Shown: in pieces, positions 1 to 64,000 of the stretch
Position numbering within the stretch: the first letter of the stretch is position 1
How the letters are laid out: the number at the start of each line of letters is the position of its first letter
The notes under the pieces: generated by a model
What the model was told of the DNA's origin: nothing
Seen by the model: only the letters and a program-made list of their open reading frames with translations
The model's database searches: none
Program-made: the position numbers and the translations under genes
Virus record (IMG/VR): IMGVR_UViG_3300027834_000001
Direction: 5' to 3' (one strand)
Length of the DNA stretch: 64,000 nucleotides
From: an uncultured virus (IMG/VR IMGVR_UViG_3300027834_000001)
Lineage: Duplodnaviria > Heunggongvirae > Uroviricota > Caudoviricetes

Positions 1-2
1 AC

Positions 3-1376
3 GGACATATCACTGATGGCTTCGGTGGGAACGATGCAAACGCTATCGGTGTGCTTGCTTATGACGCTTATCTGAAAAGAGCGCGTTATCACAACTTTGT
101 GCGCGAAGCTGTGCAAATGGCAGTTGGTATGATGCACAATCAGCCTCCGAAAATAGAATTGCCGGACGCGATGAAGGATATTCGCTCATCCAAAGGCGAA
201 AAGCTTGAAGATCTGCTGCGTCGGATCAATGCGGAGCAACTTTTGGTCGGTCGGACCGGAATTATGGCCGATTTACCAATGGAGGCCGGAGATGGGCCTG
301 ATTTGCCGATTTTGGCACTGTATGGAGCCGAACGTATCATCAATTGGGACGTAGGCAATACCGATTTGACCCAAGACGCACTGAATATGGTGATTTTGGA
401 CGAAACGACCCATATTCGCAAAGACGGCTTCATGTGGGACCTCACAACGCAGCATCGCGTCCTGATTATCGGAGAAGTCGAGGAAAACGACCCACAAGGC
501 ACCTATCAGCAAGGTTTGTTTAAAGATACGGCGTTTGTGAAGACTGGTATGATCAGACCGTCCTATAAGGGCCGTCAACTCAACGAAATTCCGTTTGTGA
601 TCGTAAATTCGATTGATGTCACCGCAGAACCCGATGATCCGGTCCTTTTGGATCTTTCGAACCTTTGTTTGACGCTATATCGCGCAGATGCCGATTATCG
701 TCAGAATTTGTTCATGCAGGGCCAAGATACCTTTGTTACGATCGGCGGAGCGTTCGAGGAGAACGATAAAGTCAGAACTGGTGCTGGTGCCAGAATTGAC
801 TTGCCTCTCGGCGCAGATGCGAAATATGTCGGTGTTCAGAGCACTGGTCTCCAAGAACAGCGTGAAGCTATCAACAACCTTGAGAGCCGCGCTGGTACGA
901 TGGGCGCACAGACGCTGGACAGTACAAGCCGCGAGCGTGAGTCTGGTGACAGTATGCGTATCCGTGTGGCGAGCCGCACCGCAGATCTTAACCAAATCGC
1001 TGATGCTGGCGCTATGGCGCTGGAAGATATCCTCAGAACGTGCGCTCGGTGGATGGGTGAGAACCCAGACGAAGTAAAAGTCACACCGAACAAAGAATTC
1101 GGCGAGATGCCTCTCACTGGCCAGACTATGGTTGAGATGGCAACTGCTCGCACCTTGGGCTTCCCAATCTCCGCCAAATCGCTCCATGATCTCGCTCGCA
1201 AGCGTAAGGTCACTGCACTCACATTCGAAGAGGAGCAGGAAGCGGCCAAGCTGGAGGATGCGGAGGATCATCCGTTCAAGACCCCAGAAAAACCAGATAT
1301 GGCTGGCGCAGACCAGAACAAAGATGGTGATGACACGGACGATGACAAGTCAGCTTTGAAAAAGGCTAAAGAGTAA
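3..1376 (+). CDS. Portal protein (DUF4055-like), 5'-truncated by window edge
   Basis: Frame is open from position 3. YDAYLKRA..YNFV, IPFVIVNS and LYRADADY motifs are typical of DUF4055 portals. It follows terL in circular order. Confidence 0.85.
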   Translation, partial: GHITDGFGGNDANAIGVLAYDAYLKRARYHNFVREAVQMAVGMMHNQPPKIELPDAMKDIRSSKGEKLEDLLRRINAEQLLVGRTGIMADLPMEAGDGPDLPILALYGAERIINWDVGNTDLTQDALNMVILDETTHIRKDGFMWDLTTQHRVLIIGEVEENDPQGTYQQGLFKDTAFVKTGMIRPSYKGRQLNEIPFVIVNSIDVTAEPDDPVLLDLSNLCLTLYRADADYRQNLFMQGQDTFVTIGGAFEENDKVRTGAGARIDLPLGADAKYVGVQSTGLQEQREAINNLESRAGTMGAQTLDSTSRERESGDSMRIRVASRTADLNQIADAGAMALEDILRTCARWMGENPDEVKVTPNKEFGEMPLTGQTMVEMATARTLGFPISAKSLHDLARKRKVTALTFEEEQEAAKLEDAEDHPFKTPEKPDMAGADQNKDGDDTDDDKSALKKAKE

Positions 1377-2311
1377 TGCAGGGTCAACGTCGCAGAGCGA
1401 ACAATATAACACAAATCCATCGGAGTGATGTAACTCCGATCGCTGATCCTATCGTGATTAACGGTTTGGTCATGGAATATCCGAACGGTTTTGTGGGAGT
1501 GCAATTCTTCAGTGATGCTGCTGGAACTGTGTCTGCTGTGCCGACTGCTGGTTCACTGACTGCTCAAATCAAGACTATCAACACAGGCTTGTTCGAAGAT
1601 TTCAACGGTAACGTGATTGATGCCTCGCACCCAAGGACACTAAACTGGACAGCTAATGCAACAGATTTCCAAATCACTCCTACAGGGATTGATGTCGCTA
1701 CTCATTATAAGGTAATCGTGACCATCAATGAGAATGCACCAGTGAAATCAGACGACGACCAGCTTGCTTTACTGCAAAGCTGGAATGAGTCTGAGGCTAA
1801 TGCGGTGACAATCATTACTTCTCTGCATCGTAAGATTCACAATGGATTAGTCTTCGACAGTTCAGGTTTCGTATCTGCCATCGCGGATGGAGCAAACTTC
1901 GATATTCTATTCAGAGTTCCCGCTGGTGAGACCGGTCATCTCTTTGGGCTTGAGTATACACTTCAAGATGGTGGAGGCAGGTTCTATTTCTATGAAGGCA
2001 CCACTACCTCAGATGATGGAACCGCTGTCAATATACGAAATCACAATAGACTTATCGGCATTGATGCCCAGACAGTCATCGTTACTAGAGATCCAGTGGT
2101 CACAGATGTCGGAACAGAACTTCACACACGTTACATTCCACAGGATACTAGCGGAGGAGGGTCTCAGAAATCCACTGGAATATCAATCTTCAATCGAGAC
2201 GAAGAATGGGTAATGGGTCATCCGACCATAGAGACGACCTATATGTGGAGATACACAAACAACAGTGGAGGCTCAGTAGATATGAGTTTTCACTTCAATG
2301 GTTATCAATAA
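1376..2311 (+). CDS. Hypothetical virion-associated protein, beta-rich
   Basis: 311-aa ORF coupled to the portal (TAATG overlap), in the head module. Confidence 0.6.
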   Translation: MQGQRRRANNITQIHRSDVTPIADPIVINGLVMEYPNGFVGVQFFSDAAGTVSAVPTAGSLTAQIKTINTGLFEDFNGNVIDASHPRTLNWTANATDFQITPTGIDVATHYKVIVTINENAPVKSDDDQLALLQSWNESEANAVTIITSLHRKIHNGLVFDSSGFVSAIADGANFDILFRVPAGETGHLFGLEYTLQDGGGRFYFYEGTTTSDDGTAVNIRNHNRLIGIDAQTVIVTRDPVVTDVGTELHTRYIPQDTSGGGSQKSTGISIFNRDEEWVMGHPTIETTYMWRYTNNSGGSVDMSFHFNGYQ

Positions 2312-2321
2312 GGAGAACATT

Positions 2322-2435
2322 ATGCAAATCTGGACAGGCTTCAAGGACTGGCTCTATTCTGCTTGGGTCGCTCACCCTATCTACACAATCATGCTAGGCG
2401 GCGGATGCTTTCTGCTCGGTGCCTTCATTCTCTGA
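2322..2435 (+). CDS. Small membrane protein (37 aa)
   Basis: AAGGAG RBS. Translates to MQIWTGFKDWLYSAWVAHPIYTIMLGGGCFLLGAFIL, with a hydrophobic C-terminus. Below the ORF-track cutoff. Confidence 0.6.
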   Translation: MQIWTGFKDWLYSAWVAHPIYTIMLGGGCFLLGAFIL

Positions 2436-2488
2436 GGAATGATCCTCAATAACCGTGGTCATGGACCGCAAATACAAGGAGACCGGTT

Positions 2489-3319
2489 ATGGAACCGATC
2501 GAACTAATCTACGATAGCATGGAAGCCGTTCCGGCTGCTGTGAAAGGCCTCTACACTGAGAAGGATGGCAAGGCCGTTCTTACTGGTGTCGTAGGCATGA
2601 AGACCCAAGCGGACATCGACCGCATCCAGGAAGGTCTACGCAAAGAGCGTGAAGACCATGCCAAGACCAAAGCTGATCTCAAGCCATTCAAAGGCATGAA
2701 CGCTGCAGAGGTCCAGGAAAAACTCGACCGGATTGACGAACTGGAAGCAACGAACGGCGGTAAGCTGGATGAAGAGGCTATCAACAAGATTGTTGAAGGT
2801 CGTCTCAAGCAACAGACCGCTCCGCTCCAGCGCAAGATCGATGAACTGACTGATACCAATGCCACGCTGACCGCTGATAACGACAAGCTGACCGGGACTA
2901 TCTCGACTGGCTCGCGTAACGAAGCAGTCCGCAAAATCGCAGCCGAAATGAAGGTTCACGGCACTGCAATCGCAGACGTTGAACTGGTGGCAGCTAACTA
3001 CCTCGAGAAAGACGAAACCACTGGTAAGTGGATTGTCAAGGCTGATGCCGAAGGGGTGACTCCTGGATCTGACATCGGACAGTTCATGAAAGAGATGCAG
3101 AAACTGCGTCCTCACTGGTGGCCGAAATCTACTGGTGGCGGCGCTGGTGGTGGTCTCGACGGTGTCAATGGTGGCAAGAACCCCTTCTCGGGTGATAGCT
3201 GGAACTTGACCGAGCAAGGTGCGCTCATTCGCTCTGACCGCGAACTAGCCACTCAGCTCGCTACTGCGGCTGGGACAAGCATCGGTGGCGAACGCCCCGC
3301 TGCAACTCAGCAGAAATAA
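2489..3319 (+). CDS. Capsid scaffolding protein
   Basis: Coiled-coil protein ending in a GGGAGG linker and NPF...WNLTEQ. Lies immediately upstream of the major capsid gene. Confidence 0.8.
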   Translation: MEPIELIYDSMEAVPAAVKGLYTEKDGKAVLTGVVGMKTQADIDRIQEGLRKEREDHAKTKADLKPFKGMNAAEVQEKLDRIDELEATNGGKLDEEAINKIVEGRLKQQTAPLQRKIDELTDTNATLTADNDKLTGTISTGSRNEAVRKIAAEMKVHGTAIADVELVAANYLEKDETTGKWIVKADAEGVTPGSDIGQFMKEMQKLRPHWWPKSTGGGAGGGLDGVNGGKNPFSGDSWNLTEQGALIRSDRELATQLATAAGTSIGGERPAATQQK

Positions 3320-3456
3320 CCTGTTGCAATCTTCTGCAACTTGATGTAAACAACTTGTCATGCGCTTCCATGGGACGCGCCTGACATTCCGAACCTCGGC
3401 TGGTCATGGGACTAGCAATCTTCTAGCCATGAACATCTTAGGAAAGGACAAACTCC

Positions 3457-4500
3457 ATGGCCTCTGGACACACTTCAATCGCGGACATCGTCGTCCCCGA
3501 AATCTTCACTCCTTACGCTTTGAAGGAAACTGAAGAAAAATCTCGCCTTATCCGTTCTGGTGCCGTGGTCGCTGATGGCGAAATGGCTGACATGCTGAAT
3601 GGCGGCGGTCTTACCTTCAATATGCCGACCTATGACGACCTGGACAACGACGTTGAACGCGTCGCTGATGAAAGTGTTCGCAATACCTTCACTGGCGGTG
3701 TGGTCGATCCCACTCCAAACAAAATCGGCACCTTCACAGAAGTCTCCGTTCGTCTGGAACGCAACAACTCTTGGACTGCAACCAAGCTGGCGAAGCTGAT
3801 GTCGGGCGATGACCCTGCCGCAGCCATCCAGTCGCGCGTTGCGGACTATTGGGTGCGTCGTCAGCAAGCCTGCTTCGTCAGTGTCGTGAACGGCATCTTC
3901 GCCGATAACGCTGCTGCTCCTGCTGGCACTGAGCACGTTCAGAACGACATGACCAATGACATCTCTGGCGTCGGTTACACTGCTGGCGTGACTGACTTCT
4001 CGGCCGAAGCCTTCGTCGACACTACGTTGACAATGGGCGACAGCATGGAAGATCTGTCCATGATCATGGTCCACTCGGTCGTCTACGCTCGTATGCTGAA
4101 GAACAACCTGATCGACTTCATCCCAGACAGTGTGAACGGCAACGCGATCACTGTCCCGACCTTCCTTGGTCGTGAAGTCATCGTTGACGACGGTCTGCCC
4201 GTCTCCGGCTCGATCTACGAAAGCTGGGTCTTCGGTGCAGGTGCTATCGTGTTCGCACAGGGCTCGCCTGACAAACCTACCGAGGTTGACAATCAGCCTG
4301 GAGCGGGTAACGGCGCTGGTCAGGAAATCCTCTACAACCGTGTCCGCTGGGGCTTCCACCCTAAAGGTCACGCGTATGATGGAGCAACTCCTGCTGGTGG
4401 TCCGAGCAACGCAGTCTTGGCCGCAGCGGCTTCGTGGAAGCGCGTCTTCCCTGAACGGAAGCAAATCAAGATTGCTCGCTTGATTTCTCGCGAAGCATAA
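3457..4500 (+). CDS. Major capsid protein
   Basis: 347 aa with TSIADIVVPEIFTPY N-terminus, PTFLGREVIVDD and W.RV...KQI.IA C-terminus. Strong RBS and a downstream terminator. Confidence 0.92.
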   Translation: MASGHTSIADIVVPEIFTPYALKETEEKSRLIRSGAVVADGEMADMLNGGGLTFNMPTYDDLDNDVERVADESVRNTFTGGVVDPTPNKIGTFTEVSVRLERNNSWTATKLAKLMSGDDPAAAIQSRVADYWVRRQQACFVSVVNGIFADNAAAPAGTEHVQNDMTNDISGVGYTAGVTDFSAEAFVDTTLTMGDSMEDLSMIMVHSVVYARMLKNNLIDFIPDSVNGNAITVPTFLGREVIVDDGLPVSGSIYESWVFGAGAIVFAQGSPDKPTEVDNQPGAGNGAGQEILYNRVRWGFHPKGHAYDGATPAGGPSNAVLAAAASWKRVFPERKQIKIARLISREA

Positions 4501-4508
4501 TCCTAGCG

Positions 4509-4534
4509 GGGAGCGGCTTCGGTCGCTCCCTTTT
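4509..4534 (+). terminator. Rho-independent terminator
   Basis: GGGAGCGGC-TTCG-GTCGCTCCC hairpin followed by TTTT. Confidence 0.85.
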
Positions 4535-4557
4535 CACTCTTGGGCTAGGAGGTAATC

Positions 4558-4755
4558 ATGGCTCGCCAAGGTACACCACGTCTACGGCATCTTTCACACC
4601 GCGCACTTGCACGGGTCAAGCGACAGCCGTTGATTTCCGATTTCATTACGGAACGCGCAGGCACTCTCACTCAGTACGCTGATGAGGATGCAGTGTGGGC
4701 CGCTCTTCACACGACTAAAGCTGTGACTGTTGCAGCCGAAGTCGATATCCCATAA
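4558..4755 (+). CDS. Hypothetical protein
   Basis: 65 aa with AGGAGG RBS. Confidence 0.7.
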   Translation: MARQGTPRLRHLSHRALARVKRQPLISDFITERAGTLTQYADEDAVWAALHTTKAVTVAAEVDIP

Positions 4756-4765
4756 GGAATATATC

Positions 4766-5320
4766 ATGGATGATCTGAAAGACAAAATCATTGAAGCGCT
4801 CGGCTTGATGGATGCAATGGATGACGAGCAGTGGACTGCTGATGGTGCGCCCAAAGTGGACGCCGTTGCTGCACTCGGTGATCTGGAGAACCTCAAGCGT
4901 CAGGACATCATTGATGCGGCTCCGAAGTTCTCCCGTGAAAATCCTGACGTCACCGTCGAGGACGAAGGCGGCGAGGACGAAGCTGAGGTCGAAGAGAACA
5001 CGCAGGGTTACAAACATCCTGAAATCGTTGAAGCCCAAGAGGCCTACGACGAGATCGTGAGGGCCAAGGCCGAAGTTGAAGCTGAGTTCGTGAAACGCGG
5101 CGACAAACTGACCGAGGTCACCAATCGTCTGGTGTTTGAGCGTCAAGACAAGCAGGCTAACCAACGCGGCATCATGGACGTCATCAAGAAGTCCAACGAG
5201 GCTCGTGCTGCTCGCGCAGAAGCTTTCCAGCGGAACCGCGCCTTGCTGATGGACCAACCGCCTCTGTCCCCACTGGACGAAGCCAAGAAGGGCGAAAAGA
5301 AAATTCGCCCTAAAATGTAA
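4766..5320 (+). CDS. Hypothetical head-module protein
   Basis: AAGGA RBS before MDDLKD. Carries the WTADGAPKV motif seen in capsid-adjacent phage proteins. Confidence 0.7.
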   Translation: MDDLKDKIIEALGLMDAMDDEQWTADGAPKVDAVAALGDLENLKRQDIIDAAPKFSRENPDVTVEDEGGEDEAEVEENTQGYKHPEIVEAQEAYDEIVRAKAEVEAEFVKRGDKLTEVTNRLVFERQDKQANQRGIMDVIKKSNEARAARAEAFQRNRALLMDQPPLSPLDEAKKGEKKIRPKM

Positions 5321-5329
5321 GGAAAGAAA

Positions 5330-5419
5330 ATGTTAAAGCGCAGAAAGAAGTCTCGTAAACTGGCGGCTGCGCTTTACTACGCTCGTAAGAAGCGACTGGC
5401 GCGGATTGCAGCCTCTTAA
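5330..5419 (+). CDS. Very basic 29-aa peptide
   Basis: MLKRRKKSRKLAAALYYARKKRLARIAAS fills the gap between two genes, with AAGGA upstream. Confidence 0.5.
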   Translation: MLKRRKKSRKLAAALYYARKKRLARIAAS

Positions 5420-5430
5420 GGAAAACCATT

Positions 5431-5955
5431 ATGGCCATCATCGTAGAAGACGCAACAGGCCTCGCCACCTCAGAGTCTTACCTTTCCTATGTAGACTATG
5501 TTGCTTATTGGGCTGACCGTGGCGTTACAACAACGGCTGACGCTGGCACACCTGACGAAGCCACCACAGAGCCTCTCCTGCGTCTTACCACAGAATACAT
5601 CGATATCCGCTGGGGCAAGCTGGCTCCTGGACTTCCAATCTCTGATGATCAAGCCTTGTGCTTCCCGACTGACTATTTCATCGTCGATCCAGTGGCGCTG
5701 CCAATTCAATTGCAGCGAGCCACAGCCGAATATCTCCGGTACAGCCTGACCAACGATCTGTTCCTCAACAACGACAGGTCAAATGGTCCAGGCATCAAGC
5801 TACTGCGGGAGAAAGTTGGACCGATTGAAACTGAGACTGAATACTCTGGTTCCGGCCTTGGCTCTACTGGTGCGAAGCATCCTATCGTAACCAAGGCTGA
5901 CGCACTGATGCGCCAGATCACACAAGGTTCAGGTCAGGGAGGCGTTTATCGCTAA
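5431..5955 (+). CDS. Head-tail adaptor (DnaT-like-domain family)
   Basis: IIVEDATG..ESY, QALCFP and REKVGPIETETEY motifs. Confidence 0.8.
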   Translation: MAIIVEDATGLATSESYLSYVDYVAYWADRGVTTTADAGTPDEATTEPLLRLTTEYIDIRWGKLAPGLPISDDQALCFPTDYFIVDPVALPIQLQRATAEYLRYSLTNDLFLNNDRSNGPGIKLLREKVGPIETETEYSGSGLGSTGAKHPIVTKADALMRQITQGSGQGGVYR

Positions 5956-6347
5956 TGGTCGACTACGTCAAACTCGCAGCAACAGCAGATCGTCTTGTCA
6001 CTGCCAACGGGCGGTCGATTACTTTTGTTCGCAAGTCAGAAGTGGCGGCGGATCTGGACAAGCCGTGGGGAGCCCAAGCGGGAGCGGATACAGAGTTCAC
6101 TACGAATTCGGTCTTCGTACCTCCGAACACGGTCCGTCAGTTCGGTCTTACTGCTCTTGGGCAAGGTACGGAATTCCAAGACCTGATAGCCTTCTCAGAT
6201 TACATTGGTATCTTCTTTCCTGGAACAGAGGATATCCGACAGTACACTCACGTCATTGATGGAGCCGAGACGTTTGGCATCATCGGTCTGCAAATCCTGA
6301 AACCTGCAGACGTTCAGCTACTTGGTTTTGTGGGGATACGCCGATGA
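5955..6347 (+). CDS. Head closure/stopper protein
   Basis: Position and size, DY.KLAATA.RL...NGR N-terminus. Confidence 0.7.
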   Translation: MVDYVKLAATADRLVTANGRSITFVRKSEVAADLDKPWGAQAGADTEFTTNSVFVPPNTVRQFGLTALGQGTEFQDLIAFSDYIGIFFPGTEDIRQYTHVIDGAETFGIIGLQILKPADVQLLGFVGIRR

Positions 6348-6760
6348 GCCTGACCTTCGCACAAGCAGTTGACGACATCAACAAAATGATGAAAGACGCA
6401 TGGGACACAACAGGCTACGATCTGCATTGGGACAACGTGCGTGATCAACGTGATACCTCGGATGATCCTTGGGGCGTGTTCGTTATCAGACATGCAACAG
6501 GGGAACAAGATAACCTCGGTGGAATTGGAAATCGCAACTTCGTGCGAACCGGAACAGCCATCGCATCTATATTCACTCCAACCGGAAATGGCTTGTCAGA
6601 GTCTTACGCATTGGCTAAAGTGGTGGCCGACGCATATGAGGGTCAGACATCGGAAAATGGTGTATGGTTCAGAAATGTCCGTATGCAAGAAATCGGTCGA
6701 GAGAGCCAATTCTATCAAACCAACGTGCTCATTGACTTCGAGTACAATGAAACAAAGTAA
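6344..6760 (+). CDS. Tail terminator protein
   Basis: Directly before the tail tube. G....IFTP.GNG and YQTNV..FEY motifs. Confidence 0.75.
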   Translation: MSLTFAQAVDDINKMMKDAWDTTGYDLHWDNVRDQRDTSDDPWGVFVIRHATGEQDNLGGIGNRNFVRTGTAIASIFTPTGNGLSESYALAKVVADAYEGQTSENGVWFRNVRMQEIGRESQFYQTNVLIDFEYNETK

Positions 6761-6771
6761 GGAGGCCTTAA

Positions 6772-8304
6772 ATGGCACAGGTCAATAAGATCGACTCCAA
6801 TATCACAGGCCTCGCGTTTGCTGAGGAAGCTGTGCTTGGTAGTCTTCCAGGAGAGGATGGTCAGGCCGGAACGCCTGTCTGGCAGTCGCTTGCTCCGAAC
6901 AGCTACAACGACTTCGGCGGTGAAATCGTTACTGTGGCTCCGAACCCGATTAACCCCTCTCGTCAGCGCCGTAAAGGTGTGACAACTGATCTCAATGCTT
7001 CCGGTGGTATCAACCAGAACTTCACGTTCTCGAACTTGACCAGCCTGATGCAAGGTATCATGTTCGCCGACACCCGTGAAAAGGGTTATGAAGAACCGAC
7101 TGGTGTCACTGGCGCTGTTTTTGAAGTGGCCTCGACAACTGGCTTCCTCGTCGGCTCGCTGATCAAGGGTCAGGACTTCTCCAACGCTGGCAACAACGCT
7201 CTGCAAGTCGTGACTGCCATTGTGGCTGATACCTCTGTCGCATGTGCAGCAACGGTCGTTGAAGCTTCTCCTCCTACCCGTGCGAACATTCGCGTCGTTG
7301 GTGTTGAAGGTGCAACCACGGACATTGATGTTGACAACACTGGCACTCTGCCTGCTCTGACGTCGACCGCTCTGGACTTCACTACCCTTGGGCTGGTCGA
7401 AGGTCAATGGGTATTTGTCGGTGGTGATGCTGCACTCAACAAGTTCGTCACTGCTGCGAACAACGGTTTCAAGCGGGTTCGCTCGATTGCTGCTCAGCGC
7501 CTTGAGTTCGATAAGTCGGACGCGGCAATGGTCACTGAAACTGGCACCGCATTGGAAATCCGCTTGTTCTTCGGCGACGTGGTTCGCAACGAAACAGGCG
7601 CACTCATCAAGCGTCGCTCGTACAATGTCGAACGTCTCTTGGGTGCTCCCGACGATGCTTCTCCTGGAGACATTCAGACAGAAGTTCTGATCGGTGCGGT
7701 TCCGAACGAATTTACCCTGAACGTTCCATCGGCTGACCTGCTCAACGCAGACATCAGCTTTGTGGCCACAGACAACGCTCAGCGTGACGGACCAACTGGA
7801 CCCAAGCAGACCAGCGTCATCGCACCGTTCACTGCGAAGGAATACAATACTTCCAGCGACGTGAACCGCATTCGCTTGTCGGTTGTCAGTCAGACTGATC
7901 CGGCTCCAACTGCACTGTTCGCTTTCGTCACCGAGGCAACTATCAGTCTCAACAACAACGTGACGCCAAACAAAGCGGTCGGTGTCCTCGGCGCGTTCGA
8001 TGTGACTGCTGGTACATTCACTGTCTCCGGCAATCTCACAGCCTATTTCTCTAATGTGGCGGCGGTTCTTGCGGTTCGCAACAACTCCGACGTCACGCTG
8101 GATATGGGCTTCGTTCGTGACAACCAAGGCGTCATCTTTGACTTCCCACTCATCTCACTCGGTGACGGTCGTCTTAGCGTTGAGGTTGACCAACCGATAA
8201 CTCTTCCACTCGCGACTGACATGGCTTCCGGTGAGGACGTTGACGCGGCTCTCGACCACACCATGTTGCTCACTTACTTCAATTACCTGCCGAACGCAGC
8301 GTAA
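6772..8304 (+). CDS. Major tail tube protein
   Basis: 510 aa. IDSNITGLAFAEE, PNSYNDFGGEI and SRQRRKG motifs of YuA-like tail tubes. Confidence 0.88.
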   Translation: MAQVNKIDSNITGLAFAEEAVLGSLPGEDGQAGTPVWQSLAPNSYNDFGGEIVTVAPNPINPSRQRRKGVTTDLNASGGINQNFTFSNLTSLMQGIMFADTREKGYEEPTGVTGAVFEVASTTGFLVGSLIKGQDFSNAGNNALQVVTAIVADTSVACAATVVEASPPTRANIRVVGVEGATTDIDVDNTGTLPALTSTALDFTTLGLVEGQWVFVGGDAALNKFVTAANNGFKRVRSIAAQRLEFDKSDAAMVTETGTALEIRLFFGDVVRNETGALIKRRSYNVERLLGAPDDASPGDIQTEVLIGAVPNEFTLNVPSADLLNADISFVATDNAQRDGPTGPKQTSVIAPFTAKEYNTSSDVNRIRLSVVSQTDPAPTALFAFVTEATISLNNNVTPNKAVGVLGAFDVTAGTFTVSGNLTAYFSNVAAVLAVRNNSDVTLDMGFVRDNQGVIFDFPLISLGDGRLSVEVDQPITLPLATDMASGEDVDAALDHTMLLTYFNYLPNAA

Positions 8305-8320
8305 TCATAACCTCCCCTGA

Positions 8321-8353
8321 GGGCGTCCCTGTAATGGGGGGCGTCCTTATTAT
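8321..8353 (+). terminator. Probable terminator hairpin
   Basis: GGGCGTCCC...GGGGCGTCC stem followed by TTATTAT after the tail tube gene. Confidence 0.55.
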
Positions 8354-8374
8354 AACCCAAGAAGGAAATATATC

Positions 8375-8827
8375 ATGGGCATGTACGACACATTCGAAAC
8401 AGATCAAGCACTGGAAGCTAATGGCGTCTGGCTTGATTACGGAGACTTCCGCGTTCTGCTGGCCTCTGCTGGTCAGGGTAACAAGAACTATGTTCGCTAT
8501 GCCGAAAAGAAACTCAAGCCTGTTCGCCGCGCTCTGGAGTCTGGTGCTCTGAGTAACGAACGTTCGCAAGCGTTGATGGCCGATATCTACGCCAAGACCA
8601 TTATCCTGTCGTGGGAAACCATGCAGGGCGAAGGCGATAAGAAAGCCATGAAGGTCGGCATTGAAAGTCGCGACGGAAAGATCCTCCCGTTCAATGAAGC
8701 CAACGTCGAAGAAGCCTTGCTGGCTCTGCCTCGTTTGTTCATGGACTTACAGGAACAAGCCGCCTCGCTGGCTAACTTCCGCAAGGAGGAAATGGACACG
8801 GAGGGAAAAAACTCGTCGAGTTCCTGA
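8375..8827 (+). CDS. Tail assembly chaperone (short form)
   Basis: YDTFETD..LE..GVW.DYG. Ends with slippery GGGAAAAAAC just before the stop. Confidence 0.85.
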   Translation: MGMYDTFETDQALEANGVWLDYGDFRVLLASAGQGNKNYVRYAEKKLKPVRRALESGALSNERSQALMADIYAKTIILSWETMQGEGDKKAMKVGIESRDGKILPFNEANVEEALLALPRLFMDLQEQAASLANFRKEEMDTEGKNSSSS

Positions 8828-9132
8828 CCTATCAGTTAGTTCAGGGACCCTCAGAACAGCAGATCATTGAGCAGTGTATTAGGACTGGCTGGGATCTGCC
8901 TGAAAAGATAGCCAGTGCCCCTAGTCTTCTTCCGGGCCTTGAACTATACTACATCGGGTTCATGGACCTTATCGCCTCAAGACAAATGGGGATGGCAGCG
9001 GGTCCGATATGGTGGGGAACAATTCAAGACTACTGCGAGAAGCATGGCTACGACGAGGACCAGACAGAGGCTATGCACTCACACATAAGGGAAATGGATT
9101 TGGCATACCTTAAACAAATCGGGAAGAAGTGA
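8803..9132 (+). CDS. Tail assembly chaperone C-terminal extension via -1 frameshift
   Basis: The -1 frame is open from the slippery site (8803-8812) to TGA at 9130-9132: LVEFLTYQ...APSLLPGLELYYIGFMDL...GPIWW...MDLAYL. Confidence 0.8.
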   Translation, partial: GKKLVEFLTYQLVQGPSEQQIIEQCIRTGWDLPEKIASAPSLLPGLELYYIGFMDLIASRQMGMAAGPIWWGTIQDYCEKHGYDEDQTEAMHSHIREMDLAYLKQIGKK

Positions 9133-9136
9133 GTGA

Positions 9137-9589
9137 ATGGCTACTCTGGCACAATTCTCTAGAAACATCAGAAGGACTGGTTCCGACATTGAAAATGGCG
9201 GGACTCGTCTTGTCAAGGCAACCTCTGTGCGTGCCTTGAAGAGTCTTGTCCGGAATACACCTGCTGACAAAGGTGTCGCTCGCTCTAACTGGCGTGTCGG
9301 CATTGGCGCTCCTACCCGATCGGTCATCGGTGCCTACGCTCCAGGATCCAAACTTGGCATCAACGAAAGCGCAAACGCATCCGCAGCAATCGCAGCGGGT
9401 CGCGCTCGGATAAACTCTGTACGGGGGACCTCTGGCGGTCTCACGACGGCAATCTATATCACCAATGCCGCTCCATACATCGGGCGGCTCAACTCAGGAT
9501 ATTCTGGTCAGGCTCCAGCAGGGTTCATTGAAATAGCCCTATTGGAAGCCAAAGCGGAAATCCTAGGATTTAGGTTGTTTCAGCGATGA
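9137..9589 (+). CDS. HK97 gp10-like tail completion/neck protein
   Basis: TPADKGVARSNW, IYITNAAPYIGRLN.G.S.QAPAGF. Confidence 0.8.
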   Translation: MATLAQFSRNIRRTGSDIENGGTRLVKATSVRALKSLVRNTPADKGVARSNWRVGIGAPTRSVIGAYAPGSKLGINESANASAAIAAGRARINSVRGTSGGLTTAIYITNAAPYIGRLNSGYSGQAPAGFIEIALLEAKAEILGFRLFQR

Positions 9590-12500
9590 CTACTGCAACA
9601 CATAACGTCGACATCAGATTTCGCGAAACTGGCGCAAGGGTTATCAAGCGCAAGATCGATGAAATCGGCGTAGCAGCCAACTCGGCTACTCGCGGCATCT
9701 TCTTGATGCAACGTGCTCTCTTCGTCTTGGGCGGAGCAGGGATCCTTCGTGCGCTCACACGTCAGCTTGATACACTTACCAACTATGAGAACAGACTTCG
9801 CCTGACTGCAACCAGTGCAGCAAATCTAGAGGAAGTTCAGTCTCGGTTGTTCCAAGTTGCACGAGATAGCCGCACAGGATTTGAAGCTGTCGCTGACATC
9901 TATAGCCGGACTGCGCTCTCGGTCCGAGAACTTGGCATCTCGCAGGCTGAAACACTTCGGTTCACTGAAAGTCTCAGCAAAGCGACCATCATCTCTGGTG
10001 CGTCATCTCGAGAGGCTCACGCCGCCTTGATCCAGCTTGGACAAGGTATGGCATCCAACACGCTCAGAGGCGACGAACTTCGGTCCGTTCTGGAACAACT
10101 GCCATTCGTTGCAGATGTCATCGCCGAAAGTCTTGGAGTTACTCGTGGTGAATTGCGTGAACTTGGTGCTGACGGTAAGATCTCTGCGGAAACCATTCTC
10201 GAAGCATTCCGTAATGCTGAAGAGGAGATCGATCGCCTGTTCGCAAACACTGTTCCAACCATCAGCCAAGCGTTGTCCGTTGCGAATACCAACTGGCTTG
10301 AGTTCCTTGACAATATTGACGATGCGACAAATGCTTCTGGAAATCTAGCCAAGGCGATTATCGTCCTGTCAGAAAACCTTGGCCTGATCCTCGGTGTTCT
10401 CGGCTCGCTGGCACTGGCTCTGACAGCAACGTTCGCAGGTAAAGCAATCTCAGCTATTGGTAATTATGTTCTCGGTCTGCGTGGTGCAGCACTGGCTTCC
10501 ACCCGCCTGTTGGAAATCGAAAACATCAGAGCAGCGACATCCGTGCGGAACAATGGTATCGCAGTCGCGGCGAATGCCCAAAGGCAGGTAGAGTTGACAC
10601 AGCGTCTGTCTCTCTTGGGTATTCAGAAGGCTCAACTGCAACAGACTGTACTCGATACTCAGTTCACTGTGGCGAACGGTCGAGCACGAAATATCTCAAC
10701 TGGTCAGTTCGTTGGACTAGCTACTGCGAAAGCCAACCTCTCACGAGTGACACAACAGCTTTCAATTGTTGAAAACGCTGAACTTGTGACTGCTGGGAGG
10801 CTTGCTGGAGCAAGGGCAACGCAAACTGCTGCCACTACTACCGCCACCGCCGCTAACAGCCGCCTAGCCGCAGCACAGGCCGCACAGGGTGCAACAGCGG
10901 CACGGCTTACCGCGCTATTTCCAACGCTGGCTGGCGCAATCGGTCGAGTTGGTGTAGCATTGGCTGGATTGGCAGCATTTATCGGTCCGCTTGGTCTCAT
11001 CGCCATAGCGGTCGGAGCAGTCGTGACAGCATTCGCTCTGTGGGGCAATGAGATCAAAGTAACTTCCGACGGAGTAGTTGGTCTTAAAGACTTCGTAGTC
11101 GCAGCATTCCAGTTGATGGGTGAAGCGATCGCACCATTCGCCACTTTCCTCAGAGAGCAAGTTGGGGGAGCAGTCACAGCTGTCCAAGGTTTCTTTGAAG
11201 GATTTGGAACAACAGTAGCGAAGGTCTTTGCAGATACTGTGGCTCTTGCTGTGGATGCGTTTACTTTCTGGCCACGAGTTGCTCTAGGTACAATCGCTGG
11301 TGTGGTTGCAGCTTTCAAATCTCTACCAGAGGGAGCCGCTACATCAGCGACTGCTCTAGCCAATGTATTGATTGCTGGATTTGAGGCATTCGCTAACGGG
11401 GCGATCAATGCAATCAATAAGGTTATCGGCGCTCTGAATGCTCTACTCTCTTTCGTTGGAGCGGACAAAGCAGCTGAGCTCTTTGGGTTCTCAGGTCAAC
11501 TCGGTAAACTTGATCCAGTAACTCTAGGTAGATTTGAAAGTGAATATTCTGGAGCAGGTAACGCCGCAGCAGAAGCATTCCAAACTGCTTTCGGTGAGAG
11601 TTTTGAAGCTAATAGCTTCGAGGGACTGGCTAATTCAGCAGCGAATGCTCTAAGACCAATTGGTGAAGCCATCACTGGTCAGGCTCGTCGCAACATTGAT
11701 CAAGCTGCCGAGGATGCTCTTCATGCTCAGAACGTCATCAATAATGTTCCACCAGCGGCACCGACCGATCCTGACAGTGGTTCTGGCAGTGGTGGAGGTA
11801 GTAGCGCACAACGAGCAGACTTTGCCAGCGTCCTCTCAGGCATGAACCAAGAGATTGAGTTGCTTCGTCTCTCGAATAAAGAACGTCGTATCCAGGAGGG
11901 TATCCTTGAAATTGAGAAAGAACTCAAACGTGGTCTTACCCAAGCCGAACAGGAGTTGGCGGCTGCGACTATTGAGTCGGTACATGCTGCGGAAACACAA
12001 GCACAGGTTCTGCAGGATATCATTGGTCCCCGAGAGGAGATCGCGGAACAGCAGGCTGCACTGAACGCTCTGTTTGAGCAAGGTCGCATTGGACTGAATG
12101 ACTATACCACGGCAATCCGTGAGATGCAGGTCGCGGCGGATGAAGCGGCTGGCACACTGTTCGGCGGGTTCCGAGCAGCCATCAACAGCGCAATCATGAG
12201 CGCATCTGAACTAGGGTCCGCCCTTGGTGACATCGTTGTTGGCGCGGCTGATAGCGCAGCAGACGCTATCGTAGAGTTCGCAAAGACTGGTAAACTCAAC
12301 GTCCGTGAGTTCTTCTTCGACTTGTTTGCACAGATCACCAAGCTGATCGCCAAGCAACTCATCCTCAAGGCTCTCGGTGGTCTGTTCGGCGGGTTCGCTG
12401 GTGGCGGTAGCATTGGCCCAAGCGGCGGTCTCGGCTTCGCTGGTGGTGGATCAATAAACGCAAGTGGTCCAGGATCAACTGACAGTCAGATTGTTCAGTT

Positions 12501-12741
12501 CGCTAAACGTCCTGACGAGCGTGTGGATATTCTCACTCCTGGGCAACAAAAAGCCCAAAGGGACAATATGAATGGCGGCGGAGGCGGGACTACAGTCGTT
12601 CAGTCTCCTCCAGTAAACGTGGCAGCAGTGCTCTCGCCTAGCGATATCACTGGTGCATTTGATAGCTCAGAAGGTGAAACAGTCGTGATAAATATCCTGT
12701 CACGGAATGCTTCAACCGTTCGTCAACTGGTAGGTGGATAA
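9586..12741 (+). CDS. Tape measure protein
   Basis: 1051 aa, Ala-rich and helical. QLGQGMASNTLRGDELRSVLEQ tape-measure N-domain and FAGGG C-terminal motifs. Confidence 0.92.
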   Translation: MTTATHNVDIRFRETGARVIKRKIDEIGVAANSATRGIFLMQRALFVLGGAGILRALTRQLDTLTNYENRLRLTATSAANLEEVQSRLFQVARDSRTGFEAVADIYSRTALSVRELGISQAETLRFTESLSKATIISGASSREAHAALIQLGQGMASNTLRGDELRSVLEQLPFVADVIAESLGVTRGELRELGADGKISAETILEAFRNAEEEIDRLFANTVPTISQALSVANTNWLEFLDNIDDATNASGNLAKAIIVLSENLGLILGVLGSLALALTATFAGKAISAIGNYVLGLRGAALASTRLLEIENIRAATSVRNNGIAVAANAQRQVELTQRLSLLGIQKAQLQQTVLDTQFTVANGRARNISTGQFVGLATAKANLSRVTQQLSIVENAELVTAGRLAGARATQTAATTTATAANSRLAAAQAAQGATAARLTALFPTLAGAIGRVGVALAGLAAFIGPLGLIAIAVGAVVTAFALWGNEIKVTSDGVVGLKDFVVAAFQLMGEAIAPFATFLREQVGGAVTAVQGFFEGFGTTVAKVFADTVALAVDAFTFWPRVALGTIAGVVAAFKSLPEGAATSATALANVLIAGFEAFANGAINAINKVIGALNALLSFVGADKAAELFGFSGQLGKLDPVTLGRFESEYSGAGNAAAEAFQTAFGESFEANSFEGLANSAANALRPIGEAITGQARRNIDQAAEDALHAQNVINNVPPAAPTDPDSGSGSGGGSSAQRADFASVLSGMNQEIELLRLSNKERRIQEGILEIEKELKRGLTQAEQELAAATIESVHAAETQAQVLQDIIGPREEIAEQQAALNALFEQGRIGLNDYTTAIREMQVAADEAAGTLFGGFRAAINSAIMSASELGSALGDIVVGAADSAADAIVEFAKTGKLNVREFFFDLFAQITKLIAKQLILKALGGLFGGFAGGGSIGPSGGLGFAGGGSINASGPGSTDSQIVQFAKRPDERVDILTPGQQKAQRDNMNGGGGGTTVVQSPPVNVAAVLSPSDITGAFDSSEGETVVINILSRNASTVRQLVGG

Positions 12742-14231
12742 TGCCCTTTACTTCTGGAACCGTACAAACAGTGACAAAGCTTCTGGATGCGATGAACACG
12801 CATCTGGTCGCAAACGGTTGGACCAAGCTGCAAGGCGAGACAGATATGAACTGCGTGTCTCCAATTGCCGCTCGTTACTGGCGCATCCTTGTGTATGAAA
12901 TTGAGAGTACCGGTGAAGACTTTCGTGAATGTGATATGTTTGCTCTGAAGACAGTTCTCGGTGGCGCGACTGTATCCACAACAGGAACTTACACCTGCTC
13001 CTCAGTTCAATCTGGCACACTGGCTAATCTTGACGTCGGCAGCGCAGGCATTCGCTCAGGTGACATCGATGATCGCCCTTGGTGGATCAAGTACGACCAC
13101 GGTTCTGCAATTACCATTCGTGAATTCGACTACACAGCCATTGATGACAACGAGGCTCCTCGAGACTTCCAAATCCAGTTCTCGCATGACGATCGTACTT
13201 GGACAACTATGGGTGAGTGGAATTCTCAGTCATGGACTGCTGCTGAGACCAAGACCTTCTCCTTCGGTGATGGTACACTTTATAGTGAGCATCACTCAGG
13301 AACTGAACCTCGTCGCACTGGCCGAGCAGAAACGTTCGATGCAATCAGCATTTCAGCAACTTCATGGAACCGTCACATCAGTGAAGATCATTGGATTTGG
13401 CAAGGTGATGGCTACGATGCCAGTCGTCGTGTCTACATCCATGCTCGTGGTAACAGTCGTACATCTGCTTCCACGTCTTGGATTGAATTCGACTTTGCTG
13501 TGGAACACGATGCAATCAATGATCCCAAGTGGAACCTGCAAGTCGGCAACTCCGGTGAAAAGAGATCTCATCTGATGACTTCAAACGAAATCGACTATTG
13601 GTTCTATACTAACTCCAAACGCATGATCCTTGTTACGAGATCAGGTGCTCAAGACTATGCTTGCACTTATATCGGTTTCCACTCTGCGTTTGCCGTACCA
13701 GATGATTATCCATTTCCTCTGGTCTCGGCCTCAACTTGTTCTGATGGGGGAACCGTCGATGTCTCAGACTTCAATGCCAGCTACTCAGTTCCAGATGAAC
13801 CTGGACAAAGTTCCTTTGTCGTTCGCCTTTGGGATGGAAGCCTGATTTATCCCTTTAACCGCGTTTCTAATGCTACGACCAACTTACAAGCGCAGTATCC
13901 CACAGACTCTTGGATCTGGCCGAAGCATCTCGGCAATACTCAGCGAGCCAACTGGCCGAGCCAATGGGGCGGGGATTGGGCGGATAATGTTCCTCCAAAT
14001 GGATGGGACTTCGTTTCAGCAACAGCCCAAGCAGACGTGCCGTTCTTTCCTGTGACTATTCAGCATGAGACTTACGGAAACATCGGGGTATTGGATGGGT
14101 TGTTTTCCGTTCCGGGTGCTGGTAGTTTAACGCCAACGCAGGTGATCGCTATCGGAGGTCAAGACTACCGCATGTTCCCTAATCGGAACCGCCGGAACGA
14201 TAGCAACTGGTTCGCCGTTCGAGAGGATTGA
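12741..14231 (+). CDS. Virion structural protein with discoidin/F5-8-like insertion
   Basis: ARYWRI, APRDFQIQFSHDDRTWT (discoidin-like). Follows the tape measure gene. Confidence 0.65.
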   Translation: MPFTSGTVQTVTKLLDAMNTHLVANGWTKLQGETDMNCVSPIAARYWRILVYEIESTGEDFRECDMFALKTVLGGATVSTTGTYTCSSVQSGTLANLDVGSAGIRSGDIDDRPWWIKYDHGSAITIREFDYTAIDDNEAPRDFQIQFSHDDRTWTTMGEWNSQSWTAAETKTFSFGDGTLYSEHHSGTEPRRTGRAETFDAISISATSWNRHISEDHWIWQGDGYDASRRVYIHARGNSRTSASTSWIEFDFAVEHDAINDPKWNLQVGNSGEKRSHLMTSNEIDYWFYTNSKRMILVTRSGAQDYACTYIGFHSAFAVPDDYPFPLVSASTCSDGGTVDVSDFNASYSVPDEPGQSSFVVRLWDGSLIYPFNRVSNATTNLQAQYPTDSWIWPKHLGNTQRANWPSQWGGDWADNVPPNGWDFVSATAQADVPFFPVTIQHETYGNIGVLDGLFSVPGAGSLTPTQVIAIGGQDYRMFPNRNRRNDSNWFAVRED

Positions 14232-14232
14232 T

Positions 14233-15291
14233 ATGACTATTACAACTGGATCTGGCGACTACACTGCTCTAATGGGTTCCATTCTAACTCATGCGATCAC
14301 GGATGGGTGGACAACCTCTGGTGGAACGTGGCCTATCAGCAAGGGTAACGTACGAGGTATTGACTGGACGACCTTCACACAAAGTGAAGCTGACTACACT
14401 CTTCTTGGCGGAGCGACAAAGACTGCTCGCTATGTACGGATTGGCCTCGGTACAAGTCTCGCGACTGCTACAACCAATGCAGCCCTCGGCACGGCTGCTC
14501 ATTGTCCGAACATGGAATATACATTCACAGCTTGGACCATCTACTCCGATCCTACGCTTTGTGACTATATCCATGTAGTGGTGAATTTCTCCAATGGTGT
14601 CAATGGAGATTGCTATATGCACTTCGGCTTCGGCGAAATGGACAAGAAAGGCATGGCCCACACTGCTATGGTCTATGCGACTTGCCATGCAAAGCGAGCC
14701 TATGCTAACGGCACTCAATCCGGGAACGCCTCTCGTGATTGGAATGGTGGTCTTTATGGTAGTACAGAACAAGGCTTCACTGGAGCGCTGCGCTATGACT
14801 GGTCAGATTACAACTTCACGAACAGCACTTGCTTCATGATTGATGGGACTGTCAGTCCAGTCTTTGTCGGTTGGCCTGTGGTGGATACCGTGCTTGATCC
14901 TCACGATGTTATGGATACATTGTCTTTTCATAACTCATCTATTATATCACAGAACTCCGCTGGCTTGAGAACTAACGGTGCATCATGGGGACCAGCGACC
15001 CACGCTTGTTTTATGGATCCTCAGCCTTATTCTGGTGCTGTCACTCTTGGTCCTCTTGGGTGCTGGCTTGCCCAAAACGGAACAACTTCTGGCTTGATTA
15101 TGTATCTCGGTGACTTTCCGAATGTGCGGACTTGTTCCATGAGAACATTTGCCGCCGGTGATACAGTGACTTATTCTTCTGATGACTGGAACCTGTGGCC
15201 TATGCTCAGGATCGGCGCTGAGACTGATCTTCATAGCACTCTTCACATTGGTTCAGGTGCAGCAGGATTCGCTCATAAGAGAGTTGTCTAA
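14233..15291 (+). CDS. Virion structural protein
   Basis: 352 aa. HFGFGEMDK and YLGDFPNVR motifs, in the tail module. Confidence 0.65.
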   Translation: MTITTGSGDYTALMGSILTHAITDGWTTSGGTWPISKGNVRGIDWTTFTQSEADYTLLGGATKTARYVRIGLGTSLATATTNAALGTAAHCPNMEYTFTAWTIYSDPTLCDYIHVVVNFSNGVNGDCYMHFGFGEMDKKGMAHTAMVYATCHAKRAYANGTQSGNASRDWNGGLYGSTEQGFTGALRYDWSDYNFTNSTCFMIDGTVSPVFVGWPVVDTVLDPHDVMDTLSFHNSSIISQNSAGLRTNGASWGPATHACFMDPQPYSGAVTLGPLGCWLAQNGTTSGLIMYLGDFPNVRTCSMRTFAAGDTVTYSSDDWNLWPMLRIGAETDLHSTLHIGSGAAGFAHKRVV

Positions 15292-17018
15292 TGGCTGGGA
15301 TCCTCGCAGACGGAGCGCATGTAGGTTTCTGGTCAGCAGGTGGTGATGCTTCAGAGCAACCATTTCGGCTGACCCAGCATCCACGTCAAGAAGCTACGAC
15401 TGGTGTCAATATCACTTACAAAGGAATTGCTCCTTTCGGTGAAACACTAGCTGAAGATAATGCTGGTGAATTCACTGAGAATTGGGGATCTGGCAATGGT
15501 ATCATCGCCGGAGCGCATTGGCAAGACTTCTGGCTGCGCCTCTGGGTTATTCCACCAGTTCTGCAACTGACTAACCCTCAGCTGAACTCGGACATTCCTT
15601 TCCAGCTTTGGAACACATGGGACACACCGCAATCTCTGAACAGTATTCTGATCAGTGGATCATCTGTGTTATCATTTGATCTCACACCTCTAGATGTGAT
15701 TAATGACTCACAGTTATTGGAAACCAACTTGCAAATCGGTGCAGGTGAACCAACTGTTGACGCTACTGTTGTCTTTGATTATCCAGACGTAAACGGCACC
15801 CTTCGCGTCATTGCTGCGGTTTCTTCAACCTTTAACCTAATTCCTGACGTGCCTGTCACAGAGCGTTGGAACTTCCTGACTGATATAATCACAGCTTACG
15901 ATGGTACAGAACAGAGAGCATCGCTTCGCCGTTACCCTCGCATCGATCAAGAGTTCAACGTCGAGATCATCAACGATAGACAACGCCGTGAGCAGTATAA
16001 CCTTCTCACGAAGAATATTGCTGTTCAGGCTCTGGTGCCGATGTATCAGTATTCTACTCCGACCACAGGTACGACACCGATTGGCGGATCCAAGATCTTC
16101 TTCGACCCTGCTCGGTGTAACGTTCGAGTTGGACAGTTCCTTGCTGTTGTCAACACAAGCGACGAGCGGTCCTCCCTTGGCGTAGTCAACACAATTGAGG
16201 CAGATGGCGCAATCCTAAACTCAGCTTCTGGTGAGGAGATCTCAGGTCCCACTTGGGTTGTCATGCCAACTATTACTTGCGTGATAAGCGATGGCTCTGG
16301 AATTAAGATGGACAGTATCACTGGTACTCTCTCGATCAGAGCAAAGTCTTTTGAGGAGCCAACCTTGCTTCGCCCTGGAGCGACACGTGTCGTTGATACA
16401 CTTGATGGTCGCTCGTTGCTAAATCGCAGACCTCTGGTCAGTGCTGACGAGAACTTCCAGTTTGAGCGTGAGATCATTGATAACAGCACAGGTCAGCGAG
16501 ATCTGAACAGTAGTCATCTTCACCCAAGGGTGGCAGGCAATCGGTCCTTCGTTGTGCAACGTGTTAGCGATCCTGATGAAATGGATTACTGGCGCTCTCT
16601 GTTTGAAGATGTACGTGGCGCTCACGGCACCTTCCTCCTGTCGACTTACTTCCCAGATCTTACTCTGGAAGGAACACAGGTTATTCCTGATGGTGCTTCT
16701 CAGTTCATCGTGGAAGAGGGCGACTATGTAAATCTGTACTACGCTCACAAAACATGGCAGCACATTGAGATCGCCTATGGTGACGAGCATAGCGGCAAAC
16801 AACTAAGAACTCAACACACAGTCTCCTCAGCAACAGCGAATGGAGACGGAACTGCCACCTTGGGCTTCACACCTGCGATACCCTCCGGACCTGAGTATGA
16901 GAACCAAATAGTCAGGATTTCATTCCTGATGCGTTGTCGAGCCAGTGATGCTATTGCATGGAGGCACTTTGCGAACTATAGTGTGGTCAGCTTTGGTATC
17001 ACCTCAACGGATGAATAA
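15291..17018 (+). CDS. Tail-tip/distal tail protein
   Basis: ERWNFLTDIITAYDGTEQRASLR..PR motif. Precedes the DUF2163-like gene. Confidence 0.65.
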   Translation: MAGILADGAHVGFWSAGGDASEQPFRLTQHPRQEATTGVNITYKGIAPFGETLAEDNAGEFTENWGSGNGIIAGAHWQDFWLRLWVIPPVLQLTNPQLNSDIPFQLWNTWDTPQSLNSILISGSSVLSFDLTPLDVINDSQLLETNLQIGAGEPTVDATVVFDYPDVNGTLRVIAAVSSTFNLIPDVPVTERWNFLTDIITAYDGTEQRASLRRYPRIDQEFNVEIINDRQRREQYNLLTKNIAVQALVPMYQYSTPTTGTTPIGGSKIFFDPARCNVRVGQFLAVVNTSDERSSLGVVNTIEADGAILNSASGEEISGPTWVVMPTITCVISDGSGIKMDSITGTLSIRAKSFEEPTLLRPGATRVVDTLDGRSLLNRRPLVSADENFQFEREIIDNSTGQRDLNSSHLHPRVAGNRSFVVQRVSDPDEMDYWRSLFEDVRGAHGTFLLSTYFPDLTLEGTQVIPDGASQFIVEEGDYVNLYYAHKTWQHIEIAYGDEHSGKQLRTQHTVSSATANGDGTATLGFTPAIPSGPEYENQIVRISFLMRCRASDAIAWRHFANYSVVSFGITSTDE

Positions 17019-17828
17019 ATGGCTTATATTGATAACGAGACTGGTCCAGATACAGCGAAGCCTGTTGAACTCTACAGGTTCACCGGAACGTTCAACACGT
17101 ACCGACTGACCAGTTACGCAGAAGCTGTCACTTCCAATGGTCAACTCTTTGACTTGGCTCCCATCTCGCGGAACAAGTTGAATGTAGGAACCCAAGAGAA
17201 CGGCGGAGAACGCGCTCTCGAAATCAGCTTGCCTTTTGATCATCCACTCGTTCAGGAATACGCCTACGAGAGCGCACCGCCAAACCTCACCTTCGAACTT
17301 ATCAGGGCGCACCAGCAGGACTTCGACGACACTGTGCTGCTATGGTCTGGCAGGGTCACAGGGGTATCCGTATCAGGCCGCACGGCCAAGCTGCGCGTCC
17401 CTGCAACGTTCAGTTTTGTGCTGGAAGGTAATACGCCGACGCCACGCTTTCAGGCTCCCTGTAACCATGTTCTCTACAGTACACAATGCGGAGTTGATCC
17501 TGCCCTGTTCCAACATATCACTACGATAGATAGCCTTGTCGGCTTCAACCTTAACGTCGCAGATCTTCCATGGTCTGATAACGAAGGAGCCGCTGGTATC
17601 CTGATTGCTCCTGGAGGCGAAAGCCGCATGATCATCAGTAATGTCGGAACAGCAGTTACCGTCAGCTACGCATTTTCTAATCTGCAGATAGGAGACAGCG
17701 TTACTCTTCGCAAAGGTTGTGATCACGCACTTCAAGGTCACTGTCTTACTCGGTTCAATAACGTGGCGAGGTTTGGTGGATTTCCGCTGGTCCCTGATCG
17801 CAATCCATTCACGAGCACACTCACATGA
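17019..17828 (+). CDS. DUF2163/BR0599-family baseplate hub protein (GTA-like)
   Basis: PVELYRF, CNHVLYSTQCGVD and GCDH...C..RFNNVARFGGFPLVP..NPF. Confidence 0.88.
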   Translation: MAYIDNETGPDTAKPVELYRFTGTFNTYRLTSYAEAVTSNGQLFDLAPISRNKLNVGTQENGGERALEISLPFDHPLVQEYAYESAPPNLTFELIRAHQQDFDDTVLLWSGRVTGVSVSGRTAKLRVPATFSFVLEGNTPTPRFQAPCNHVLYSTQCGVDPALFQHITTIDSLVGFNLNVADLPWSDNEGAAGILIAPGGESRMIISNVGTAVTVSYAFSNLQIGDSVTLRKGCDHALQGHCLTRFNNVARFGGFPLVPDRNPFTSTLT

Positions 17829-20383
17829 TTTGGTTTACCCTAGCTTTATTCGTCGTCTCATTTGTTCTGACAGCGTTGCTGGCACCAGAGCCGAACATTG
17901 AAAATGCTCGTCCTCAAGAACTCAACCCTGAGACATTCCCAAGGGCTACGGAAGATGCACCTATTCCTCTGATCCTCGGCAAGGTTCGTATGGAAGCGCC
18001 GAACACAACTTGGTGGGGAAACTTCAGATCAGTACCTATCACTGAGCGTATCAAGGTCAGTCTCTTCAAAAAGAAAACAATTGTCGTTGGTCATAACTAT
18101 TATCTCACAATTGATCTAGCCCTCGGTATGGGTCCAGAAACTGTGATGACCGCTATCTACGTTGACGACAAAGAATTCTGGACTGGCTCTACGAATGCAA
18201 CTTCGTTGACAGCCATCAACGCCAGCAGTGGTTCTTTCTTTGGAGGTTATAAAGAAGGCGGCGGGTTCTCTATTGGAGGCATCTACTATCCTGGATCTCT
18301 GGACCTTGCTCAACAACCAGTGGACACCACTCTGGAAAGCCATCTTGGTGCTGGAACTGTTCCTGCTTACTTGGGCACGGCTCACATAGTCGGCGATCTC
18401 TGGCTTGGTGAAAGCCCTCAGCTTCGTAAGATGGCCTTTGTTCTGGAAAGCTATACCAATGGTCTCGGCCTAACTGGATTAGGTAAGATCGGTGAGGATA
18501 TGAACCCTGCTGAGGCAATCTTCCAGATCATGACTGATACATGGCGCGGCATGGGCATCAGCACTCTGGAGATCGATGTACCTTCTCTACAGGATATGGG
18601 CGAAACACTTTACACAGAAGGTAATGGCTGCTCTGTTATGGTGACAGCAGAAACAAATGGTAAGAACCTCATCACAGAGATCCTTCGTCAAGTTGATGGT
18701 GTAGCATATCAGGATCCAGCTTCTGGTAAGATCAAATTCATCCTGATCCGTGATGACTACGATATTGCCACTTTGCCACTGTTTGATGAGAACGACATTG
18801 TTAAAGTTAAGGAATTCGCAAGGTCTGGCTGGGACGAAGTCATGGCCCAAGTGAAAATCAGCTTCCCGCAACGCGACAAAGAAAGCAACGCGGTCGCTAT
18901 TTCACAGGATCTGGCTACAGTCGCCACTATTGGTCGTCTCCGATCAACCACGTTGTCTATGCCATTTGTCTATGACTCTGATTTGGCAAACGATATCGCT
19001 TCACGTGAACGAGCGCAGTTATCCATCCCACTGTTCCGCATTACACTTGAGATGAACCGCAACGCTTCTGTCCTCCGTCCTGGATCAGTGTTCAAGATGG
19101 ACTGGCCTGAGTATGGTTTCACGAACCTTGTCCTGCGTGTTCAAGAGTTTGATCTTGGTGAATTGTTGGATGGTCGCATCGTAGTTAAGTGTCTGCAAGA
19201 TAGCTTTGCTCAGAACGCCACTGTGTTCGCTGCCCCGACTGGCTCCGCTTGGGTTGCGCCTGTTACTCAACCGACCACTGTCGTATTGGATCAAGTCATT
19301 GAGGCTCCATTCAACTTGGCCAGAGCAATCGCCTTCCCACTGCCTGATGGTGAAGTCACACCAATAATTCTCGGCAAGCAGCCACAAGAAGAGTCAGAGT
19401 ACTTCCAACTCGCTGCATCTGATACAGCCGCTGATCTTACTCCCGTGTTTAATCCAGAGTATGCTCCCTACCTTGGGGCAGGACAACTTGATACTGAATA
19501 CCACAAGAGCGAAGGAGAGACCACAGGTCAAGACACTACAACTGGCATTTCTCTAGAACAGGTCAATTGGGCTGGTTTCACAACTGGTAACTCTGTCTCT
19601 GATATCCAGACTGCCGCCTTTGGTCTGCTCTACGTAGATGGTGAATGGATGGGATATACTACCGCTGTCGACGATGGCGGCAACCAGTGGACTATCACAA
19701 ACATTTATCGTGGCCTGATGGGCACCACGCCTAAGACACACGCTATCGGCACCAAGGTCTGGGAATTCAACTTCGATCAAATAGGTAACGGAGATCTGTC
19801 GATCCTGGAAGGTGGAACTGTCTATTATAGAGCGTTGGATAGAACAGGCAGTATTGTTCAGAGCATCGGCGATGTCTCAGAAAACAATGCTGTTCTGAGC
19901 GACAACATCGCTAATCGTCCAGTCCGTCCTGGTAATCTACAATACGATGGATCACGTACATTCACAGTCACGGCTGCTGATGCAACCCTCACTTGGGTTG
20001 CTCGTAACCGTGATGAAAATGAAATCACTCTTGAAACTGCCGCTGCTGAAACACCTGATGAGACAGAGACCTACGATGTCAGAGTGTATATCAACGGTGT
20101 CATTGATACAGCCTTTACTGCGAATGGTGTGTCTTCTGGCCATATCCTTCCAATGGCTGCGAACTATCCAGGAATAGTAGCGGATGGTGAAATCAGAGTA
20201 TATTCTCGTCGCACCGGAGGAGACTTGCGCTCTTCCTCTGGCTACGCTATGCTTACATTCACAATAGCACCAAGCGAATTGCTCTTGAGTGGTGATGCCC
20301 AAAGCGGAACAGATAAGGCGCTCTTGAGTGGCGACGAACAAACCGGAACAGACGTAATTATTCTATCAGGAGATGAAATGTAA
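17825..20383 (+). CDS. Tail-tip/host specificity protein (GTA gp15/phage-tail_3-like)
   Basis: FPRATEDAPIPLILG, MNPAEAIFQIMTD.W.GMG and YRGLMGTTP.THA.G motifs. Confidence 0.82.
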   Translation: MIWFTLALFVVSFVLTALLAPEPNIENARPQELNPETFPRATEDAPIPLILGKVRMEAPNTTWWGNFRSVPITERIKVSLFKKKTIVVGHNYYLTIDLALGMGPETVMTAIYVDDKEFWTGSTNATSLTAINASSGSFFGGYKEGGGFSIGGIYYPGSLDLAQQPVDTTLESHLGAGTVPAYLGTAHIVGDLWLGESPQLRKMAFVLESYTNGLGLTGLGKIGEDMNPAEAIFQIMTDTWRGMGISTLEIDVPSLQDMGETLYTEGNGCSVMVTAETNGKNLITEILRQVDGVAYQDPASGKIKFILIRDDYDIATLPLFDENDIVKVKEFARSGWDEVMAQVKISFPQRDKESNAVAISQDLATVATIGRLRSTTLSMPFVYDSDLANDIASRERAQLSIPLFRITLEMNRNASVLRPGSVFKMDWPEYGFTNLVLRVQEFDLGELLDGRIVVKCLQDSFAQNATVFAAPTGSAWVAPVTQPTTVVLDQVIEAPFNLARAIAFPLPDGEVTPIILGKQPQEESEYFQLAASDTAADLTPVFNPEYAPYLGAGQLDTEYHKSEGETTGQDTTTGISLEQVNWAGFTTGNSVSDIQTAAFGLLYVDGEWMGYTTAVDDGGNQWTITNIYRGLMGTTPKTHAIGTKVWEFNFDQIGNGDLSILEGGTVYYRALDRTGSIVQSIGDVSENNAVLSDNIANRPVRPGNLQYDGSRTFTVTAADATLTWVARNRDENEITLETAAAETPDETETYDVRVYINGVIDTAFTANGVSSGHILPMAANYPGIVADGEIRVYSRRTGGDLRSSSGYAMLTFTIAPSELLLSGDAQSGTDKALLSGDEQTGTDVIILSGDEM

Positions 20384-20802
20384 TGGCTGATAAAGAAATT
20401 CCAGACCTAACGGCGGCTACGAAACCTGATGGTACTGAGGTTATCCATGCAGTTCAGGGTGTCAACTCACGCAAACTAACATCAGAAGAGATTGCGGCTA
20501 TTGGTATCGCAGTCTCAACTGAGGTTGGGACAGCAGTTTCTGCTATCATATCTAATCATGGTTTGTATATTCGTTTCACTGCCGCTACTGCTGTTGTCTG
20601 GACAATTAATACAGGTATCTTCTCTGCTCGTGATGAAATATCAATCTGTCAAGCTGGTGCAGGAACTGTCACTGTTACTGCCGGGGCTGGTTTTACGATT
20701 AACTCTCGTGGATCTCGTATCATCACCAATGGTCAATTTGCTGTCGCTACACTGAAATTCATTTCTGGCACTTCCGCAGATCTGTTTGGAGATCTTGTAT
20801 AA
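20383..20802 (+). CDS. Tail fibre-associated protein
   Basis: ADKEIPDLTAA N-terminus, QAGAGTVTVTAG and C-terminal LFGDLV. Confidence 0.65.
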   Translation: MADKEIPDLTAATKPDGTEVIHAVQGVNSRKLTSEEIAAIGIAVSTEVGTAVSAIISNHGLYIRFTAATAVVWTINTGIFSARDEISICQAGAGTVTVTAGAGFTINSRGSRIITNGQFAVATLKFISGTSADLFGDLV

Positions 20803-21482
20803 TGCTTCCTGGAATTGTAGCAGCAACAGAAGGGGGTTCATCCGGCGGCACCGGACCAGAACTTCCTATTGGAGTTCCAGTTCCTCTTGTATGGATAACT
20901 CCTAGAGAAGTTGAATTGGATGGTAGCGGTAATGTAACTAAGTTCTTAAATCAGGGATCAACTGGATCAACTAATGACGCAACTCCAAGCACAGCCAATC
21001 TTTGCACAATAGTTCAGCCAGCTTCTTGGGGAGGACAAGATGTAATCAATATTCCAGATACAGGTGGAGGTGGTTACGATATGTCAAATATAGTCGAAGC
21101 CAGGACCATAGTGGCTGTGGCAACTTATCAAGATGGTGTTCAAGCGACTTTCACTAACTATGATGGATTAGTTGGTGGAGGAACAGGTTCTTCCATTGAA
21201 CTTTCTGGAAAAAATGGTACGAGTGAATTGTTCTTCACTAGTTTCCCAACATATAAGAACGGTATCTTGGTTCCAACTAGATCTGTTCTTCCTATGGATA
21301 AGACTGGAATCGCAATTACTAACTCTGCTACCGACTCTGCAGCAGCAGCATTGTTTCATGACGATTTTAGCACTTCTAGAAATTGGGTGGGTCTCTGTGG
21401 AGATGTTATTATATTTCAGTCTGTTCTAACTGATACTCAAATTCTTGATGTTCATAATTCAATTATGGATTTTTACGCATGA
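20802..21482 (+). CDS. Putative receptor-binding protein, LamG/lectin-like
   Basis: NWVGLCGDVIIFQSVLTD C-terminus resembles LamG-like folds. DNA is AT-rich. Confidence 0.55.
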   Translation: MLPGIVAATEGGSSGGTGPELPIGVPVPLVWITPREVELDGSGNVTKFLNQGSTGSTNDATPSTANLCTIVQPASWGGQDVINIPDTGGGGYDMSNIVEARTIVAVATYQDGVQATFTNYDGLVGGGTGSSIELSGKNGTSELFFTSFPTYKNGILVPTRSVLPMDKTGIAITNSATDSAAAALFHDDFSTSRNWVGLCGDVIIFQSVLTDTQILDVHNSIMDFYA

Positions 21483-21760
21483 AAAAGGATACTCGTTTTC
21501 AAAATCGCCGACGCATGGCTTGGATCTCATTCTTCTTTATGTTGATGGTAGGTGGATGGATGTTAGTTCTTGGAGTTACCCAAGAAGGAGCAGCAGATAG
21601 GGTCGAGAAACTGAGTTTCCTATTGGGTTCCATATTCGGTATGTGTACCACAATCATCGTTAGTTATTTTACTTCCTCAACTATGACTCAAATGAATGAC
21701 ACTAAATTTGTTACCGATGATCTACCGACACCAGAGGAGCCGCAGGATGCACCACACTAG
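21479..21760 (+). CDS. Putative holin (2 TM)
   Basis: NRRRMAW followed by two hydrophobic helices, at the start of the lysis cassette. Confidence 0.6.
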   Translation: MKKDTRFQNRRRMAWISFFFMLMVGGWMLVLGVTQEGAADRVEKLSFLLGSIFGMCTTIIVSYFTSSTMTQMNDTKFVTDDLPTPEEPQDAPH

Positions 21761-21880
21761 CCGCCGCGCCCCTATACCCCGCAACCATACCACAAGGGCC
21801 GCAGGCGGACGCCCTGTGGTGCCGCTGGCTGCACTATGCCCCGCCGCCTTGCCACCAGCGCGTCCGTAGAGGTCAACACT

Positions 21881-22252
21881 ATGTTATCGCTTCTAATTTC
21901 ACTGTTCGGAAAACGCGCTGGGGTTGCATTGGCGAAGTTTTTGCCATACATCTTGGTCGCACTAGCTATCGGCTTTGCTCTGTGGTGGGTCTACGATAGC
22001 GGCTACGACCGTGGTGTCGAAGTCACCGAACAAAAATATCAAACCGCCATCCAAGAAGAACGCCATCGCCAAATCGAGGCCAACAATGAGGCACTTGAGG
22101 AAGCGAGGCAAAGACAGCTAGAACTCGAGAGACTACTTGATGAACGCAACACGGAAATTGAAGGACTGTTGCTTGAAGGTTCCGAAGACCCTGATGCTGA
22201 TCGCCGCGCTATCGGTGATGACAGCGTGTTCAGACTCAATCGGATCCGTTGA
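21881..22252 (+). CDS. Rz-like inner-membrane spanin
   Basis: N-terminal TM, YDSGYDRG and a coiled coil. Overlaps a lipoprotein gene. Confidence 0.7.
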   Translation: MLSLLISLFGKRAGVALAKFLPYILVALAIGFALWWVYDSGYDRGVEVTEQKYQTAIQEERHRQIEANNEALEEARQRQLELERLLDERNTEIEGLLLEGSEDPDADRRAIGDDSVFRLNRIR

Positions 22253-22454
22253 GCCTCCTATCCTAGTTGACCCTCCTCTTGGGTTAACTGCTGCTTGCGA
22301 GCGGCCTGGACTGCTGCCTGATCGTTCCCTCACTCAAGCGGAAGTAGAGTTCTTTTGGATTAATGATAGATCACATTTAATCAGTTGCGGACTGCAACTT
22401 CAAGCACTCATCGACTTCTATAAGAAGCGTGATACAAGGATCACAGACACATGA
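22194..22454 (+). CDS. Rz1-like outer-membrane spanin lipoprotein
   Basis: Lipobox-like VMTAC, Pro-rich PPILVDPP, then W..DR..L..C. Start is uncertain. Confidence 0.7.
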   Translation: MLIAALSVMTACSDSIGSVEPPILVDPPLGLTAACERPGLLPDRSLTQAEVEFFWINDRSHLISCGLQLQALIDFYKKRDTRITDT

Positions 22455-22771
22455 ACGGAATTACAGTATCGCTCCCAGAAGTTCTAAGCATCTTAGGTTT
22501 AGCGGTCACAGCTTCTGGTATCTTCGGAACAATTCTCTGGAACCTCTGGAGAAAAGTCATGTCAAATTCTACTGCTGTCGCCGTTTCTCATCAAGCTCTT
22601 TCAGATGAAATCCATGAATTCAAGCTGCAAGTCGCAGAGAAATATGTTAGCGGAAATCGTCTCGCCGACATGGAACAGAAAATGCTTCTCAGTGAGGAGA
22701 GGTTAATTTCATCTATGGGCAACCTGACCTCACGGATTGACAGGATGCTCGAAAGAATGGAGAAATCATAA
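22451..22771 (+). CDS. Membrane protein of lysis cassette (holin/antiholin-like)
   Basis: One N-terminal TM plus coiled coil, FKLQVAEKYVS. Confidence 0.55.
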   Translation: MNGITVSLPEVLSILGLAVTASGIFGTILWNLWRKVMSNSTAVAVSHQALSDEIHEFKLQVAEKYVSGNRLADMEQKMLLSEERLISSMGNLTSRIDRMLERMEKS

Positions 22772-23277
22772 TGGCATATGTACTCGGAAGAAACTCAAAG
22801 AAAAACCTGCAAGGCGTTCATCCGAAGCTGGTCGAACTCGTGAAAGAGTGTATCAAGATCACGCCTGTCGATTTCACAATCTTGGCAGATGGCGGTCTCC
22901 GCACTGCATCCATGCAAAACAAACTCTTCAAGCGTGGCGCATCAAAGCTGGATGGCCGTAGTCGCAAGTCCAAGCACCAGAAGCAGACCAGTGGATTTGG
23001 CGAAGCTGTGGATCTCGTCCCTTACGTTGGGTCTCCACGCTGGGAATGGCCTCTCATCTATCCGATCGCAGGCTGCATGGCTTACCTGAGCCGTGAGATG
23101 GATCTGGAATTGCGGTGGGGAGGTGTGTGGGACAAGGAACTTGACGAGTACGCTCCAAGGAACCTGAACAGCCCAGAAAGCTACGCGCAAGCGATGAAAA
23201 AGGCTGTTCGTGACTACACCGTTCGGCATCCTGGACCAGACTTTATTGACGGGCCGCACTATGAGATGCTGCACTAA
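22771..23277 (+). CDS. Endolysin, peptidase M15 (L-Ala-D-Glu peptidase) family
   Basis: LQGVHPKL, GLRT...Q, SKH...AVDL, LRWGG.W and DGPHYE zinc-peptidase motifs. Confidence 0.9.
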   Translation: MAYVLGRNSKKNLQGVHPKLVELVKECIKITPVDFTILADGGLRTASMQNKLFKRGASKLDGRSRKSKHQKQTSGFGEAVDLVPYVGSPRWEWPLIYPIAGCMAYLSREMDLELRWGGVWDKELDEYAPRNLNSPESYAQAMKKAVRDYTVRHPGPDFIDGPHYEMLH

Positions 23278-23286
23278 AGCCTATTA

Positions 23287-23560
23287 GTGAAGTCAAGTGA
23301 AGTCATCTCGGTTGTCTTACTGCGTTGTTATTAAAGCAAAGATTATCGCCTGACTTCACTTGCACCCCTGACACCCCTAGTTCGCTGGTTGCTAAGGCTG
23401 GCGCGTTTAGCTGGCTAGGGTTTTTGGTAAAGTAAGTAAAGTAAGTAAAGTCAGTGATAAATAAAGTAAATAAAAACAAAGGGTTGAGATGCCCTCACTT
23501 TGGGCCAATGGACGCTTCACGAATGAAGTCAGGGGAGTCAGCGAGGTTGTCACCCCTAGC
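23287..23560. repeat. Repeat-rich intergenic region, candidate replication origin
   Basis: GTGAAGTCA direct repeats at 23287 and 23297. 12-bp inverted repeat 23294-23305/23351-23362. Tandem GTAAAGTAA units, an A-rich tract, and CACCCCTAG twice. Confidence 0.6.
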
Positions 23561-23597
23561 TTGCTTGGGTTAAGGTGCAATTAGAAAAGGAGCAACA

Positions 23598-25067
23598 ATG
23601 GATATTCAAGATTACCCGCACGTGATTGAGCCATTTGATCACCAGCGCAGCCACTTAGCCGAACATGTCGAAGAAAGATCTTGGGGTCTGCTATGGGAGC
23701 AAGGTACTGCCAAGACCAAACCTATCGTGGACACCGCCGCCTACCTGTACGACGAAGGCAAGATTGACGCCCTAGTCGTTGTCGCTCCTCCTGGAGTTGA
23801 GCGCAACTGGAACACAGACGAAATCCCAAAACACATGCCGCCAGACTACAGTTTCGATTGTATGGTCTCGGTGTTCCTCACTGCTAAAAAGAACACCAAG
23901 GCACACAAACGGAACATGAACGCCTTGCTCAATTGGGATGGCCTTGCTATACTGCTAATCAGTTACAATGCCTTTATGACTAAAGAGGGAAAGGAATTCA
24001 TTTGGAAGTTCCTCAAGAAGCGGCGGTGTCTATATGTACTCGACGAAGCCCATAACATTAAGACTCCCAATGCCAAGCGGACCAAGTCAATTGTCGCGTC
24101 TGGCAAATATGCTGAATACCGTCGTATCCTTACCGGAACCCCCGTGGCTATCGGACCATTCGACCTCTATAGTCAAGTTCGTTTCCTCGACGAATACTTC
24201 TGGAAGAACAAAGGTATCCATGGAAGCGTAGAGTTTCGTCAGTTCTTTGGGCGCTGGTTCACACGTGCGGACTGCCAGAAACTTCACGGCTATGATCCTG
24301 GATACGATAAGCTACTTGAATATCAGAACCTCGATATCCTCAGGGAATGGCTTTCCGAAATCACCGATCGTGTACTCAAGGACGATGTCCTCGATCTCCC
24401 ACCAAAGCTATACTCCAAGCGTTACTTTGATATGTCACGTGAAATGAAGGCAGCTTACCAAGAGTTGTCCGAAGAACTGATGCTGGAAATCGGTGACGAG
24501 ATTATTACCGCTGAACTACCTATCGTGAAGCTTCTCAGATTGCAGCAAATCGCATGTAACTACATTCCTATCGGCGAGGAACAGCCTGTGCATATGTTCT
24601 CTGGGTCAAACCCACGCCTCAAACTCATGGAGACCATCCGCGATGAAACCTACAGTCCCACCATTGTCTGGGCACGATTTACTCATGATGTCGATCAACT
24701 CATGGACCTGTTGGGCAAAGATGCTGTACGGTATGACGGATCCGTTGATGATGATGAAGCTGAGAGAAACAAACTTGCGTTTCAACGAGGCGATGCTAAG
24801 TGGTTTGTCGGGACAGCCCAAAAGGGCGGACCAGGACTGACGCTGACCCAAGCGAAGACCATGATCTACTACTCCAACAGTTACCGTCTGATCGATAGAC
24901 TGCAATCTGAAGACCGTTGTCACCGCGCTGGTATGGACGAGCATCCCGTCAATTATATTGACCTTGTGTGCAATGATACAGTTGACGAAGACATTGTCGA
25001 CAACCTCCGAAACAAACGTAACGTGGCCGTGGAAATCCAAGGTGACGAATGGAAGGAATGGATATGA
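23598..25067 (+). CDS. SNF2-family helicase
   Basis: EQGTAKT, LDEAH, LTGTP and QSEDRCHR motifs. Confidence 0.92.
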   Translation: MDIQDYPHVIEPFDHQRSHLAEHVEERSWGLLWEQGTAKTKPIVDTAAYLYDEGKIDALVVVAPPGVERNWNTDEIPKHMPPDYSFDCMVSVFLTAKKNTKAHKRNMNALLNWDGLAILLISYNAFMTKEGKEFIWKFLKKRRCLYVLDEAHNIKTPNAKRTKSIVASGKYAEYRRILTGTPVAIGPFDLYSQVRFLDEYFWKNKGIHGSVEFRQFFGRWFTRADCQKLHGYDPGYDKLLEYQNLDILREWLSEITDRVLKDDVLDLPPKLYSKRYFDMSREMKAAYQELSEELMLEIGDEIITAELPIVKLLRLQQIACNYIPIGEEQPVHMFSGSNPRLKLMETIRDETYSPTIVWARFTHDVDQLMDLLGKDAVRYDGSVDDDEAERNKLAFQRGDAKWFVGTAQKGGPGLTLTQAKTMIYYSNSYRLIDRLQSEDRCHRAGMDEHPVNYIDLVCNDTVDEDIVDNLRNKRNVAVEIQGDEWKEWI

Positions 25068-25402
25068 CCGTCTACGCAATCCAGCAACAGATGAAATTCG
25101 ACGCAACAAAGCGGGAATTGGTGCCACGCTTCCCATCAATTCACAAAGCTGAGAAGTGGGGGCCGATCGTCTATGTCCTCTCCCCATCCGCTCACCCTTT
25201 CAACCCTGAACTCATTCTTGGTGACATTCACGAAAAGCTGTCTGGGTTCAATGACGATGACTTTCTTCTGCTCATCGGTAATCCAGGATTGATTGGAATG
25301 TCCACCGCTGTTGCTGCTCACTATAATAGCGGCAAAGTGAAGTTTCTCCAATGGTCAGGGAGACATGGAGAGTACACGGAGATAGTCGCTGAGATATTTT
25401 GA
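25064..25402 (+). CDS. Hypothetical protein
   Basis: DFLLLIGNP..I and LQW motifs. Overlaps the helicase stop. Confidence 0.7.
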   Translation: MTVYAIQQQMKFDATKRELVPRFPSIHKAEKWGPIVYVLSPSAHPFNPELILGDIHEKLSGFNDDDFLLLIGNPGLIGMSTAVAAHYNSGKVKFLQWSGRHGEYTEIVAEIF

Positions 25403-25462
25403 TGTTGTCACTTGCCACCTGATGAGGTAGGTTGAGCAAACAGATAGCCCAAGGACATAACC

Positions 25463-26011
25463 ATGACAGATGATCCGTATGCCGCGTTCAAAGACGAAGC
25501 AATTCCAGGAAACCTCGAACAAGTATTGATGCAACTCGCTGATGAGTTGGAAGCCGCTGATGAAGCAGTAGCCGCTGCCGAACTGGCTCTGGAAGCTGCG
25601 AAGGACGACCGCAAGGATATTGCAGAGGTACGTATCCCAGCCGCCACAGAAGGCATGAACGGGAAGCTGCTGCTCAAGGATGGGCGCACACTGGAGGTCA
25701 AGGAAGACATCCGTTCCAGTATCGCAGGTGAAAAGCGTGTGCCTGCTATTAAATGGCTGGACGAACACGACTATGGTCACATCGTCAAGCGTGAATTAGT
25801 GTTCAAGTTCGCCAAAGGAGACGATAAAGGATACAAGCAATTCCAGAAGGCGGTCAAGAAGATCAAAATGCCTCTGGTGATGACAGAACAATTTAGCGTT
25901 CACCACGCTACACTCAACGCATGGGTGAAGGAACAGCTTGGTGAAGGCGTAGAGCTACCTAAGGAGACGTTCGGTATTTTCCGACAGCGCGTCGCCAAGG
26001 TGAAGGAGTAG
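25463..26011 (+). CDS. Conserved phage replication-module protein
   Basis: A.KWL..H.YG.IVK and VH..TL.AWVKEQL motifs. Has its own promoter. Confidence 0.75.
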   Translation: MTDDPYAAFKDEAIPGNLEQVLMQLADELEAADEAVAAAELALEAAKDDRKDIAEVRIPAATEGMNGKLLLKDGRTLEVKEDIRSSIAGEKRVPAIKWLDEHDYGHIVKRELVFKFAKGDDKGYKQFQKAVKKIKMPLVMTEQFSVHHATLNAWVKEQLGEGVELPKETFGIFRQRVAKVKE

Positions 26012-26165
26012 CTGGACCATGAAGGATGGAGTTAGGACTGCTTTTAATCTCCAGCAGTTTTAATGAATGGAGGTGGATCCGCCCTCTCAGCTATACTGGT
26101 CCAGGGATTGCCAGTCTATAAAATCCCATCAACAAACTAACTTTTAACTTATGAAGGAATGCCAA

Positions 26166-27032
26166 ATGGCTGGAAAAGCAGTGGCGAAAGCCAAAGACAC
26201 CGACGTCGGTGCATACGACTACGGTGATCACAAACACGAGGGCTTTGAAGACGTCAAAGTCACAGACCTCTCCATTCCGTTTATCTCTGTTATGCAGAGC
26301 AACTCGGTGCTGGTCGAGGACGAAGACCACCCTGCCAAGTCGGGTGATCTGGTTAACTCTGTGACAGGCGAAATCGTACCGCAGCCTATCATCGTGCAAC
26401 CGATCCACAAGGATCACCTGTGGGCCGAATGGGTTCCTCGCTCAAAAGGCGGTGGACGCGGCGACTCCCACGAAGATGGTTCCCCGCTGGTGCTGGACAT
26501 CCTCAAGAAGAATGGCGGTTCCCGCATTCCTCCTGAGAACGCAGATGGCCAACGTATGCCGTTCAAGACTCCGGACGGTATGGACCTCATCGAAACACAC
26601 TATGTCTACTGCTTGATCCTGGATGAGACCGGGACTGAGAGCATTGGCTACTGTGTTCTCCCGTTCTCGAGCACCAAGATCAAGGTGCAGAAGGACTGGT
26701 GGACTTCGATGTACACGATCAAGGGCGCTCCGCCTTTGATGGCTAACCGTGCCAAGGTTTCTACTACTAGGCAGACTGCGAAAGGCAAGACGTTCTATAA
26801 CTTGTTGATCCGTCCGTTCGGTGAAACCTGGATTGGCTCTCTGATCAAGCCAGATGAGGCTGGTCTGCTGATGCTGACTGCGGCACGTGAATTCCGAGAG
26901 ATGATCGAAGGTGGACTGGCCAAAGCGGCTGTTGAAACCGAAGGTAAGGTCTCGGACACAGGGTCGGGCGGCGACTCCTCGAACGGCGGCGGTTCGGGTG
27001 ATGGCGACGGCGGCGACGAGATACCGTTCTAA
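26166..27032 (+). CDS. ssDNA-binding/annealing-like protein
   Basis: GFEDV...DL.IPF and EWVPR..GGG. Acidic Gly-rich tail ending DEIPF. Confidence 0.65.
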   Translation: MAGKAVAKAKDTDVGAYDYGDHKHEGFEDVKVTDLSIPFISVMQSNSVLVEDEDHPAKSGDLVNSVTGEIVPQPIIVQPIHKDHLWAEWVPRSKGGGRGDSHEDGSPLVLDILKKNGGSRIPPENADGQRMPFKTPDGMDLIETHYVYCLILDETGTESIGYCVLPFSSTKIKVQKDWWTSMYTIKGAPPLMANRAKVSTTRQTAKGKTFYNLLIRPFGETWIGSLIKPDEAGLLMLTAAREFREMIEGGLAKAAVETEGKVSDTGSGGDSSNGGGSGDGDGGDEIPF

Positions 27033-27113
27033 GTTGGGCTGACTTAACGGATCTCACTGGAGGGGCAGGACTTACCCACCTGTCCCTCCTAACCTATCTT
27101 TAAGGAGGCCCAT

Positions 27114-28364
27114 ATGGATTTCTCAAATCAGCAGGAAGACGCCTTACGGAAGGTGAACACATGGCTCAAGAGCGGGGACAAACAAGTGTTCCATTTCTTT
27201 GGGTATGCTGGCACAGGCAAAACAACACTCGCCAAACACATCGCAGAAGGTATCGGAGGTGAAGTCATATTCGCTGCCTACACTGGCAAGGCTGCACATG
27301 TTCTTCGCTCCAAAGGCTGCGAAAACGCCTGCACTATTCACAGCCTAATCTACCACTCTCGGGACAAGAGCCGCGTCAAACTGGTAGAACTCGAACACGA
27401 ACTCGAGATGCTCGTCAAAGAACTCGAACAATCTAACATGAAGGATGACTATATTGAGCAACATTCTAAAGTACGACGACTGCGAGCCGATATCAAGACA
27501 GAGAGCGACAACTCCGAACAGCCGTTCTTCGTACTGAACACAGACAGCATTATCAAAGACGCCGACCTTGTGATCATTGACGAATGCTCAATGGTGGATG
27601 GTCAGATGGGACCAGACCTTCTGTCGTTTGGAATTCCTGTTCTTGTCTTGGGTGATCCCGCACAATTGCCGCCCGTCGGTGGCGCTGGGTTCTTCACAGA
27701 AAACGTAAAGCCTGATGTCATGCTTACAGACATTCACAGGCAGGCAGGTGAGAGCCCTATTATCCGCATGGCTACCGAGACACGGAATCAGATTGCTCTG
27801 ACAATTGGTGACTACGGGGATAACTGTATTGTTCACCCAGAAGGGACAAAGCTTGACACCGAAACTATGCTCTCGTTTGATCAGATCTTGGTCGGCAAGA
27901 ACGTGACGCGACGTCTCACCAACAGCAAACTTCGCAAGTTGAAAGGCATTGATGACAAATACCCTGTAGTCGGAGACAGATTAGTTTGCCTTAGAAACAA
28001 TAGTGAACTAGGGTTGCTAAACGGGGCTATCTTCGAGGTCTCTGATGTCACTGGCGTCATGGACCAAAAAGTGTTCATGTCTATGCACCCAGAGGACAGT
28101 CTAGCCTCGATTGAAATATCTGCCCACGAACATCATTTCCTCGGAACCGAAGAACATCTCGGTTGGTACGAGAAACGCGAGGCGCAGGAATTTGCTTATG
28201 GATATGGACTGACGTGTCACAAGGCACAAGGCTCACAATGGCGCAGCGTTTGCGTCTTCGACGAGAGTTATTGCTTCCGCAAAGATAAGTGGCGGTGGCT
28301 CTATACTGCGATAACCAGAGCGGCTGACAATGTCACCGTCGTTAGAATGAAAGGTAATCTATGA
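27114..28364 (+). CDS. RecD/Dda-like SF1B helicase
   Basis: GYAGTGKT, IIDECSMV, GDPAQLPPV, HKAQGSQW and YTAITRA. Confidence 0.92.
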   Translation: MDFSNQQEDALRKVNTWLKSGDKQVFHFFGYAGTGKTTLAKHIAEGIGGEVIFAAYTGKAAHVLRSKGCENACTIHSLIYHSRDKSRVKLVELEHELEMLVKELEQSNMKDDYIEQHSKVRRLRADIKTESDNSEQPFFVLNTDSIIKDADLVIIDECSMVDGQMGPDLLSFGIPVLVLGDPAQLPPVGGAGFFTENVKPDVMLTDIHRQAGESPIIRMATETRNQIALTIGDYGDNCIVHPEGTKLDTETMLSFDQILVGKNVTRRLTNSKLRKLKGIDDKYPVVGDRLVCLRNNSELGLLNGAIFEVSDVTGVMDQKVFMSMHPEDSLASIEISAHEHHFLGTEEHLGWYEKREAQEFAYGYGLTCHKAQGSQWRSVCVFDESYCFRKDKWRWLYTAITRAADNVTVVRMKGNL

Positions 28365-30226
28365 GACATCAGGAGAAGCGACGGATGGTTGGTCCACAAA
28401 ACCCACACTGCGATGCAATAGGCGCAGAGAAATATCGAGGCAAAAACGAAGATCACAGAGAGGCCTCAAATCGAGTAGCAGGTTTCCTTCAAGACAGTCA
28501 CGAACACTACATGGCATTTCGAGAATGTACCATGGATCAGCGGTTCATGCCTCCTGGACGTGTTCAAGCTGGCGCTGGTTCGCTCAAGAACGTGACGCTC
28601 TACAACTGCTTTGTCATGCCTACCATTCACGACAGTTTTGTGGATGGTCCTACAGAAGCCGAGCGACTGCTCTGTACTACTGCCCTCTCACATCCTCCAG
28701 AAAGCATCATGGACGTTGCCAAGCTAGCCGCGACCACCATGCGACAAGGTGGTGGAGTTGGCTACGACTTCTCAACCTTGCGCCCCTCTGGTGACATCAT
28801 TAAGGGTGTAGACAGCACCACAGACGGTCCCCTTGCCTTCGCAGGTATATTTGACAAAGTGTGTGGCTGCACTGCCTCAGCGGGGAACAGACGTGGCGCA
28901 CAGATGATGGTTCTGCGTTGTGACCACCCTGACATCGAAGAATTCATCCGTGCCAAGCAAGTCTCAGACTACAGCGTTCCGTGGGAATATCGTCCACTGC
29001 GCGGCTTCAACATGTCGGTCGCTGTTACTGACGAATTGATGGAAGCTGTCAAGGCTGATGGTATGTTCACGTTGAAGTTCGGTGGCGTGGATTACCGCGA
29101 AGTCAACGCTCGTGCCCTGTGGGACATGATCATGCGCGGAACTTACGATTGGGCCGAACCAGGAGTCCTGTTCATTGATCGCATTAACGAGATGAATAAT
29201 CTCTACTATTGCGAACAGATCGCGGCGACCAATCCTTGCGGCGAACAGCCTCTCCCTCCCTATGGTGCCTGCCTCTTGGGTTCATTCAACGCTGTGAAAT
29301 ACCTGATCAAGGATCCAGCAGTCGGCGAAGAGTGGTTCTTCAATTGGGCACAGCTTGAAGCAGACATCCCTCACGTGGTGCGCGCTATGGACAATGTGAT
29401 CGATCGGAGCCGCTACCCTCTCCCAGAGCAACGTATGGAAGCCCAAAGGAAGCGTAGGATGGGCCTCGGTATTACTGGCCTCGCCAATGCTCTGGAAGCA
29501 ATGGGCTTTCCATACGGCACACCAAAGTTCATCGAGTTCCAGGACAAACTTGGTGAGTTCATTGCGAACCACTGCTATCAGGCTTCGGCCCGTCTAGCAG
29601 GTGAAAAAGGTTCGTTCCCACTGTATGACGAGACACGTTACCTCGCATCACAATTCGTCGGCGGCCTGTGGGAAGACACGATCAAATTAATCAAGAAGCA
29701 CGGCATCCGCAATTCCCACCTGACAAGCATCGCACCGACTGGCACTATCTCGCTGTATGCTGACAACGTATCATCAGGTATTGAGCCAGTCATCGCCTAC
29801 CAGCAAAAGCGTAACGTCATTATGAAGTCCGGTGTTGAAACCGTTCTTATCCCTGACTATGGCGTGTCTGTTCTTGGGCATAAGGGTCGCACTGTTACTG
29901 ATGGAAACATCACTGCTGATGAGCATGTTGCGGTTCTATGTACTGCCCAAAGGTGGAGCGATAGCGCGGTCTCGAAAACATGCAACGTTCCTGCTGACTT
30001 CCCATACGAAGACTTCAAGAACATCTACATGTCTGCATGGGAGAACGGTGCCAAAGGTCTGACAACCTATCGTCCGGCTGGCAACTACGACGAGCCGATC
30101 AAAGCTGCTGATGGCAACGAGGAAGCTGACGCAGAAGTGGCCAAGGTAGCTGCGATGCAAACTGAAGACGGTGGCTCTTGTACGCTTGACGAGTTCGGCC
30201 GCAAGACTGGTGCCTGCGCCGATTAA
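28361..30226 (+). CDS. nrdJ: Class II (AdoCbl-dependent) ribonucleotide reductase
   Basis: NCFV, RRGAQM, EPGVLFIDRIN, TNPCGEQPL and APTGTIS. No beta-subunit gene nearby. Confidence 0.9.
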   Translation: MRHQEKRRMVGPQNPHCDAIGAEKYRGKNEDHREASNRVAGFLQDSHEHYMAFRECTMDQRFMPPGRVQAGAGSLKNVTLYNCFVMPTIHDSFVDGPTEAERLLCTTALSHPPESIMDVAKLAATTMRQGGGVGYDFSTLRPSGDIIKGVDSTTDGPLAFAGIFDKVCGCTASAGNRRGAQMMVLRCDHPDIEEFIRAKQVSDYSVPWEYRPLRGFNMSVAVTDELMEAVKADGMFTLKFGGVDYREVNARALWDMIMRGTYDWAEPGVLFIDRINEMNNLYYCEQIAATNPCGEQPLPPYGACLLGSFNAVKYLIKDPAVGEEWFFNWAQLEADIPHVVRAMDNVIDRSRYPLPEQRMEAQRKRRMGLGITGLANALEAMGFPYGTPKFIEFQDKLGEFIANHCYQASARLAGEKGSFPLYDETRYLASQFVGGLWEDTIKLIKKHGIRNSHLTSIAPTGTISLYADNVSSGIEPVIAYQQKRNVIMKSGVETVLIPDYGVSVLGHKGRTVTDGNITADEHVAVLCTAQRWSDSAVSKTCNVPADFPYEDFKNIYMSAWENGAKGLTTYRPAGNYDEPIKAADGNEEADAEVAKVAAMQTEDGGSCTLDEFGRKTGACAD

Positions 30227-30336
30227 AAGTTGTCTCGGAACGACAAAAAGTGGTTGCCTCTGGTATCCGAATAAGGTAGGGTCAAATATGCCTTAATCCG
30301 AGGCAACATTTAATATCACAGAAAGCGAGATACAGA

Positions 30337-31053
30337 ATGGATATCAACTTCAACGACACCGCATATACTGAGGCCTCTCTGGCCGACATGTCCGTTGACG
30401 ATCTTCTGACCCTGCGCAATGAAGTGGCTGTCAGCCTCGGCGTCGCGGAAGTGAAGGGTTTCAAAGATCAGGCGGCTGGCGCTACTCAGACCTGGAAGGC
30501 ACTGCAACGCCACTCGAAGGCGGCTGCGAGCGCTGAAAAGAAAGCTGCAAAAGCGAAGGCTCCACCCAAGGAGCGTGGACTTGCCAAGTCGGCGGAAGCC
30601 AAGACGGTCAAGCGTCCGAACAAGAAAATGTTTTCTACCATTACCAAAACTGGCGAACACGACGGCACTCAGGGACGGACCCATCGCTGGCCGAACTACA
30701 AAGACGGCATGACCATCGTTGACGTGATCGAGACCGAAGGCACCGAGCCGTGGGACGTCTACAATTGGGCTGGTCAGGGTATCATGTCTGTGACCGAGCC
30801 GACCGACGAAGAGTTCGCAACTCGCAAGGCGGCATGGTACAAGAAGCACGGCCTGACCGATCCGGAAGCGGCGAAAGCTGCCAAGGCAAAGGAACGCGCC
30901 GAAGCCAAGGAAGCTCGCGAGAAGGCCGCTGCTGAGAAGAAAGCGGAACGCGAAGCTGCCAAGGAAGCCAAGGCCAAAGAACGGGCCGAAGCGAAAGCTG
31001 TCAAAGAAAAGGCCGCTGCTGACAAAGCTGCTGCGAAGGCCGCTGCTGAGTAA
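30337..31053 (+). CDS. Putative DNA-binding protein with Lys/Ala/Glu-rich tail
   Basis: YKDGMTI central domain and about 60 aa of AKAKERAEAK-type repeats. Coupled to the modification cluster. Confidence 0.7.
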   Translation: MDINFNDTAYTEASLADMSVDDLLTLRNEVAVSLGVAEVKGFKDQAAGATQTWKALQRHSKAAASAEKKAAKAKAPPKERGLAKSAEAKTVKRPNKKMFSTITKTGEHDGTQGRTHRWPNYKDGMTIVDVIETEGTEPWDVYNWAGQGIMSVTEPTDEEFATRKAAWYKKHGLTDPEAAKAAKAKERAEAKEAREKAAAEKKAEREAAKEAKAKERAEAKAVKEKAAADKAAAKAAAE

Positions 31054-31964
31054 TGGGCCTTGAAAAAGTCAATGCGTTCTTCAGCTTTGTTGAGGAACGC
31101 GAACAGATCCGTCTCCGAAAGGAGGCGGATTTGCCGTATCCCTGGACTGAAGACTCGATCCTCAGGGACTACAAATTCACCAACGTTCATCGGCATCATG
31201 ATAGGACAAGCCGTGAACTACGGGAGCAATTTTACGATCAACATCGTGGATCCTCCTGCAAAACTATTCTCATGAATGCCGCTACGTTCCGATATTTCGG
31301 GACGCATGAATTTGCCTCTGCTTTGGGCTGGACTGATTTCAAAGATATGGATGATGACCATTGGGAATGGGTGAAAGAACTTGCGGAAGATAGACTGGCA
31401 GACAAAGAACGTGTCTTCACGGGCGCATACGTTATCACGAACCAAGGCATCTCCGCCCCTAAGCAAGAAGTCGTGGTTGATTATTTTCTCAAGGCTCTTC
31501 AGAAGGCAGCCCCGGAAGTAGTCGGCATTGCAATCGATACTCAAAGCTGGGAGAAAGTTGCTGATCGTATGCGGTTGATCAATGGTTTCGGAGGTTCTGG
31601 CTTCATGACCAAAGAGATCTTGCTTGACACCACCTACACTAAATTCTGGGACAATATGGTTGATCATCCAAAGGACGGACAGTTTAGCTTCCCTGTTGAT
31701 TGGGATAGCTGGACACCCATTGGTCCTGGAGCGAGACGTGGTGCAGCACGGGTCAGCGGTGACGACGAAGCCAAGCCACTTAAGGAAGAAGCTGCTGGTG
31801 ATGTGATCGACGATCTGCTGTTCCAGCAAGACTTGTTTCTACCTGACGAATGGGATACTCTTGCGCCTCACGATATCCAGTTTCAGCTTTGTGAATTCGA
31901 CAAGTATGAGCGTGTTCGCTTGGGCCAAGGACGACCACGGTCTCGCTACAAAGCACCAAAGTAA
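31053..31964 (+). CDS. 5-hmdU DNA kinase family (aGPT-Pplase1-like)
   Basis: ERE.IR.RK, PWTEDSIL..YKFTNV.R..DR, GPGARRG and LCEFDKYER. Confidence 0.85.
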   Translation: MGLEKVNAFFSFVEEREQIRLRKEADLPYPWTEDSILRDYKFTNVHRHHDRTSRELREQFYDQHRGSSCKTILMNAATFRYFGTHEFASALGWTDFKDMDDDHWEWVKELAEDRLADKERVFTGAYVITNQGISAPKQEVVVDYFLKALQKAAPEVVGIAIDTQSWEKVADRMRLINGFGGSGFMTKEILLDTTYTKFWDNMVDHPKDGQFSFPVDWDSWTPIGPGARRGAARVSGDDEAKPLKEEAAGDVIDDLLFQQDLFLPDEWDTLAPHDIQFQLCEFDKYERVRLGQGRPRSRYKAPK

Positions 31965-32048
31965 TCTGGAAGAGGGCGACAAATAGCACTTGTCTTTTGC
32001 GCCCTCCGCCGCTATGCTGGCTAAACATAACCTTTCGGAGATAGCCAA

Positions 32049-33320
32049 ATGAAGATACTGGTTGCGCTTCACAAGTGCATGGACCTCGGCGGTATTATTG
32101 ATCATACCGAGCAACTCATAGGCGGTCTCCAAGACCTCGGCCATGATGTTCACCTCAAAGAACTCGTATGGGCGTTTCAAGCCCCTGCACAACGTAAGAC
32201 AGCAGACTGGAGCATCGGCCCAAGTGGCATTCCACATCACCAAGGAAAGGGCTGGAACTTTGATCGGAAGGATCGCATTCCTTATCGTGGTGGCGCTGCT
32301 CTATCAGGCGCAAAGCAACGGCTCGAGGCTTACGACCTCATCATTTGGACAATGCCAGTTCCAAGCAAGAACAAAGACAATCTCGGTAACGATGACTGGC
32401 CAGAGTTGTACGACCTTCCAAAGCGCGTTAAGCAGGTTGCATTCATCCATGACGGGAATGCAGTAAAGGGAGCAGGTCATCTGCTGGCTATCCAGGACCG
32501 CCTCTCTGGGCTGGCCTGTGTTCACCCGTGCGCCCTCAATGGTGCCACCTTTGCAGACGTGCCTCGCACCATGATTGTCAATCCTCAGCTGAACCCCGTG
32601 CGTCCTTACGCCAAGTGGGAACAGAAGTCTCCAGGTTTCGTAAACATGCAGACCTTCAAGGCGTGGAAACATGCTCACGAACTGGTGGAAGCAGTTCACT
32701 ATATGCAGCCGCGTGGAGCCGACGAGTTGCGCGAGATCGCTGGCTTGGGCATTGAATACCGCTACATGACCAGCGAGGACAAGTGCAAGGATGCCTACTT
32801 CCACGCCAATGGTGAGAAGTTCTGGGACGCTGCACTGAACAACGGCATGACCCACCACGATTATTGGGATAAAGACCAAGTTGACAACTATCTCAACGAA
32901 GCCCGTGTCTTGGTCGACCCGTCATGGTCCAACAATTATTCAAAAGTCGGCGGTCACTTTAACCGTGTGGCCGTGGATGCAATGATGCGCGGCTGTTGTG
33001 TCTTGGCTCGACAAAAAGGGATGGGTTCGGAGTTGTTCCAGTCTGGTGAACACTACATGGCTATCCCCGAGGATGCTGATGCTCAGGAATATGCTGACCT
33101 CGTTCAGTATGCTGGCGGCATCGCACCGAAAACGGCACAACGCATGATTGATGCGAACCGTGAACTCTTACCCATGTTTGATCGGAAGACAGTGGCGCAA
33201 CGTGTCATTGATCTGGCACATGGTGAGATCGAAGTGGAGGAAGTCCAAGGGACAGCCAGCCATGCAATGGAAACCAAGGTCGAGAATATGTTGTTCGACC
33301 ATTTCGGAGTACTACTATAA
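32049..33320 (+). CDS. GT-B glycosyltransferase, putative DNA-modifying
   Basis: MKILV...GGI...L..L..LGHDV, FIHD and LVDPS...FNRVAVDAMMRGC. Confidence 0.75.
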   Translation: MKILVALHKCMDLGGIIDHTEQLIGGLQDLGHDVHLKELVWAFQAPAQRKTADWSIGPSGIPHHQGKGWNFDRKDRIPYRGGAALSGAKQRLEAYDLIIWTMPVPSKNKDNLGNDDWPELYDLPKRVKQVAFIHDGNAVKGAGHLLAIQDRLSGLACVHPCALNGATFADVPRTMIVNPQLNPVRPYAKWEQKSPGFVNMQTFKAWKHAHELVEAVHYMQPRGADELREIAGLGIEYRYMTSEDKCKDAYFHANGEKFWDAALNNGMTHHDYWDKDQVDNYLNEARVLVDPSWSNNYSKVGGHFNRVAVDAMMRGCCVLARQKGMGSELFQSGEHYMAIPEDADAQEYADLVQYAGGIAPKTAQRMIDANRELLPMFDRKTVAQRVIDLAHGEIEVEEVQGTASHAMETKVENMLFDHFGVLL

Positions 33321-34330
33321 TGGATATTGTTTCAGTTCGCAACGTGGAGGAAGCCCTCATCTTGGGCACGAAGGTTGTCAACTCTGTTGGTGTGCGGCGA
33401 GACAGCCGCAACGGTCCTGTGAAGGTCATGCCAATGCCAGTGACCACGATCTACAGTCACCCAAAGGAACGCGTCATGTTCCTGCCGGATCGCGACTGCA
33501 ACCCATACTTCCACTTCATGGAATGCCTCTGGATGCTGTCCGGTCGCCGTGACGTTGCTTGGATTTCACAGTTTAGCAGCAACATCGCCAACTACTCCGA
33601 TGATGGGATCAACTTCCATGGTGCCTACGGTTATCGCTGGCGGAACCACTTTACTGAGCCGGACGACAAGAACAACGTTCTCGATCAACTGGCCACCATC
33701 GCTGAACTTCTCAAGAAGAACCCCGATGACCGCCGCACTGTTCTCCAAATGTGGGACGCAACTGTTGACCTCGGTTTGGATGGCAAGGACTTCCCTTGCA
33801 ACCTGATCATCACCTTCCGGATCAATCCGCAGGGCCACCTTGATATGACTGTGTTCAATCGCAGTAACGATATGGTCTGGGGAGCCTACGGGGCGAACGC
33901 TGTTCACATGTCCTTCCTGCAAGAAGTCATGGCTTCATGGGTCGGTGTGCCTGTCGGCAAATACTGGCAGATCAGCACCAACTTCCACGCCTATCTGAAC
34001 ACACTGGCCAAGGTGGAGTCAGTGATGGACCTCTCTGCTGGGTTCACACCATACGAGCTCGATGAAGTTGCACCGTTTCCAATCGTCAGTTCTGGTATTG
34101 ATCAGTGGCATTCTGACTTGGCTATGTTCATGGACGAAGGTGCCAACGCGATGGGATACACTGACCAATTCTTCAAGAAGGTGGCCGTGCCTATGCTGCA
34201 ATCGTGGCAAGCGTGGAAAGATCGAGAAGCCCCTGACTTCATGGACAGCGCCGCTTACTACGCTGACCGCATCGCAGCTTCCGACTGGCGCAAAGCCTGT
34301 GTGGAATGGCTGGAGCGTCGGGACGTATGA
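33320..34330 (+). CDS. Thymidylate synthase-fold enzyme, probable dUMP hydroxymethylase
   Basis: SRNG, NPYFHFME.LW.L.GR.D, GAYGYRW, DFPCN, NRSND..WG.YGAN and NFHAY. Confidence 0.85.
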   Translation: MDIVSVRNVEEALILGTKVVNSVGVRRDSRNGPVKVMPMPVTTIYSHPKERVMFLPDRDCNPYFHFMECLWMLSGRRDVAWISQFSSNIANYSDDGINFHGAYGYRWRNHFTEPDDKNNVLDQLATIAELLKKNPDDRRTVLQMWDATVDLGLDGKDFPCNLIITFRINPQGHLDMTVFNRSNDMVWGAYGANAVHMSFLQEVMASWVGVPVGKYWQISTNFHAYLNTLAKVESVMDLSAGFTPYELDEVAPFPIVSSGIDQWHSDLAMFMDEGANAMGYTDQFFKKVAVPMLQSWQAWKDREAPDFMDSAAYYADRIAASDWRKACVEWLERRDV

Positions 34331-34899
34331 GCAGCAATGGACCCATCTACGTTTTTAACTCAGATGTAGAGCGCATCAAATACTCTCGTGAAGCAGCATG
34401 TGTTCAGAGGACACATGCGGCTCCTGGGATCGGCGACCACTCAGTCGGGAAGCATAGCTTCAACATGGTCACAATGCTTCTGATCATGTGGCCAGAAGCG
34501 CCACGTGAACTGATCGTCGCCTGCATCAAACATGATCTCCCAGAGCGGACAACGGGTGACATGCCTCATCCAGCGAAGCGGGCTGGTATCCAGAACGATG
34601 AAGCCCAAGCGGAAGCAGAGTTCGACATCAACGAGGGCTTGTTCGGTATCCACGAAGAACACTATCTTCCGGACGAACTGAAACTCTGGCTCTCTGGGCT
34701 GGACATGCTCGAATTCTACTGCTATTGCCGTGATCAGTGGATGATGGGCAACCGTTCAATTGAGACCAAGCTTCAACAAGTTGAGGCAATCATGCTGAAG
34801 AGCCCGCACTTGTTTCCCATTGAGATCGTGAATATGTATTATGAGATCAAGGACCACGATTGGGCTCAGATGCCAGATATCGGGGGACGTGTGGAATGA
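34327..34899 (+). CDS. HD-domain 5'-deoxynucleotidase (YfbR-like)
   Basis: R.H...HSVGKHS, HDLPE..TGDMP.P.K and DMLE. Confidence 0.85.
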   Translation: MSSNGPIYVFNSDVERIKYSREAACVQRTHAAPGIGDHSVGKHSFNMVTMLLIMWPEAPRELIVACIKHDLPERTTGDMPHPAKRAGIQNDEAQAEAEFDINEGLFGIHEEHYLPDELKLWLSGLDMLEFYCYCRDQWMMGNRSIETKLQQVEAIMLKSPHLFPIEIVNMYYEIKDHDWAQMPDIGGRVE

Positions 34900-35669
34900 G
34901 TCACGACCGTGACGTCAAGACCTGTGATTGCGGAAAGCAATTGTGGGACGGAGCAACCTGTAACTGCAAGGAACTGAAAATGAGAGCGACACAAGTCGGT
35001 GGTGACCACTATCAAGCGAAGTATCAGCATTGGGATTGGGCAGGCGATGTTCGCCTCGGCTACTACGAGAGCGCCGCTTCCAAGTATGCCTTCCGCTGGT
35101 ATAAGAAGAATGGCATCGAAGACTTGGACAAGGCGCGGTCCTACCTGCTCAAAGCCAAGGAGATGTTCTTGGAAGGTCGTTGGGACAACCGTTGTCTGCA
35201 CGTTGACAGCTGGCCGTTGGCTCGTGACAAGGCAGAAGACATGTTCGCAACCTTCTGTGATGAAGCCGTTGTGCCTATGATCGAGGCCGACCTCTGCCTT
35301 GCAATCGCTCAATGGCGTACCGACGCAGACCTCAGCATTATCATTGGCCATTTGGGAGCGCATATAGAAGCCGCACAGGGCGTGCTTGATGCTGGCGGCA
35401 CCCTTGGCCCATTGGTGGCCTTAAACGCGCCACAGGCCGCAAAAACAGGGGCCGCTGGACGTGCTGGTGGCACTACCACCCAAGGCGCGGCATCCAGCGC
35501 GTCCATAGGCGTCGCAATGAAGGCATTTGGCCCGTGTCCCTGCGGTTGCGGACAGCCACGCGCCAAGGGAATGAACTATGCGACCCTTGATTGTGCGAAG
35601 AATGTCCGCGCAGCAGAACTCAGTAAAGGGACTGACCATCCTGCTCCCTTTGGATATAAGGATGACTAA
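34896..35669 (+). CDS. DUF3310 (putative nucleotide kinase) protein with low-complexity/Cys tail
   Basis: QVGGDHY, KY..RW.KKNG.EDL.KA..YL, and CPCGCG near the C-terminus. Confidence 0.75.
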   Translation: MSHDRDVKTCDCGKQLWDGATCNCKELKMRATQVGGDHYQAKYQHWDWAGDVRLGYYESAASKYAFRWYKKNGIEDLDKARSYLLKAKEMFLEGRWDNRCLHVDSWPLARDKAEDMFATFCDEAVVPMIEADLCLAIAQWRTDADLSIIIGHLGAHIEAAQGVLDAGGTLGPLVALNAPQAAKTGAAGRAGGTTTQGAASSASIGVAMKAFGPCPCGCGQPRAKGMNYATLDCAKNVRAAELSKGTDHPAPFGYKDD

Positions 35670-35839
35670 TGAGATTTCTTAGAAGACTCTTTAGAAGAAT
35701 TACTGGTACTTCCAGAGGCAATCATTGGGCTGATGGTCTACCTAAATGTAAACATAGACCTGGACCTTCTGGTCAAAGAAGGTGTCAGAATATCGCTACA
35801 CATAGTAGATATTGCTCTATTCATCGTTGGATACACTAA
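35669..35839 (+). CDS. Small basic C3H zinc-finger-like protein (56 aa)
   Basis: KCKHRPGPSGQRRCQNIATHSRYCSIH. TAATG overlaps at both ends. Confidence 0.55.
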   Translation: MRFLRRLFRRITGTSRGNHWADGLPKCKHRPGPSGQRRCQNIATHSRYCSIHRWIH

Positions 35840-36240
35840 TGATCATTAAGGGATGGGCCTCAGTATGGGGTGAATGCGATAGCCATAGTGATGTCACAGT
35901 GAAAGGTAGTTTCAAGAAAGATCTCAAGAAGTTTGACTACACAAGACCGATGCTTCTGCACCATGACAAGGCACAAATCATCGGTCGATGGGACGTGATC
36001 AAAGAGAAAAAGTATGGTCTCTGGTGTGAAGGAACAGTCCTCGATGATAACGCACAGTTTTGGATCAAAGAACACTGCCTTTCTGGTCTATCAATTGGTT
36101 ATGCTGGCCGAAGAGAATTCAGGAAGCGTGGTCTGTGCATGTTACAACAGATTGAATTAGAAGAGATCTCCGTAACTTCAATTCCCGCTAATAGAGCGGC
36201 AAGAATTATGGAGATCATTGCCGATGGCAAAGCAGACTAA
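35839..36240 (+). CDS. HK97-family prohead protease (S78), displaced
   Basis: GWASVW...D, PMLLHHD..IG.W, GLSIGY and LEEISVTSIPAN..ARI. Confidence 0.85.
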   Translation: MIIKGWASVWGECDSHSDVTVKGSFKKDLKKFDYTRPMLLHHDKAQIIGRWDVIKEKKYGLWCEGTVLDDNAQFWIKEHCLSGLSIGYAGRREFRKRGLCMLQQIELEEISVTSIPANRAARIMEIIADGKAD

Positions 36241-38299
36241 ACAAGCCGCCGCGAAAGCTAGGAATGATGGGACCTCTCCCCTCCAGATGTCAATGTTTAC
36301 GCCCAAGGCAGACTGGCGTCCTCCTGCGATCTCAGACCTTCCCTCTTGGGCCAATGTAAAAAGGATAGCGATTGATGCTGAAACAAGGGATCCGTCACTT
36401 AGCGCAGGGCTTGGAACAGGCCAGATGCGAGATGGCTACACTGTCGGATGGGCTTTCGCACTTGATGGTGGACCAAAGCACTATCTTCCTTTCCGACATG
36501 AGGGCGGCGACAACCTGGATCAAGACGAAGTGTTGCGATACCTCAGAGACAACATCAAAGGGTTCAAAGGAGAGTACGTTGGAGCAAATCTCGCTTACGA
36601 TGTCGACTACGGATATAACGATGGCTTTGAATGGCATCGCGAGGCTAAGTTCCGTGATATCCAGATTGCAGACCCATTGCTCTACGAACTCCACTGGTCG
36701 TATTCGCTTGCCAACATTGGTGAGCGATGCGGAGTTGAAGCGAAGGATGAAACGCTCCTCATCGAAGCAGCTAAAGCGCACGGACTTGATGCAAAGAAAG
36801 GACTATGGCGGCTACCCGCTCGCTTTGTCGGGGCGTATGGTGAACAAGACGTCACCTCGCCGCTTGAAATCCTACGAATACAAGAAGAAAAAATTGAGAA
36901 AGCAGGCCTCCGCGAAATCTGGGACCTCGAGACGGATGTCCTCCCTGTTCTCGTAAGGATGCGTCGCCGTGGTGTGCGGATTGACTTTGACAAACTGGCA
37001 TCCATTGAAAAGTGGGCGCTAGATGAAGAGCAGAAGTCCATTGATCTGGTCAAGCGTGAGACAGGTGTCTCCATTGGGCTGGACAACATCTGGAAACCGA
37101 ACGTTCTTGCGCCTGCGCTTGAGGAAATCGGTATGCGTCTCAATAAGACATCAACTGGCGCACCACAGATCGACAAGGCTTTGCTCGGAGGCGCAGACCA
37201 TCCCGTGCCGGAGGCTATCCTCCATGCTCGCAAGGTAAACAAGATCAGGACAACCTTCGCTGCATCAATTCGCAAGTATGCAGTCAACGGTAAGATCCAC
37301 TGCTCGTTCAAGCAGATTGCAGCCGAGGATGAGCAAGGCAGACAGAAAGGTGTTCGTTATGGCAGGCTCTCGGCGGTTGATCCTAACCTCCAACAGCAGC
37401 CTAGCCCTGACCGTGATCCAATTATTGCTGGCGAATGGAGAAAGATCTTCATCCCTGAAGAAGGAGCAATCTGGGGCTGCAACGACTATTCCCAGCAAGA
37501 ACCCAGATGGACAACACACTTCGCCGCCCTCATGGACTTCCCAAAAGCCAGAGACGCAGCCAAACGATACAGAGACGACCCAAGTACAGACAATCATGAA
37601 ATGATGACCCGTATCGTTAATGGTGATACAGCGGTTGACGCATGGCTGGCTGATAACCCAAAGCAATTCAAGTTGGAGCGAGGGTTCTCCAAGGCTATCT
37701 ACCTTGGGCTATGCTATGGTGAAGGCGGAGCCAAACTCTGCGAGGACATCGGCAAGCCTACTCGTTGGGCACATATCTCAGGATGGGGCAAGAAACGCCG
37801 CATTGATTACTACGAAGATAAGCAAGATGCGATGGCTGCAAGGATGGATGCGGGGACTGGCTACTATAAGGAGATGGCTGGTGAAGAGGGACAAGAGATA
37901 CTGGATAAATTCGATCGGGAAGCGCCGTTTGTGGGAGCATTGGCGAAAGCTGCGACAGCAAGGGCCGAAGGTAAGGGTTTCGTCAAGACGATATTTAACA
38001 GGCACCTTCATTTTGAACAACGAGACGATGGTTCCTACGACTTCACCCACAAAGCCCTGAACAGAGTGATCCAAGGCTCGTCTGCAGACCAGACAAAGCT
38101 GGCACTGGTCGAGATTGACAAGACAGACGCGTATCTGCAATTGCAGGTCCACGATGAAACGGATGGCAGTTATGGCTCGGTCGCAGAAGCGGTGGCAGTC
38201 GGTGATATTATGAGGGACTGTGTTCTTAAGCGATGTCGACCTCTAGTTCCATTCAAAGTCGACACCGAGTGCGGTCCTAGCTGGGGAGAAATTAAATGA
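36218..38299 (+). CDS. polA: DNA polymerase, family A, with 3'-5' exonuclease
   Basis: AIDAET, GRLS..DPNLQQ, DYSQQEPR, KAIYLGLCYG, IQGSSADQTK and QVHDE. Confidence 0.95.
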   Translation: MPMAKQTKQAAAKARNDGTSPLQMSMFTPKADWRPPAISDLPSWANVKRIAIDAETRDPSLSAGLGTGQMRDGYTVGWAFALDGGPKHYLPFRHEGGDNLDQDEVLRYLRDNIKGFKGEYVGANLAYDVDYGYNDGFEWHREAKFRDIQIADPLLYELHWSYSLANIGERCGVEAKDETLLIEAAKAHGLDAKKGLWRLPARFVGAYGEQDVTSPLEILRIQEEKIEKAGLREIWDLETDVLPVLVRMRRRGVRIDFDKLASIEKWALDEEQKSIDLVKRETGVSIGLDNIWKPNVLAPALEEIGMRLNKTSTGAPQIDKALLGGADHPVPEAILHARKVNKIRTTFAASIRKYAVNGKIHCSFKQIAAEDEQGRQKGVRYGRLSAVDPNLQQQPSPDRDPIIAGEWRKIFIPEEGAIWGCNDYSQQEPRWTTHFAALMDFPKARDAAKRYRDDPSTDNHEMMTRIVNGDTAVDAWLADNPKQFKLERGFSKAIYLGLCYGEGGAKLCEDIGKPTRWAHISGWGKKRRIDYYEDKQDAMAARMDAGTGYYKEMAGEEGQEILDKFDREAPFVGALAKAATARAEGKGFVKTIFNRHLHFEQRDDGSYDFTHKALNRVIQGSSADQTKLALVEIDKTDAYLQLQVHDETDGSYGSVAEAVAVGDIMRDCVLKRCRPLVPFKVDTECGPSWGEIK

Positions 38300-38465
38300 G
38301 AGTGAAATTCATATTTGCATGGTATGATTTCTGGATAGGTTTGTTCTGGGACAAAAATAAGAGGAGATTATACATACTGCCGATACCTTGCTGTGGATTA
38401 GTAATTCACTTTAAGTAGAAATTTTGCGGCGCTCGCGTCATGTTAGATCTGGATTAGTAATCACC

Positions 38466-38651
38466 ATGAGAGATAAACTGAAAATAGTAGACATAGAGGC
38501 CAGCTTGGTTCATGAGACCGACGCTGCTCGGCTGTTCGATGTCGGTAACGACGATAATGTATGGATACCTAAATCTCAGCACGAATGGGATCCACGGGAC
38601 GGAGTTATCTCCCTGCCGGAAAATGTAGCACTAGAGAAAGGCTTGATATGA
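38466..38651 (+). CDS. Hypothetical protein
   Basis: HETDAA.L...VWIPKSQ...LA.EKGLI small phage family. Confidence 0.65.
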   Translation: MRDKLKIVDIEASLVHETDAARLFDVGNDDNVWIPKSQHEWDPRDGVISLPENVALEKGLI

Positions 38652-38947
38652 GTTTGCAGAAAGAAGTCCTTGATTGGGCCGAGGGGGAGTTTGGTGCGAA
38701 TACTGAACTCAAAATCGCCATTCGTGGTAACAAGGAGATGGCCGAACTGGTTTCCACCATTTCCAACGGCATGGGCAAGAAAGATATCGGCGAAGAGTGC
38801 GCCGACGTGGCTTTCTTCCTCATTCAAATTTGCGAGAAGAACGGCTTCGACCTCATGGAGGAAGTCGCCAAGAAACTCGTCATCAACCGGAAGCGTGAAT
38901 GGGCAATTGCCTCAGACGGTTCCCATCAACACGTAGAAGGAACATAA
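38648..38947 (+). CDS. MazG-like nucleotide pyrophosphohydrolase
   Basis: EMAEL, EECADV and KL.INRKREW. Confidence 0.8.
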   Translation: MSLQKEVLDWAEGEFGANTELKIAIRGNKEMAELVSTISNGMGKKDIGEECADVAFFLIQICEKNGFDLMEEVAKKLVINRKREWAIASDGSHQHVEGT

Positions 38948-38948
38948 T

Positions 38949-39488
38949 TTGAAACATTGCATGTTAGACTTGGAGACCTACGGCACGGGCGCAGGCTGCG
39001 TGATCCGCTCCATTGGTGCAGTCGCTTTTGACCCAAGAACACCTTCCTTGGGCGCAGAGTTCTACAAGAACATCACTGAAGAAGATCAGCTTGCCGCTGG
39101 TGCCTTCAAAGACCCGAATACGGTTAAATGGTGGGAACAGCAAGGTCAGGAAGCCAAGGACGTCCTTGAGCAGAACCAAGTCGACCTGAAAACTGTGGTC
39201 AACGGCTTCAACAACTTCTGGAAGGCAAACCGCTTCAAGTTCGTTTGGTCACAAGGCTCTAACTTCGACAGCGTCCTGTGGGAAGCGACCTGCAAGTTTG
39301 TCGGTGTCAAACCGCCGTGGCAGTTCTTCAACACCCGTGATACCCGCACGATCTACGACGCCTCTGGCTTGAATACCAAGACCATCCAGCGTCAGGGTAT
39401 CTACCACTATGCTCTGGACGACTGCAAGCACCAAGTCCGCTGCATCTACAAGTCGTACATGATGATCGACAAGGTGGAAAAGCGATGA
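38949..39488 (+). CDS. 3'-5' exonuclease (DEDDh, Rv2179c-like)
   Basis: MLDLET.G, SIGAV.FD, NFD, RDTRT and HYALDDC.HQ. TTG start. Confidence 0.85.
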   Translation: MKHCMLDLETYGTGAGCVIRSIGAVAFDPRTPSLGAEFYKNITEEDQLAAGAFKDPNTVKWWEQQGQEAKDVLEQNQVDLKTVVNGFNNFWKANRFKFVWSQGSNFDSVLWEATCKFVGVKPPWQFFNTRDTRTIYDASGLNTKTIQRQGIYHYALDDCKHQVRCIYKSYMMIDKVEKR

Positions 39489-39940
39489 GTATCCATGACA
39501 TGTTCATGGGACACGCTGTTCACGCCAGCAAGTTCAGTCCTGATCCCTCCACGAAGGTGGGGTCGGTGATTGTTCTTGAAGGCAGAGTGTTCTCAGTTGG
39601 ATGGAACCAGTTTCCTCAAGGTGTGGAAGACAGTCCTGAGCGATGGGAAGATCGCGCCCAAAAGTATCCAAGAGTGATCCATGCAGAAGCTGATGCCCTT
39701 GTCGCAGCCGGAAGGATGATGCACCGAGAGCGTCCTCTTCTTGGGTTCGAGGACGCCACCCTCTACACCACTGAATTCCCTTGCTGCTCTTGCTGTGGAC
39801 TGATTATCCAGCATGGCATCAAGAAAGTTGTGTCTCAGGATTTGGCCAGCGACTACGCTGAACGGTGGGCAAAAGAGATTGAAATCTCCAAGTCGATGTT
39901 CGGTGAAGCGGGAGTGGAATTAGAGGTAATTCCCCGATAA
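39485..39940 (+). CDS. dCMP deaminase
   Basis: S.DPSTKVG, HAE..A and PCCSC zinc motifs. Confidence 0.9.
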   Translation: MSIHDMFMGHAVHASKFSPDPSTKVGSVIVLEGRVFSVGWNQFPQGVEDSPERWEDRAQKYPRVIHAEADALVAAGRMMHRERPLLGFEDATLYTTEFPCCSCCGLIIQHGIKKVVSQDLASDYAERWAKEIEISKSMFGEAGVELEVIPR

Positions 39941-39989
39941 ACAGAGGTTGTCAATTGCCAATCCCGCAGTTAGTATAAGGGTTCACGAT

Positions 39990-40412
39990 ATGTCCGAAGC
40001 TTCAAGCCGTTCCAATCTAGTGAAAAAACTCAAGCCATTGGATGCTCTGGCAATTGAGAGCCCTTCTACTGGTTTGGGAATTCCGGACGTCAATTTTATA
40101 GGGGGTTGGATCGAATGCAAGTGGATGAAGTATTGGCCCAAGACAGCAGATGTGAAGCCAGTTCGGTTCACCCATCCTCTCTCAAAACAACAACAAGTGT
40201 GGCTCTGGAGAAGGGAACAACGCGGCGGACTAGCCCTAGTCTGCGCTCAGGTGAGCAAGTCGTGGTTCTTCTGGTCCGGAAAGCACATTAAGGAAAACAA
40301 TCTATGGGACAACATGACGAGACCGGAGATGATAGCGGAAGCACTTCTGTACTTCCCGAACGGCCTGGAGACGGAGAAGTTATTGTCCTTTCTGAGGGAG
40401 AACGGGCGCTGA
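39990..40412 (+). CDS. PD-(D/E)XK nuclease, putative Holliday junction resolvase
   Basis: IE..GIPDV...WIECK...Q..W..R...GG. Confidence 0.7.
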   Translation: MSEASSRSNLVKKLKPLDALAIESPSTGLGIPDVNFIGGWIECKWMKYWPKTADVKPVRFTHPLSKQQQVWLWRREQRGGLALVCAQVSKSWFFWSGKHIKENNLWDNMTRPEMIAEALLYFPNGLETEKLLSFLRENGR

Positions 40413-40699
40413 TCTACCGCCGCCGCATGGGGTTCAGTCAAAAGCAGATGGCCGCTCTATCTGGTGTTAAGCGTCGCCGTTACAGCGAGATGGAAGTCAA
40501 TGGTTCCAATACACTTGCGGTTGTCGCATCTGTTGAACCACTAAAGCCGCATGAGTTGTGTCTCCTGTGGCGTCGCCGCTCTGGTTGGACACAACAGGCT
40601 TGCGCTGATCTTATGGGGATCACGCGCTACTGGTACAACCTGATGGAAAACGGCAAAGTGCCCTCGGATAAACTGGAGGCTTTCTGGAATGAAGGGTGA
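40304..40699 (+). CDS. Tandem XRE-type HTH regulator
   Basis: Two HTH repeats: RRRMGFSQKQMA and RRRSGWTQQACA...MENG. Start is uncertain. Confidence 0.8.
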   Translation: MGQHDETGDDSGSTSVLPERPGDGEVIVLSEGERALIYRRRMGFSQKQMAALSGVKRRRYSEMEVNGSNTLAVVASVEPLKPHELCLLWRRRSGWTQQACADLMGITRYWYNLMENGKVPSDKLEAFWNEG

Positions 40700-43115
40700 G
40701 TCTCAAAAAGCTATTGACTTCCTAAAGAAGTTTTATCCTAAAGGACCTTGGCTCCTTACTGCAATTCAAACAGACCGCAAGGCCATTGATACTCGCCCCT
40801 TCGGCCCTAAGTCCATTGAAGAGTGCTTATTCTGGCTTGACAAGTATAATGGCGAGCGGAACATCTACTTTACGGTCAACCAGCCGAACATCGCTTTCCT
40901 AAAGTCCGACAAGGTCAAAAAGCCAAACAAAGAGGATATGTTCGAAGCCCACTGGCTTCATGTTGACATTGATCCAGAAGAGGCTCCAGCAGACGAGGAG
41001 GATATTCCCGGCTTCCTGAAAATGGAGCGGGAACGAGTTCTCAGCGTACTAACAGACCGCCTGCCAAAAGGCATCGAGAAGCCGACCGTTATCCTGTTCT
41101 CAGGTGGTGGATACCAAGCATTTTGGAAATTAGACAAACCTGTCAAGATTGATGGGACCGAAGCAGCATGGACTGAGTTCGAACTCTACAACAAGCGTCT
41201 AGAGCAAGTTTTCGGAGGCGACCACTGTCACAACGTAGACCGCATCATGCGCCTTCCTGGGACAGTCAATGTTCCTGATGCAAAGAAGCTGAAAAAAGGT
41301 CGTACAAAGGAACTCTCTAAGCTTCTTGAGTTTGACACCAAAAATGTCTACAGTCTAGAGCAGTTCAAAAAAGCCCAAGCAGTACAGACGTCCGCTCCTG
41401 GACGCCATGATGGCGGCGAGTACGGTATCAAGGTTGAAATTCCCGGTAATGTTGAGCGTATCCAAGACCTCAGTGAACTGGACGTGTGGGACGTCCCTGA
41501 CAGGGTCAAGGTTATTATCGCCCAAGGGCAGCACCCTGACCAGCCGAAGGAAGGTGACAACTCCCGCTCGGCGTGGCTGTTTGACTGTGTCTGTGCGCTG
41601 GCTCGCTGCAATGTCCCCGACGGTGTAATATTTGCAATTTTGACCGACCCTGAATGGGGGATCGCTGGCAGCGTTGTCGAACTCAAAGGTGGTGCCGAGA
41701 AGTATGCAATCCGCCAGATCAAACGCGCCAAGGAATACAGTGAAGACCCTCACCTTACAATGATGAACGACCGACACGCAATTATCGGTAATATCGGAGG
41801 AAAGTGCCGTGTTATTGAGGAGATCGAGGATGATGTTCTTCACAGGAGCCGCATCACAATGTCCAGCTTTGAGGACATCCGCAACCGATACAGCAACATT
41901 CAAATTCAAATAGGTTCTACCGACAAGGGTGATCCAGTGCATATTCCTTTAGGCAAATACTGGATTAATCACCGCTTGCGTCGCCAATACGATACTATGA
42001 AGTTCATGCCACAGGGCGACCAGCCTGGAGTCTATAATCTGTGGCGCGGATTTAACGTAGAACCAATACCTGGAGACTGCTCCATATATCTCGAACACTT
42101 AAAAGAAAACGTATGCAGTGGAGTGGAGGAATACTATGACTACCTCATTAAATGGATGGCAAGAGTTGTTCAAACGCCTGCAAGTCCAGGAGAAGTTGCG
42201 ATTGTCCTCCGAGGAGGAAAGGGTACTGGTAAGGGTTATTTCGCGAGAACCTTCGGACGGCTCTTTGGAAGACATCACCTTCACGTTGCTAATCCTTCAC
42301 ACCTTGTCGGAAACTTCAACGCTCACTTACGCGATGTTATATCTCTTTTTGCGGATGAAGCTTTTTTTGCTGGCGATAAAAGGCATGAAAGTGTTCTCAA
42401 GATGCTTATCACCGAAGATAGTATACCTATCGAAGCCAAAGGAATTGACACTGAACCCTATCCCAACTATGTTCACCTCATCATGGCTTCCAACGATCCA
42501 CATGTCATTAGAGCAACTGGAGATGAAAGACGATACTTTGTCCTAGACATGGGTGAAAACCGTAAGCAGGACGCAACCTTCTTTAAGTCACTAACAAAGC
42601 AGATGGACAACGGCGGATATGAGGCGCTGCTCTACCATCTGCAGAACGTGGATATAAGTGAGTTTGAAGTTCGCAACGTGCCTCAGACTGATGCGCTGCA
42701 AGAACAGAAACTCATGTCAATGGGCGTTGAGGAAGAGTGGTGGTATCATAAACTGTGGGACGGTCGTGTCCTGCAGAACCATGACACGTGGGTCCGTGAT
42801 GTCCCGACAGATGCTCTGGAGCAAGACTATACCGCGTATGCAGATAAGTGGAAGTTTGCTCGGAGAGGCAACGCCACTCTCTTGGGTCGATTCCTAAACC
42901 GTGTTGTTCCACATATCAATAAGATGCAAAAGCGCGTAACAGTTGAAGAGTACGATCAAGAGACCGGACAGCCTCATCGCACCAAGAAACGAATGTATCA
43001 TTACGACCTTGGTGATCTGGAGAAATGCCGAGCATCTTGGGATAAGGTCTATGGTGAACGTGAATGGCCGACACCTGTTGAACTTGATCTCGGCGAAATA
43101 GAGGTTCCCTTTTAA
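40689..43115 (+). CDS. Primase-helicase (RepB-like primase + SF3 helicase)
   Basis: HVDID, SGGGYQAFW and RIMRLPGT.N in the primase. GGKGTGKG, FADEA and MASN in the helicase. Confidence 0.88.
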   Translation: MKGESQKAIDFLKKFYPKGPWLLTAIQTDRKAIDTRPFGPKSIEECLFWLDKYNGERNIYFTVNQPNIAFLKSDKVKKPNKEDMFEAHWLHVDIDPEEAPADEEDIPGFLKMERERVLSVLTDRLPKGIEKPTVILFSGGGYQAFWKLDKPVKIDGTEAAWTEFELYNKRLEQVFGGDHCHNVDRIMRLPGTVNVPDAKKLKKGRTKELSKLLEFDTKNVYSLEQFKKAQAVQTSAPGRHDGGEYGIKVEIPGNVERIQDLSELDVWDVPDRVKVIIAQGQHPDQPKEGDNSRSAWLFDCVCALARCNVPDGVIFAILTDPEWGIAGSVVELKGGAEKYAIRQIKRAKEYSEDPHLTMMNDRHAIIGNIGGKCRVIEEIEDDVLHRSRITMSSFEDIRNRYSNIQIQIGSTDKGDPVHIPLGKYWINHRLRRQYDTMKFMPQGDQPGVYNLWRGFNVEPIPGDCSIYLEHLKENVCSGVEEYYDYLIKWMARVVQTPASPGEVAIVLRGGKGTGKGYFARTFGRLFGRHHLHVANPSHLVGNFNAHLRDVISLFADEAFFAGDKRHESVLKMLITEDSIPIEAKGIDTEPYPNYVHLIMASNDPHVIRATGDERRYFVLDMGENRKQDATFFKSLTKQMDNGGYEALLYHLQNVDISEFEVRNVPQTDALQEQKLMSMGVEEEWWYHKLWDGRVLQNHDTWVRDVPTDALEQDYTAYADKWKFARRGNATLLGRFLNRVVPHINKMQKRVTVEEYDQETGQPHRTKKRMYHYDLGDLEKCRASWDKVYGEREWPTPVELDLGEIEVPF

Positions 43116-43426
43116 TGCCCTGTAAAGCACCATGTTTTGACTGCCCTTACCTAAGAGGAAGCGATAAACTAAAAATCGCCGACAATGTCATATTCGATTT
43201 CATCTTCGAACACCACACCGAGGACGGAATCGGTGGCGGATATTCTCCATATATTTGTCCAGAACAAGAAGACATTTGCTTTGGTCAGATGCAGATGATA
43301 GCGAATGGCTTGAAAACAGGACTGGACGAGTTTTCGGAAATTGGTGAGGTCGTTTACTCTCTGTCTCCTAATGTTAAGGATTTCTTCTGGGGGCCGTGGG
43401 AATATATGGCTTGGCATGAGGCTTAG
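43115..43426 (+). CDS. Hypothetical Cys-containing protein
   Basis: PC.DCPY motif. Coupled to the primase stop. Confidence 0.6.
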   Translation: MPCKAPCFDCPYLRGSDKLKIADNVIFDFIFEHHTEDGIGGGYSPYICPEQEDICFGQMQMIANGLKTGLDEFSEIGEVVYSLSPNVKDFFWGPWEYMAWHEA

Positions 43427-43606
43427 TTTGGAGCCCTACGGACGCGCTGGAGCAGCGTTAGCGCCCTGCCCTACCTTGCGCACCACCACAGGCCGCGCCC
43501 TATGCCCTGCCCTGCCATAATTAGCCTCCGGCGGTGTAGGACATAAAGGTTTGGTCAGCTTGCGCGGCTTATGCTACAATATAGTCTAAGAAATGGGATA
43601 TAAAAC

Positions 43607-44560
43607 ATGAAGCCAATGTTAGCTGGGAAATATGATCCCGTTAAAGTCGCAAAGAAGCTTGAAGACGGACCTCTCCTGGGCCAACTCAAGTATGATGGAA
43701 TTCGTGTATTCATTCGAGATGGCATTGCGTGGACTCGTAGCATTAAACCAGTGCGAGCAGCCGAGGTTCAATCATGGGTTGCCTGGAACAAAGACTTCCT
43801 GGAAGGCATGGATGGGGAAATAATCTGCGGTGACCCAACAGCAGAGGGATGCTTCCAGAGAACCAGCAGCTTCGTAATGAGTTACGATAAACTGGATATA
43901 TTCACATTCTACGCTTTTGATAAATGGGACGAACCGGATATATTTGAGCGGCGATTTGATATTGTCGAAGAAGTGTCCGGACAATGGGTAATAGGCAGTC
44001 ACGATCAGCCTCGTATGGAGGCGGCAGAAACTCGGTTATTGGAGACCATGGACGAAGTGAACGAGTTTCATGAGGAAATGATTGCCCAAGGGCAGGAAGG
44101 GATTATCCTGAGAGATCCTGATGCTTACTATAAATTTGGACGCGGCTCGCCAGTTCAGTGCGAGTGTATCAAAATGAAAGAAGGTGGCTGGATTGACACA
44201 GAATGCAAAATCACAGATTTCTTCGAGCAGATGCACAACGCCAATGAAGCCACGCTTGACAATCTCGGTCACACGGAACGCTCAGGGCATAAAGAGAACC
44301 TTATCGGAAAAGACACTCTCGGCGCTATTGGCGTTAGCGGAAGCTTCGAAGACGGAACTGCTTTCACATGCCGCGTCGGAACAGGACTAGACGACGAGAT
44401 CCGCCAAAAAGTGTGGGATCGCCGACAAGACTATATTGATAGAATCGTAAAAATGAAGTATTTCAATGTCGGCATCAAAGACAAGCCGAGATTTCCAACC
44501 TTCTTGGGCTTCCGTGACCCCGATGACATGGATGCAGAGCAGTTGGATCTCTTTTCTTAA
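43607..44560 (+). CDS. ATP-dependent DNA ligase
   Basis: KPMLA, KYDGIR, DGEI, EGIILR, VGTG and PRFPTF.GFR. Confidence 0.93.
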   Translation: MKPMLAGKYDPVKVAKKLEDGPLLGQLKYDGIRVFIRDGIAWTRSIKPVRAAEVQSWVAWNKDFLEGMDGEIICGDPTAEGCFQRTSSFVMSYDKLDIFTFYAFDKWDEPDIFERRFDIVEEVSGQWVIGSHDQPRMEAAETRLLETMDEVNEFHEEMIAQGQEGIILRDPDAYYKFGRGSPVQCECIKMKEGGWIDTECKITDFFEQMHNANEATLDNLGHTERSGHKENLIGKDTLGAIGVSGSFEDGTAFTCRVGTGLDDEIRQKVWDRRQDYIDRIVKMKYFNVGIKDKPRFPTFLGFRDPDDMDAEQLDLFS

Positions 44561-44606
44561 AATCGCCGACATTGATATATTGATTTTCGATCTGTAGGAG
44601 AACAAG

Positions 44607-44855
44607 ATGAGTTGGGGACCTTGGCAATATAAAGTGGGACCGTCTCTCGGAGACTGGATCAAGGTTGACTGCGAACACGAAGATACCCAAGAGAGGTACG
44701 TCTTCGAGGGAATGGTAACAGACATCTCCGACGCTTGGATAGTAGAGATATGCCCACGACCACCAGACGATCACAAGTATGTGGCTGTCAGGTGGGCGAA
44801 GAAGGCACTGCCTGAACACAACAGCGTCATAAGGAGAGCCTTAGTGGACGCATAG
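44607..44855 (+). CDS. Hypothetical protein
   Basis: AGGAG RBS, 82 aa. Confidence 0.6.
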   Translation: MSWGPWQYKVGPSLGDWIKVDCEHEDTQERYVFEGMVTDISDAWIVEICPRPPDDHKYVAVRWAKKALPEHNSVIRRALVDA

Positions 44856-44982
44856 TGAGGACACATGGTTAAGCAATCTAAGATAATGAATGATAGCCAT
44901 CATCTTGAAGTTGAGGTTCTAAGAGCGATCAACAAGAACTTGGCTTCCATTCGATGGAACTTACGCAAAATGCGGAGGAACG

Positions 44983-45264
44983 ATGACGCACGAAGAGTTG
45001 AAGAACAAGCTGCTCAAAGCAATGGGCGGACGAGTACCGATCCCAGCTAGAGAGACGTGGGCTACCTTCCTCAGAAGTGGGGGAGACAGCTTCTTCATGA
45101 ACTGGGACTGGATGAAAGACCTTCGCATAGAGAAGTGGGCAGAAGATCACCCTGATCTGGAAGCCTACGACAGCACCAATGGTTTGACTATCGAGATTTA
45201 CCATGAGTTCACAGACAACGGTCGCCCTTTAGGAGGATTAAAAAGCACTCTGATAGACAAATAG
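44983..45264 (+). CDS. Hypothetical protein
   Basis: GGAGG RBS. Stop codon lies inside a promoter motif. Confidence 0.6.
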   Translation: MTHEELKNKLLKAMGGRVPIPARETWATFLRSGGDSFFMNWDWMKDLRIEKWAEDHPDLEAYDSTNGLTIEIYHEFTDNGRPLGGLKSTLIDK

Positions 45265-45296
45265 AGTTTGTCTTGCCCCGCGCCCGTGCGTAGTAT
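45259..45296 (+). promoter_or_regulatory. Phage promoter, AAATAGA-N2-TTGTCT-N17-TAGTAT (member of a family of ~16)
   Basis: Related -35 boxes at 23547, 25405, 30254, 31990, 39948, 43552, 46456, 47185, 48423, 50461, 51175, 51640, 53939, 54850 and 59421, each 17-18 bp from a TANNNT-type box. Confidence 0.8.
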
Positions 45297-45335
45297 GTAG
45301 GCTCAGAATAACATATAGCCCCAAAGGATATAGAG

Positions 45336-46079
45336 ATGGCAAAACTCCATGAACTGTTGGCCGTGATGGCTGACACAACCAATGCCGCGCAAGCGGTGAC
45401 CAAGGAGACCAGCACGGTCTTTGCGAAGAAAGCGGAACACTTCCGCGGAGCATCCAAGACGGTTGCTTTCTTCGAGAGTTCACGCGAAGGTGAAAACACC
45501 ACCGAGAGCAAGCAAATGGTGACTACGGTCGCTGATAAGCTTGATCACGCCTTCAAATCTGTTGGTCGCCACTATGATGCTCTCCTGCAACTCGAAGAAG
45601 CCAATGGCCGTGCCAAGGCAGACCTCGTAGTTGACGGTACGACCATCATGAAGGACGTCCCTGCGACCTTCCTCTTGGGCATGGAGAGCCGCCTCAAAGC
45701 TGTCCGCGAAATGATCCTGGTCATTCCGACGCTGGAGATGTCAATCAAATGGACACCGGACGCCAACCTCGGCGAAGGGGTCTACCGTTCGGAAGCCACT
45801 GTGGCCATGAAAACTGAGAAGACGCTCAAGTCGCGCATCTTGGTGGAACCCACGAAGGAGCATCCGGCCCAAGTGGAGAAATGGAACGAAGACGTTCCTG
45901 TCGCCCGTATTGAAACAACGCACACTTCGAGCATGATTACGCCGCACGAGAAATCGGCCATGCTGCTTCGGTGTGACAAAATGATCTCTGCTGTGAAGAA
46001 GGCTCGCCAACGAGCGAACACTGTCGCGGTCACTGATCTGAGCATTGCCAAGGAGATCTTCGGATATATCCAAGGCTAA
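45336..46079 (+). CDS. Conserved uncharacterised helical protein linked to a downstream structured RNA
   Basis: KLHELLAV, AKADLVVDG..I.KDVPATFLL..E..L, T.EHPAQVE...EDVPV and AVK.AR.RAN match a widespread unknown family (recalled as DUF7873, unverified). Confidence 0.85.
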   Translation: MAKLHELLAVMADTTNAAQAVTKETSTVFAKKAEHFRGASKTVAFFESSREGENTTESKQMVTTVADKLDHAFKSVGRHYDALLQLEEANGRAKADLVVDGTTIMKDVPATFLLGMESRLKAVREMILVIPTLEMSIKWTPDANLGEGVYRSEATVAMKTEKTLKSRILVEPTKEHPAQVEKWNEDVPVARIETTHTSSMITPHEKSAMLLRCDKMISAVKKARQRANTVAVTDLSIAKEIFGYIQG

Positions 46080-46083
46080 ACTG

Positions 46084-46433
46084 ATCCCATAGGGGATAGA
46101 CTGAGACTGAGACTGAATTATGCGGGTGGAAAACTCCAAGGAGGTAATCAATTCCCGTAACTCATACTTGAGAGACTTATGCCCCTCAATGTGAGAAACG
46201 AAGTAACTGAAAGACGAGAGATCGCCTTGAAAATGAAGTCGCTGGTTCGAATCCAGTCCCGCCTACCAACACCCTTTCGTTGGACTGAGGGCGGGTAGCT
46301 CAGTGGTAGAGCGCGTTGATAAGAGTGAAGCGATCTCAGTGGTCTGAAAGTTGATCGGGTGCTGCTCTTGAATGAGCACTTGATTTTTAATCAAAGCAAC
46401 AGGGGTCGGTGGATAGGAACTTCCATCGGCCCC
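46084..46433 (+). ncRNA. Structured ncRNA with circularly permuted tRNA-like core
   Basis: The T-arm (46241-46257) and CCCGCCT-A-CCA (46258-46268) precede GGGCGGG-TA and the D-arm (46289-46312). Long flanking helices. RNA ends are approximate. Confidence 0.75.
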
Positions 46434-46509
46434 ACCTGCTTGGGACAAGTAGATGTTGTCATATGCCGCTTCGTGCTGTACTATAAAGGCTCAATAGTTA
46501 GGAGGCTAC

Positions 46510-47181
46510 ATGACAGACCCACCTTTCAAGACTGGTGACGAGGTACGGTTGAAGACCGGTAAATCTCCGATCATCGTTCTGGAAGTGGATTACTTCGACG
46601 AGAACGATAAGGTTCCCTACTACGCGAAACGCAATTGGGGAAACAACTATGTCCAGGGTCGCGGTCGCTATAAGCCGAAGCCTGGATGGTATATCCGCTT
46701 CACTTACAAGAGTTCCATGCACTGTACTGACCACGACAGAAAGTGGCGGGAAGCAGAGGACTTTCAATTTTATCACGACCAACCCAAGAAGGAAACGATC
46801 CCGATGGACGTACTCTATCAAACCAATGAAGAAAATCCCCGCTTCGGTGTTTACCGTGGCGTGAACGGCAATGGTGAATTCATCCTAGAGATGAAAGGCG
46901 TGGACGCAAACTATGAAGCGTTCCCTCAGGACCAGATCGAAGAGGTTCTGCCCTACACTGTCGAGTTGACCGAACTGCGCGTCGATCCTTCCTGCAAGCC
47001 GAAGTCGATCCATGTGCTGGCCAAGAAAGGTCAGGTCGAGAAGGCCGACGTCATGCTGGAACTCAACTCTGGTATCTTCTGGCGCGTCACCAAGCCGGAC
47101 AGCAAGTGCCGCTCTCCGAAGGAAAACAAATCCAAGTGGATGAAGGTTCCACTCTCGCCTGTTACTTTTGGCGAACAGTAG
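46510..47181 (+). CDS. Hypothetical protein (N-terminal YodC/SH3-like motif)
   Basis: FKTGDEVRLKTG..P. Has a promoter and TTAGGAGGCTAC RBS. Confidence 0.7.
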   Translation: MTDPPFKTGDEVRLKTGKSPIIVLEVDYFDENDKVPYYAKRNWGNNYVQGRGRYKPKPGWYIRFTYKSSMHCTDHDRKWREAEDFQFYHDQPKKETIPMDVLYQTNEENPRFGVYRGVNGNGEFILEMKGVDANYEAFPQDQIEEVLPYTVELTELRVDPSCKPKSIHVLAKKGQVEKADVMLELNSGIFWRVTKPDSKCRSPKENKSKWMKVPLSPVTFGEQ

Positions 47182-47238
47182 AACTGGTCACAGGGTTGTC
47201 CTTGGGTTATGCTAAATAACACAATAAAGGACCGCTCA

Positions 47239-47355
47239 ATGTACCTAATCAACCTCGTGCGAGCATGGGCGGCTGATAGCCTGATCCAACTCGGTTATTC
47301 TATTGCACCCGACCACTATTTGGAAGGGATGCTCGCACAACAACCGGAAGAGTGA
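47239..47355 (+). CDS. Small hypothetical protein (38 aa)
   Basis: First ORF after the promoter at 47185, AAGGA RBS. Confidence 0.45.
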   Translation: MYLINLVRAWAADSLIQLGYSIAPDHYLEGMLAQQPEE

Positions 47356-47362
47356 GGCTACC

Positions 47363-48085
47363 ATGACCGACATGATTGAAAAGATTGCCGCGCTCAGAGC
47401 TAAGATCCCTGAGAACGGCGCAACCGAAGATGAGGCGATTGCTGCGCTGGCTATTGCTGAAAAGCTTATGGAGAAGCATGGCATCACCGAGGCGGACCTC
47501 GCGAACGTTCAGTTCAAGCGGGACATGCGTCAAGGTGGTTTCGAGCAGAAACAGAAGCAGGAGCATCCCTCGCAAAAATACTGCGATACGACGATTGCTC
47601 GCTACTGTGGAACCAAGGCGTGGAATGGTCGATCTCAGACTGTGAAGGGGAAGAAGACCACAGAACTCTTCGGCTTTGCTGGCGACGTGGAGATGCACGA
47701 ATTCCTCTTGGGCTTGATCCACGACAGCATGAACCGTGGCTGGAAGGAATTCCTCAAACTCAACGTCAAGTCTGATCAGTCGCGTCATACGCAATACTGG
47801 TCCTTCATGATTGGCTTCGCCGAGCGTATCAACGATAAGCTGGATGAACTGATCAATGCTCGAGTAGCCCAAGTAGGAACGGGAACCGATCTCGTAACCG
47901 CGAAGATGGCGCTGGTTGAGCAGGGATTGGAAGCCATGCTGCCAGCCTTGCAGACACGCGAGGGACGCTCAAGTAAGACCCGAGTGAACCACGACGCCTA
48001 TGGTCAAGGCCAAGCCGCAGGTGATAAAGTCAACCTTCAACGGCCAATTCAACAAGGTCAATCCAATATGAAGAGGATTTCATAA
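47363..48085 (+). CDS. DUF2786-domain protein
   Basis: EKIAAL.A...GATEDEA.AA...A.KLM.KHGI, SF..GF..RI and AY.QG..AG. Confidence 0.75.
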   Translation: MTDMIEKIAALRAKIPENGATEDEAIAALAIAEKLMEKHGITEADLANVQFKRDMRQGGFEQKQKQEHPSQKYCDTTIARYCGTKAWNGRSQTVKGKKTTELFGFAGDVEMHEFLLGLIHDSMNRGWKEFLKLNVKSDQSRHTQYWSFMIGFAERINDKLDELINARVAQVGTGTDLVTAKMALVEQGLEAMLPALQTREGRSSKTRVNHDAYGQGQAAGDKVNLQRPIQQGQSNMKRIS

Positions 48086-48415
48086 ATGTCACTGGTGTCA
48101 CGCATCGCCAAGAAGATCCGCCGCCGCTTACGGAAGAAAGGGAGTCGCGCTGATAATCCTTCATCAACGATGACTACAGCTGAGAAGCTGATCATGAACA
48201 ACTGGAACATCTCGTTCAAGTTCCCCGAGCCTGCTCGGTCTGGCCTTTACCGTGCGATTGATCGCGACACGGCCAAGAAGAAAGCCAACGCTAAGATCCC
48301 TGTGATCAAGCGTGAGCCGACCCGTCAGGTTCTCCGTGCGTTGACTCGTCGCGCCGAGAAAGATCATCGTCGCCAGATGAACATCAAGTTCACGCAGAAG
48401 CGCACTACGGGATAA
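48086..48415 (+). CDS. Basic hypothetical protein
   Basis: Arg/Lys-rich, TRQVLRA..R motif. Confidence 0.6.
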   Translation: MSLVSRIAKKIRRRLRKKGSRADNPSSTMTTAEKLIMNNWNISFKFPEPARSGLYRAIDRDTAKKKANAKIPVIKREPTRQVLRALTRRAEKDHRRQMNIKFTQKRTTG

Positions 48416-48476
48416 ATAGAACTTGTCATTGAGGCCTCCTGAGCGCATACTGGTTGCAGCTTAGGAGGCTACCGCA

Positions 48477-48740
48477 ATGACAGAATGTATTAAGACCGGA
48501 GCGCATGTTCGTCTCAACTGCCATACTGAATGGCTCTATGGCGACGTCTTCCGTACCAGCCAAGGAACTCTACTCATGCGCGTATGCGACCGCCGCAGAG
48601 AACCACTACTGGACGTGAAACATTTTACATTCATGAGTTATGATGTCTGGTTCGATGAGAACGAGACTTCTAGCAATCGCAATTCAACTCTCGTGGCCGA
48701 AGGGTTCATTGACCATGGATATGAAGGAATATCGATATGA
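48477..48740 (+). CDS. Hypothetical protein
   Basis: Has a promoter and TTAGGAGGCTACC RBS. Confidence 0.65.
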   Translation: MTECIKTGAHVRLNCHTEWLYGDVFRTSQGTLLMRVCDRRREPLLDVKHFTFMSYDVWFDENETSSNRNSTLVAEGFIDHGYEGISI

Positions 48741-48898
48741 ATTGGGAATACTACATGGAACGAGATCTTACATGGAACGATCTCAATAATCTAGGTCAGC
48801 AGAGATATGAATTAGTATCTGTGTTCATCTGTCATCCTGGTGATGAATGCAACCCACCCTCTCATATGTTTGTGTTTAAACGACAGGAAATTAAATAA
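48737..48898 (+). CDS. DUF4177-like small protein (53 aa)
   Basis: WEY...LNNLGQQRYELVSV...FVFKR. Overlapping start/stop junctions. Confidence 0.55.
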   Translation: MNWEYYMERDLTWNDLNNLGQQRYELVSVFICHPGDECNPPSHMFVFKRQEIK

Positions 48899-49923
48899 TG
48901 CTGCTATTTGAAAATCATGGACTGATGCCGCTGGAGGCAGCGACTACCTTCGGTATCAACGTGAAGCTAGGGGAGAACCCGATTGGTTTCTTCGGAACTG
49001 GTCTCAAGTACGCTATCGCAGTTTGCCTTCGTCTTGGCGGCACGTTTCGCCTCTTCTTGGGTGAAACTGAATATGAATTCTACGTCAAGGATGACGACTT
49101 TCGCGGTAAGGAGTTCGGCTTTATCCGGATGCGGAAACGCAACTCTCGGATGAAACGCTGGTCCTACCAGAAGCTGGCCTTCACGACAGAACTCGGCAAG
49201 CATTGGGAGCCGTGGATGGCTGTCCGTGAACTGGAGAGCAACACACGTGATGAAAACGGGGAGTCTTACTCTATCCCTGTGTTTGATGATACACAAATTT
49301 TCGGCTTTAATAACATGACCAAGATTGTCATTGAATGTGATGCAATGGAAGAGGCTTATGAGCATGAGACCATTTTCATGCCGGAAAGTGAACTGCTCCA
49401 CGATTATGGCTTTGTCGAGATCTATGAAGGTGTATCCAATCACATCTTCTACCGTGGGCTTCGTGTCACTGACATGGATAAGCCTGCGATGTTCACATAC
49501 AACTTCACAGACCGCGTCACTCTGACCGAGGATCGGACCTCCAAGTGGCCATATTCTGACCAGATCCACGTGATGCAGGCTTTACAATCACTGACAGACG
49601 TGGAATTGCTGGACAAGATCATGGATGCCGATGAGGATAGTTGCTGGGAAGTGGGTCTACCTTGGGATACAGACTATGGTGATCAAGGCACAACTTACGT
49701 CGCTCAGGTGGGTTATCGTTACCACTCCGGCGGAGCATTACCCAAGCGGATGAAATCCTTCTACGACAGTCGGGTTGAGGAAGATGCCCAAGAGAAGTTC
49801 AAGGAAGTCAAGCTATCGCAACCGATGATCGACCGTATTGTCTCGGCGCTACAGGATACTGGCCAACAGGATATTGATGGCCGGATCTTTAAACAACTAG
49901 GTGAATTGGAGATACCGTTTTGA
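48898..49923 (+). CDS. GHKL-type ATPase-like protein
   Basis: IGFFGTGLKYA (G-box) and AVRELESNTRDE (N-box). Confidence 0.65.
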   Translation: MLLFENHGLMPLEAATTFGINVKLGENPIGFFGTGLKYAIAVCLRLGGTFRLFLGETEYEFYVKDDDFRGKEFGFIRMRKRNSRMKRWSYQKLAFTTELGKHWEPWMAVRELESNTRDENGESYSIPVFDDTQIFGFNNMTKIVIECDAMEEAYEHETIFMPESELLHDYGFVEIYEGVSNHIFYRGLRVTDMDKPAMFTYNFTDRVTLTEDRTSKWPYSDQIHVMQALQSLTDVELLDKIMDADEDSCWEVGLPWDTDYGDQGTTYVAQVGYRYHSGGALPKRMKSFYDSRVEEDAQEKFKEVKLSQPMIDRIVSALQDTGQQDIDGRIFKQLGELEIPF

Positions 49924-50216
49924 TGGACACATTTTATATCTGGGGACCGATCCTATTTGCGTTGATTGTAATGATCATCCATGTAAAATGGGATCCTACA
50001 TTCAGGCCAGTTAACAAGAGAGGCGGCTTCTATGATCCGTACATCAAGCAAGCCAGGATCGACCAGAAGAACGCAGACTATCCTGGATGCCAACTTGGTA
50101 TCATGCAATGCCGATCAACCGTATGCGGCTGCAACGAAAGACGACCACACCGCGAGTTCGTAAAGAAGCGGGCCTTTTACCTCATGGAGAATGGAATACC
50201 TGATGACGATACCTGA
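49920..50216 (+). CDS. Hypothetical membrane protein
   Basis: N-terminal TM and a Cys cluster. Confidence 0.55.
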   Translation: MMDTFYIWGPILFALIVMIIHVKWDPTFRPVNKRGGFYDPYIKQARIDQKNADYPGCQLGIMQCRSTVCGCNERRPHREFVKKRAFYLMENGIPDDDT

Positions 50217-50457
50217 TCCAAGTTCACAGTACGTGCCGAATTTCGGCTACTGGCGACACCGGAAGACCAACGCTCGCTACGAGATCATTACCTTCGCCGT
50301 TGAAGAAGCAACCATGATACCTGTCGTTGTTTACAAAGGTCATGGTCCTATGTCATCTCCAACGTGGACCCGTCCTTGCAGCGAGTTCTTCGAGATCGCC
50401 CGTTTTGTGCAGGTCAATCTGAACGAACTACCGACGGATGGAATGAACGACAAATAG
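50203..50457 (+). CDS. DUF1653-like protein
   Basis: WRHRKT...YEI...A..EATM...VVY...WTRP..EF...RF. Confidence 0.7.
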   Translation: MTIPDPSSQYVPNFGYWRHRKTNARYEIITFAVEEATMIPVVVYKGHGPMSSPTWTRPCSEFFEIARFVQVNLNELPTDGMNDK

Positions 50458-50583
50458 AAGTGGTCACAGGTAGCTTCCTTGGGTTATACTTATTGCATAA
50501 GCGAAGCGGGTTTTTGTGTTTTACCTGGAACCGTGACCGAGGCACGGGACTTCGCACTCCTCGGGAAATCTAAGGAGGCTACC

Positions 50584-50802
50584 ATGACGACGATCACTGA
50601 ACCTAAACAGTTTGAGCACTTCCATATCGCCCAAGTAAGAGGCATCTGCCGCCTTCTCCACGTGGGTCTCAAGCAACGCGGGATGACCAAGCGCAAGGCC
50701 GCTGATATGGCTGGCGCGATCACTGGCAAGAAGTATAAAGTCAGTGAGTTGCATCAGGCAGCCGAGGACATCACCGCTCATCTGAAGGAGCATTACCATT
50801 GA
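50584..50802 (+). CDS. Hypothetical protein
   Basis: TAAGGAGGCTACC RBS, A..ITGKKYK motif. Confidence 0.65.
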   Translation: MTTITEPKQFEHFHIAQVRGICRLLHVGLKQRGMTKRKAADMAGAITGKKYKVSELHQAAEDITAHLKEHYH

Positions 50803-51134
50803 CCCTAACCTTTGAATTTGAAGAGTTCCCTATTGAGGGACCAGACGGTGTTTCCGTAGATGAGAAAACCGTACTTTGTCAAGTTGACTTGACACTGATC
50901 TCTTTCGGCGAAGCGCCAGCACCAGCCTCACTGAATTATCCTGGAGATCCAGGAGAGCCACCTGAATATGAGATCGAGGAAGTTACACTCACTGATGTTC
51001 AGCACGGTGAGCAGAAGAGCGATGCTAATATATCACTTAGTCTCAGCGAAACACAGTTTATCACGTTCTTTTCAAACGGTGCCGATGTGGTGAACAATGC
51101 TTACGAATGGGCCGCCGAACAAGAGATTGACTGA
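50799..51134 (+). CDS. Acidic hypothetical protein
   Basis: PGDPGEPPEYEI motif, 111 aa. Confidence 0.6.
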   Translation: MTLTFEFEEFPIEGPDGVSVDEKTVLCQVDLTLISFGEAPAPASLNYPGDPGEPPEYEIEEVTLTDVQHGEQKSDANISLSLSETQFITFFSNGADVVNNAYEWAAEQEID

Positions 51135-51695
51135 TCGTAAATGGTCACCAGTATAGAATCGGAGTAAAATGAAGTTGTCACCTGCCTACCGTGGGTGATA
51201 CCATTAATCAACATGGTGAACAGTGTGCATATATCCTCGGGACTACGCGTCGGTTTCTGGAACCCCTCTCCTAAGTGGGGTGATACGCCGTTCAAATGTG
51301 TGGGACACTACAATGGACCTTCCTTGGGCGATCAATCACCTGGATGGCGCGGTGAACAGGAACTCATGGAGGGAACACTGAAATTTCGTGTCGGTGTTCT
51401 GTTCCGACCTGATCTCGGCGGTAAAAGACTTGAAACAATCCTGATCTTAGAGACTTACATCGAAGAGATGTTTGAGTACGAAGATTGGGAAGCAGCGACT
51501 GGATAGAATATGATCACCGAGTATATCGACCCCTTCCTAGTTACTTGCTCTCTTGCCATTCTTGGTGGGTTCTTTGGAGCAATCGGCGCTCGGTTCGGCT
51601 GGCATCTCGCTGGCAAGATTGTCTCCAGATAAATAGAACTGGTCAACCTTGGTGTCCTTAGTGCATACTTGTAGCACGTTAATTAGGAGGCTACC

Positions 51696-51938
51696 ATGCC
51701 AAACGATTTTGGAATACCCATCACAGACAACAATCTGTTGGAAGACTTAGCTACGGCTGAGGGATACGACGATCCGTTGGATATGATGGAAGACAACGTT
51801 CACGACAGCGTTGTTCCTGGGATTTGTACTGGTTGCAGGGGAACCCAACAGTGCGAGCCTGACGCTCGTGCCAATTGGTGCGACGAATGCGGAACCAATT
51901 CCGTCCGCTCGTGCCTTGATCTCGCTGGGGTGATCTAA
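51696..51938 (+). CDS. Zinc-ribbon protein
   Basis: GICTGC...CEPDA...WCDECG...V.S. Confidence 0.7.
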   Translation: MPNDFGIPITDNNLLEDLATAEGYDDPLDMMEDNVHDSVVPGICTGCRGTQQCEPDARANWCDECGTNSVRSCLDLAGVI

Positions 51939-52105
51939 CTGTATGAATTTCATTGGGTGGGGACTCGATTACATTATAGCTAGTGCGATGTGGTTCATTG
52001 CACTGAATGGCTTCGTAATCTGGCGAGGTCGGGAAATACCAGAGGGAGGCGGATTCATGATCTGTTTACTGTCCGTTTTCCTTGGATTAATAACGGTGGT
52101 CACAG

Positions 52106-52315
52106 ATGCGCTTTTGTTTTAGCCTTTTGTTATTGCTGGCGGCTTGCACTGAGCCTGAGCCATTCGTTCCGGTTCAGCAGCCAGTACCGAACTTCGATTG
52201 GCGGGTCTACAACGGCCCGTCGTATAGTGGACCTGTGGTTGTGGAAGTCCAAACGCAACCATCCTGGAAGCGAGCAACGTATGAGAACCGCGCTCGTAGA
52301 GTGGTAATTGAATGA
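52106..52315 (+). CDS. Putative lipoprotein
   Basis: LLLLLAAC lipobox. Confidence 0.55.
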   Translation: MRFCFSLLLLLAACTEPEPFVPVQQPVPNFDWRVYNGPSYSGPVVVEVQTQPSWKRATYENRARRVVIE

Positions 52316-52655
52316 AACTATGGTCTCGGAGCCGCGTTCGTTATAACCGGCCTAAGACTATAAGAGTTCTCCCATCAGGTGAGGTTCAAAGAAAGTATTT
52401 GCGGGGAGGTAAGGAGCATGTCTGGAAGACAGTTGATTGCTTTACCCTCTCGCCAACGAAACAGCCGCGTTCATGCTCACGGGACTATAGAGCGCGGCTA
52501 TTGCGGACCGCTTATTAGCGGTCTGGGACGTCGCTTGGCCTTGGCTGGTGTGGTAGCCTACGGCAAGGTCAGGTGACTGTCTGGTGGGGCGCGTTTGGGC
52601 CACCTTACGCGTCCCGCCCCAAGGTTTAACCGCCGCTACCACAAAGGAACTAAAG

Positions 52656-52904
52656 ATGGCACTAGACGCAGCAAAATTGATTGAGATCACCCAAAGAGGC
52701 GATGCTATTTCCAAGCGGAGCAAGATCGCTCTAATGGAATTTGACGTGGCAGTTGAGGCGAACGATACCGCCAAGCAGGAAGAGATCCGCGTTAAGATGC
52801 ACCAGTTGATTGATGATCAACTGGATCTGCAATTGGAAGTGAAGCACATTAAAGATGCTCACACTAAAGAGATCTTGGAAAGGATGAAGAGAGACTTCAA
52901 GTAA
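52656..52904 (+). CDS. Helical hypothetical protein
   Basis: AAGGA RBS before MALDAAK. Confidence 0.6.
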   Translation: MALDAAKLIEITQRGDAISKRSKIALMEFDVAVEANDTAKQEEIRVKMHQLIDDQLDLQLEVKHIKDAHTKEILERMKRDFK

Positions 52905-52925
52905 CCCATAATCAAGGAGATATAG

Positions 52926-53447
52926 ATGGGCCACACACCAAACGCTAAGAAAGGCATGGCGATAATCGTCGGCCAGAACAAGGACATCCTTGAAGCGATT
53001 GCCGCTCAAAGCGATGTTGCAATGGCGAAGCAAGATCGGGACCGCGATGCTTCACTGGCAGCGATCAAGGAACGCCACGCCAATGAACTCAAGGCTGCGA
53101 AGCGCAATCACAAGCACCGCGCCAAGAAGATCAAGCGGCGTCTGAAAGAGTTCGAGGACATGGATCCGGTTGAACTGGCCGATCGTTTCAAGAATGGTGT
53201 GCCGGAAGGCACTGTGTCCGGAAATTTTATTGATTATCTGCACACTTACCAGTTGATTGGTGTAGATTTCAGTAACCTGGAGAATCGCATTCTGGCCAGC
53301 ACGATGATCCCGACTTCGCAGATGATTATGCGTGGTCGTCAGGAAGGCAAGATGGCTGATTTCATGCGGCGGTATGGTGCCAGTGATGAGAACAAGCCGA
53401 TGCGTCATCAATGGCCTACTGCGTTCGATATCGAAACAGCGTCGTAA
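52926..53447 (+). CDS. Hypothetical protein carrying condensed PolA-like motifs
   Basis: AAGGAG RBS. Contains DFSNLENRILA and RQEGKMADFMRRYG. Confidence 0.7.
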   Translation: MGHTPNAKKGMAIIVGQNKDILEAIAAQSDVAMAKQDRDRDASLAAIKERHANELKAAKRNHKHRAKKIKRRLKEFEDMDPVELADRFKNGVPEGTVSGNFIDYLHTYQLIGVDFSNLENRILASTMIPTSQMIMRGRQEGKMADFMRRYGASDENKPMRHQWPTAFDIETAS

Positions 53448-53508
53448 GACAACGAGCGTAGCGGATGGTCCGCTGCGCTTTCCTTTGGGTAATAACGGAG
53501 ATAACGAA

Positions 53509-53913
53509 ATGGAAAAAGTAATCGCAATGTTCGCTATGCTTATCGTCTTGTCGATGGGCGTGGCTGGTATCGGAGGCGTCTGGTATGGATATAAGACTGT
53601 CCAAGTCTGGGGTGCTGAAATGTCGGGCAAGGCAGTCCTTGCTGAGGCAGAGTTCTCGCGGCAAGTACGGGTCCAGGAAGCCCAAGCGAAGCTGGATGCC
53701 AGCAATCTGGAAGGTCAGGCCGAACTGACACGGGCAGAGTTTGCTTCTAAGGCGAACGCTGAACTGGCCGAGGGTCTCGGTGGTCCGGAAGGCTATCTGC
53801 GATACCTCTATATCCGGATGCTGGAAGAACAAGGCAACGCCGGACAAGTGATCTATATCCCTACCGAAGCTGGTATGCCGATCCTGGAAGCGAACCGCTT
53901 GCCTCCAGCCTAA
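53509..53913 (+). CDS. Membrane protein, SPFH/band-7-associated-like
   Basis: N-terminal TM, GKA.LA.AE..RQ, YLRYL.I and VIYIPTEAGMPILEA. Confidence 0.7.
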   Translation: MEKVIAMFAMLIVLSMGVAGIGGVWYGYKTVQVWGAEMSGKAVLAEAEFSRQVRVQEAQAKLDASNLEGQAELTRAEFASKANAELAEGLGGPEGYLRYLYIRMLEEQGNAGQVIYIPTEAGMPILEANRLPPA

Positions 53914-53985
53914 GTTGTCGGGGCAGGATAAATAGAGTTTGTCTTGCCCCGCCTGCTATGGTATACTCAGAGTAAGGAGGCTACC

Positions 53986-54846
53986 ATGAGACTTTATAAT
54001 TTTGACAATGCTGCTTCAAAAGACATCTATAATTCCATAAAAGAAATTGATCCAGAAGTCATCTTCCATAGATACTGTTCAGTTAAGACAGATCACCATG
54101 AACCTATTTCATTCAGAGTAAGCGGAGGCTCTCACGGAGATTTATTCTTTGTTGATTACACCATTGAAGGCAGTAATTTCTGTAGTCAGATGAGAGACAG
54201 AGATGGTAGATATTTCCCTAAGATTATGTTCGGTCCAGGCTTGAAGTCTCAAGAGTTGATACGTGAAACTCTCTATCCAATGAAATATGATCCTCCTCCA
54301 AGAAAACACTGGCATAAGCACCAATTTCTCGCTCTTGGGTTCGATGCTGACTACATAGATCCTAAGATGCGCATTGCCATAGAAGGTAAAGTTCCTATCG
54401 ATATGAAGAAGGAATTTGGTCCTTATCTATTTGTCTTGAAACATTTCGCTTATTACTATATGTACTGCTATTGTCTGATCCACGGGAGAGAACAGCTTGA
54501 AGGTGGAGACTACTCCGATCCCATGAGACACGTGAACACAATGCCCAAGGGAGACGAGGACAAGACCGTCATTGTGTACGTCAACAAAGAGAAGTTGGAG
54601 AGTCTGCGGGAAGATCACAGCGGGAGACGTCATAGAGAACATGGCGTCAGGGGACACTGGTGCTATTCTAAGCGAGGTGGAGATGAAGTCTGTGACCATA
54701 CCTTCTTGGAAGTTGGAAGAGCCAACAAGAGACAACGGTGTTCCAAGTGTAATAAGCTGCGCTGGTGGAGAGGCACACATAAGAGAGGTGATGCAGATCT
54801 TGGTGTGATAACACAATCTGGATACAAAGTGACGATAGATAAATAG
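53986..54846 (+). CDS. Hypothetical protein with H.VRGHW...H.RG motif
   Basis: Own promoter and RBS, AT-rich 5' half. Confidence 0.7.
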   Translation: MRLYNFDNAASKDIYNSIKEIDPEVIFHRYCSVKTDHHEPISFRVSGGSHGDLFFVDYTIEGSNFCSQMRDRDGRYFPKIMFGPGLKSQELIRETLYPMKYDPPPRKHWHKHQFLALGFDADYIDPKMRIAIEGKVPIDMKKEFGPYLFVLKHFAYYYMYCYCLIHGREQLEGGDYSDPMRHVNTMPKGDEDKTVIVYVNKEKLESLREDHSGRRHREHGVRGHWCYSKRGGDEVCDHTFLEVGRANKRQRCSKCNKLRWWRGTHKRGDADLGVITQSGYKVTIDK

Positions 54847-54910
54847 AACTGGTCACGGAATACTACCCGTGCTATTATCAGAATACAAGCAAACTTAGGA
54901 AGGCTACCAA

Positions 54911-55171
54911 ATGACGCATGACATCTCAGAAGTAAAATTGTGGATCCGTGAAAACGGCACACAGTCTCCTCGCCGCTTGCTGAACACGATTACTAACACG
55001 TCGAAGTTCAAGACGATGCCGTGGTTCAGCAAGTTGAACAACTGTACCGACGCTCATCTCATCAAGGCTGCGAAAGAACAGCGTGATGGATGGAAGTTCA
55101 ATGGTCCATGGCCTAACGCTGTGTTTGAGATTGAAGCGTTTGGACGCATTGGTGAGGAAATCGCGATATGA
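54911..55171 (+). CDS. Hypothetical protein
   Basis: Has a promoter and GGCTACC-type RBS. Confidence 0.6.
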   Translation: MTHDISEVKLWIRENGTQSPRRLLNTITNTSKFKTMPWFSKLNNCTDAHLIKAAKEQRDGWKFNGPWPNAVFEIEAFGRIGEEIAI

Positions 55172-55332
55172 GAAGCGCTGAAGATTGCCGCCGAAAAGCA
55201 AATCAGCATTGGGAGATGGCTGGTCTGGCACGTCAGGATGGAGACACTGCTGACGCCGACCGCCACACCAGAGACGCCCGTCTGTGGGACCAACGTGCAG
55301 CAGATGGAGGACACCCATGCGAGGAGTCTTGA
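55168..55332 (+). CDS. Small hypothetical protein (54 aa)
   Basis: MRSAEDCRRKANQHWEMAGLARQDGD..., ATGA overlap and GAGG RBS. Confidence 0.5.
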   Translation: MRSAEDCRRKANQHWEMAGLARQDGDTADADRHTRDARLWDQRAADGGHPCEES

Positions 55333-55694
55333 TCAATCCGTATATTAAGACCATTGAAGAGTGTATCGTCAAGAAGAACGATATCAACTCGGTATATCGT
55401 GCGATGACATGGCTCGGCCATAAGGTCGAGATCGTACAGGTCGGCCTCGTTCTCCCACAGGGTGATAACCTGCTGGTCGATGAAGAAGCTGCTCTCAAGC
55501 CTGGACGCCCAGTCTGGAAGCTGAATGGTGTCGCCTTCGTTGGGTGTGGTCTCTTCCTTGGGTCCGATAATGATGGAGCGACATGGTGCTCTGCGAAGAT
55601 CCCACTGGTGGATGTTCAGGTCTATACGTCGTGGACAACGATTGTCTCAACTGGTAAGGTGGATACTGACCGCCTGCCCCATGAAGTGGAGTGA
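55317..55694 (+). CDS. DUF3846-like protein
   Basis: LINP, LLVDEEA.LK and FVG.GL.LG.D..G. Confidence 0.6.
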   Translation: MRGVLINPYIKTIEECIVKKNDINSVYRAMTWLGHKVEIVQVGLVLPQGDNLLVDEEAALKPGRPVWKLNGVAFVGCGLFLGSDNDGATWCSAKIPLVDVQVYTSWTTIVSTGKVDTDRLPHEVE

Positions 55695-55876
55695 CTGAAA
55701 TGTGGAAGCTTAAATTCGCACTGATTATATTAGCAATCGCTTGCTCCTGTGTCATTGGGCCGTATCTACTATGGACCGATTGGCAGAAGGGTAATTGGTT
55801 CCTTATGTTTGCCGATGCAGTAATTATCTGGATGTGTGCCGACTATCTGTGGCGTCGCTTCAAGGAGCAATCCTGA
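55691..55876 (+). CDS. Small membrane protein
   Basis: Two hydrophobic segments. Confidence 0.5.
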   Translation: MTEMWKLKFALIILAIACSCVIGPYLLWTDWQKGNWFLMFADAVIIWMCADYLWRRFKEQS

Positions 55877-56094
55877 TGGGACTGTATGATGGACACGCTT
55901 GGGCCGAACTTGCTAAGGAAGCTGGCTTTGATCCAGAAAATACTGAAACCGCTGCGAGATCAGCGTTCAGGTTTTGTGCAGACAGGCTCGCTGAGAAAAC
56001 CCAAGAGGCTGAAAAGCTGCGTCGGGAACGCGAGGATCTTCGTATGTTCTGCAAAGGCATGGCGAACAACATAAAAAGGATGCTGAACACATGA
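55876..56094 (+). CDS. Hypothetical protein
   Basis: AAGGAG RBS. Confidence 0.55.
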   Translation: MGLYDGHAWAELAKEAGFDPENTETAARSAFRFCADRLAEKTQEAEKLRREREDLRMFCKGMANNIKRMLNT

Positions 56095-56263
56095 TTACTG
56101 CAATCTCAATCCTTATGTGGATAATGTCTGCATTCTTCTTCGGTGTGTTTGCACGGCATGATCCTGAAACACCGAACGACAAGTCAGGTTTCATCCTTTG
56201 GGCTGTGGTCACGCTTATCTGCGCGTTTGTGGCTGCATCACTTCAAATATATGGAATGTGGTC

Positions 56264-56812
56264 ATGGTAGACACAACCTGCAAACAAAGTCCTACGGGAC
56301 GTCATGCTCCACTCGTATTGGGAGGAGAATGTCAGCACTGCCACGCTGTTCTTGATAGTAGAGGAGCGGCACCGAATTACATGTTCGATAAGGTGAAGAT
56401 GGTGCATCAACCCACTGGTCTCAGCGTTGATTTAATATCTGGCAGCGATGCAAGCCTGCGTATTGCCCACCTTACCCTAATGCAACTTGTCAAGGAGGCC
56501 TCAGAAGGCTCTGCGGACGCGCTGGATGGCGCTGGCTTGGCAGGGGTGCAGCGGCTACGTCCGCAGAACTCCTATGAACGTGCCAGAAAGGCAGTTGTTG
56601 CCCTATATGAAGAACAATCTGTCGGCGGTATCCTGCATATCGTTACAGATGATCTAAACACAGAAGATCATCATCTCAAATACTGTGGGCAATATTACGA
56701 TGAACCACACCCTTCGTGGGGAAGATCAATGACTGACGTAGAGAAAGAATGTTACAACGCACTTCTGGCTCTAAGTGAAGAAGAACGAGAATCAGCAATT
56801 CTAGGAGTATGA
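56264..56812 (+). CDS. Hypothetical protein
   Basis: GGILHIVTDD.N.ED motif. Start is uncertain. Confidence 0.55.
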   Translation: MVDTTCKQSPTGRHAPLVLGGECQHCHAVLDSRGAAPNYMFDKVKMVHQPTGLSVDLISGSDASLRIAHLTLMQLVKEASEGSADALDGAGLAGVQRLRPQNSYERARKAVVALYEEQSVGGILHIVTDDLNTEDHHLKYCGQYYDEPHPSWGRSMTDVEKECYNALLALSEEERESAILGV

Positions 56813-56813
56813 C

Positions 56814-57083
56814 ATGTCAGATACTATACGTAGAAGCAGGTTGGATAGCAAGAAGCTACGAGCCAACGACAATACGACCATGATTGGTCGAATATACATG
56901 CACTTCAAGAACCAGAGGTTGTATCGTGTTGACGATATCATCTGGAATGGAGATACAGACGAATGGTCGATCCTCCATTCTCGTCAAGGTACGGATACAC
57001 GCTTTGTTCGCTCGCTTTCCAACTTCAATGGCTGCTTCGATGACACTGAGCAACGCCGCTTCATCTTGATAAAGGAAGACTGA
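56814..57083 (+). CDS. DUF1653-like protein
   Basis: G.IY.HFKN..LY.V...FVRS...F. Confidence 0.6.
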   Translation: MSDTIRRSRLDSKKLRANDNTTMIGRIYMHFKNQRLYRVDDIIWNGDTDEWSILHSRQGTDTRFVRSLSNFNGCFDDTEQRRFILIKED

Positions 57084-57084
57084 T

Positions 57085-57327
57085 ATGTGTGAATTCTGTG
57101 ATGTAAACAAACAAGTCGAGAAACTGCACAGTGAACTGAGCTTCCGGTTCGCTCAGTTTCAAGTGGAACTGGATGCAGAACGCGAGGACGAGGCCGCTAA
57201 ATGCCAAGACCGAGCCGCCACAATCCAGAAGGAGATCTTCACACTTCTTCGTCGACGAGCATCCCTCGATATAATGCACGAGGAAGAAGGCGGTCTGAAA
57301 AACATGTTCTCGAAGATGGTGAACTAA
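57085..57327 (+). CDS. Hypothetical protein
   Basis: MCEFC N-terminus and coiled coil. Confidence 0.55.
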   Translation: MCEFCDVNKQVEKLHSELSFRFAQFQVELDAEREDEAAKCQDRAATIQKEIFTLLRRRASLDIMHEEEGGLKNMFSKMVN

Positions 57328-57554
57328 TGAAACTCGGTCATCGTGCAGCTTTCTACGTCTGGTTTAACGAAGCTAAACGCTTCCTCACATATGACATATT
57401 CAAGGATGAGTTCGGCTCCTCATCCAGCCCTCATGCCGCTACCCTATTCACTTCCAGAGCAACGGCAGAAAGGATCGTGGATAGGATCCGGCCATCCCAC
57501 TCCTATACGATCATACAGACAAGAACTCATGAACCGAACGTCATTGTAGGTTAG
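57327..57554 (+). CDS. Hypothetical protein
   Basis: TAATG coupling, A.LF.SR..AE motif. Confidence 0.5.
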   Translation: MKLGHRAAFYVWFNEAKRFLTYDIFKDEFGSSSSPHAATLFTSRATAERIVDRIRPSHSYTIIQTRTHEPNVIVG

Positions 57555-57567
57555 AGTGGATAAGTCG

Positions 57568-58203
57568 TCATGACATGCTCCTCGGACGATCACCCCGTGC
57601 TTTCGGAATTGTTTTGCTGCTCTCATTTGTCATCTCATATTTAGCCCAAAGGGCCATCCAATCAACACGCTCGTTAAGTTCGAATATGCTGCTGTTTGTA
57701 GTCTCATCAGCGTACAAACTCATCATATCTTGCCGCGAGCACGCAGCTAGGTCCTCAAAAATGTCGGCAGTCATTTCGCGATGCTGGTCGTTCTCATGTT
57801 TGTGGATATCCTTCCACTCGTTCTCGAGCCTCCAGATCCACATGCTGAGCATCCACTCCAGGCCGTACTCCACGTCTTTCTGATCATTCCAGATATAAAT
57901 CATGGTCGCCTTATGGTTGTCTTTGGTTACGCCTTTCAGGTGCCTTGGATCATAGGTAGAAGCCTGCAGAATGGTCCGTCCCATTTGTCGTTTGGTGACT
58001 TCTGGATATTTCTCAAATAACCACTCATGCAGTTCGCCGATTGGGACATGGTTTATAAAGTCTGTCCGGCACCAGTGGTAGAGTATCACTTGGGCTTTCA
58101 TGTTCCTGTGGTCATACAGTTGGTATGTCGATCCAGGATTGTCGATATGTGTACGATAATCTCCGAGCGGTCTTAAAGGAAGGAAGCGGTTATGTCGGTG
58201 CAT
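57568..58203 (-). CDS. Hypothetical protein (minus strand)
   Basis: 211-aa ORF with AGAGGT RBS upstream on the minus strand, divergent from terS. Confidence 0.65.
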   Translation of the reverse strand: MHRHNRFLPLRPLGDYRTHIDNPGSTYQLYDHRNMKAQVILYHWCRTDFINHVPIGELHEWLFEKYPEVTKRQMGRTILQASTYDPRHLKGVTKDNHKATMIYIWNDQKDVEYGLEWMLSMWIWRLENEWKDIHKHENDQHREMTADIFEDLAACSRQDMMSLYADETTNSSIFELNERVDWMALWAKYEMTNESSKTIPKARGDRPRSMS

Positions 58204-58524
58204 GGTGAGTACCTCTTAGTATATAAAGTGACATGATATATTATGCGTAAGACGTTGTAAAGGCTTAGTTTTCTCTTTGAGCACAATACATTGGTACTTC
58301 TTTTTTTGGCTTACGCAGGTTGCAGGGTAAATGCCCAAGGGAGGTCAGGTAGCTGGCTGGAAGGTAGTAGAGTAGTGAAGTATACCTCTATTTAGTATTT
58401 AATAAAAATAGAATTAGTAATAGAAACAACGGTTTAGCTGGCTGAGGGTTGACTCTACTGAAATACTACAGACAGATCTGGAAATAATGAGGCTTGCTTT
58501 CTTTGGGCTTGACGACTACTGTTA

Positions 58525-59202
58525 ATGGAGGGATCTTCTTATTCTTCCTTCGCACGCACACTGATGAGAGAGATGACAATGACTGACGAAACAGATTATG
58601 CTCAGCAATACGACGAGAACTTCTCGCAGCGAGAACGACCCCGCTCCCTTATCAGTCGCGGATCGAAAGTCCAAAAAGTGGATATATTTGATGACGTCAC
58701 TGGAGAATGGCGGACAGAGATAAGAATGTCTCGTATAAAGTTCGACGACAAGGCCAAGGAAGTGTTCTTGTTGGAGTTTGCGAAATGGGGACGGATGGGT
58801 GAGGCAGCAGCCGCAGCAGGAGTATCTCCGCAGACTGTCAGACATCACATGGAAGAAGACGAAGAGTTCGCAGAAGCCATGCTCATGCAAGAGCAGGAGT
58901 ATCAAGAGAAGCTTATCGGTCACCATCAAAACCTGTTGTTCAATGGGACGACAAAGAAGAGTTATGACCGCAACGGCAACCTCGTCTCCGAAGAAACAAT
59001 CTATCCTATCCGCCTCATCGAGTTGGAACTGAAGAAGCACGACGAGGGATACCGAGATAAACAAGAGGTGAAAGTCAATCACACTGGCGGCGTAATGGTT
59101 GCACCAGCCGAGACCAAGGATGTGGACGATTGGGAGAAGCGTTTCGGAGCGGCGAAGGATGTCACTCCTGGGCCTCTCCCGATTGAAGACAAGGAAGACT
59201 GA
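58525..59202 (+). CDS. terS: Terminase small subunit
   Basis: HTH: FL......G....AA.AAGVS.QTV..H...DEEF.EA, then YP.RL.EL.LK.H...YRDK.EV. Start may be 58573. Confidence 0.75.
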   Translation: MEGSSYSSFARTLMREMTMTDETDYAQQYDENFSQRERPRSLISRGSKVQKVDIFDDVTGEWRTEIRMSRIKFDDKAKEVFLLEFAKWGRMGEAAAAAGVSPQTVRHHMEEDEEFAEAMLMQEQEYQEKLIGHHQNLLFNGTTKKSYDRNGNLVSEETIYPIRLIELELKKHDEGYRDKQEVKVNHTGGVMVAPAETKDVDDWEKRFGAAKDVTPGPLPIEDKED

Positions 59203-59490
59203 AAAATCGCCGACAAGGATTATCAGACGAGGTCTCCAGGAGCGACTCCATCTGCAGAATTCGCCGACACGATCTGTCGGATTGAAGATCTGTAGGATTC
59301 TCTGTCCTCATCTACATCGTCTTCCTCTTCTTCCGTATGATCTGTAGATCTCAGAGATCGTGGAAATAACCCGAGATGGAGATATCCTGGAAATAAATGT
59401 CCTTTGCAGATAAATAGAGTTTGTCACACTCCGAGCCACATGCTATTCTGAGCGTACCTTAAACAAACACCCACGCGAAAGGCTACCACC

Positions 59491-59586
59491 ATGACACGCG
59501 CACAATTGAACGAACTCGTCGCTGATTATCTCGCACGTGGAGGCAAGATTACTGTTTGCCCGACCACCGACAGGAGGATCAGCTGA
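59491..59586 (+). CDS. Small protein with YLARGGKI motif (31 aa)
   Basis: MTRAQLNELVADYLARGGKITVCPTTDRRIS after the promoter at 59421 and AGGCTACC. Confidence 0.6.
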   Translation: MTRAQLNELVADYLARGGKITVCPTTDRRIS

Positions 59587-59831
59587 TGGAATTCATTGAT
59601 GGGTGTTTCAACTTCTGCACGTATGATGCAGACCTTAATGAAGTTATCTGGTGGGACTTGCAGAAGCACCCGACAGTGAAACCTGAATACCAAGTTCTTC
59701 GGCAGTTCGGCACAACGACAGTTGAGGACTACGACGGAAACGTTCTTAAATTGAAAGGCGAAGAGCCATACAAAGCGGTGATCCTGTTCGCCACGATGCT
59801 CGGCCTCAAGGAAGCGGCGAGAGAGGAGTAA
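59586..59831 (+). CDS. Hypothetical protein
   Basis: AGGAGG RBS, TGATG coupling. Confidence 0.6.
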   Translation: MEFIDGCFNFCTYDADLNEVIWWDLQKHPTVKPEYQVLRQFGTTTVEDYDGNVLKLKGEEPYKAVILFATMLGLKEAAREE

Positions 59832-59979
59832 TCCTCTCAGCCTACTGGTGATCTTCGCTTCCTCTTGGGCTCCCACCTCGTTTTTCGCCGATACCGATAA
59901 TCCCCGACGGATTTTCGCCGACATTGTTAATCCGAAGGACGAAGAAGAAGACGATCTCCATCTCCAGGAAAGAAGAGGA

Positions 59980-60165
59980 TCACTCCTCTCCCTCCTTCCA
60001 TCCGTGGTCCACTTCGCAACTCAGGCTTCCCGCGCTATCAGGCTGGTAGAAATCCATCAGCCGTTCTATGCAATCCTCGCCAGTCAAGGCATGGTCCAAA
60101 ACATAAACCTCTGGCACGGTGGTCTCTGCGCTCCAAAGGGTCAGTAGCAATACAAATTTCACCAT
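59980..60165 (-). CDS. Small exported hypothetical protein
   Basis: MVKFVLLLTLW signal-like segment, GGAGG RBS, two Cys. Confidence 0.55.
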   Translation of the reverse strand: MVKFVLLLTLWSAETTVPEVYVLDHALTGEDCIERLMDFYQPDSAGSLSCEVDHGWKEGEE

Positions 60166-60166
60166 A

Positions 60167-60322
60167 TCAAAACGCCTCCACATAGCAAAGCCCAAAGGCA
60201 TCAACGTAATGCTGGCAAGCCGCAACGGTTCCGGTGTAAATCACCTTGTCCGTATAGCGGTCCTTTACATAGGCGCGGTCGGGTGCAGTAGCAGGGGTCT
60301 TTTTTGCAAATCGCTTAAACAT
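60167..60322 (-). CDS. Small hypothetical protein
   Basis: AAGGA RBS on the minus strand before MFKRFAKK. Confidence 0.55.
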   Translation of the reverse strand: MFKRFAKKTPATAPDRAYVKDRYTDKVIYTGTVAACQHYVDAFGLCYVEAF

Positions 60323-60519
60323 TGTGTGTTCCTTTGTTTTGGTTGTCCTATTGTTATGCACTAGAAATAGGGCAGAATTAAGGCGGATTGTACTTTGTTT
60401 GGAAACTAACTGTTTCCGACCTTAGTGCATTTTTTACTTTACATATGCCGCGCTCGGCATTAGGTTAAGGGCAGGCCAAGCAATAACGCACTGGCCACAA
60501 CCAAAGTAAGGAACTAACA

Positions 60520-60909
60520 ATGGCTACCGCAACAAACAAGAAAGCCCCTACCGCAACCAAGCGCAAGGCACCAGCCGCCACCGCCGCCACAGGCAGCGGC
60601 ACTGTGGCCACTACCAAGCAGGCCACAGGCAGCAAGGCAGCACAAGCAGCAGCCCCACAAGCCCCCCTGTTTACCGTTGGCACCCTGCCCCCCGTGCGCC
60701 CCGGAACACACCGTGCTTACGCGCAAGCCGTGGCTGTGGCACTGGCCAAGGAGCACAAGGCTGGCTTCACTCTGGCTCAGTTCAAGGCGGCACTGGTAGC
60801 AGGTGCAGCAGCGAGCAGCGTGGCACCGCCGCGCGGTGGATGGGCCGCGCATAACATGCCTACATGGATGGCCAATACGAACCAGTCCTGGCTCGTGGCC
60901 ACCAAGTAA
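60520..60909 (+). CDS. Basic Ala/Thr/Lys-rich protein, putative DNA-binding
   Basis: TAAGGA RBS. Only one acidic residue in 129 aa. Confidence 0.65.
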   Translation: MATATNKKAPTATKRKAPAATAATGSGTVATTKQATGSKAAQAAAPQAPLFTVGTLPPVRPGTHRAYAQAVAVALAKEHKAGFTLAQFKAALVAGAAASSVAPPRGGWAAHNMPTWMANTNQSWLVATK

Positions 60910-61364
60910 CACAAGGCACCAAGGGAAGGGCTGGCGCAAGCTGGCCCGACCCACCGACCGGACAGACCCGGCCCCCTCGACGGTCCTGAGACGGACTGTG
61001 CTACGTGCGACCCCGCCTAGCCGGAGTTAGACCACATCCCTCCAATCCTGGAAAGACACAAAACACTTGTCACCCGAAACCCAACCCGCTAAAATAAATA
61101 AACACCAGAACACTATTAGGGATCCAGGATTTTGATTATCAAATGCACAAAGACGCAGTGGCAAGTCATAGTCGGCGCTATGATTGACAGGAAGAAGAAC
61201 GCCAACCCGCCCCTGAATGCGTTCGGCAATAGGCTCCATGATGATATGCTAAATGCGTACATACATGATGAGAATATTGTAGACCTCAGAGAATCGGACT
61301 GAACAGATTTTTAGACCCGTGGTGCGCGCCCGCCTCCTTGGGCACGATTTGAAAGGGATAACCG

Positions 61365-61712
61365 ATGAACCCAGCGACAGAAGTAGACAATCTATGGAAC
61401 AAGGCACTAGAGCATCTTGATTGGGATGAAAAGAACGGTGACCACGTTCTCGAAGTTAGCGTGGAGACGCGGATGACTCTTCAGAAGCAGAATTATGATT
61501 GGTGGGACGGGAACTTCAATTATAATGTGGACAAGGGATGCTGGTTCTTCCGAGGTTGCTTCAAGGTGAAGGTGATCTATCAACCATTTCCTGAGGCTTC
61601 TTACGTAGCAAAAGAGGTCCCGATGTGGCACTTCATGGCGATCCACGTTCAGCGTAGCAACGGCCGCTTTCGCTATATCGATTGGGAGGGAAACGATGAG
61701 CGGTGTACTTAA
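61365..61712 (+). CDS. Hypothetical protein
   Basis: AAGGGA RBS, 115 aa. Confidence 0.55.
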   Translation: MNPATEVDNLWNKALEHLDWDEKNGDHVLEVSVETRMTLQKQNYDWWDGNFNYNVDKGCWFFRGCFKVKVIYQPFPEASYVAKEVPMWHFMAIHVQRSNGRFRYIDWEGNDERCT

Positions 61713-62001
61713 TCACTGTACGTTCTATCTGACACACAAGATACTTCAGATGGAGATGTATCGGTTCCGAGCGAAGATATCCAAGGACAGTGATATCGAC
61801 ATCAATCTGATGACAGGGATCGTTACGGTTGGCGAGTTGCGCACCTTCCACAAAGTAATGAAGAGCCCAAGTGAGATGCGTGAGCGGATGCAAGGCGTAG
61901 ACTGGCATGGATACACGTTCCATGACAGTATCCGCAGTGTGTCGCCGGACCTTGTTCACTGGCTCAATCAGGAGGTTGCTCGGCATGTCAGACACTACTA
62001 A
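61696..62001 (+). CDS. Hypothetical protein
   Basis: GGAGG RBS. Confidence 0.55.
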   Translation: MSGVLNHCTFYLTHKILQMEMYRFRAKISKDSDIDINLMTGIVTVGELRTFHKVMKSPSEMRERMQGVDWHGYTFHDSIRSVSPDLVHWLNQEVARHVRHY

Positions 62002-62299
62002 GAGTCTCGTCGGGAAGATGTTCTCACGCAGAGGAACTGGCTTCTGGCTTGTTCTGTCACAAAATCCGGATTATGGATACTGCCACCTCCTTGGGCTAGA
62101 CAAGGATTTCAATGTTGAGACCACGGCTTCATATCAGCCGCACTATATTGAGAGAAAGAAGACAGTTCGCTGGATCAATATCGAAGACATCAGATTTACG
62201 AATGAAGAACCTATCATGTGTCCTCATGAAGAAACAACAATCTGCACTATAACGGGCGACACTGTCTGTGTGTATTGCATGGAGACACTGAATGATTAG
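61985..62299 (+). CDS. Hypothetical protein, C-terminal Cys cluster
   Basis: AGGAGG RBS, CPH...C...C..C. Confidence 0.55.
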   Translation: MSDTTKSLVGKMFSRRGTGFWLVLSQNPDYGYCHLLGLDKDFNVETTASYQPHYIERKKTVRWINIEDIRFTNEEPIMCPHEETTICTITGDTVCVYCMETLND

Positions 62300-62474
62300 G
62301 ATAATAATCATATTCATTATAGTTTCTCTAGCAGTTCACTTTATAGCAATAATAGAATATCCACTTTTGTTATCTCCTGTTGAATATTTGTTTTATAACT
62401 TGACAGGTATTTGTCCTAATAGGGTTATTTGGTATGGACTTAATGAATGTAATATAAGAGGATTAAAATGGTAA
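62292..62474 (+). CDS. Small membrane protein, AT-rich
   Basis: Hydrophobic N-terminus. Confidence 0.5.
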   Translation: MIRIIIIFIIVSLAVHFIAIIEYPLLLSPVEYLFYNLTGICPNRVIWYGLNECNIRGLKW

Positions 62475-62905
62475 TTCTAAAAAGACCAATCCAACACCTA
62501 GTGACAGACGGGAGGCGGCATCTGGTCTGTCTGCCATACTCCGTGAAATACCTACATATGATGGCGGCGCAGGTAGGGATCGGTAAGCACTGGTTCCATA
62601 GAGATCATTACGATATACCAGTCACGAGAAGACAGTCGATTGAACAGGCAGCTTTACAAGTGAGCCCAAAGAGCATAGTTAGGTTGATCCACGCCCATAA
62701 TAATCCTGTGAGGACTTTACGAATGGAACAAGGGCTACCATCTTCAACGGCAGAGAACCTAGACCATGAGGCGAGGTTACATCTGCACTACACGAAACAA
62801 GGTAAGACAGGAGTTCATTATTGTCCAAGTTGGCAATACATGGCGATACACGACAAATCGGCAGAGTTTGAGGCTTGCCAGTGCGACCTTGAAAAGCTAA
62901 GGTGA
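62468..62905 (+). CDS. DUF4031-like protein
   Basis: HL....LH.MA..VGI...WF...HYDI. Confidence 0.6.
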   Translation: MVILKRPIQHLVTDGRRHLVCLPYSVKYLHMMAAQVGIGKHWFHRDHYDIPVTRRQSIEQAALQVSPKSIVRLIHAHNNPVRTLRMEQGLPSSTAENLDHEARLHLHYTKQGKTGVHYCPSWQYMAIHDKSAEFEACQCDLEKLR

Positions 62906-62909
62906 CCCA

Positions 62910-63113
62910 ATGAGCAATAATCCTCCTGATGTGATCATTCACCTAAGTCTGGCAGATGCCACTATGCTTCGCGAAGATTGTGAGGTAGCAATGGCGCAGC
63001 TTCTTGGGCTTCTCAATGAAGCAGAACGGAAAGAATACGCAGAAAAGCTGGCTCGGTTACTTGAATTTAAGAAAAATGTCTTGGAAGCCACCCGTATCGG
63101 ATTGATGGATTAA
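62910..63113 (+). CDS. Hypothetical protein
   Basis: 67 aa, coupled to terL. Confidence 0.5.
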   Translation: MSNNPPDVIIHLSLADATMLREDCEVAMAQLLGLLNEAERKEYAEKLARLLEFKKNVLEATRIGLMD

Positions 63114-64000
63114 TGACCAAGCAATATCCAAAGAATGTAATCTGGAGACCCATGCCTGGATCGCAGGAAGCATTTCTTGCGGCGACACCAATCTTCGAGG
63201 TCCTCTTTGAGGGAACCCGTGGCGGCGGTAAGACCGACAGTCTACTGATGTCTTTCTGTATGCACGTAGACAAGGGATACGGGGCAGCATGGAAGGGAAT
63301 TCTGTTCCGGCAAACCTACAAGCAATTGACTGACGTTATCTCGAAGACCAAGAAATGGATCCCGCAGATTTGGCCTCAGGCGAAGTTCAACCATTCGGAA
63401 CACACGTGGACTTGGCCGACAGGAGAGCAGCTTCTTCTGCGTCAGTTCGCAAAAGAGTCAGACTATGATAACTACCACGGCCATGAATATCCGTGGATCG
63501 GGTGGGAAGAACTCTGCAACTGGCCCAACGACAAGGGCTACAAGAAGATGATGTCCACTTGCCGCTCCTCGCAGAAGGGGATGCCGCGTATGTGTCGGGC
63601 CACAACGAACCCTAGCGGTCCGGGACACAATTGGGTGAAGAACAGGTTCAAACCACAGAGCCTGAATATGGTGGTCCGCAAAGATATCATGGACGAGGAT
63701 GGTGCGCGTGAGCCTAGCAGGCTGAGCATCAAGTCCCACATCGACGAGAATATTGCTCTGCTTGAAGCGGATCCAGATTATAAGCAGAAAATCGCCGCGT
63801 CAGCGGATAACGAAGCCCAGAAGAAGGCTTGGTTGGACGGCTCTTGGGATATCGTCTCCGGCGGCATGTTCGATGATGTATGGGATCCTAAGTACAATGT
63901 GGTTCTGCCATTTGATATTCCTGGCAATTGGAAGATTACGAGGAGTTTCGATTGGGGCGCGTCAAAGCCTTTCTCTGTGGGCTGGTGGGCAATCAGCAAT
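63113..64000 (+). CDS. terL: Terminase large subunit, 3'-truncated by window edge (absent from ORF track)
   Basis: Manual translation gives MTKQYPKNVIWRPMPGSQ..., Walker A EGTRGGGKT, Walker B IGWEEL, RATTNPSGPGHNWVK and RSFDWG. Confidence 0.93.
   Translation, partial: MTKQYPKNVIWRPMPGSQEAFLAATPIFEVLFEGTRGGGKTDSLLMSFCMHVDKGYGAAWKGILFRQTYKQLTDVISKTKKWIPQIWPQAKFNHSEHTWTWPTGEQLLLRQFAKESDYDNYHGHEYPWIGWEELCNWPNDKGYKKMMSTCRSSQKGMPRMCRATTNPSGPGHNWVKNRFKPQSLNMVVRKDIMDEDGAREPSRLSIKSHIDENIALLEADPDYKQKIAASADNEAQKKAWLDGSWDIVSGGMFDDVWDPKYNVVLPFDIPGNWKITRSFDWGASKPFSVGWWAISN

Follow-up and report, generated by a model that had tools for sequence, protein, structure and literature searches.

Why should a phage genome in which GA and TC (i.e. 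one dinucleotide read on its two strands) form the commonest strand-symmetric class contain tracts from which both are missing? The question was addressed for a 64,000-nt stretch of DNA from an uncultured virus (i.e. the window), in which GA/TC made up 9381 of 63999 dinucleotides (14.7%) with a genome-wide observed/expected (o/e) ratio of 1.16-1.18. Maximal runs without GA/TC reached 164, 112, 77, 70, 69, 62, 57 and 55 nt, whereas CA/TG, which is equally frequent, had a longest free run of 52 nt. Four or fewer GA/TC per 100 nt were found in seven regions only (mean 14.5, sd 3.2). In the 300 first-order Markov simulations that served as null, the longest run averaged 50.7 nt (maximum 71) as compared to the 164 nt observed, and runs of at least 55 nt averaged 0.27 (maximum 3) as compared to eight. 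Tracts of this kind, kept at fixed positions in an uncultured marine phage family, point to a so far undescribed process that would read TC on double-stranded DNA.

The initial annotation had listed islands with at most one GA+TC and a recount agreed with it: none at 10810-10920, 23384-23450, 43452-43526 and 60542-60703, and one each at 21748-21862 and 35390-35492. It had also correctly placed two islands within genes, one for the tape measure protein (9586-12741) and one for the DUF3310 protein (34860-35669). Of two weaker islands, 52533-52645 holds four GA/TC and stands as a weak tract, whereas 56449-56560 holds seven and is mildly depleted only. The features, none of which is assigned to a strand, are as follows:

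10809..10920, no strand: 112 nt without GA/TC, within the tape measure gene and encoding an Ala/Thr/Gln-rich peptide
21747..21863, no strand: non-coding tract of two runs, 62 nt and 55 nt, interrupted by a single GA within GGCGGACGCC
23383..23451, no strand: 69-nt AT-rich run (45% GC) of (GTAAAGTAA)n-type, (GTAA)n-type repeats
35389..35492, no strand: DUF3310 linker tract, a 70-nt run and a further 34 nt with a single GA (within CTGGACG)
43451..43527, no strand: 77-nt C-rich run, non-coding, within a 12-bp inverted repeat (ACGCGCTGGAG / CTCCGGCGGTGT)
52532..52647, no strand: weak tract with four GA/TC in 116 nt and two stable hairpins
56449..56560, no strand: mild depletion with seven GA/TC in 112 nt, inside orf204
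60387..60886, no strand: largest tract, with 16 GA/TC in 500 nt and runs of 57, 164 and 47 nt

The description of the islands as GC-rich held for most of them but failed for 23383..23451, which has TGAAGTCA-type repeats on either side and lies in the large intergenic region that separates the lysis genes from the gene for an SNF2 helicase. As an AT-rich repeat whose equivalent in a close relative (G001) has GA inside it, this run is of a different kind and was left out of the GC-rich set.

A low count of one dinucleotide could be a by-product of composition, with flexible Ala/Thr/Gly/Pro/Gln/Lys linkers and GC-rich hairpins or repeat arrays lacking GA/TC while the dinucleotide itself is unselected. 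Amino-acid composition alone does reduce the number of GA/TC expected per 100 nt, from about 15 down to 7-9, and roughly half of the deficit in coding tracts is due to it. Runs of 63-144 nt were also present in Gln/Ala/Pro repeats of NP1, a 7-deazaguanine phage, where two runs in an annotated frame had a synonymous expectation of just 2.3-3.3, and a run in contig L035 lay within a tandem Lys/Pro/Val/Ala repeat. Nevertheless, mononucleotide shuffling predicted 8-14.5 GA/TC per island, and synonymous codon resampling 7.5-11 as compared to the 0-1 seen. Non-coding tracts, which are equally devoid of GA/TC, as had been noted, fell far below the shuffle expectation (e.g. 11.8 expected and one seen upstream of the lysis gene). 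The depletion was specific to this dinucleotide: over 53 runs, AG/CT was not depleted (o/e 1.13) and CA/TG had an o/e of 1.45, mean z-scores were -3.5 for GA/TC and -1.6 for AG/CT, and CC/GG and GC rose in compensation. Long GA-free and long TC-free runs fell at the same loci, as expected of strand symmetry. In the window alone, within-gene synonymous permutation gave z = -3.4 and -3.6 in an overall distribution of -3.56 to +3.63; as these values are the extremes of their distribution, the synonymous part of the signal is borderline from the window by itself.

The decisive evidence on the synonymous signal is that of the relatives. Each of eight uncultured relatives (G001-G008) contained 2-11 runs of at least 55 nt as compared to a geometric expectation of 0.2-2.3. 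Genome-wide GA/TC o/e in relatives is 1.28-1.58, and in a relative with 43% GC, against a mere effect of composition, runs reached 290 nt. Segments were defined in the window and counted at homologous positions, and synonymous depletion was observed in 14 of 14 tests (z -2.8 to -4.1), three of which are the window's own. In eight segments of G002-G005, four of 96 eligible codons contained GA/TC (30.1 expected) and two of 307 codon junctions created one (39.2 expected). Codon order contributed as well, since permuting codons within tracts raised GA/TC above the observed number in all eight segments (Fisher P 3e-4), and Ser, Val, Leu, Phe and Arg were encoded in the tracts by GA/TC-free codons. 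The combined deficit in homologous codons and at their junctions supports the view that selection acts on the nucleic acid and not solely on the peptide. The same claim in the initial annotation, that the constraint is on DNA, is thereby supported: GA/TC was avoided both within codons and across junctions, symmetrically between strands and in non-coding tracts. The tracts were syntenic among relatives with about 50% protein identity, and non-coding tracts had diverged in sequence while retaining the absence of GA/TC. Base composition, amino-acid sequence and local codon usage do not account for the full extent of this absence, which is specific to GA/TC and recurs at the same sites despite divergence, and we regard the by-product explanation as quite improbable.

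The tape measure tract, for which synonymous resampling predicted 7.7 GA/TC and none was observed, had homologous segments with zero, zero and one in G001, G002 and G003 (8.0-8.4 expected). It was not conserved in G004 (17 GA/TC) or G005 (16 GA/TC). The alignment to the tape measure protein of phage M6 ran gap-free across the tract. The tract at 21747..21863 sits between orf93 (21479-21760) and an Rz-like lysis gene, and the 250 nt 5' of the Rz-like homologue contained runs of 62 nt in G001, 107 nt in G002 and 65 nt in G003 (each P <= 0.0018). The tract at 35389..35492 encodes an Ala/Gly/Thr/Pro/Gln-rich linker of the DUF3310 protein. A tract was present in this linker in all five relatives tested (G001-G005), with GA/TC counts of 1, 1, 2, 0 and 0 as compared to 5.2-9.6 expected (each P <= 0.0024; Fisher 2.6e-11, for lineages that are not fully independent), and the peptides had diverged. 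More distant contigs exhibited runs of 133-146 nt at the same offset from the PF18723 gene. The 43451..43527 tract is directly followed by a sigma-70-like promoter (43552-43580) and by the gene for ligase. Runs of 74-78 nt were found 150-970 nt 5' of ligase in L001-L004, L011, L012, L014 and L062, and a fixed 250-nt frame contained a run only in the window and G006. Counterparts of the weak tract at 52532..52647 were located in a close relative (L085 4372-4484; L003 18936-19048).

The largest tract, located between terS (58525-59202) and terL (63113 onward), spans the 5' leader and most of the gene for a 129-aa basic protein (60520-60909). In eight of eight genomes the largest tract was found between terS and terL; six of these tracts are coding, the other two non-coding. 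The basic protein gene is conserved in G001, G002, G003 and G006 and, as judged from a matching tract read without alignment, in G007. In G006 a 622-nt run was placed at this gene by GC profile and ORF coordinates. The non-coding tracts of G004 and G005 are repeat arrays, those of G005 being (CAGGG)n. A role of the terS-terL tract as a packaging site is plausible. As a separate observation, no Asp or Glu was seen in the translation of the G006 basic protein.

Several tracts are bounded by copies of an 11-mer, GGACGYGCTGG:

21855..21865, minus strand: 11-mer copy at the edge of the lysis-upstream tract
35457..35504, inverted 11-mer pair forming a hairpin (35457-35467 plus strand, 35494-35504 minus strand) at the 3' edge of the DUF3310 linker tract
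43440..43450, plus strand: 11-mer copy at the 5' edge of the ligase-upstream tract

Such words raise the possibility that lineage-specific factors (e.g. a terminase, an initiator of replication or a regulator of transcription) bind the tracts, which would serve them as arrays of sites or as structured DNA or RNA. The preferred words (CAGGGC, CCACAGG, GCCGC and CCCTR) would then happen to lack GA/TC, with no enzyme reading TC. Tract edges held four of five 11-mer copies in the window and three of four in both G001 and G002, and other words occupied the edges in G004 and G005. The motif CACAGGS was enriched approximately 20-fold in tracts of the window, G001, G002 and G005. The (CAGGG)n arrays of G005 and the conserved 12-bp helix closing the ligase-upstream tract also speak for it, and a hairpin in 56449..56560 is built from the shared 11-mer (CTGCGGACG...CGTCCGCAG). 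No word was universal, however: the 11-mer had no copies in G003-G005, CACAGGS was absent from the G003 tracts, the coding tracts of the tape measure and basic protein genes lacked the 11-mer, and the tracts of different lineages have only the absence of GA/TC in common. Nor did structure searches favour this explanation. Covariation analysis found helices kept with almost no compensatory change, and fold z-scores were unremarkable (-1.7 to +2.6) save for 52520-52650, where the 52532..52647 tract gave an RNA fold z of -3.4. There were no matches in Rfam and none in a tRNA search. Canonical G-quadruplex motifs (i.e. four runs of at least three G with short loops) were absent from the window, L003, L079, L085 and L011 and present in tracts of L012, L014 and L062. 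Overall, binding-site arrays seem a somewhat unlikely cause of the pattern.

A constraint on RNA would require plus-strand transcripts without GA and UC, for example for escape from an endoribonuclease or for remaining unstructured for a Rho-like factor. All tracts do lie within a plus-strand gene array, the plus strand is C-rich and G-poor in most of them, and the tape measure tract as RNA is unusually unstructured, folding worse than 200 of 200 shuffles and being less self-complementary than them. Against this, two separate rules (GA and UC) would be needed where one suffices at the DNA level, the non-coding terS-terL arrays of G004 and G005 resemble DNA sites and, as above, Rfam gave no match. 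We know of no ribonuclease with both GA and UC specificities, and consider an RNA-level origin very improbable.

The reading that we tentatively prefer, as possible rather than probable, is that the GC-rich tracts are cis-acting segments kept free of a TC-directed DNA transaction. Purifying selection would act against 5'-TC-3' on both strands (i.e. GA and TC on one), and a process reading TC on double-stranded DNA would thereby be kept out of segments of 60-600 bp. The most likely, albeit speculative, candidate is a post-replicative, context-dependent modification of 5-hydroxymethyluracil or thymine by this clade. Tracts free of bulky adducts could then be bound by proteins, of which terminase is one candidate at the terS-terL tract; the other tracts may bind further factors, and inverted-repeat words particular to a lineage delimit several of these tracts. 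A related possibility is that TC is avoided because it attracts attack wherever replication, packaging or the extrusion of hairpins leaves DNA exposed or single-stranded. The attacker could be a nuclease of host or phage, a deaminase or some other defence, in analogy to the depletion of TC that has been ascribed to APOBEC3 in animal viruses. The strand-symmetric absence, the inverted repeats at several tracts and the conserved positions would all suit such attack. The remainder of the genome is, however, TC-rich (o/e 1.17, and up to 1.58 in relatives), the tracts are GC-rich where C-to-T deamination would leave AT-rich DNA, no candidate enzyme was found in the window, and the tape measure tract is less self-complementary than its shuffles. 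Attack on TC is clearly unlikely.

Whether the window encodes thymidine hypermodification, as the initial annotation had assumed, bears directly on the preferred explanation of a TC-directed modification. A candidate cassette was located:

31053..34899, plus strand: candidate thymidine-modification cassette
31053-31964: PF18723 helical-domain protein (E 1.1e-32), M6 gp55-like (28% identity to M6 gp55, E 1e-29)
32049-33320: GT-B-like glycosyltransferase (PF00534, E 1.7e-7)
33320-34330: thymidylate synthase homologue, candidate dUMP hydroxymethylase (PF00303, E 1e-24; phrog_5131, E 1e-122)
34306-34899: HD-domain protein

The thymidylate synthase homologue scored below the cut-off of all NCBIfam thymidylate synthase models, and hydroxymethylase and methylase are not separable by sequence here. 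The PF18723 protein was present in all five complete relatives (G001-G005). Two components of an M6/ViI-type cassette were thus matched, whereas neither the P-loop 5-hmdU DNA kinase (PF18748) nor the amino acid:DNA transferase (PF18724) was detected in any of the five. The PF18748 search, which was positive on M6, ViI and G008, also found no match in G007; in the window, where Pfam covered 45 ORFs, its absence is not proven. The PF18724 search had the M6 gp51 protein as its only positive control. A 'kinase' match in the window proved to be the M6 gp55-like helical-domain protein and not a P-loop kinase, and 30337-31053 and 58525-59202 were rejected as M6 gp54-like kinases on finding no similarity to M6 gp54. 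The window's phage is an M6-like siphophage by M6 gene order, shared genes, the thymidylate synthase homologue and the HD and PF18723 proteins, but differs from the M6/ViI type in lacking PF18748 and PF18724 in five of five complete relatives and in having a GT-B-like gene instead, such that the cassette is atypical. The GT-like gene is missing in G005, the tracts of which are nonetheless present.

Passages of published work describe TG/TC as the contexts of thymidine hypermodification (PMC6449724; PMC7653180), with TG far above TC in one account (PMC13458397), and the modified T of M6, ViI, PhiW-14 and SH-Ab 15599 as set by its next base, TG or TC (PMC6449724; PMC7653180; PMC13458397). Excerpts of two further reports describe conversion of 5-hmdU 'in a sequence-specific fashion' (PMC5889632) and reconstitution of the M6 reaction in lysates, where gp55 was dispensable (PMC8989533). 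The circumstantial evidence for modification-free windows is mixed. The dinucleotide-specific hypermodification of characterised phages and the position of the terS-terL tract speak in favour. The best documented context, TG, is however enriched in the tracts, following 54% of tract T as compared to 28% genome-wide, so the explanation needs a TC-only specificity, which is so far undescribed. Tracts recurred in G001-G008 but not beyond chance in three characterised hypermodified phages: runs of at least 55 nt numbered zero in M6, zero in ViI and one (59 nt) in PhiW-14, i.e. one in 374 kb where about 15 were expected. No tract free of TG or of TC and no excess of CA/TG-free runs was found in these three phages, the longest TG-free run of PhiW-14 being 36 nt in 157 kb. 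Modification-free windows are therefore no general need of such phages.

Several known systems resemble the tracts in part. CpG islands are short vertebrate segments defined by one dinucleotide, a local absence of modification and use as protein landing sites, but they keep their target dinucleotide in unmethylated form, whereas the phage tracts lose the candidate target altogether and have a putative link to a modification. The avoidance of restriction sites by phages and the TC depletion of APOBEC3 type in animal viruses are likewise DNA-level, strand-symmetric selection on short words that involves synonymous sites; these act genome-wide, whereas GA/TC is over-represented across the phage genome and missing only from tracts of 60-600 nt at fixed positions. 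Rickettsia palindromic elements and MITE-like repeats are bounded by inverted repeats and occur within genes, where they lengthen the protein by a stretch of peptide, as well as in non-coding DNA, but have no feature of GA/TC absence. A search for a mobile repeat of this kind found no copies at differing sites, and the phage tracts and 11-mers were syntenic in the window, G001 and G002, with no sign of mobility. Bacterial SSB combines a disordered linker with a C-terminal tip. The DUF3310 protein is SSB-like in having an N-terminal domain and a variable Ala/Gly/Thr/Pro/Gln linker, a likeness at the protein level that leaves the codon and junction deficit and the non-coding tracts unexplained. 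In several relatives, the tip of this protein carries a conserved HPFGY and acidic residues.

GA/TC is the most frequent strand-symmetric dinucleotide class of the window, at 14.66% and an observed/expected ratio of 1.16–1.18. The initial annotation had described a series of GC-rich islands almost lacking these dinucleotides, and its GA+TC counts per interval were exact on recount. Two entries of its list were revised: 23384-23450 is not a GC-rich island, as 23383-23451 is an AT-rich repeat, and 56449-56560 is depleted mildly only.

GA/TC-depleted stretches of the window
10809-10920, tract within the tape measure gene
21747-21863, tract upstream of the lysis genes
23383-23451, AT-rich repeat
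35389-35492, tract in the linker of the DUF3310 gene
43451-43527, tract upstream of the ligase gene
52532-52647, weak stretch
56449-56560, mild stretch
60387-60886, tract between terS and terL

A sliding-window count of GA+TC fell to 4 or fewer per 100 nt in seven regions only, the mean being 14.5, and the longest GA/TC-free runs measured 164, 112, 77, 70, 69, 62, 57 and 55 nt. Runs free of CA/TG, which equals GA/TC in frequency, never exceeded 52 nt. In 300 simulations under a first-order Markov null, the longest run had a mean of 51 nt and a maximum of 71 nt, and runs of at least 55 nt averaged 0.27 as compared to the eight observed. Mononucleotide shuffling gave an expectation of 8–14.5 GA/TC per tract. 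A genome-wide mutational bias against TC was rejected on the grounds of GA/TC over-representation and a mean synonymous z of +0.39. The gaps between tracts exhibited a low coefficient of variation in the window and in two related contigs (G001 and G005; P about 0.01) and not in G002-G004; even spacing is a weak lead, the outcome of which varies with the threshold. Immediately upstream of the largest tract, 315 nt (60050-60364) are devoid of GA but contain TC; this stretch seems to overlap a − strand ORF whose sense strand would lack TC only.

The window is almost the whole genome of an uncultured siphophage, with structural (portal, capsid, tape measure and tail), lysis, replication and terminase genes, of which the + strand carries almost all (gene calls were crude longest-ORF calls and the Pfam scan covered part of the ORFs). 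Near-identity DNA searches of isolated phages gave no match to the window. Its capsid protein shares 64% identity with those of Pseudomonas phages in the NP1/PaMx25 group, and its gene order and replication/nucleotide-metabolism genes resemble those of Pseudomonas phage M6. Only two public runs contained window DNA, both of them marine metagenomes stored as contigs. A 142-aa ORF matching the S78 prohead protease (35812-36240) lies in the replication module, directly upstream of the DNA polymerase gene and distant from the head genes. The comparison set consisted of eight near-complete related viral contigs (G001-G008), alongside which isolated phages are listed.

GA/TC-free runs of at least 55 nt per genome
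Window: 8
G001: 9
G002: 6
G003: 11
G004: 9
G005: 10
G006: 8
G007 (43% GC): 10, longest 290 nt
G008: 2
M6: 0
ViI: 0
PhiW-14: 1 (59 nt)

GA/TC-free tracts are a trait of one clade. The initial annotation had tied them to thymidine hypermodification, and in this respect other phages did not follow: M6, ViI and PhiW-14, which are experimentally characterised as thymidine-hypermodified, are without such windows, with a single run over a combined 374 kb as compared to about 15 expected from a geometric model. In the 7-deazaguanine phage NP1, whose virion genes are related, runs of 63–144 nt lie within Gln/Ala/Pro repeats; the two that were read in the annotated frame have a synonymous expectation of just 2–3 GA/TC, and none of the NP1 runs falls in the tape measure gene. 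Distant contigs with a PF18723 gene at 52–65% identity carry runs of 133–146 nt and have a very high genome-wide GA/TC (rho 1.28–1.58), and a second group of PF18723 contigs (rho 0.73–1.06) has no such runs. The extreme genome-wide over-representation of GA/TC in PF18723 contigs L116, L124, L126, L128, L135, L143 and L145 (rho 1.38–1.58) may be a host signature or be connected with the tracts. In PhiW-14 (records L152-L159), putrescinyl-thymine is reported in the CA/TG context, which is strongly over-represented (rho 1.34) and spread very evenly; across 157 kb no TG-free run is longer than 36 nt, and chance predicts longer.

A by-product of composition is one rival explanation of the tracts, and protein composition does explain part of the deficit: in within-gene synonymous permutations, amino-acid content alone lowered the expectation to 7–9 GA/TC per 100 nt. 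The coding tracts of the window reached z −3.4 and −3.6 in these permutations, the lower extreme of a distribution with an opposite tail extending to +3.6. As this codon-preserving shuffle was borderline for the window alone, the synonymous-level question was settled by the relatives, in which GA/TC was counted at residues homologous to the three coding tracts as delimited in the window. The DUF3310 linkers of G001-G005, whose peptides are strongly divergent, contained 1, 1, 2, 0 and 0 GA/TC as compared to synonymous-resampling expectations of 8.3, 6.7, 9.6, 8.7 and 5.2. For the tape measure tract the counts were 0, 0 and 1 in G001-G003 (about 8 expected), with no depletion in the homologues of G004 (17) and G005 (16). 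The tract segment in the gene for a basic protein (gene at 60520-60909 in the window, 129 aa) contained one GA/TC in each of G002 and G003 (about 11.5 expected). When eight segments from G002-G005 were pooled, 4 of 96 Phe/Gly/Ile/Leu/Arg/Ser/Val codons contained GA or TC (30.1 expected) and 2 of 307 codon junctions created one (39.2 expected). With local codon usage kept, the codon order produced fewer GA/TC than permuted orders in 8/8 segments (combined P 3e-4, a value that overstates independence as the lineages are related). A stretch of 133–137 nt without GA/TC was also present in G004 (52755-52891) and G005 (5216-5348), within the gene of a 298-aa protein with no homologue among the labelled window proteins; the peptide specified by this stretch is rather ordinary (Val, Leu, His, Tyr, Ser, Arg).

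The effect was specific to the dinucleotide, with a mean z of −3.5 for GA/TC as compared to −1.6 for AG/CT, and CC/GG and GC were raised. Over 53 runs from six genomes, the observed/expected ratios were 1.13 for AG/CT, 1.45 for CA/TG and 1.56 for TA. Long GA-free and long TC-free runs coincide. We are confident that these data show selection against GA/TC. The proposal of the initial annotation that the constraint acts on the DNA was borne out by the synonymous deficit at homologous codons and junctions, by strand symmetry and by the non-coding tracts. The single rule that fits best is a bar on TC from both strands of duplex DNA, since the absence is strand-symmetric, dinucleotide-specific and conserved in position. 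A rule at the RNA level is a rival to this; RNAalifold helices are conserved, with covariation almost nil. Structured RNA was rejected as a candidate, Rfam and tRNA scans being empty and folding z-scores unremarkable.

Among the non-coding tracts, the one upstream of lysis has counterparts of 62, 107 and 65 nt in G001, G002 and G003, within the 250-nt stretch preceding the Rz-like gene (P ≤ 0.0018 for each). Upstream of ligase, the 77-nt tract is matched by a run of 74–78 nt at eight loci, with sequences that are in part unalignable. A fixed 250-nt frame upstream of ligase detected this run only in the window and G006, because an extra small ORF parts the tract from ligase in several relatives; in G001, G002, G004 and G005 the run lies 330–970 nt upstream, beyond this ORF. 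The ligase promoter (43552-43580) looks related to a family of six sigma-70-like promoters at 47172-59456 (TGGTCA/TTGTCA, 17 nt, TATACT-like), with a conserved GATAAATAGA box ahead of every member. A large intergenic region at 23280-23600, in which TGAAGTCA-type direct repeats flank an AT-rich (GTAAAGTAA)n core, is kept in G001-G003 and G005 and could be an origin or a control region.

The largest tract was located between terS and terL in 8/8 genomes, making a packaging site a reasonable guess. It spans the gene of the small basic protein in six of the eight; at this gene G006 has a run of 622 nt and a translation in which no Asp or Glu was seen. In G004 and G005 the gene is absent and non-coding repeat arrays occupy the same place. 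NCBIfam and protein atlas searches with the 129-aa protein gave no match. Both ends of the G004 contig (1-560 and 60950-61630) fall inside the terS-terL interval and consist of several tandem repeat arrays, part GA/TC-free and part not. Either true termini of the genome or a break in the assembly may account for them.

Arrays of binding sites are another rival explanation, and recurrent words do occur. The 11-mer GGACGYGCTGG has five copies in the window, four at tract edges and the fifth inside the weak tract at 56.5 kb; copies build inverted repeats, and the lone GA of 21747-21863, like that of 35389-35492, falls within a GGACG word. It marks the equivalent tracts of G001 and G002 and is absent from G003-G005, and the tract edges of G004 and G005 carry different words. 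Some tracts are enriched in CACAGGCCGC, CCCTATRCCC and CACAGGS. Words held in common were rejected as the cause, none being universal (CACAGGS is missing from the G003 tracts), as were G-quadruplexes or i-motifs, of which the window contains no canonical motif. Nine copies of the E. coli-type Chi octamer GCTGGTGG are present in the window (2.3 expected; 1 of 100 shuffles reaches nine), at sites including 3143, 12397, 21852 and 35463, with seven on the + strand; two copies overlap the 11-mer at tract edges.

The candidate thymidine-modification cassette (31053-34899) encodes PF18723, GT-B-like and HD proteins together with a homologue of thymidylate synthase. The premise of the initial annotation that hypermodification is encoded has to be amended: 31053-31964 has a Pfam match to PF18723 only, a helical domain named after 5-hmdU DNA kinase, and is a homologue of M6 gp55, whereas the kinase proven in M6 is gp54 (PF18748). 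Passages of a study in which the M6 reaction was reconstituted in lysates describe gp55 as dispensable (PMC8989533). Neither PF18748 nor the amino acid:DNA transferase PF18724 was detected in the five complete relatives (G001-G005); as a positive control, the PF18748 search matched M6 and ViI. The GT-B-like gene is present in the window and G001-G004 and absent in G005, and tblastn with the GT-like protein found no match among isolates. Judged by gene content, the putative cassette of the window and G001-G005 is atypical. Just upstream of the PF18723 gene, Lys/Glu/Ala-rich tandem repeats with 74-nt units (30865-31052) lie at the C-terminal end of a protein of 238 aa.

Avoidance of a TC-directed attack is a further rival explanation; the phage's own base modification appears, from the predicted genes, to be the sole TC-capable DNA process with candidate genes in the window. 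Thymidine hypermodification, according to sections of four reports, selects T by the following base (PMC5889632, PMC6449724, PMC7653180, PMC13458397), with TG as the known preference (PMC13458397). T is followed by G for 54% of tract T as compared to 28% genome-wide. That the tracts are gaps in modification is the leading, unproven reading, and is advanced only tentatively because TG, the known preference, is enriched in tracts and the characterised phages are without such windows. A fuller scheme for a marine M6-like clade is rather unlikely as a whole: thymine would be decorated only before C, probably via 5-hydroxymethyluracil and the glycosyltransferase-type cassette; programmed gaps without TC on either strand would have evolved at fixed positions; and the gaps, the largest being the terS-terL packaging site, would offer bare DNA to terminase and other DNA-binding proteins. 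Such gaps would be a phage counterpart of CpG islands, made by deleting the target dinucleotide even at the price of an entire protein that may contain no Asp or Glu.

A full-text literature search, with subscription journals outside its scope, returned no paper in which the relevant terms occurred together. If the tracts exclude a TC-reading process, the modification context of uncharacterised phage DNA could be read from raw sequence. A map of cis-acting sites (packaging, perhaps replication or regulation) would likewise become available for uncultured phages, and a DNA-level rule would be shaping proteins, with linkers and one whole gene lacking Asp/Glu and TCN, xTC and xGA codons. The signal is strong, spans the clade and is easily computed, whichever mechanism applies.

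What the first reader, a model, noticed from the sequence alone, without database searches (positions are those of the whole stretch)
31053..35669. Thymidine hypermodification cluster with a glycosyltransferase in place of amino acid transferases
Seen: adjacent genes for a 5-hmdU DNA kinase-like protein, a GT-B glycosyltransferase, a TS-fold enzyme, an HD nucleotidase and DUF3310, with dCMP deaminase and MazG downstream. Known: in M6/ViI-type phages hmdU replaces T, is phosphorylated on DNA and is then substituted by amino acid:DNA transferases with PLP or radical-SAM tailoring. None of those tailoring genes was recognised here. Inference: the product is a sugar- or phosphosugar-modified hmdU, possibly an uncharacterised base that protects against restriction.
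Basis: partly seen in the sequence, partly recalled or inferred. Interest (0 to 1): 0.72.

Follow-up and report, generated by a model that had tools for sequence, protein, structure and literature searches.

The report
Kinase-free sugar tagging of phage thymine
An uncultured relative of Pseudomonas phage M6 carries genes that most likely swap thymine for hydroxymethyluracil and then attach a sugar straight onto it in DNA, a base known from trypanosomes, while the gene read as a DNA kinase is not a kinase.

Summary
The five-gene cluster is real, but its first gene is not a kinase. ORF 31053-31964 matches PF18723 and M6 gp55, an orphan helix-hairpin-helix paralogue of the amino-acid:DNA transferases. 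The true kinase (PF18748, M6 gp54) and the transferase (PF18724) are absent from this nearly complete phage genome and from 25 of 25 related contigs (9 at least 90% complete). The TS-fold enzyme is a dUMP-hydroxymethylase orthologue (50% identical to M6 gp58). The GT-B belongs to an uncatalogued viral family with no cultured carrier. In 63 of 65 loci holding both flanking genes, the slot between them contains a glycosyltransferase-type gene. In 26 of these it is TAGT, a DNA-acting family, which never co-occurs with this GT-B. Best reading (about 0.66): direct, kinase-free glycosylation of 5-hmU in DNA, a base-J-like nucleotide, probably alpha-linked. The phosphosugar reading loses its basis. 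Sugar identity, acceptor and the role of the gp55 homologue are untested. My searches found no measured phage glycosyl-hmU. Cultured phages PhiJL001 and LuckyBarnes carry the TAGT version and make it testable. This scan has reported the same kind of cassette before, in 12 findings on other DNA.

The parts
30337..31053 (+). Lys/Ala-rich protein whose N-terminus matches M6 gp49; conserved first gene of the cassette, role unknown
   Evidence: tblastn 44% over 61 aa, E 3e-10; precedes the PF18723 gene in related loci
31053..31964 (+). aGPT-Pplase clade 1 (PF18723, M6 gp55 homologue): HhH-fold DNA-base enzyme of unknown role with invariant Cys280; not a kinase
32049..33320 (+). GT-B glycosyltransferase of an uncatalogued viral family (GT4/T4-AGT-like, retaining type by fold); predicted DNA 5-hmU glycosyltransferase
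33320..34330 (+). dUMP hydroxymethylase orthologue (TS fold; Cys160, RSND, Asn193)
   Evidence: 49.9% identical to M6 gp58, E 4e-110; motif comparison; tree
34327..34899 (+). HD/YfbR-like nucleotidase (M6 gp59 homologue); probable start 34327 overlaps the TS stop; likely nucleotide-pool cleaning
34896..35669 (+). DUF3310 protein (M6 gp61 homologue) with a long low-complexity tail; probable start 34896
36218..38299 (+). Family A DNA polymerase (M6 gp62 homologue), would incorporate hmdUTP
   Evidence: 47% identical to M6 gp62; PF00476
38585..38947 (+). Weakly MazG-like protein, possible dNTP pyrophosphatase
   Evidence: PF12643 E 0.03, below cut-off; HisE-type hit E 0.006
39485..39940 (+). dCMP deaminase, supplies dUMP; a dCTP-deaminase-like gene takes its place in several relatives
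   Evidence: PF00383 E 7e-20

Best explanation
Two-stage, kinase-free sugar modification of thymine positions. (1) Before replication, dCMP deaminase makes dUMP and the TS-fold enzyme turns it into 5-hydroxymethyl-dUMP. The HD and MazG-like proteins trim competing nucleotides, host kinases make the triphosphate, and the phage polymerase incorporates it (orthology shown; chemistry inferred from M6 and SPO1-type phages). (2) After replication, the GT-B transfers a sugar from a host NDP-sugar directly to the 5-hydroxymethyl oxygen of hmU in DNA. No phosphate leaving group is needed because the donor is the activated partner (inferred from gene context). The product is a glycosyloxymethyl-uracil like trypanosome base J, most likely a common hexose since the phage encodes no sugar-nucleotide genes, and more likely alpha-linked than beta (inferred from the retaining-type fold). 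It probably covers only part of the T positions. The gp55 homologue acts on hmU-DNA in some route-independent way and is probably not needed for the transfer (weakest step). Likely purpose: shielding DNA from host nucleases.
For: No kinase or amino-acid transferase: PF18748 and PF18724 in 0 of 25 GT-bearing contigs, 0 of 9 at least 90% complete, with M6 ringing as control. A six-frame Walker A scan of the window and 5 complete relatives found no kinase-type gene; the recurrent hits on coding frames are the helicase and terminase. The window is colinear with complete genome G001 and lacks only about 0.8 kb around the terminase end. Slot swap: of 73 loci found with the PF18723 alignment, 65 also hold the TS gene. 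Between the two lie this GT-B in 34, TAGT in 26 (2 with a second GT4-like gene), a GT4-like gene alone in 1, an unconfirmed GT-like family in 2, a kinase in 1 and nothing recognised in 1; GT-B and TAGT co-occur in 0 of 65. After clustering at 90%: 26 GT-B and 20 TAGT of 51. TAGT sits at the DNA beta-GT position in T-even phages (PMC13390438), and phage GT-A DNA glycosyltransferases resemble the base-J enzyme JGT (10.1101/2023.12.21.572611). On a 29-row TS tree the GT-B label needs 6 changes, at least 4 forced by well-supported branches, so the exchange was repeated. The TS has Asn nine residues after RSND, as in M6, PhiJL001 and SPO1-like CampHawk, where T4 dCMP hydroxymethylase has Asp at +8. 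The GT model (pLDDT 88) has T4 alpha-glucosyltransferase tied for best match (Z 24.2, rmsd 4.1, 342 aligned) against Z 16.6 for T4 beta-GT. M6 gp55 was dispensable in lysate reconstitution of the M6 glycine-transfer step (PMC8989533).
Against: No activity was measured. The AGT likeness is not specific: a non-DNA glycosyltransferase (6eji) ties at Z 24.2 and HepE is within 1; E. coli WaaB scores as well as AGT by hhalign (P 6e-5 versus 1e-4); 0 of 111 family members hit Pfam AGT PF11440. T4 beta-GT works on hmU:G but not on hmU:A (PMC8565368), so acting on paired hmU would be a new activity for a GT-B. The locus sample is biased: seeds came from GT-linked sequences, so M6-type loci were not retrieved, and the slot profiles were built partly from the same loci. 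Escherichia phage EP_H11 pairs a GT-like gene and PF18723 with a P-loop protein, so sugar and kinase routes may coexist elsewhere. The invariant PF18723 gene is unexplained. Several T-containing palindromes are wholly absent from the window (GCATGC 0 of 13 expected, ATGCAT 0 of 12), which suggests incomplete protection.
Confidence: 0.66

Rival explanations
1. The PF18723 protein is an obligatory partner: it flips out or covalently activates hmU through Cys280, or installs a linker, and the GT then adds the sugar.
For: Upstream of the GT in 25 of 25 loci; Cys280 invariant in 19 of 19; fold matches include the PaMx11 transferase gp46 (Z 9.3); language-model neighbours are ADDT clusters; T4 beta-GT cannot use paired hmU alone.
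Against: It accompanies unrelated slot occupants (GT-B, TAGT, kinase), which argues against a dedicated partner. By eye, the acidic metal-binding position of the transferases reads Gln in this clade. Record MW202897 has TAGT-TS-HD with no gene of that size beside it (the rest of that genome was not searched).
Confidence: 0.1
2. The GT acts on a non-DNA acceptor (virion protein, host surface glycan, small molecule) and the DNA carries plain hmU.
For: The fold and sequence matches include many LPS, glycolipid and small-molecule GT4 enzymes; no AGT Pfam hit.
Against: Fixed position between two hmU-pathway genes, one-base overlap with the TS start, exchange with TAGT in the same slot, and no relative in 185,579 prokaryotic genomes by a two-pattern scan.
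Confidence: 0.08
3. The sugar is added at the nucleotide level (to hmdUMP or hmdUTP) and the glycosylated nucleotide is incorporated by the phage polymerase.
For: Tight coupling to the TS gene; many GT4 enzymes use small acceptors.
Against: Known phage pyrimidine glycosylation happens on DNA (PMC13326640 introduction); the polymerase is an ordinary M6-type enzyme (47%); the phage shows no kinase of its own for a bulky nucleotide.
Confidence: 0.06
4. The TS homologue makes a different base, for example 5-hydroxy-dUMP by analogy with RB69 5-hydroxy-dCMP, and the sugar is joined directly to O5; or it is an ordinary thymidylate synthase.
For: TS homologues can hydroxylate (PMC13326640, abstract); M6 gp58 activity itself is inferred in the papers I read.
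Against: 50% identity and the same active-site string as M6 gp58; M6 gp58 nests among GT-partnered enzymes on the tree; scores far below NCBIfam thymidylate-synthase cut-offs.
Confidence: 0.06
5. One reading: hmU is phosphorylated on DNA and the sugar is linked through or in place of the phosphate.
For: Phospho-oligosaccharide thymidines exist in SP-15 and Carin-5 (PMC12686479); EP_H11 has a P-loop protein in a similar cluster.
Against: No kinase in the window or in relatives: PF18748 in 0 of 25 and 1 of 42 (that contig, L075, has no GT in the slot); no Walker A candidate. PF18747 and PF18751 were not found over cut-off in 15 genomes, though PF18747 had no positive control.
Confidence: 0.04

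Closest known systems
M6/YuA/PaMx11/ViI thymidine hypermodification (Lee 2018 PMC5889632; Lee 2022 PMC8989533)
   Same: Same genome layout and orthologues of M6 gp49, gp55, gp58, gp59, gp61, gp62 and gp65; hmU made before replication.
   Different: No 5-hmdU kinase, amino-acid:DNA transferase, PLP or radical-SAM gene; a GT-B sits between the gp55 and gp58 homologues.
Trypanosome base J (JBP1/2 plus JGT)
   Same: Predicted product class: sugar on the hydroxymethyl oxygen of hmU in DNA, with no kinase.
   Different: hmU comes from a TS-fold enzyme at nucleotide level, not a DNA dioxygenase; the GT is GT-B, not GT-A; sugar and anomer unknown (alpha more likely).
T4 hmC glucosylation (gp42, alpha-GT, beta-GT)
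   Same: Same logic of a TS-fold hydroxymethylase plus a GT-B; alpha-GT is tied for best structural match.
   Different: Uracil-type active site; about 10% identity to alpha-GT and no PF11440 match.
Phage TET/ThyS-associated DNA glycosyltransferases, TAGT PF20691 (Burke 2021 PMC8256090; Pyle 10.1101/2023.12.21.572611)
   Same: DNA glycosylation of a hydroxymethyl-pyrimidine, with epimerase partners; TAGT fills the same slot in 26 of 65 related loci and in PhiJL001 and LuckyBarnes. Pyle et al. report that about 28% of mined GT-B contigs lie near a ThyS gene.
   Different: The enzymes characterised in the passages I read act on 5hmC; the ThyS-linked contigs were mined there, and I saw no test of them on hmU.
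SP-15 / Carin-5 / YerA41 phospho-oligosaccharide thymidines (PMC12686479)
   Same: Sugar-bearing T analogue in a phage.
   Different: Those carry a linker, a phosphate and a block of sugar-nucleotide genes; none is seen here.

Membership tests
5-hmdU DNA kinase (PF18748, M6 gp54), for ORF 31053 | Walker A motif | tested here: not met
   None in this ORF; the M6 and L075 kinases are detected by the same scan
5-hmdU DNA kinase (PF18748, M6 gp54), for ORF 31053 | Match to PF18748 or to gp54 | tested here: not met
   Only PF18723; gp54 hits PF18748 as control; no gp54 hit in the window
5-hmdU DNA kinase (PF18748, M6 gp54), for ORF 31053 | Alpha/beta fold with a central sheet | tested here: not met
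   Model at pLDDT 88 is helical apart from one hairpin
aGPT-Pplase clade 1 (PF18723, M6 gp55) | Full-length profile match and HhH-type fold | tested here: met
   114 bits versus cut-off 25, residues 6-290; the top 23 structural matches are DNA glycosylases, queuine-salvage DUF2419 and PaMx11 gp46, best Z 9.7, modest for a helical protein
Amino-acid:DNA transferase (PF18724), for ORF 31053 | Match to PF18724 | tested here: not met
   No hit; hhalign to M6 gp51 P 0.07
Amino-acid:DNA transferase (PF18724), for ORF 31053 | Catalytic Cys with neighbouring Glu | tested here: inconclusive
   Cys280 invariant; the equivalent of the Glu appears to be Gln276, aligned by eye only
M6/ViI-type thymidine hypermodification pathway | dUMP hydroxymethylase gene | tested here: met
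M6/ViI-type thymidine hypermodification pathway | 5-hmdU kinase gene | tested here: not met
M6/ViI-type thymidine hypermodification pathway | Amino-acid:DNA transferase gene | tested here: not met
dUMP hydroxymethylase (M6/SPO1 type) | Catalytic Cys, RSND and uracil-selecting Asn at +9 | tested here: met
   Shared with M6, PhiJL001 and CampHawk, not with T4 gp42; the role of the Asn is recalled from thymidylate-synthase enzymology
dUMP hydroxymethylase (M6/SPO1 type) | Makes hmdUMP | not testable with these tools
   Needs an enzyme assay
T4 alpha-glucosyltransferase family (PF11440) | GT-B fold | tested here: met
T4 alpha-glucosyltransferase family (PF11440) | Profile match to PF11440 | tested here: not met
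   0 of 111 members at E 0.01
T4 alpha-glucosyltransferase family (PF11440) | Closer to AGT than to cellular GT4 enzymes | tested here: inconclusive
   Tie at Z 24.2; WaaB control equal, WaaG lower; AGT clusters rank 7 and bacterial GT4 rank 16 in the Atlas, both at 0.98
T4 alpha-glucosyltransferase family (PF11440) | Transfers sugar to a base in DNA | not testable with these tools
   Needs an assay
Base J pathway | JBP/TET thymine dioxygenase | tested here: not met
   None among 84 window ORFs scanned with Pfam
Base J pathway | GT-A fold J-glucosyltransferase | tested here: not met
   The GT is GT-B
Base J pathway | Product is beta-D-glucosyl-hmU | not testable with these tools
   Needs LC-MS and NMR
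SP-15/Carin-5 phosphosugar thymidine system | Block of sugar-nucleotide genes and several glycosyltransferases | tested here: not met
   One GT and no such genes recognised in 84 ORFs; many early-region ORFs have no Pfam match

The most novel reading that the evidence does not exclude
A widespread group of uncultured M6-like phages makes a family of glycosyl-hydroxymethyluracil bases with a modular slot. This phage makes the alpha-anomer of base J with a new GT-B family able to act on paired hmU:A, which T4 beta-GT cannot do. Relatives use TAGT, two further GT families, FkbM methyltransferases, epimerases and SPASM radical-SAM enzymes to vary the sugar. The orphan aGPT-Pplase1 is the shared base-flipping or editing component of all hmU routes.
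Probability: 0.3. Interest if true: 0.8.

Novelty: new variant of a known kind. Interest (0 to 1): 0.62.

Why it matters
[quoted passage not shown] If the reading holds, it adds a sugar branch to thymidine hypermodification that bypasses the phosphorylated intermediate central to the characterised M6/ViI pathways, and it gives a viral parallel to base J. An enzyme that glycosylates paired hmU:A would also be a labelling tool that T4 beta-GT cannot supply. The finding also corrects a recurring annotation trap: Pfam's name for PF18723 makes a non-kinase look like a kinase.

Tried and rejected
Kinase reading of ORF 31053: rejected. Restriction-site signature: GC-only 6-base palindromes are strongly depleted in the window (8 seen, 61 expected) relative to T-containing ones, but lambda, T7, VP2 and SIO1 show the same pattern and M6 the opposite, so it says nothing about T modification. 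Specific kinship to T4 alpha-GT by sequence: weak with 21 rows (P 0.05), better with 111 rows (P 1e-4), but matched by the WaaB control. Reading the L080/L091 family as T4 beta-GT-like: not significant; kept as unconfirmed. Promoter and terminator scan: counts at chance level. GT in cultured phages: no match in 50,697 records. GT in prokaryotic genomes: none (two patterns only). A locus search with the deep GT alignment could not run, so the gene context of distant family members is unknown. A first 61-row TS tree was unfinished and misplaced the long T4 branch; I rebuilt it with 29 chosen rows, leaving out long branches and near-copies. A GT plus PF18723 complex prediction was never obtained, so binding is open. 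Foldseek gave no match under E 0.001 for the PF18723 model. Iyer et al. 2013 was not available.


Full report
Setting. The window is almost a whole tailed-phage genome. It is colinear with the complete contig G001 (66,259 bp, terminal repeats) at 69-90% nucleotide identity and lacks only about 0.8 kb around the end of the terminase gene. Gene order from helicase to primase follows Pseudomonas phage M6 of the Mesyanzhinovviridae. The host is unknown.

Observation. The five genes are present, adjacent and on the + strand. Pfam confirms the GT (Glycos_transf_1, E 1.7e-7), the TS fold (E 1e-24), the HD domain (E 6e-7) and dCMP deaminase (E 7e-20). DUF3310 (E 5e-4) and MazG-like (E 0.03) are below cut-off. 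No amino-acid transferase, PLP, radical-SAM, FkbM or sugar-nucleotide gene was recognised among 84 window ORFs, and M6 gp51-53 have no tblastn match.

The first gene is not a kinase. It matches PF18723, which Pfam names '5-hmdU DNA kinase, helical domain'. It is 27.6% identical to M6 gp55 (E 1.6e-26), while the proven kinase gp54 finds nothing in the window; gp54 itself matches a different family, PF18748. The name probably comes from SP10 gp186, where the kinase and this domain are fused (PMC5889632 Table 3; the link to the Pfam name is my inference). The model (pLDDT 88) is helical apart from one hairpin. Its top 23 structural matches are DNA glycosylases, the queuine-salvage protein DUF2419 and the PaMx11 transferase gp46, with best Z 9.7, modest for a helical protein. 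In the M6 lysate reconstitution gp55 was dispensable for the glycine-transfer step (PMC8989533).

No kinase elsewhere. A six-frame scan of the window and five complete relatives found Walker A motifs recurring only in the helicase and terminase; the other hits were one-off matches, mostly in short or antisense frames. A two-sequence kinase profile gave no hit under E 0.36 outside its own seeds. PF18748 and PF18724 were found in 0 of 25 GT-bearing contigs, 9 of them at least 90% complete, and in the M6 control. Among 42 further contigs PF18748 rang once, in L075, which has no GT in the slot. This also shows the search sees a divergent kinase. PF18747 and PF18751 were not found over cut-off in 15 genomes; PF18747 had no positive control.

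The TS enzyme. It is 49.9% identical to M6 gp58, with the same active-site string. Its Asn nine residues after RSND is shared with M6, PhiJL001 and the SPO1-like phage CampHawk, whereas T4 dCMP hydroxymethylase has Asp at +8. dCMP deaminase, or a dCTP-deaminase-like gene in relatives (five sequences, one Pfam-tested), fits a flux toward dUMP. I take it as a dUMP hydroxymethylase; the activity is inferred.

The GT. It has no match in 50,697 GenBank phage records or in a two-pattern scan of prokaryotic genomes. It has 25 IMG/VR loci, 258 proteins among 8,000 candidates scored and 273 representatives at 50% clustering. The model is GT-B. T4 alpha-glucosyltransferase ties for first (Z 24.2, rmsd 4.1, 342 aligned) with a non-DNA glycosyltransferase, and T4 beta-GT scores 16.6. 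Sequence does not single out AGT: P 1e-4 by hhalign against 6e-5 for E. coli WaaB, and 0 of 111 members match PF11440. The fold therefore suggests a retaining enzyme (class label recalled) but does not show a DNA acceptor.

Gene context carries the argument. The order gp55-like, GT, TS, HD, DUF3310, polymerase holds in 24 of 25 loci, the last being cut off. Searching from the gp55-like side gave 73 loci; 8 lack the TS gene within the fetched DNA and were dropped. In the other 65 the slot holds this GT-B (34), TAGT (24), TAGT with a GT4-like gene (2), a GT4-like gene (1), an unconfirmed GT-like family (2), a kinase (1) or nothing recognised (1). GT-B and TAGT never co-occur there. Nineteen of the TAGT proteins were called by Pfam, some below cut-off, and the rest by my own profile. 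TAGT occupies the beta-GT position in T6-like phages (PMC13390438), and phage GT-A enzymes shown to glycosylate 5hmC resemble JGT. On a 29-row TS tree the GT-B label needs 6 changes, at least 4 forced, and is never one group in 200 bootstrap trees; M6 gp58 falls among GT-partnered enzymes. Unrelated glycosyltransferases thus replace each other repeatedly in one position next to the hmU synthase. The sample is biased toward GT-linked loci because the seeds came from them.

Cultured carriers. PhiJL001 has PF18723 (gp19), TAGT (gp22) and the TS gene (gp24). Brevibacterium phage LuckyBarnes has TS, two TAGT genes and PF18723. Neither has PF18748. Escherichia phage EP_H11 has a GT-like gene, PF18723, a P-loop protein and TS, a possible mixed case.

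Mechanism. Shown: gene content, orthology, folds, absence of the kinase and transferase, and the slot exchange. Inferred: hmdUMP synthesis, incorporation, and direct transfer of a sugar from a host NDP-sugar to hmU in DNA, probably alpha-linked and partial. M6 DNA itself keeps canonical T at about 70% of T positions. Against it: T4 beta-GT acts on hmU:G but not hmU:A (PMC8565368), the gp55 homologue is unexplained, and some T-containing palindromes are absent from the genome. A palindrome signal that first looked supportive failed its controls.

Literature. [quoted passage not shown] Searches turned up no later measurement; the library lacks most subscription papers. What I saw: PMC8989533, passages and sections 21 and 23; PMC13326640, abstract and introduction; PMC12686479, part 1 of 6; PMC13458397, abstract and passages; passages only of PMC5889632, PMC11472151, PMC13229309, PMC13390438, PMC8256090, PMC6449724, PMC8565368, PMC11946847 and 10.1101/2023.12.21.572611. 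I read no supplements. Those of Pyle et al., which list ThyS-linked GT contigs, may include this family. Iyer et al. 2013 was not held; I recall that it predicted base-J-like systems in phages, unverified, so the idea may be in print as a prediction.

Earlier scan notes. After recording my reading, I found 12 earlier findings on other DNA with the same conclusion. They are unchecked notes and add no evidence.

Verdict. Real and conserved; the kinase label is wrong; a kinase-free glycosyl-hmU pathway is the best reading (0.66). New variant of a known kind, interest 0.62.

Noticed in passing
window 35812-36240: A stand-alone prohead protease gene (PF04586, E 1e-17) sits between DUF3310 and the polymerase, far from the head genes; present in L002, L006, L008 and L023, absent in the other loci.
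   Followed up: no
L025 7327-8004; L012 14151-14855; L061 6930-7646: An FkbM methyltransferase is present in 8 of 14 GT-B contigs searched, sometimes inside the slot, but not in the window or its closest relatives; it may methylate the sugar.
   Followed up: partly
L061 7568-8647; L066, L069, L070, L073, L082, L086, L095, L097, L102: A radical-SAM/SPASM enzyme lies in the slot in 14 of 65 loci, with either GT family; candidate sugar-tailoring enzyme.
   Followed up: partly
L057 6901-7848; L059, L060, L064, L065: NDP-sugar epimerase paired with TAGT in 5 of 65 loci, suggesting a non-glucose sugar.
   Followed up: partly
L080 7527-8549; L091 1072-2049; L128 5001-6080: A further GT-like family of about 330 aa fills the slot; it has a homologue in Escherichia phage EP_H11 next to PF18723, a P-loop protein, TS, HD and a PIG-L deacetylase.
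   Followed up: partly
L075 7181-8306: Kinase plus PF18723 plus TS with no amino-acid transferase or GT recognised in the locus, and an unassigned 182-aa gene.
   Followed up: no
L087 6013-8421: A PF18723 gene next to a ThyX gene with no TS-fold gene in the locus, so the family can occur without an adjacent hmU synthase.
   Followed up: no
L002 5340-5825; L004 7584-8105; L014 11507-11983: A conserved 160-170 aa His-rich protein, cupin-like by eye, follows DUF3310 in some relatives; no Pfam or NCBIfam match for the L002 copy.
   Followed up: partly
L010, L011, L012, L013, L015, L017, L021 between the PF18723 gene and the GT: A small hydrophobic ORF of 77-83 aa lies in the slot in 7 of 25 loci.
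   Followed up: no
window 31972-32020: An imperfect hairpin and a sigma-70-like pair of hexamers upstream of the GT, seen by eye; the scanner did not list them.
   Followed up: partly
window 1-64000: Six-base palindromes GGCGCC, GCATGC, ATGCAT and GTGCAC are wholly absent (13, 13, 12 and 7 expected); G020 lacks GTAC altogether. Possible traces of host restriction enzymes.
   Followed up: partly

Follow-up and report, generated by a model that had tools for sequence, protein, structure and literature searches.

What is a circularly permuted tRNA doing downstream of a protein gene in a phage genome, and do the RNA and the protein belong together? The window (the whole 64,000-nt stretch that we analysed) is the genome of a tailed phage and encodes head, tail and replication functions as well as thymidine modification. 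A cluster at 31053-34896, comprising 5-hmdU DNA kinase, glycosyltransferase, thymidylate-synthase-like and HD genes, suggests that the DNA of this phage may carry sugar-modified thymidine. The gene and RNA that concern us comprise the following features.

45268-45296, + strand: putative promoter-like site TTGTCT-17-TAGTAT, 5' of the gene, with a generic scanner score below threshold
45336-46079, + strand: DUF7873 gene, 247 aa (Pfam PF25283, E 4e-72)
46092-46185, + strand: helix P1, formed by 46092-46098 and 46178-46185 with a bulged G46181; inside it lie repeat arrays and, at 46122-46158, a variable hairpin
46098-46115, + strand: repeat array, AGACTG three times, one U-N-A per 6 nt, candidate DUF7873 binding sites; the period of 6 is family-wide
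46205-46352, + strand: rod leading to the head, including a 4-bp anticodon-stem analogue; covariation in seven close relatives
46236-46312, + strand: circularly permuted tRNA head, recognized from its sequence, matched by Rfam YrlA below the cut-off, and kept in 178/209 loci
46320-46328, + strand: two U-N-A units in an internal loop in the place of the anticodon loop; tandem U-N-A follows the D stem in 118/177 heads
46363-46394, + strand: remnant of a standard-order tRNA with D-arm-like and anticodon-arm-like hairpins (loop TTTTTAA) and no T arm or CCA; covariation
46402-46433, + strand: terminal hairpin of 12 bp (stem 11-13 bp in 93/108 RNAs), whose loop base is complementary to N73 in 98/108 RNAs but not in this phage
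46456-46484, + strand: putative promoter-like site TTGTCA-17-TACTAT of the next gene, bounding the module; found by the generic scanner and the motif set

The initial annotation placed this unit between two phage promoters. Both sites fit a motif, TTGWCW-17-TANWWT, that occurs five times on the + strand of the window, the 45268 and 46456 sites among them, but the generic scanner scored only the site at 46456. The 247-aa ORF noted earlier is present at 45336-46079 and is a member of Pfam DUF7873, as the PF25283 profile matches residues 1-246 with 243 bits against a cut-off of 27. Its predicted model (pLDDT 92) is a helical bundle with a long beta-hairpin at residues 155-198. The family alignment has 14 columns with at least 70% K/R, and in the model conserved basic residues sit on the long beta-hairpin and the last long helix; several polar residues (N90, E117, T132, Q179, K221, R224 and N228) are invariant or nearly so. 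Foldseek places Cas7/Csm3 in its top rows, but with E 2.4e-3 or worse, TM 0.14 and rmsd >20, while the best Z in a fold comparison (7.9) is to helical bundles; these fold searches gave no clear match and no recognisable catalytic or enzyme-like fold. Comparisons with PDB sequences, PHROGs, PADLOC and NCBIfam returned nothing clear, nor did a search of the ESM Atlas (best 0.81), and our literature search found no paper on DUF7873. An identity of DUF7873 with the “Rot” protein of Aravind was considered and set aside as less probable, since PMC7824862, in the part of its text available to us, uses ROT/TROVE as one name.

Is the RNA a regular companion of this protein? DUF7873 relatives form 2032 protein clusters at 50% identity and are found in 75 GenBank phage records, covering phages of at least eight host genera, as well as in 64/121 Streptomyces and 16/301 cyanobacterial genomes. 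We applied a strict head pattern to the 209 unique loci (out of 249 sequences) that have at least 450 nt of downstream sequence, and found a permuted head 3' of the gene in 178 of them (130 with one head, 46 with two and 2 with three), against 2/209 upstream and 0/209 on the reverse strand; the remaining 31 have no head by this pattern. The same held in a held-out set of non-redundant loci, where 76 of 95 have a head versus three in the upstream controls, so that the comparison of homologues proposed in the initial annotation came out in favour of a conserved downstream RNA. Six loci (L119, L133, L148, L150, L277 and L278) have a DUF7873 gene, but in the stretch inspected 3' of it no such RNA could be recognised. 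The reciprocal search, by RNA pattern alone, gave 97 unique matches, 21 of which are true permuted heads. Twelve of these have 1.4 kb of flank, and DUF7873 lies upstream in nine, several of them on contigs already in our set; the other three have neither the terminal clamp hairpin discussed below nor tandem repeats, and the remaining 9/21 heads are short-flanked. Permuted heads with no DUF7873 match or clamp hairpin were also seen at L457, L487, L516, L528 and L542; they mostly have C73, three of them (L487, L528 and L542) have TACAGCA upstream in common, and they are probably a separate family.

Neighbour clustering, with RtcB and nucleases included, revealed no recurrent neighbour gene beyond single lineages. 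Three of the eight GenBank phage loci viewed lie inside tRNA arrays, and in phage NiceHouse (L013, 4374-5246) a Band-7 gene is found two features 3' of the module within such an array. The earlier view of the gene and RNA as a dedicated module is thus sustained by its occurrence in bacteria and in phages that infect many different hosts, by the lack of a shared neighbour gene, and by its being largely independent of Ro60.

This last point bears on the simplest alternative, in which the RNA is an ordinary YrlA Y RNA serving a host Ro60 and the DUF7873 gene is a mere neighbour. YrlA is the best Rfam match in the window (46219-46339, 39.3 bits, E 1.6e-6), relatives score 27.8-43.1 bits, and TROVE (Ro60) is encoded somewhere in 29 of 50 bacterial carriers (50 of 65 loci having been submitted). 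However, the score in the window falls below the Rfam gathering score of 69, so that the YrlA-like topology proposed earlier stands as a permuted module but not as a YrlA assignment. The Ro60 motif GNCGAA(N)G is not found 5' of the head in the window, and across the family it occurs in 10/182 heads against 4.8 expected. While a YrlA RNA would be expected within about 4 kb of Ro60, TROVE adjoins the module in 1/249 loci (flanks of up to 3-6 kb, some contigs being short) and is present in 3/47 virus records; the single adjoining gene is at L178, 4883-6574. Neither TROVE, SmpB nor RNA ligase has a match among the 65 window ORFs scanned (58 out of 101 with at least 120 aa, plus 7 further ORFs), which for these ORFs agrees with the earlier remark that the window has no Ro60 or SmpB. 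Since the linkage to DUF7873 also holds both ways, from gene to RNA and from RNA to gene, we regard an ordinary Y RNA as very improbable.

The architecture of the head itself agrees in every listed element with the permuted-tRNA core described earlier. The 3' half comes first, with the variable loop AAGTC at 46236-46240, the T arm at 46241-46257 and CCCGCCT-A-CCA at 46258-46268 (A73-CCA being 46265-46268), and is followed by a 20-nt linker and the 5' half, consisting of GGGCGGG at 46289-46295, TA, and the D arm at 46298-46312. The rod is built from helices 46205-08/46349-52, 46212-15/46342-45 and GAGATCGC/GCGATCTC (46218-46225/46330-46337), with the anticodon-stem analogue at 46232-35/46314-17. 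A 72-pair model is 95.6% paired across the window and six close relatives, and 31 of its pairs show double-sided changes, in line with the covariation asked for earlier. None of 500 shuffles reach the observed values, and slid controls reach at most 47.6%; this last comparison favours the model, as it was built on the sequence of the window. In 5' to 3' order, double-sided changes are found in 3/4, 1/4, 6/8 and 3/4 pairs of the rod helices; the AGAC/GTCT helix is the weakest in the seven-sequence alignment, at 64% paired. Taken together, the Rfam YrlA match, the RNA fold z-score of -3.18, the downstream occurrence in relatives and the covariation argue that the head in the window is not a product of chance. 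Helix P1 is invariant among the seven close relatives and thus shows no covariation there. It takes differing complementary forms in distant relatives (84/150 RNAs, in a heuristic search without a chance control that is indicative only), and an alternative local fold is predicted for its region. At L001 (3745-3830), an 85-nt structured extra insert separates the stop codon from the RNA; it is absent in the window and in L005. The window has no tRNA genes, and ARAGORN reports no tmRNA in it.

Could such an RNA be processed and charged like a tRNA? The acceptor stem is fully paired (7/7) in 221 of 231 heads, where the pattern itself demanded at least 6/7, and CCA is encoded in 61/71 viral, 36/52 metagenomic and 15/108 bacterial heads. 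The accessible part of a study of Mycobacterium smegmatis YrlA (PMC4201824) describes how RNase P cuts that RNA, which has a 7-bp stem, and how CCA is added to it, and by this precedent we infer that DUF7873-linked RNAs may be processed into two pieces. The initial annotation had gone further, with RNase P and 3' trimming releasing a two-piece RNA with an aminoacylatable CCA. The two-piece part remains plausible, given the 7-bp stems and the CCA of viral heads, but not a freely aminoacylatable working end, because NCC is predicted to be paired and acceptor identity drifts. Indeed, the 231 heads include 82 acceptor-end types, and G3-U70 occurs in only 10 of them (the window has G3-C70), which argues that no fixed amino-acid identity is kept. 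Both observations weigh on a tmRNA-like role, in which a charged head would enter stalled ribosomes codon-free, with DUF7873 acting like SmpB at the anticodon-position loop and the repeats possibly coding for a tag. The CCA encoded by most viral heads would suit it, as would weak matches of permuted tmRNA models to relatives and an anticodon-stem analogue of 4-6 bp that is followed by repeats at a nearly fixed distance. However, a complete D stem is retained, which the analogue follows in most heads, and SmpB has no match among the window ORFs scanned.

The terminal hairpin, which was correctly placed at 46402-46433 by the initial annotation while its role and the 6-nt repeats were passed over, tells more about the end of the head. 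A strong terminal hairpin is found in 112/150 RNAs, with a GG-N-W loop in 97, versus one for reversed loops. In 98 of 108 testable RNAs (70 by Watson-Crick pairing), the loop N and the discriminator of the last head are complementary; of the 150, 38 had no hairpin that qualified and 4 had no GG, and these were set aside. The mutual information between N73 and the loop is 1.03 bits, which 0/10000 shuffles reach, compared with at most 0.32 bits for the other positions from 66 to 77. In held-out loci, with 22 lacking a hairpin and 2 lacking GG left out, the complementarity holds in 51/52. Along the protein tree, 24 of 31 disjoint pairs, chosen greedily to differ at N73, are compensatory, and swapped loops would pair in only one. 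Where there are two heads, the loop pairs with the last one in 20/22; the first is not clamped and has A73 in 21/22, a feature that would again suit a tmRNA-like role, as the paired CCA of the last or sole head would not. Several copies from Streptomyces and cyanobacteria have lost the first head or keep it in degenerate form, and L012 (3870-3940) is an example of a two-headed RNA.

The complementarity between loop N and discriminator indicates that the RNA most likely clamps its own NCC end, and the best reading of these sequences is that 5'-GGN-3' would pair with N73-C74-C75, leaving A76 unpaired. The loop keeps its GG in the 35/108 RNAs with something other than CC encoded at nt 74-75; CT is encoded in 29/108, where a G-U pair could permit a kissing loop without processing. 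In the window, G46416-G46417 are the proposed partners of C75-C74 (46267, 46266). Although GGN-NCC covariation with the discriminator is family-wide, A46418 faces A73 here, and this third clamp pair is mismatched in the phage of the window and in 3/6 close relatives; the two remaining base pairs by themselves give only a weak interaction (-1.8 kcal/mol). Note here that A73 occurs together with loop GGA in the window and L007, and U73 with loop GGU in L001 and L005, so that each mismatches itself but would match the other pair. A role as a plain terminator was rejected, with a U-tract 3' of the hairpin in only 24/112.

If the RNA holds its own end, does it do so as a switch? Under such a sensor-effector arrangement, GGN-NCC pairing would act as a T-box-like switch in cis, in which the clamp opens when the tRNA end is charged, cleaved or modified, freeing or activating DUF7873, otherwise held inactive by the repeats, as in RNA-antitoxin systems. 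Type III toxin-antitoxin systems likewise combine a protein gene with a repeat-bearing RNA. A clamp of only three base pairs would be reversible, the module is solitary, phage-borne and patchy (as the Streptomyces and cyanobacterial counts above show), and T-boxes do sense charging via UGGN-NCCA pairing, according to the available text of PMC7583486. Against this, the base before the loop GG is A in 68/108 and U in only 12/108, which implies that A76 is not paired in T-box fashion; the U-tract past the hairpin is uncommon, and DUF7873 has neither a PADLOC or NCBIfam match nor a recognisable catalytic fold. We consider this switch doubtful, if still a serious contender. The ribosomal P loop, RNase P and flexizymes offer another precedent, as they hold NCC with A76 left free. 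The hairpin loop might similarly grip NCC in a catalytic particle that positions A76 for aminoacyl or nucleotidyl transfer, and the geometry fits, with three pairs, an unpaired A76 and a stem of nearly constant length (11-13 bp), as do the invariant or near-invariant polar residues of DUF7873. We find catalysis improbable, however, given that the third pair is lost in the clade of the window's phage and that neither substrate-related neighbour genes nor an enzyme-like fold match were found.

The second family-wide feature is the 6-nt U-N-A repeat. The flanks of 150 non-redundant RNAs have a period of 6 (autocorrelation 1.11 at lag 6 and 0.95 at lag 3), with 153 T.AG pairs at lag 6 against 10 when shuffled, and tandem U-N-A is found 3' of the D stem in 118/177 heads versus 23.5 expected from shuffles, mostly 8-9 nt past the stem. 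Read as codons, the repeats would give RLRLRL or KLKLKL, and such peptide coding was dismissed because of the codons used, the presence of stops in register and the distances between units. In 35 high-GC loci, AGA and AGG together number 56 against 10 CGN in the repeats, as opposed to 36 against 520 in the DUF7873 genes there; stops are in register in 30/792 units; and units are spaced 9 nt apart no more often than 7 or 8 nt, with no in-frame bias. These observations mark the repeats as RNA-level motifs. As the motif is partly palindromic, irregular duplexes could account for some of the signal. From the linkage and the conserved basic residues of the protein, we infer that DUF7873 binds the repeats, and a DUF7873-RNA complex is likely. 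The host-avoided codons, in-register stops and lack of an in-frame spacing preference also speak against a tag-coding function for the repeats. The tmRNA-like, charged-RNA idea is disfavoured and in our judgement unlikely.

The region between head and terminal hairpin was described earlier only as further hairpins. They are present, but are really the D-arm and anticodon-arm remnant of a tRNA in standard order, which had been missed: 3/5 pairs of the D-like and 3/4 of the anticodon-like hairpin covary among the seven close relatives. In one-headed relatives, an anticodon arm lies between head and hairpin in 50/109, with a T arm as well in 19 (counts without a chance control, and hence indicative). 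CCA is found in 0/19 of these fuller domains, and 23 different anticodons occur; this drift argues against decoding and against a fixed nuclease bait. An earlier proposal that the RNA is a decoy for anticodon nucleases also finds no support in the head, which has no anticodon loop to serve as bait. At two loci from GenBank phages (L010, 4191-4266, and L011, 4103-4175), the 3' domain is annotated as a real tRNA, though it lies within the module and has no CCA.

When might the module be expressed? An exact TrcR box (TGTAGTAT, either strand, at most 150 nt upstream) is found in 7/34 cyanobacterial loci versus 0.33 expected, and in 1/67 control windows; the other 27 loci are without an exact box, and the loci are mutually related. 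Three loci (L278, L287 and L119) have an exact or relaxed box and no RNA head downstream. TrcR represses rtcB and a tRNA array in normal growth, as stated in the available portions of PMC10272220 and PMC8421152. In four cyanobacterial loci (L270, L272, L276 and L279), the RNA lies 100-230 nt from the gene with promoter-like sequence ahead of it, and may therefore have its own promoter. RNA-seq contigs of Streptomyces relatives cover both gene and RNA. For L145, a single contig spans them in run X7, while in run X2 three short contigs over the 5' part of the RNA have depths of 2841-3820 and the ORF contig 44, a hint only, as contig depth cannot rank parts and carries no strand or ends.

How do these parts fit together? 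The architecture of the module is, on comparative grounds, well supported: a tRNA elbow and 7-bp acceptor stem on a rod, with U-N-A loops and a GGN terminal hairpin. The account that we put forward tentatively, as having a little less than an even chance of being right, is a stable, uncharged, self-clamped two-piece tRNA mimic coated by DUF7873 that serves as a decoy or scaffold when translation is under stress or RNA is damaged. The linker would be removed by host RNase P together with 3' maturation, either by trimming or by the addition of CCA, and the new NCCA end would dock on the terminal loop to give a ring, or an oligomer if docking occurs in trans. The closed clamp would keep the RNA uncharged, off the ribosome and resistant to exonucleases, while DUF7873 subunits would coat the repeats at about one per 6 nt. 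The resulting particle, which would be long-lived and produced in phage infection as well as under translation or RNA-damage stress, would display tRNA elbows that bind or soak up tRNA-directed enzymes, or would scaffold RNA repair or decay, and would thus work like Ro60-YrlA with other parts. The role of the particle is the weakest step in this account. A bolder combination, to which we give an appreciable but clearly minor chance, is an RNA-protein machine whose P-loop- or T-box-like GGN grips its own CCA, with the free A76 as switch or reactive centre and a DUF7873 polymer on the 6-nt repeats. If so, it would control that polymer by sensing the state of tRNA 3' ends or by bearing an activated amino acid, serving phage counter-defence and bacterial translation stress. 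The module is common, its covarying clamp pair is open to mutant-and-rescue experiments, and culturable carriers exist.

How far is this a known system? Our search of the literature and Rfam, whose reach left outside it the work of Burroughs and Aravind (2016), reportedly the source of the b7a-tRNA/Band-7 system, returned no description of a tRNA mimic that pairs with its own CCA and has 6-nt repeats and DUF7873. As far as the available text of 10.1101/312249 goes, b7a-tRNA resembles our module in being a predicted tRNA-like RNA with a non-Ro60 protein in RNA-repair contexts, but is like an authentic tRNA and lies near RtcB and Band-7, whereas DUF7873 is a protein other than Band-7 and does not recurrently adjoin RtcB. 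The Cas7/RAMP-like RNA-coating proteins in the top Foldseek rows are similar to DUF7873 only at the poor scores given above.

By the features tested, the DUF7873-linked RNA falls outside YrlA, tmRNA and T-box alike. The T-box antiterminator, in the accessible part of PMC7583486, shares the pairing of GGN with the NCC end of a tRNA and the match of N to the discriminator. It binds its tRNA in trans through a 7-nt bulge with UGGN, compared with a hairpin loop in the same RNA and a mostly unpaired A76 here, and has a specifier codon and a leader position, while our RNA has no specifier and lies downstream of its gene; the window has no Rfam T-box match. Two-piece tmRNA with SmpB (RF01850, RF04321) shares the permuted order, a removable linker, a CCA end, a similar size and a protein at the place of the anticodon arm, which for DUF7873 is our suggestion, but differs in that our RNA has no alanine identity, keeps the D stem, has no tag frame or SmpB, and has its end clamped. 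Closest is YrlA with Ro60/Rsr (RF02553; PMC4201824 and 10.1101/312249, in the text available), which has the same permuted order of T arm, acceptor and D arm, no anticodon loop and a long stem, adjoins a protein gene and, in M. smegmatis, is cut by RNase P and given CCA. Its partner is Ro60 and its length about 110-150 nt, as against DUF7873, about 350 nt and no Ro60 motif here, where we also see a 7-bp stem as the rule, an often encoded CCA, repeats, a single or double head, in some cases a tRNA-like domain at the 3' side, and a terminal loop predicted to pair with the NCC end. This comparison points to a head topology known from YrlA within a module that is, as a whole, undescribed. What is new here is the clamp pairing, the 6-nt U-N-A repeats, the rarity of an adjacent Ro60 and the cyanobacterial TrcR boxes, and the module thereby bears on what the tRNA-like heads of bacterial Y RNAs do.
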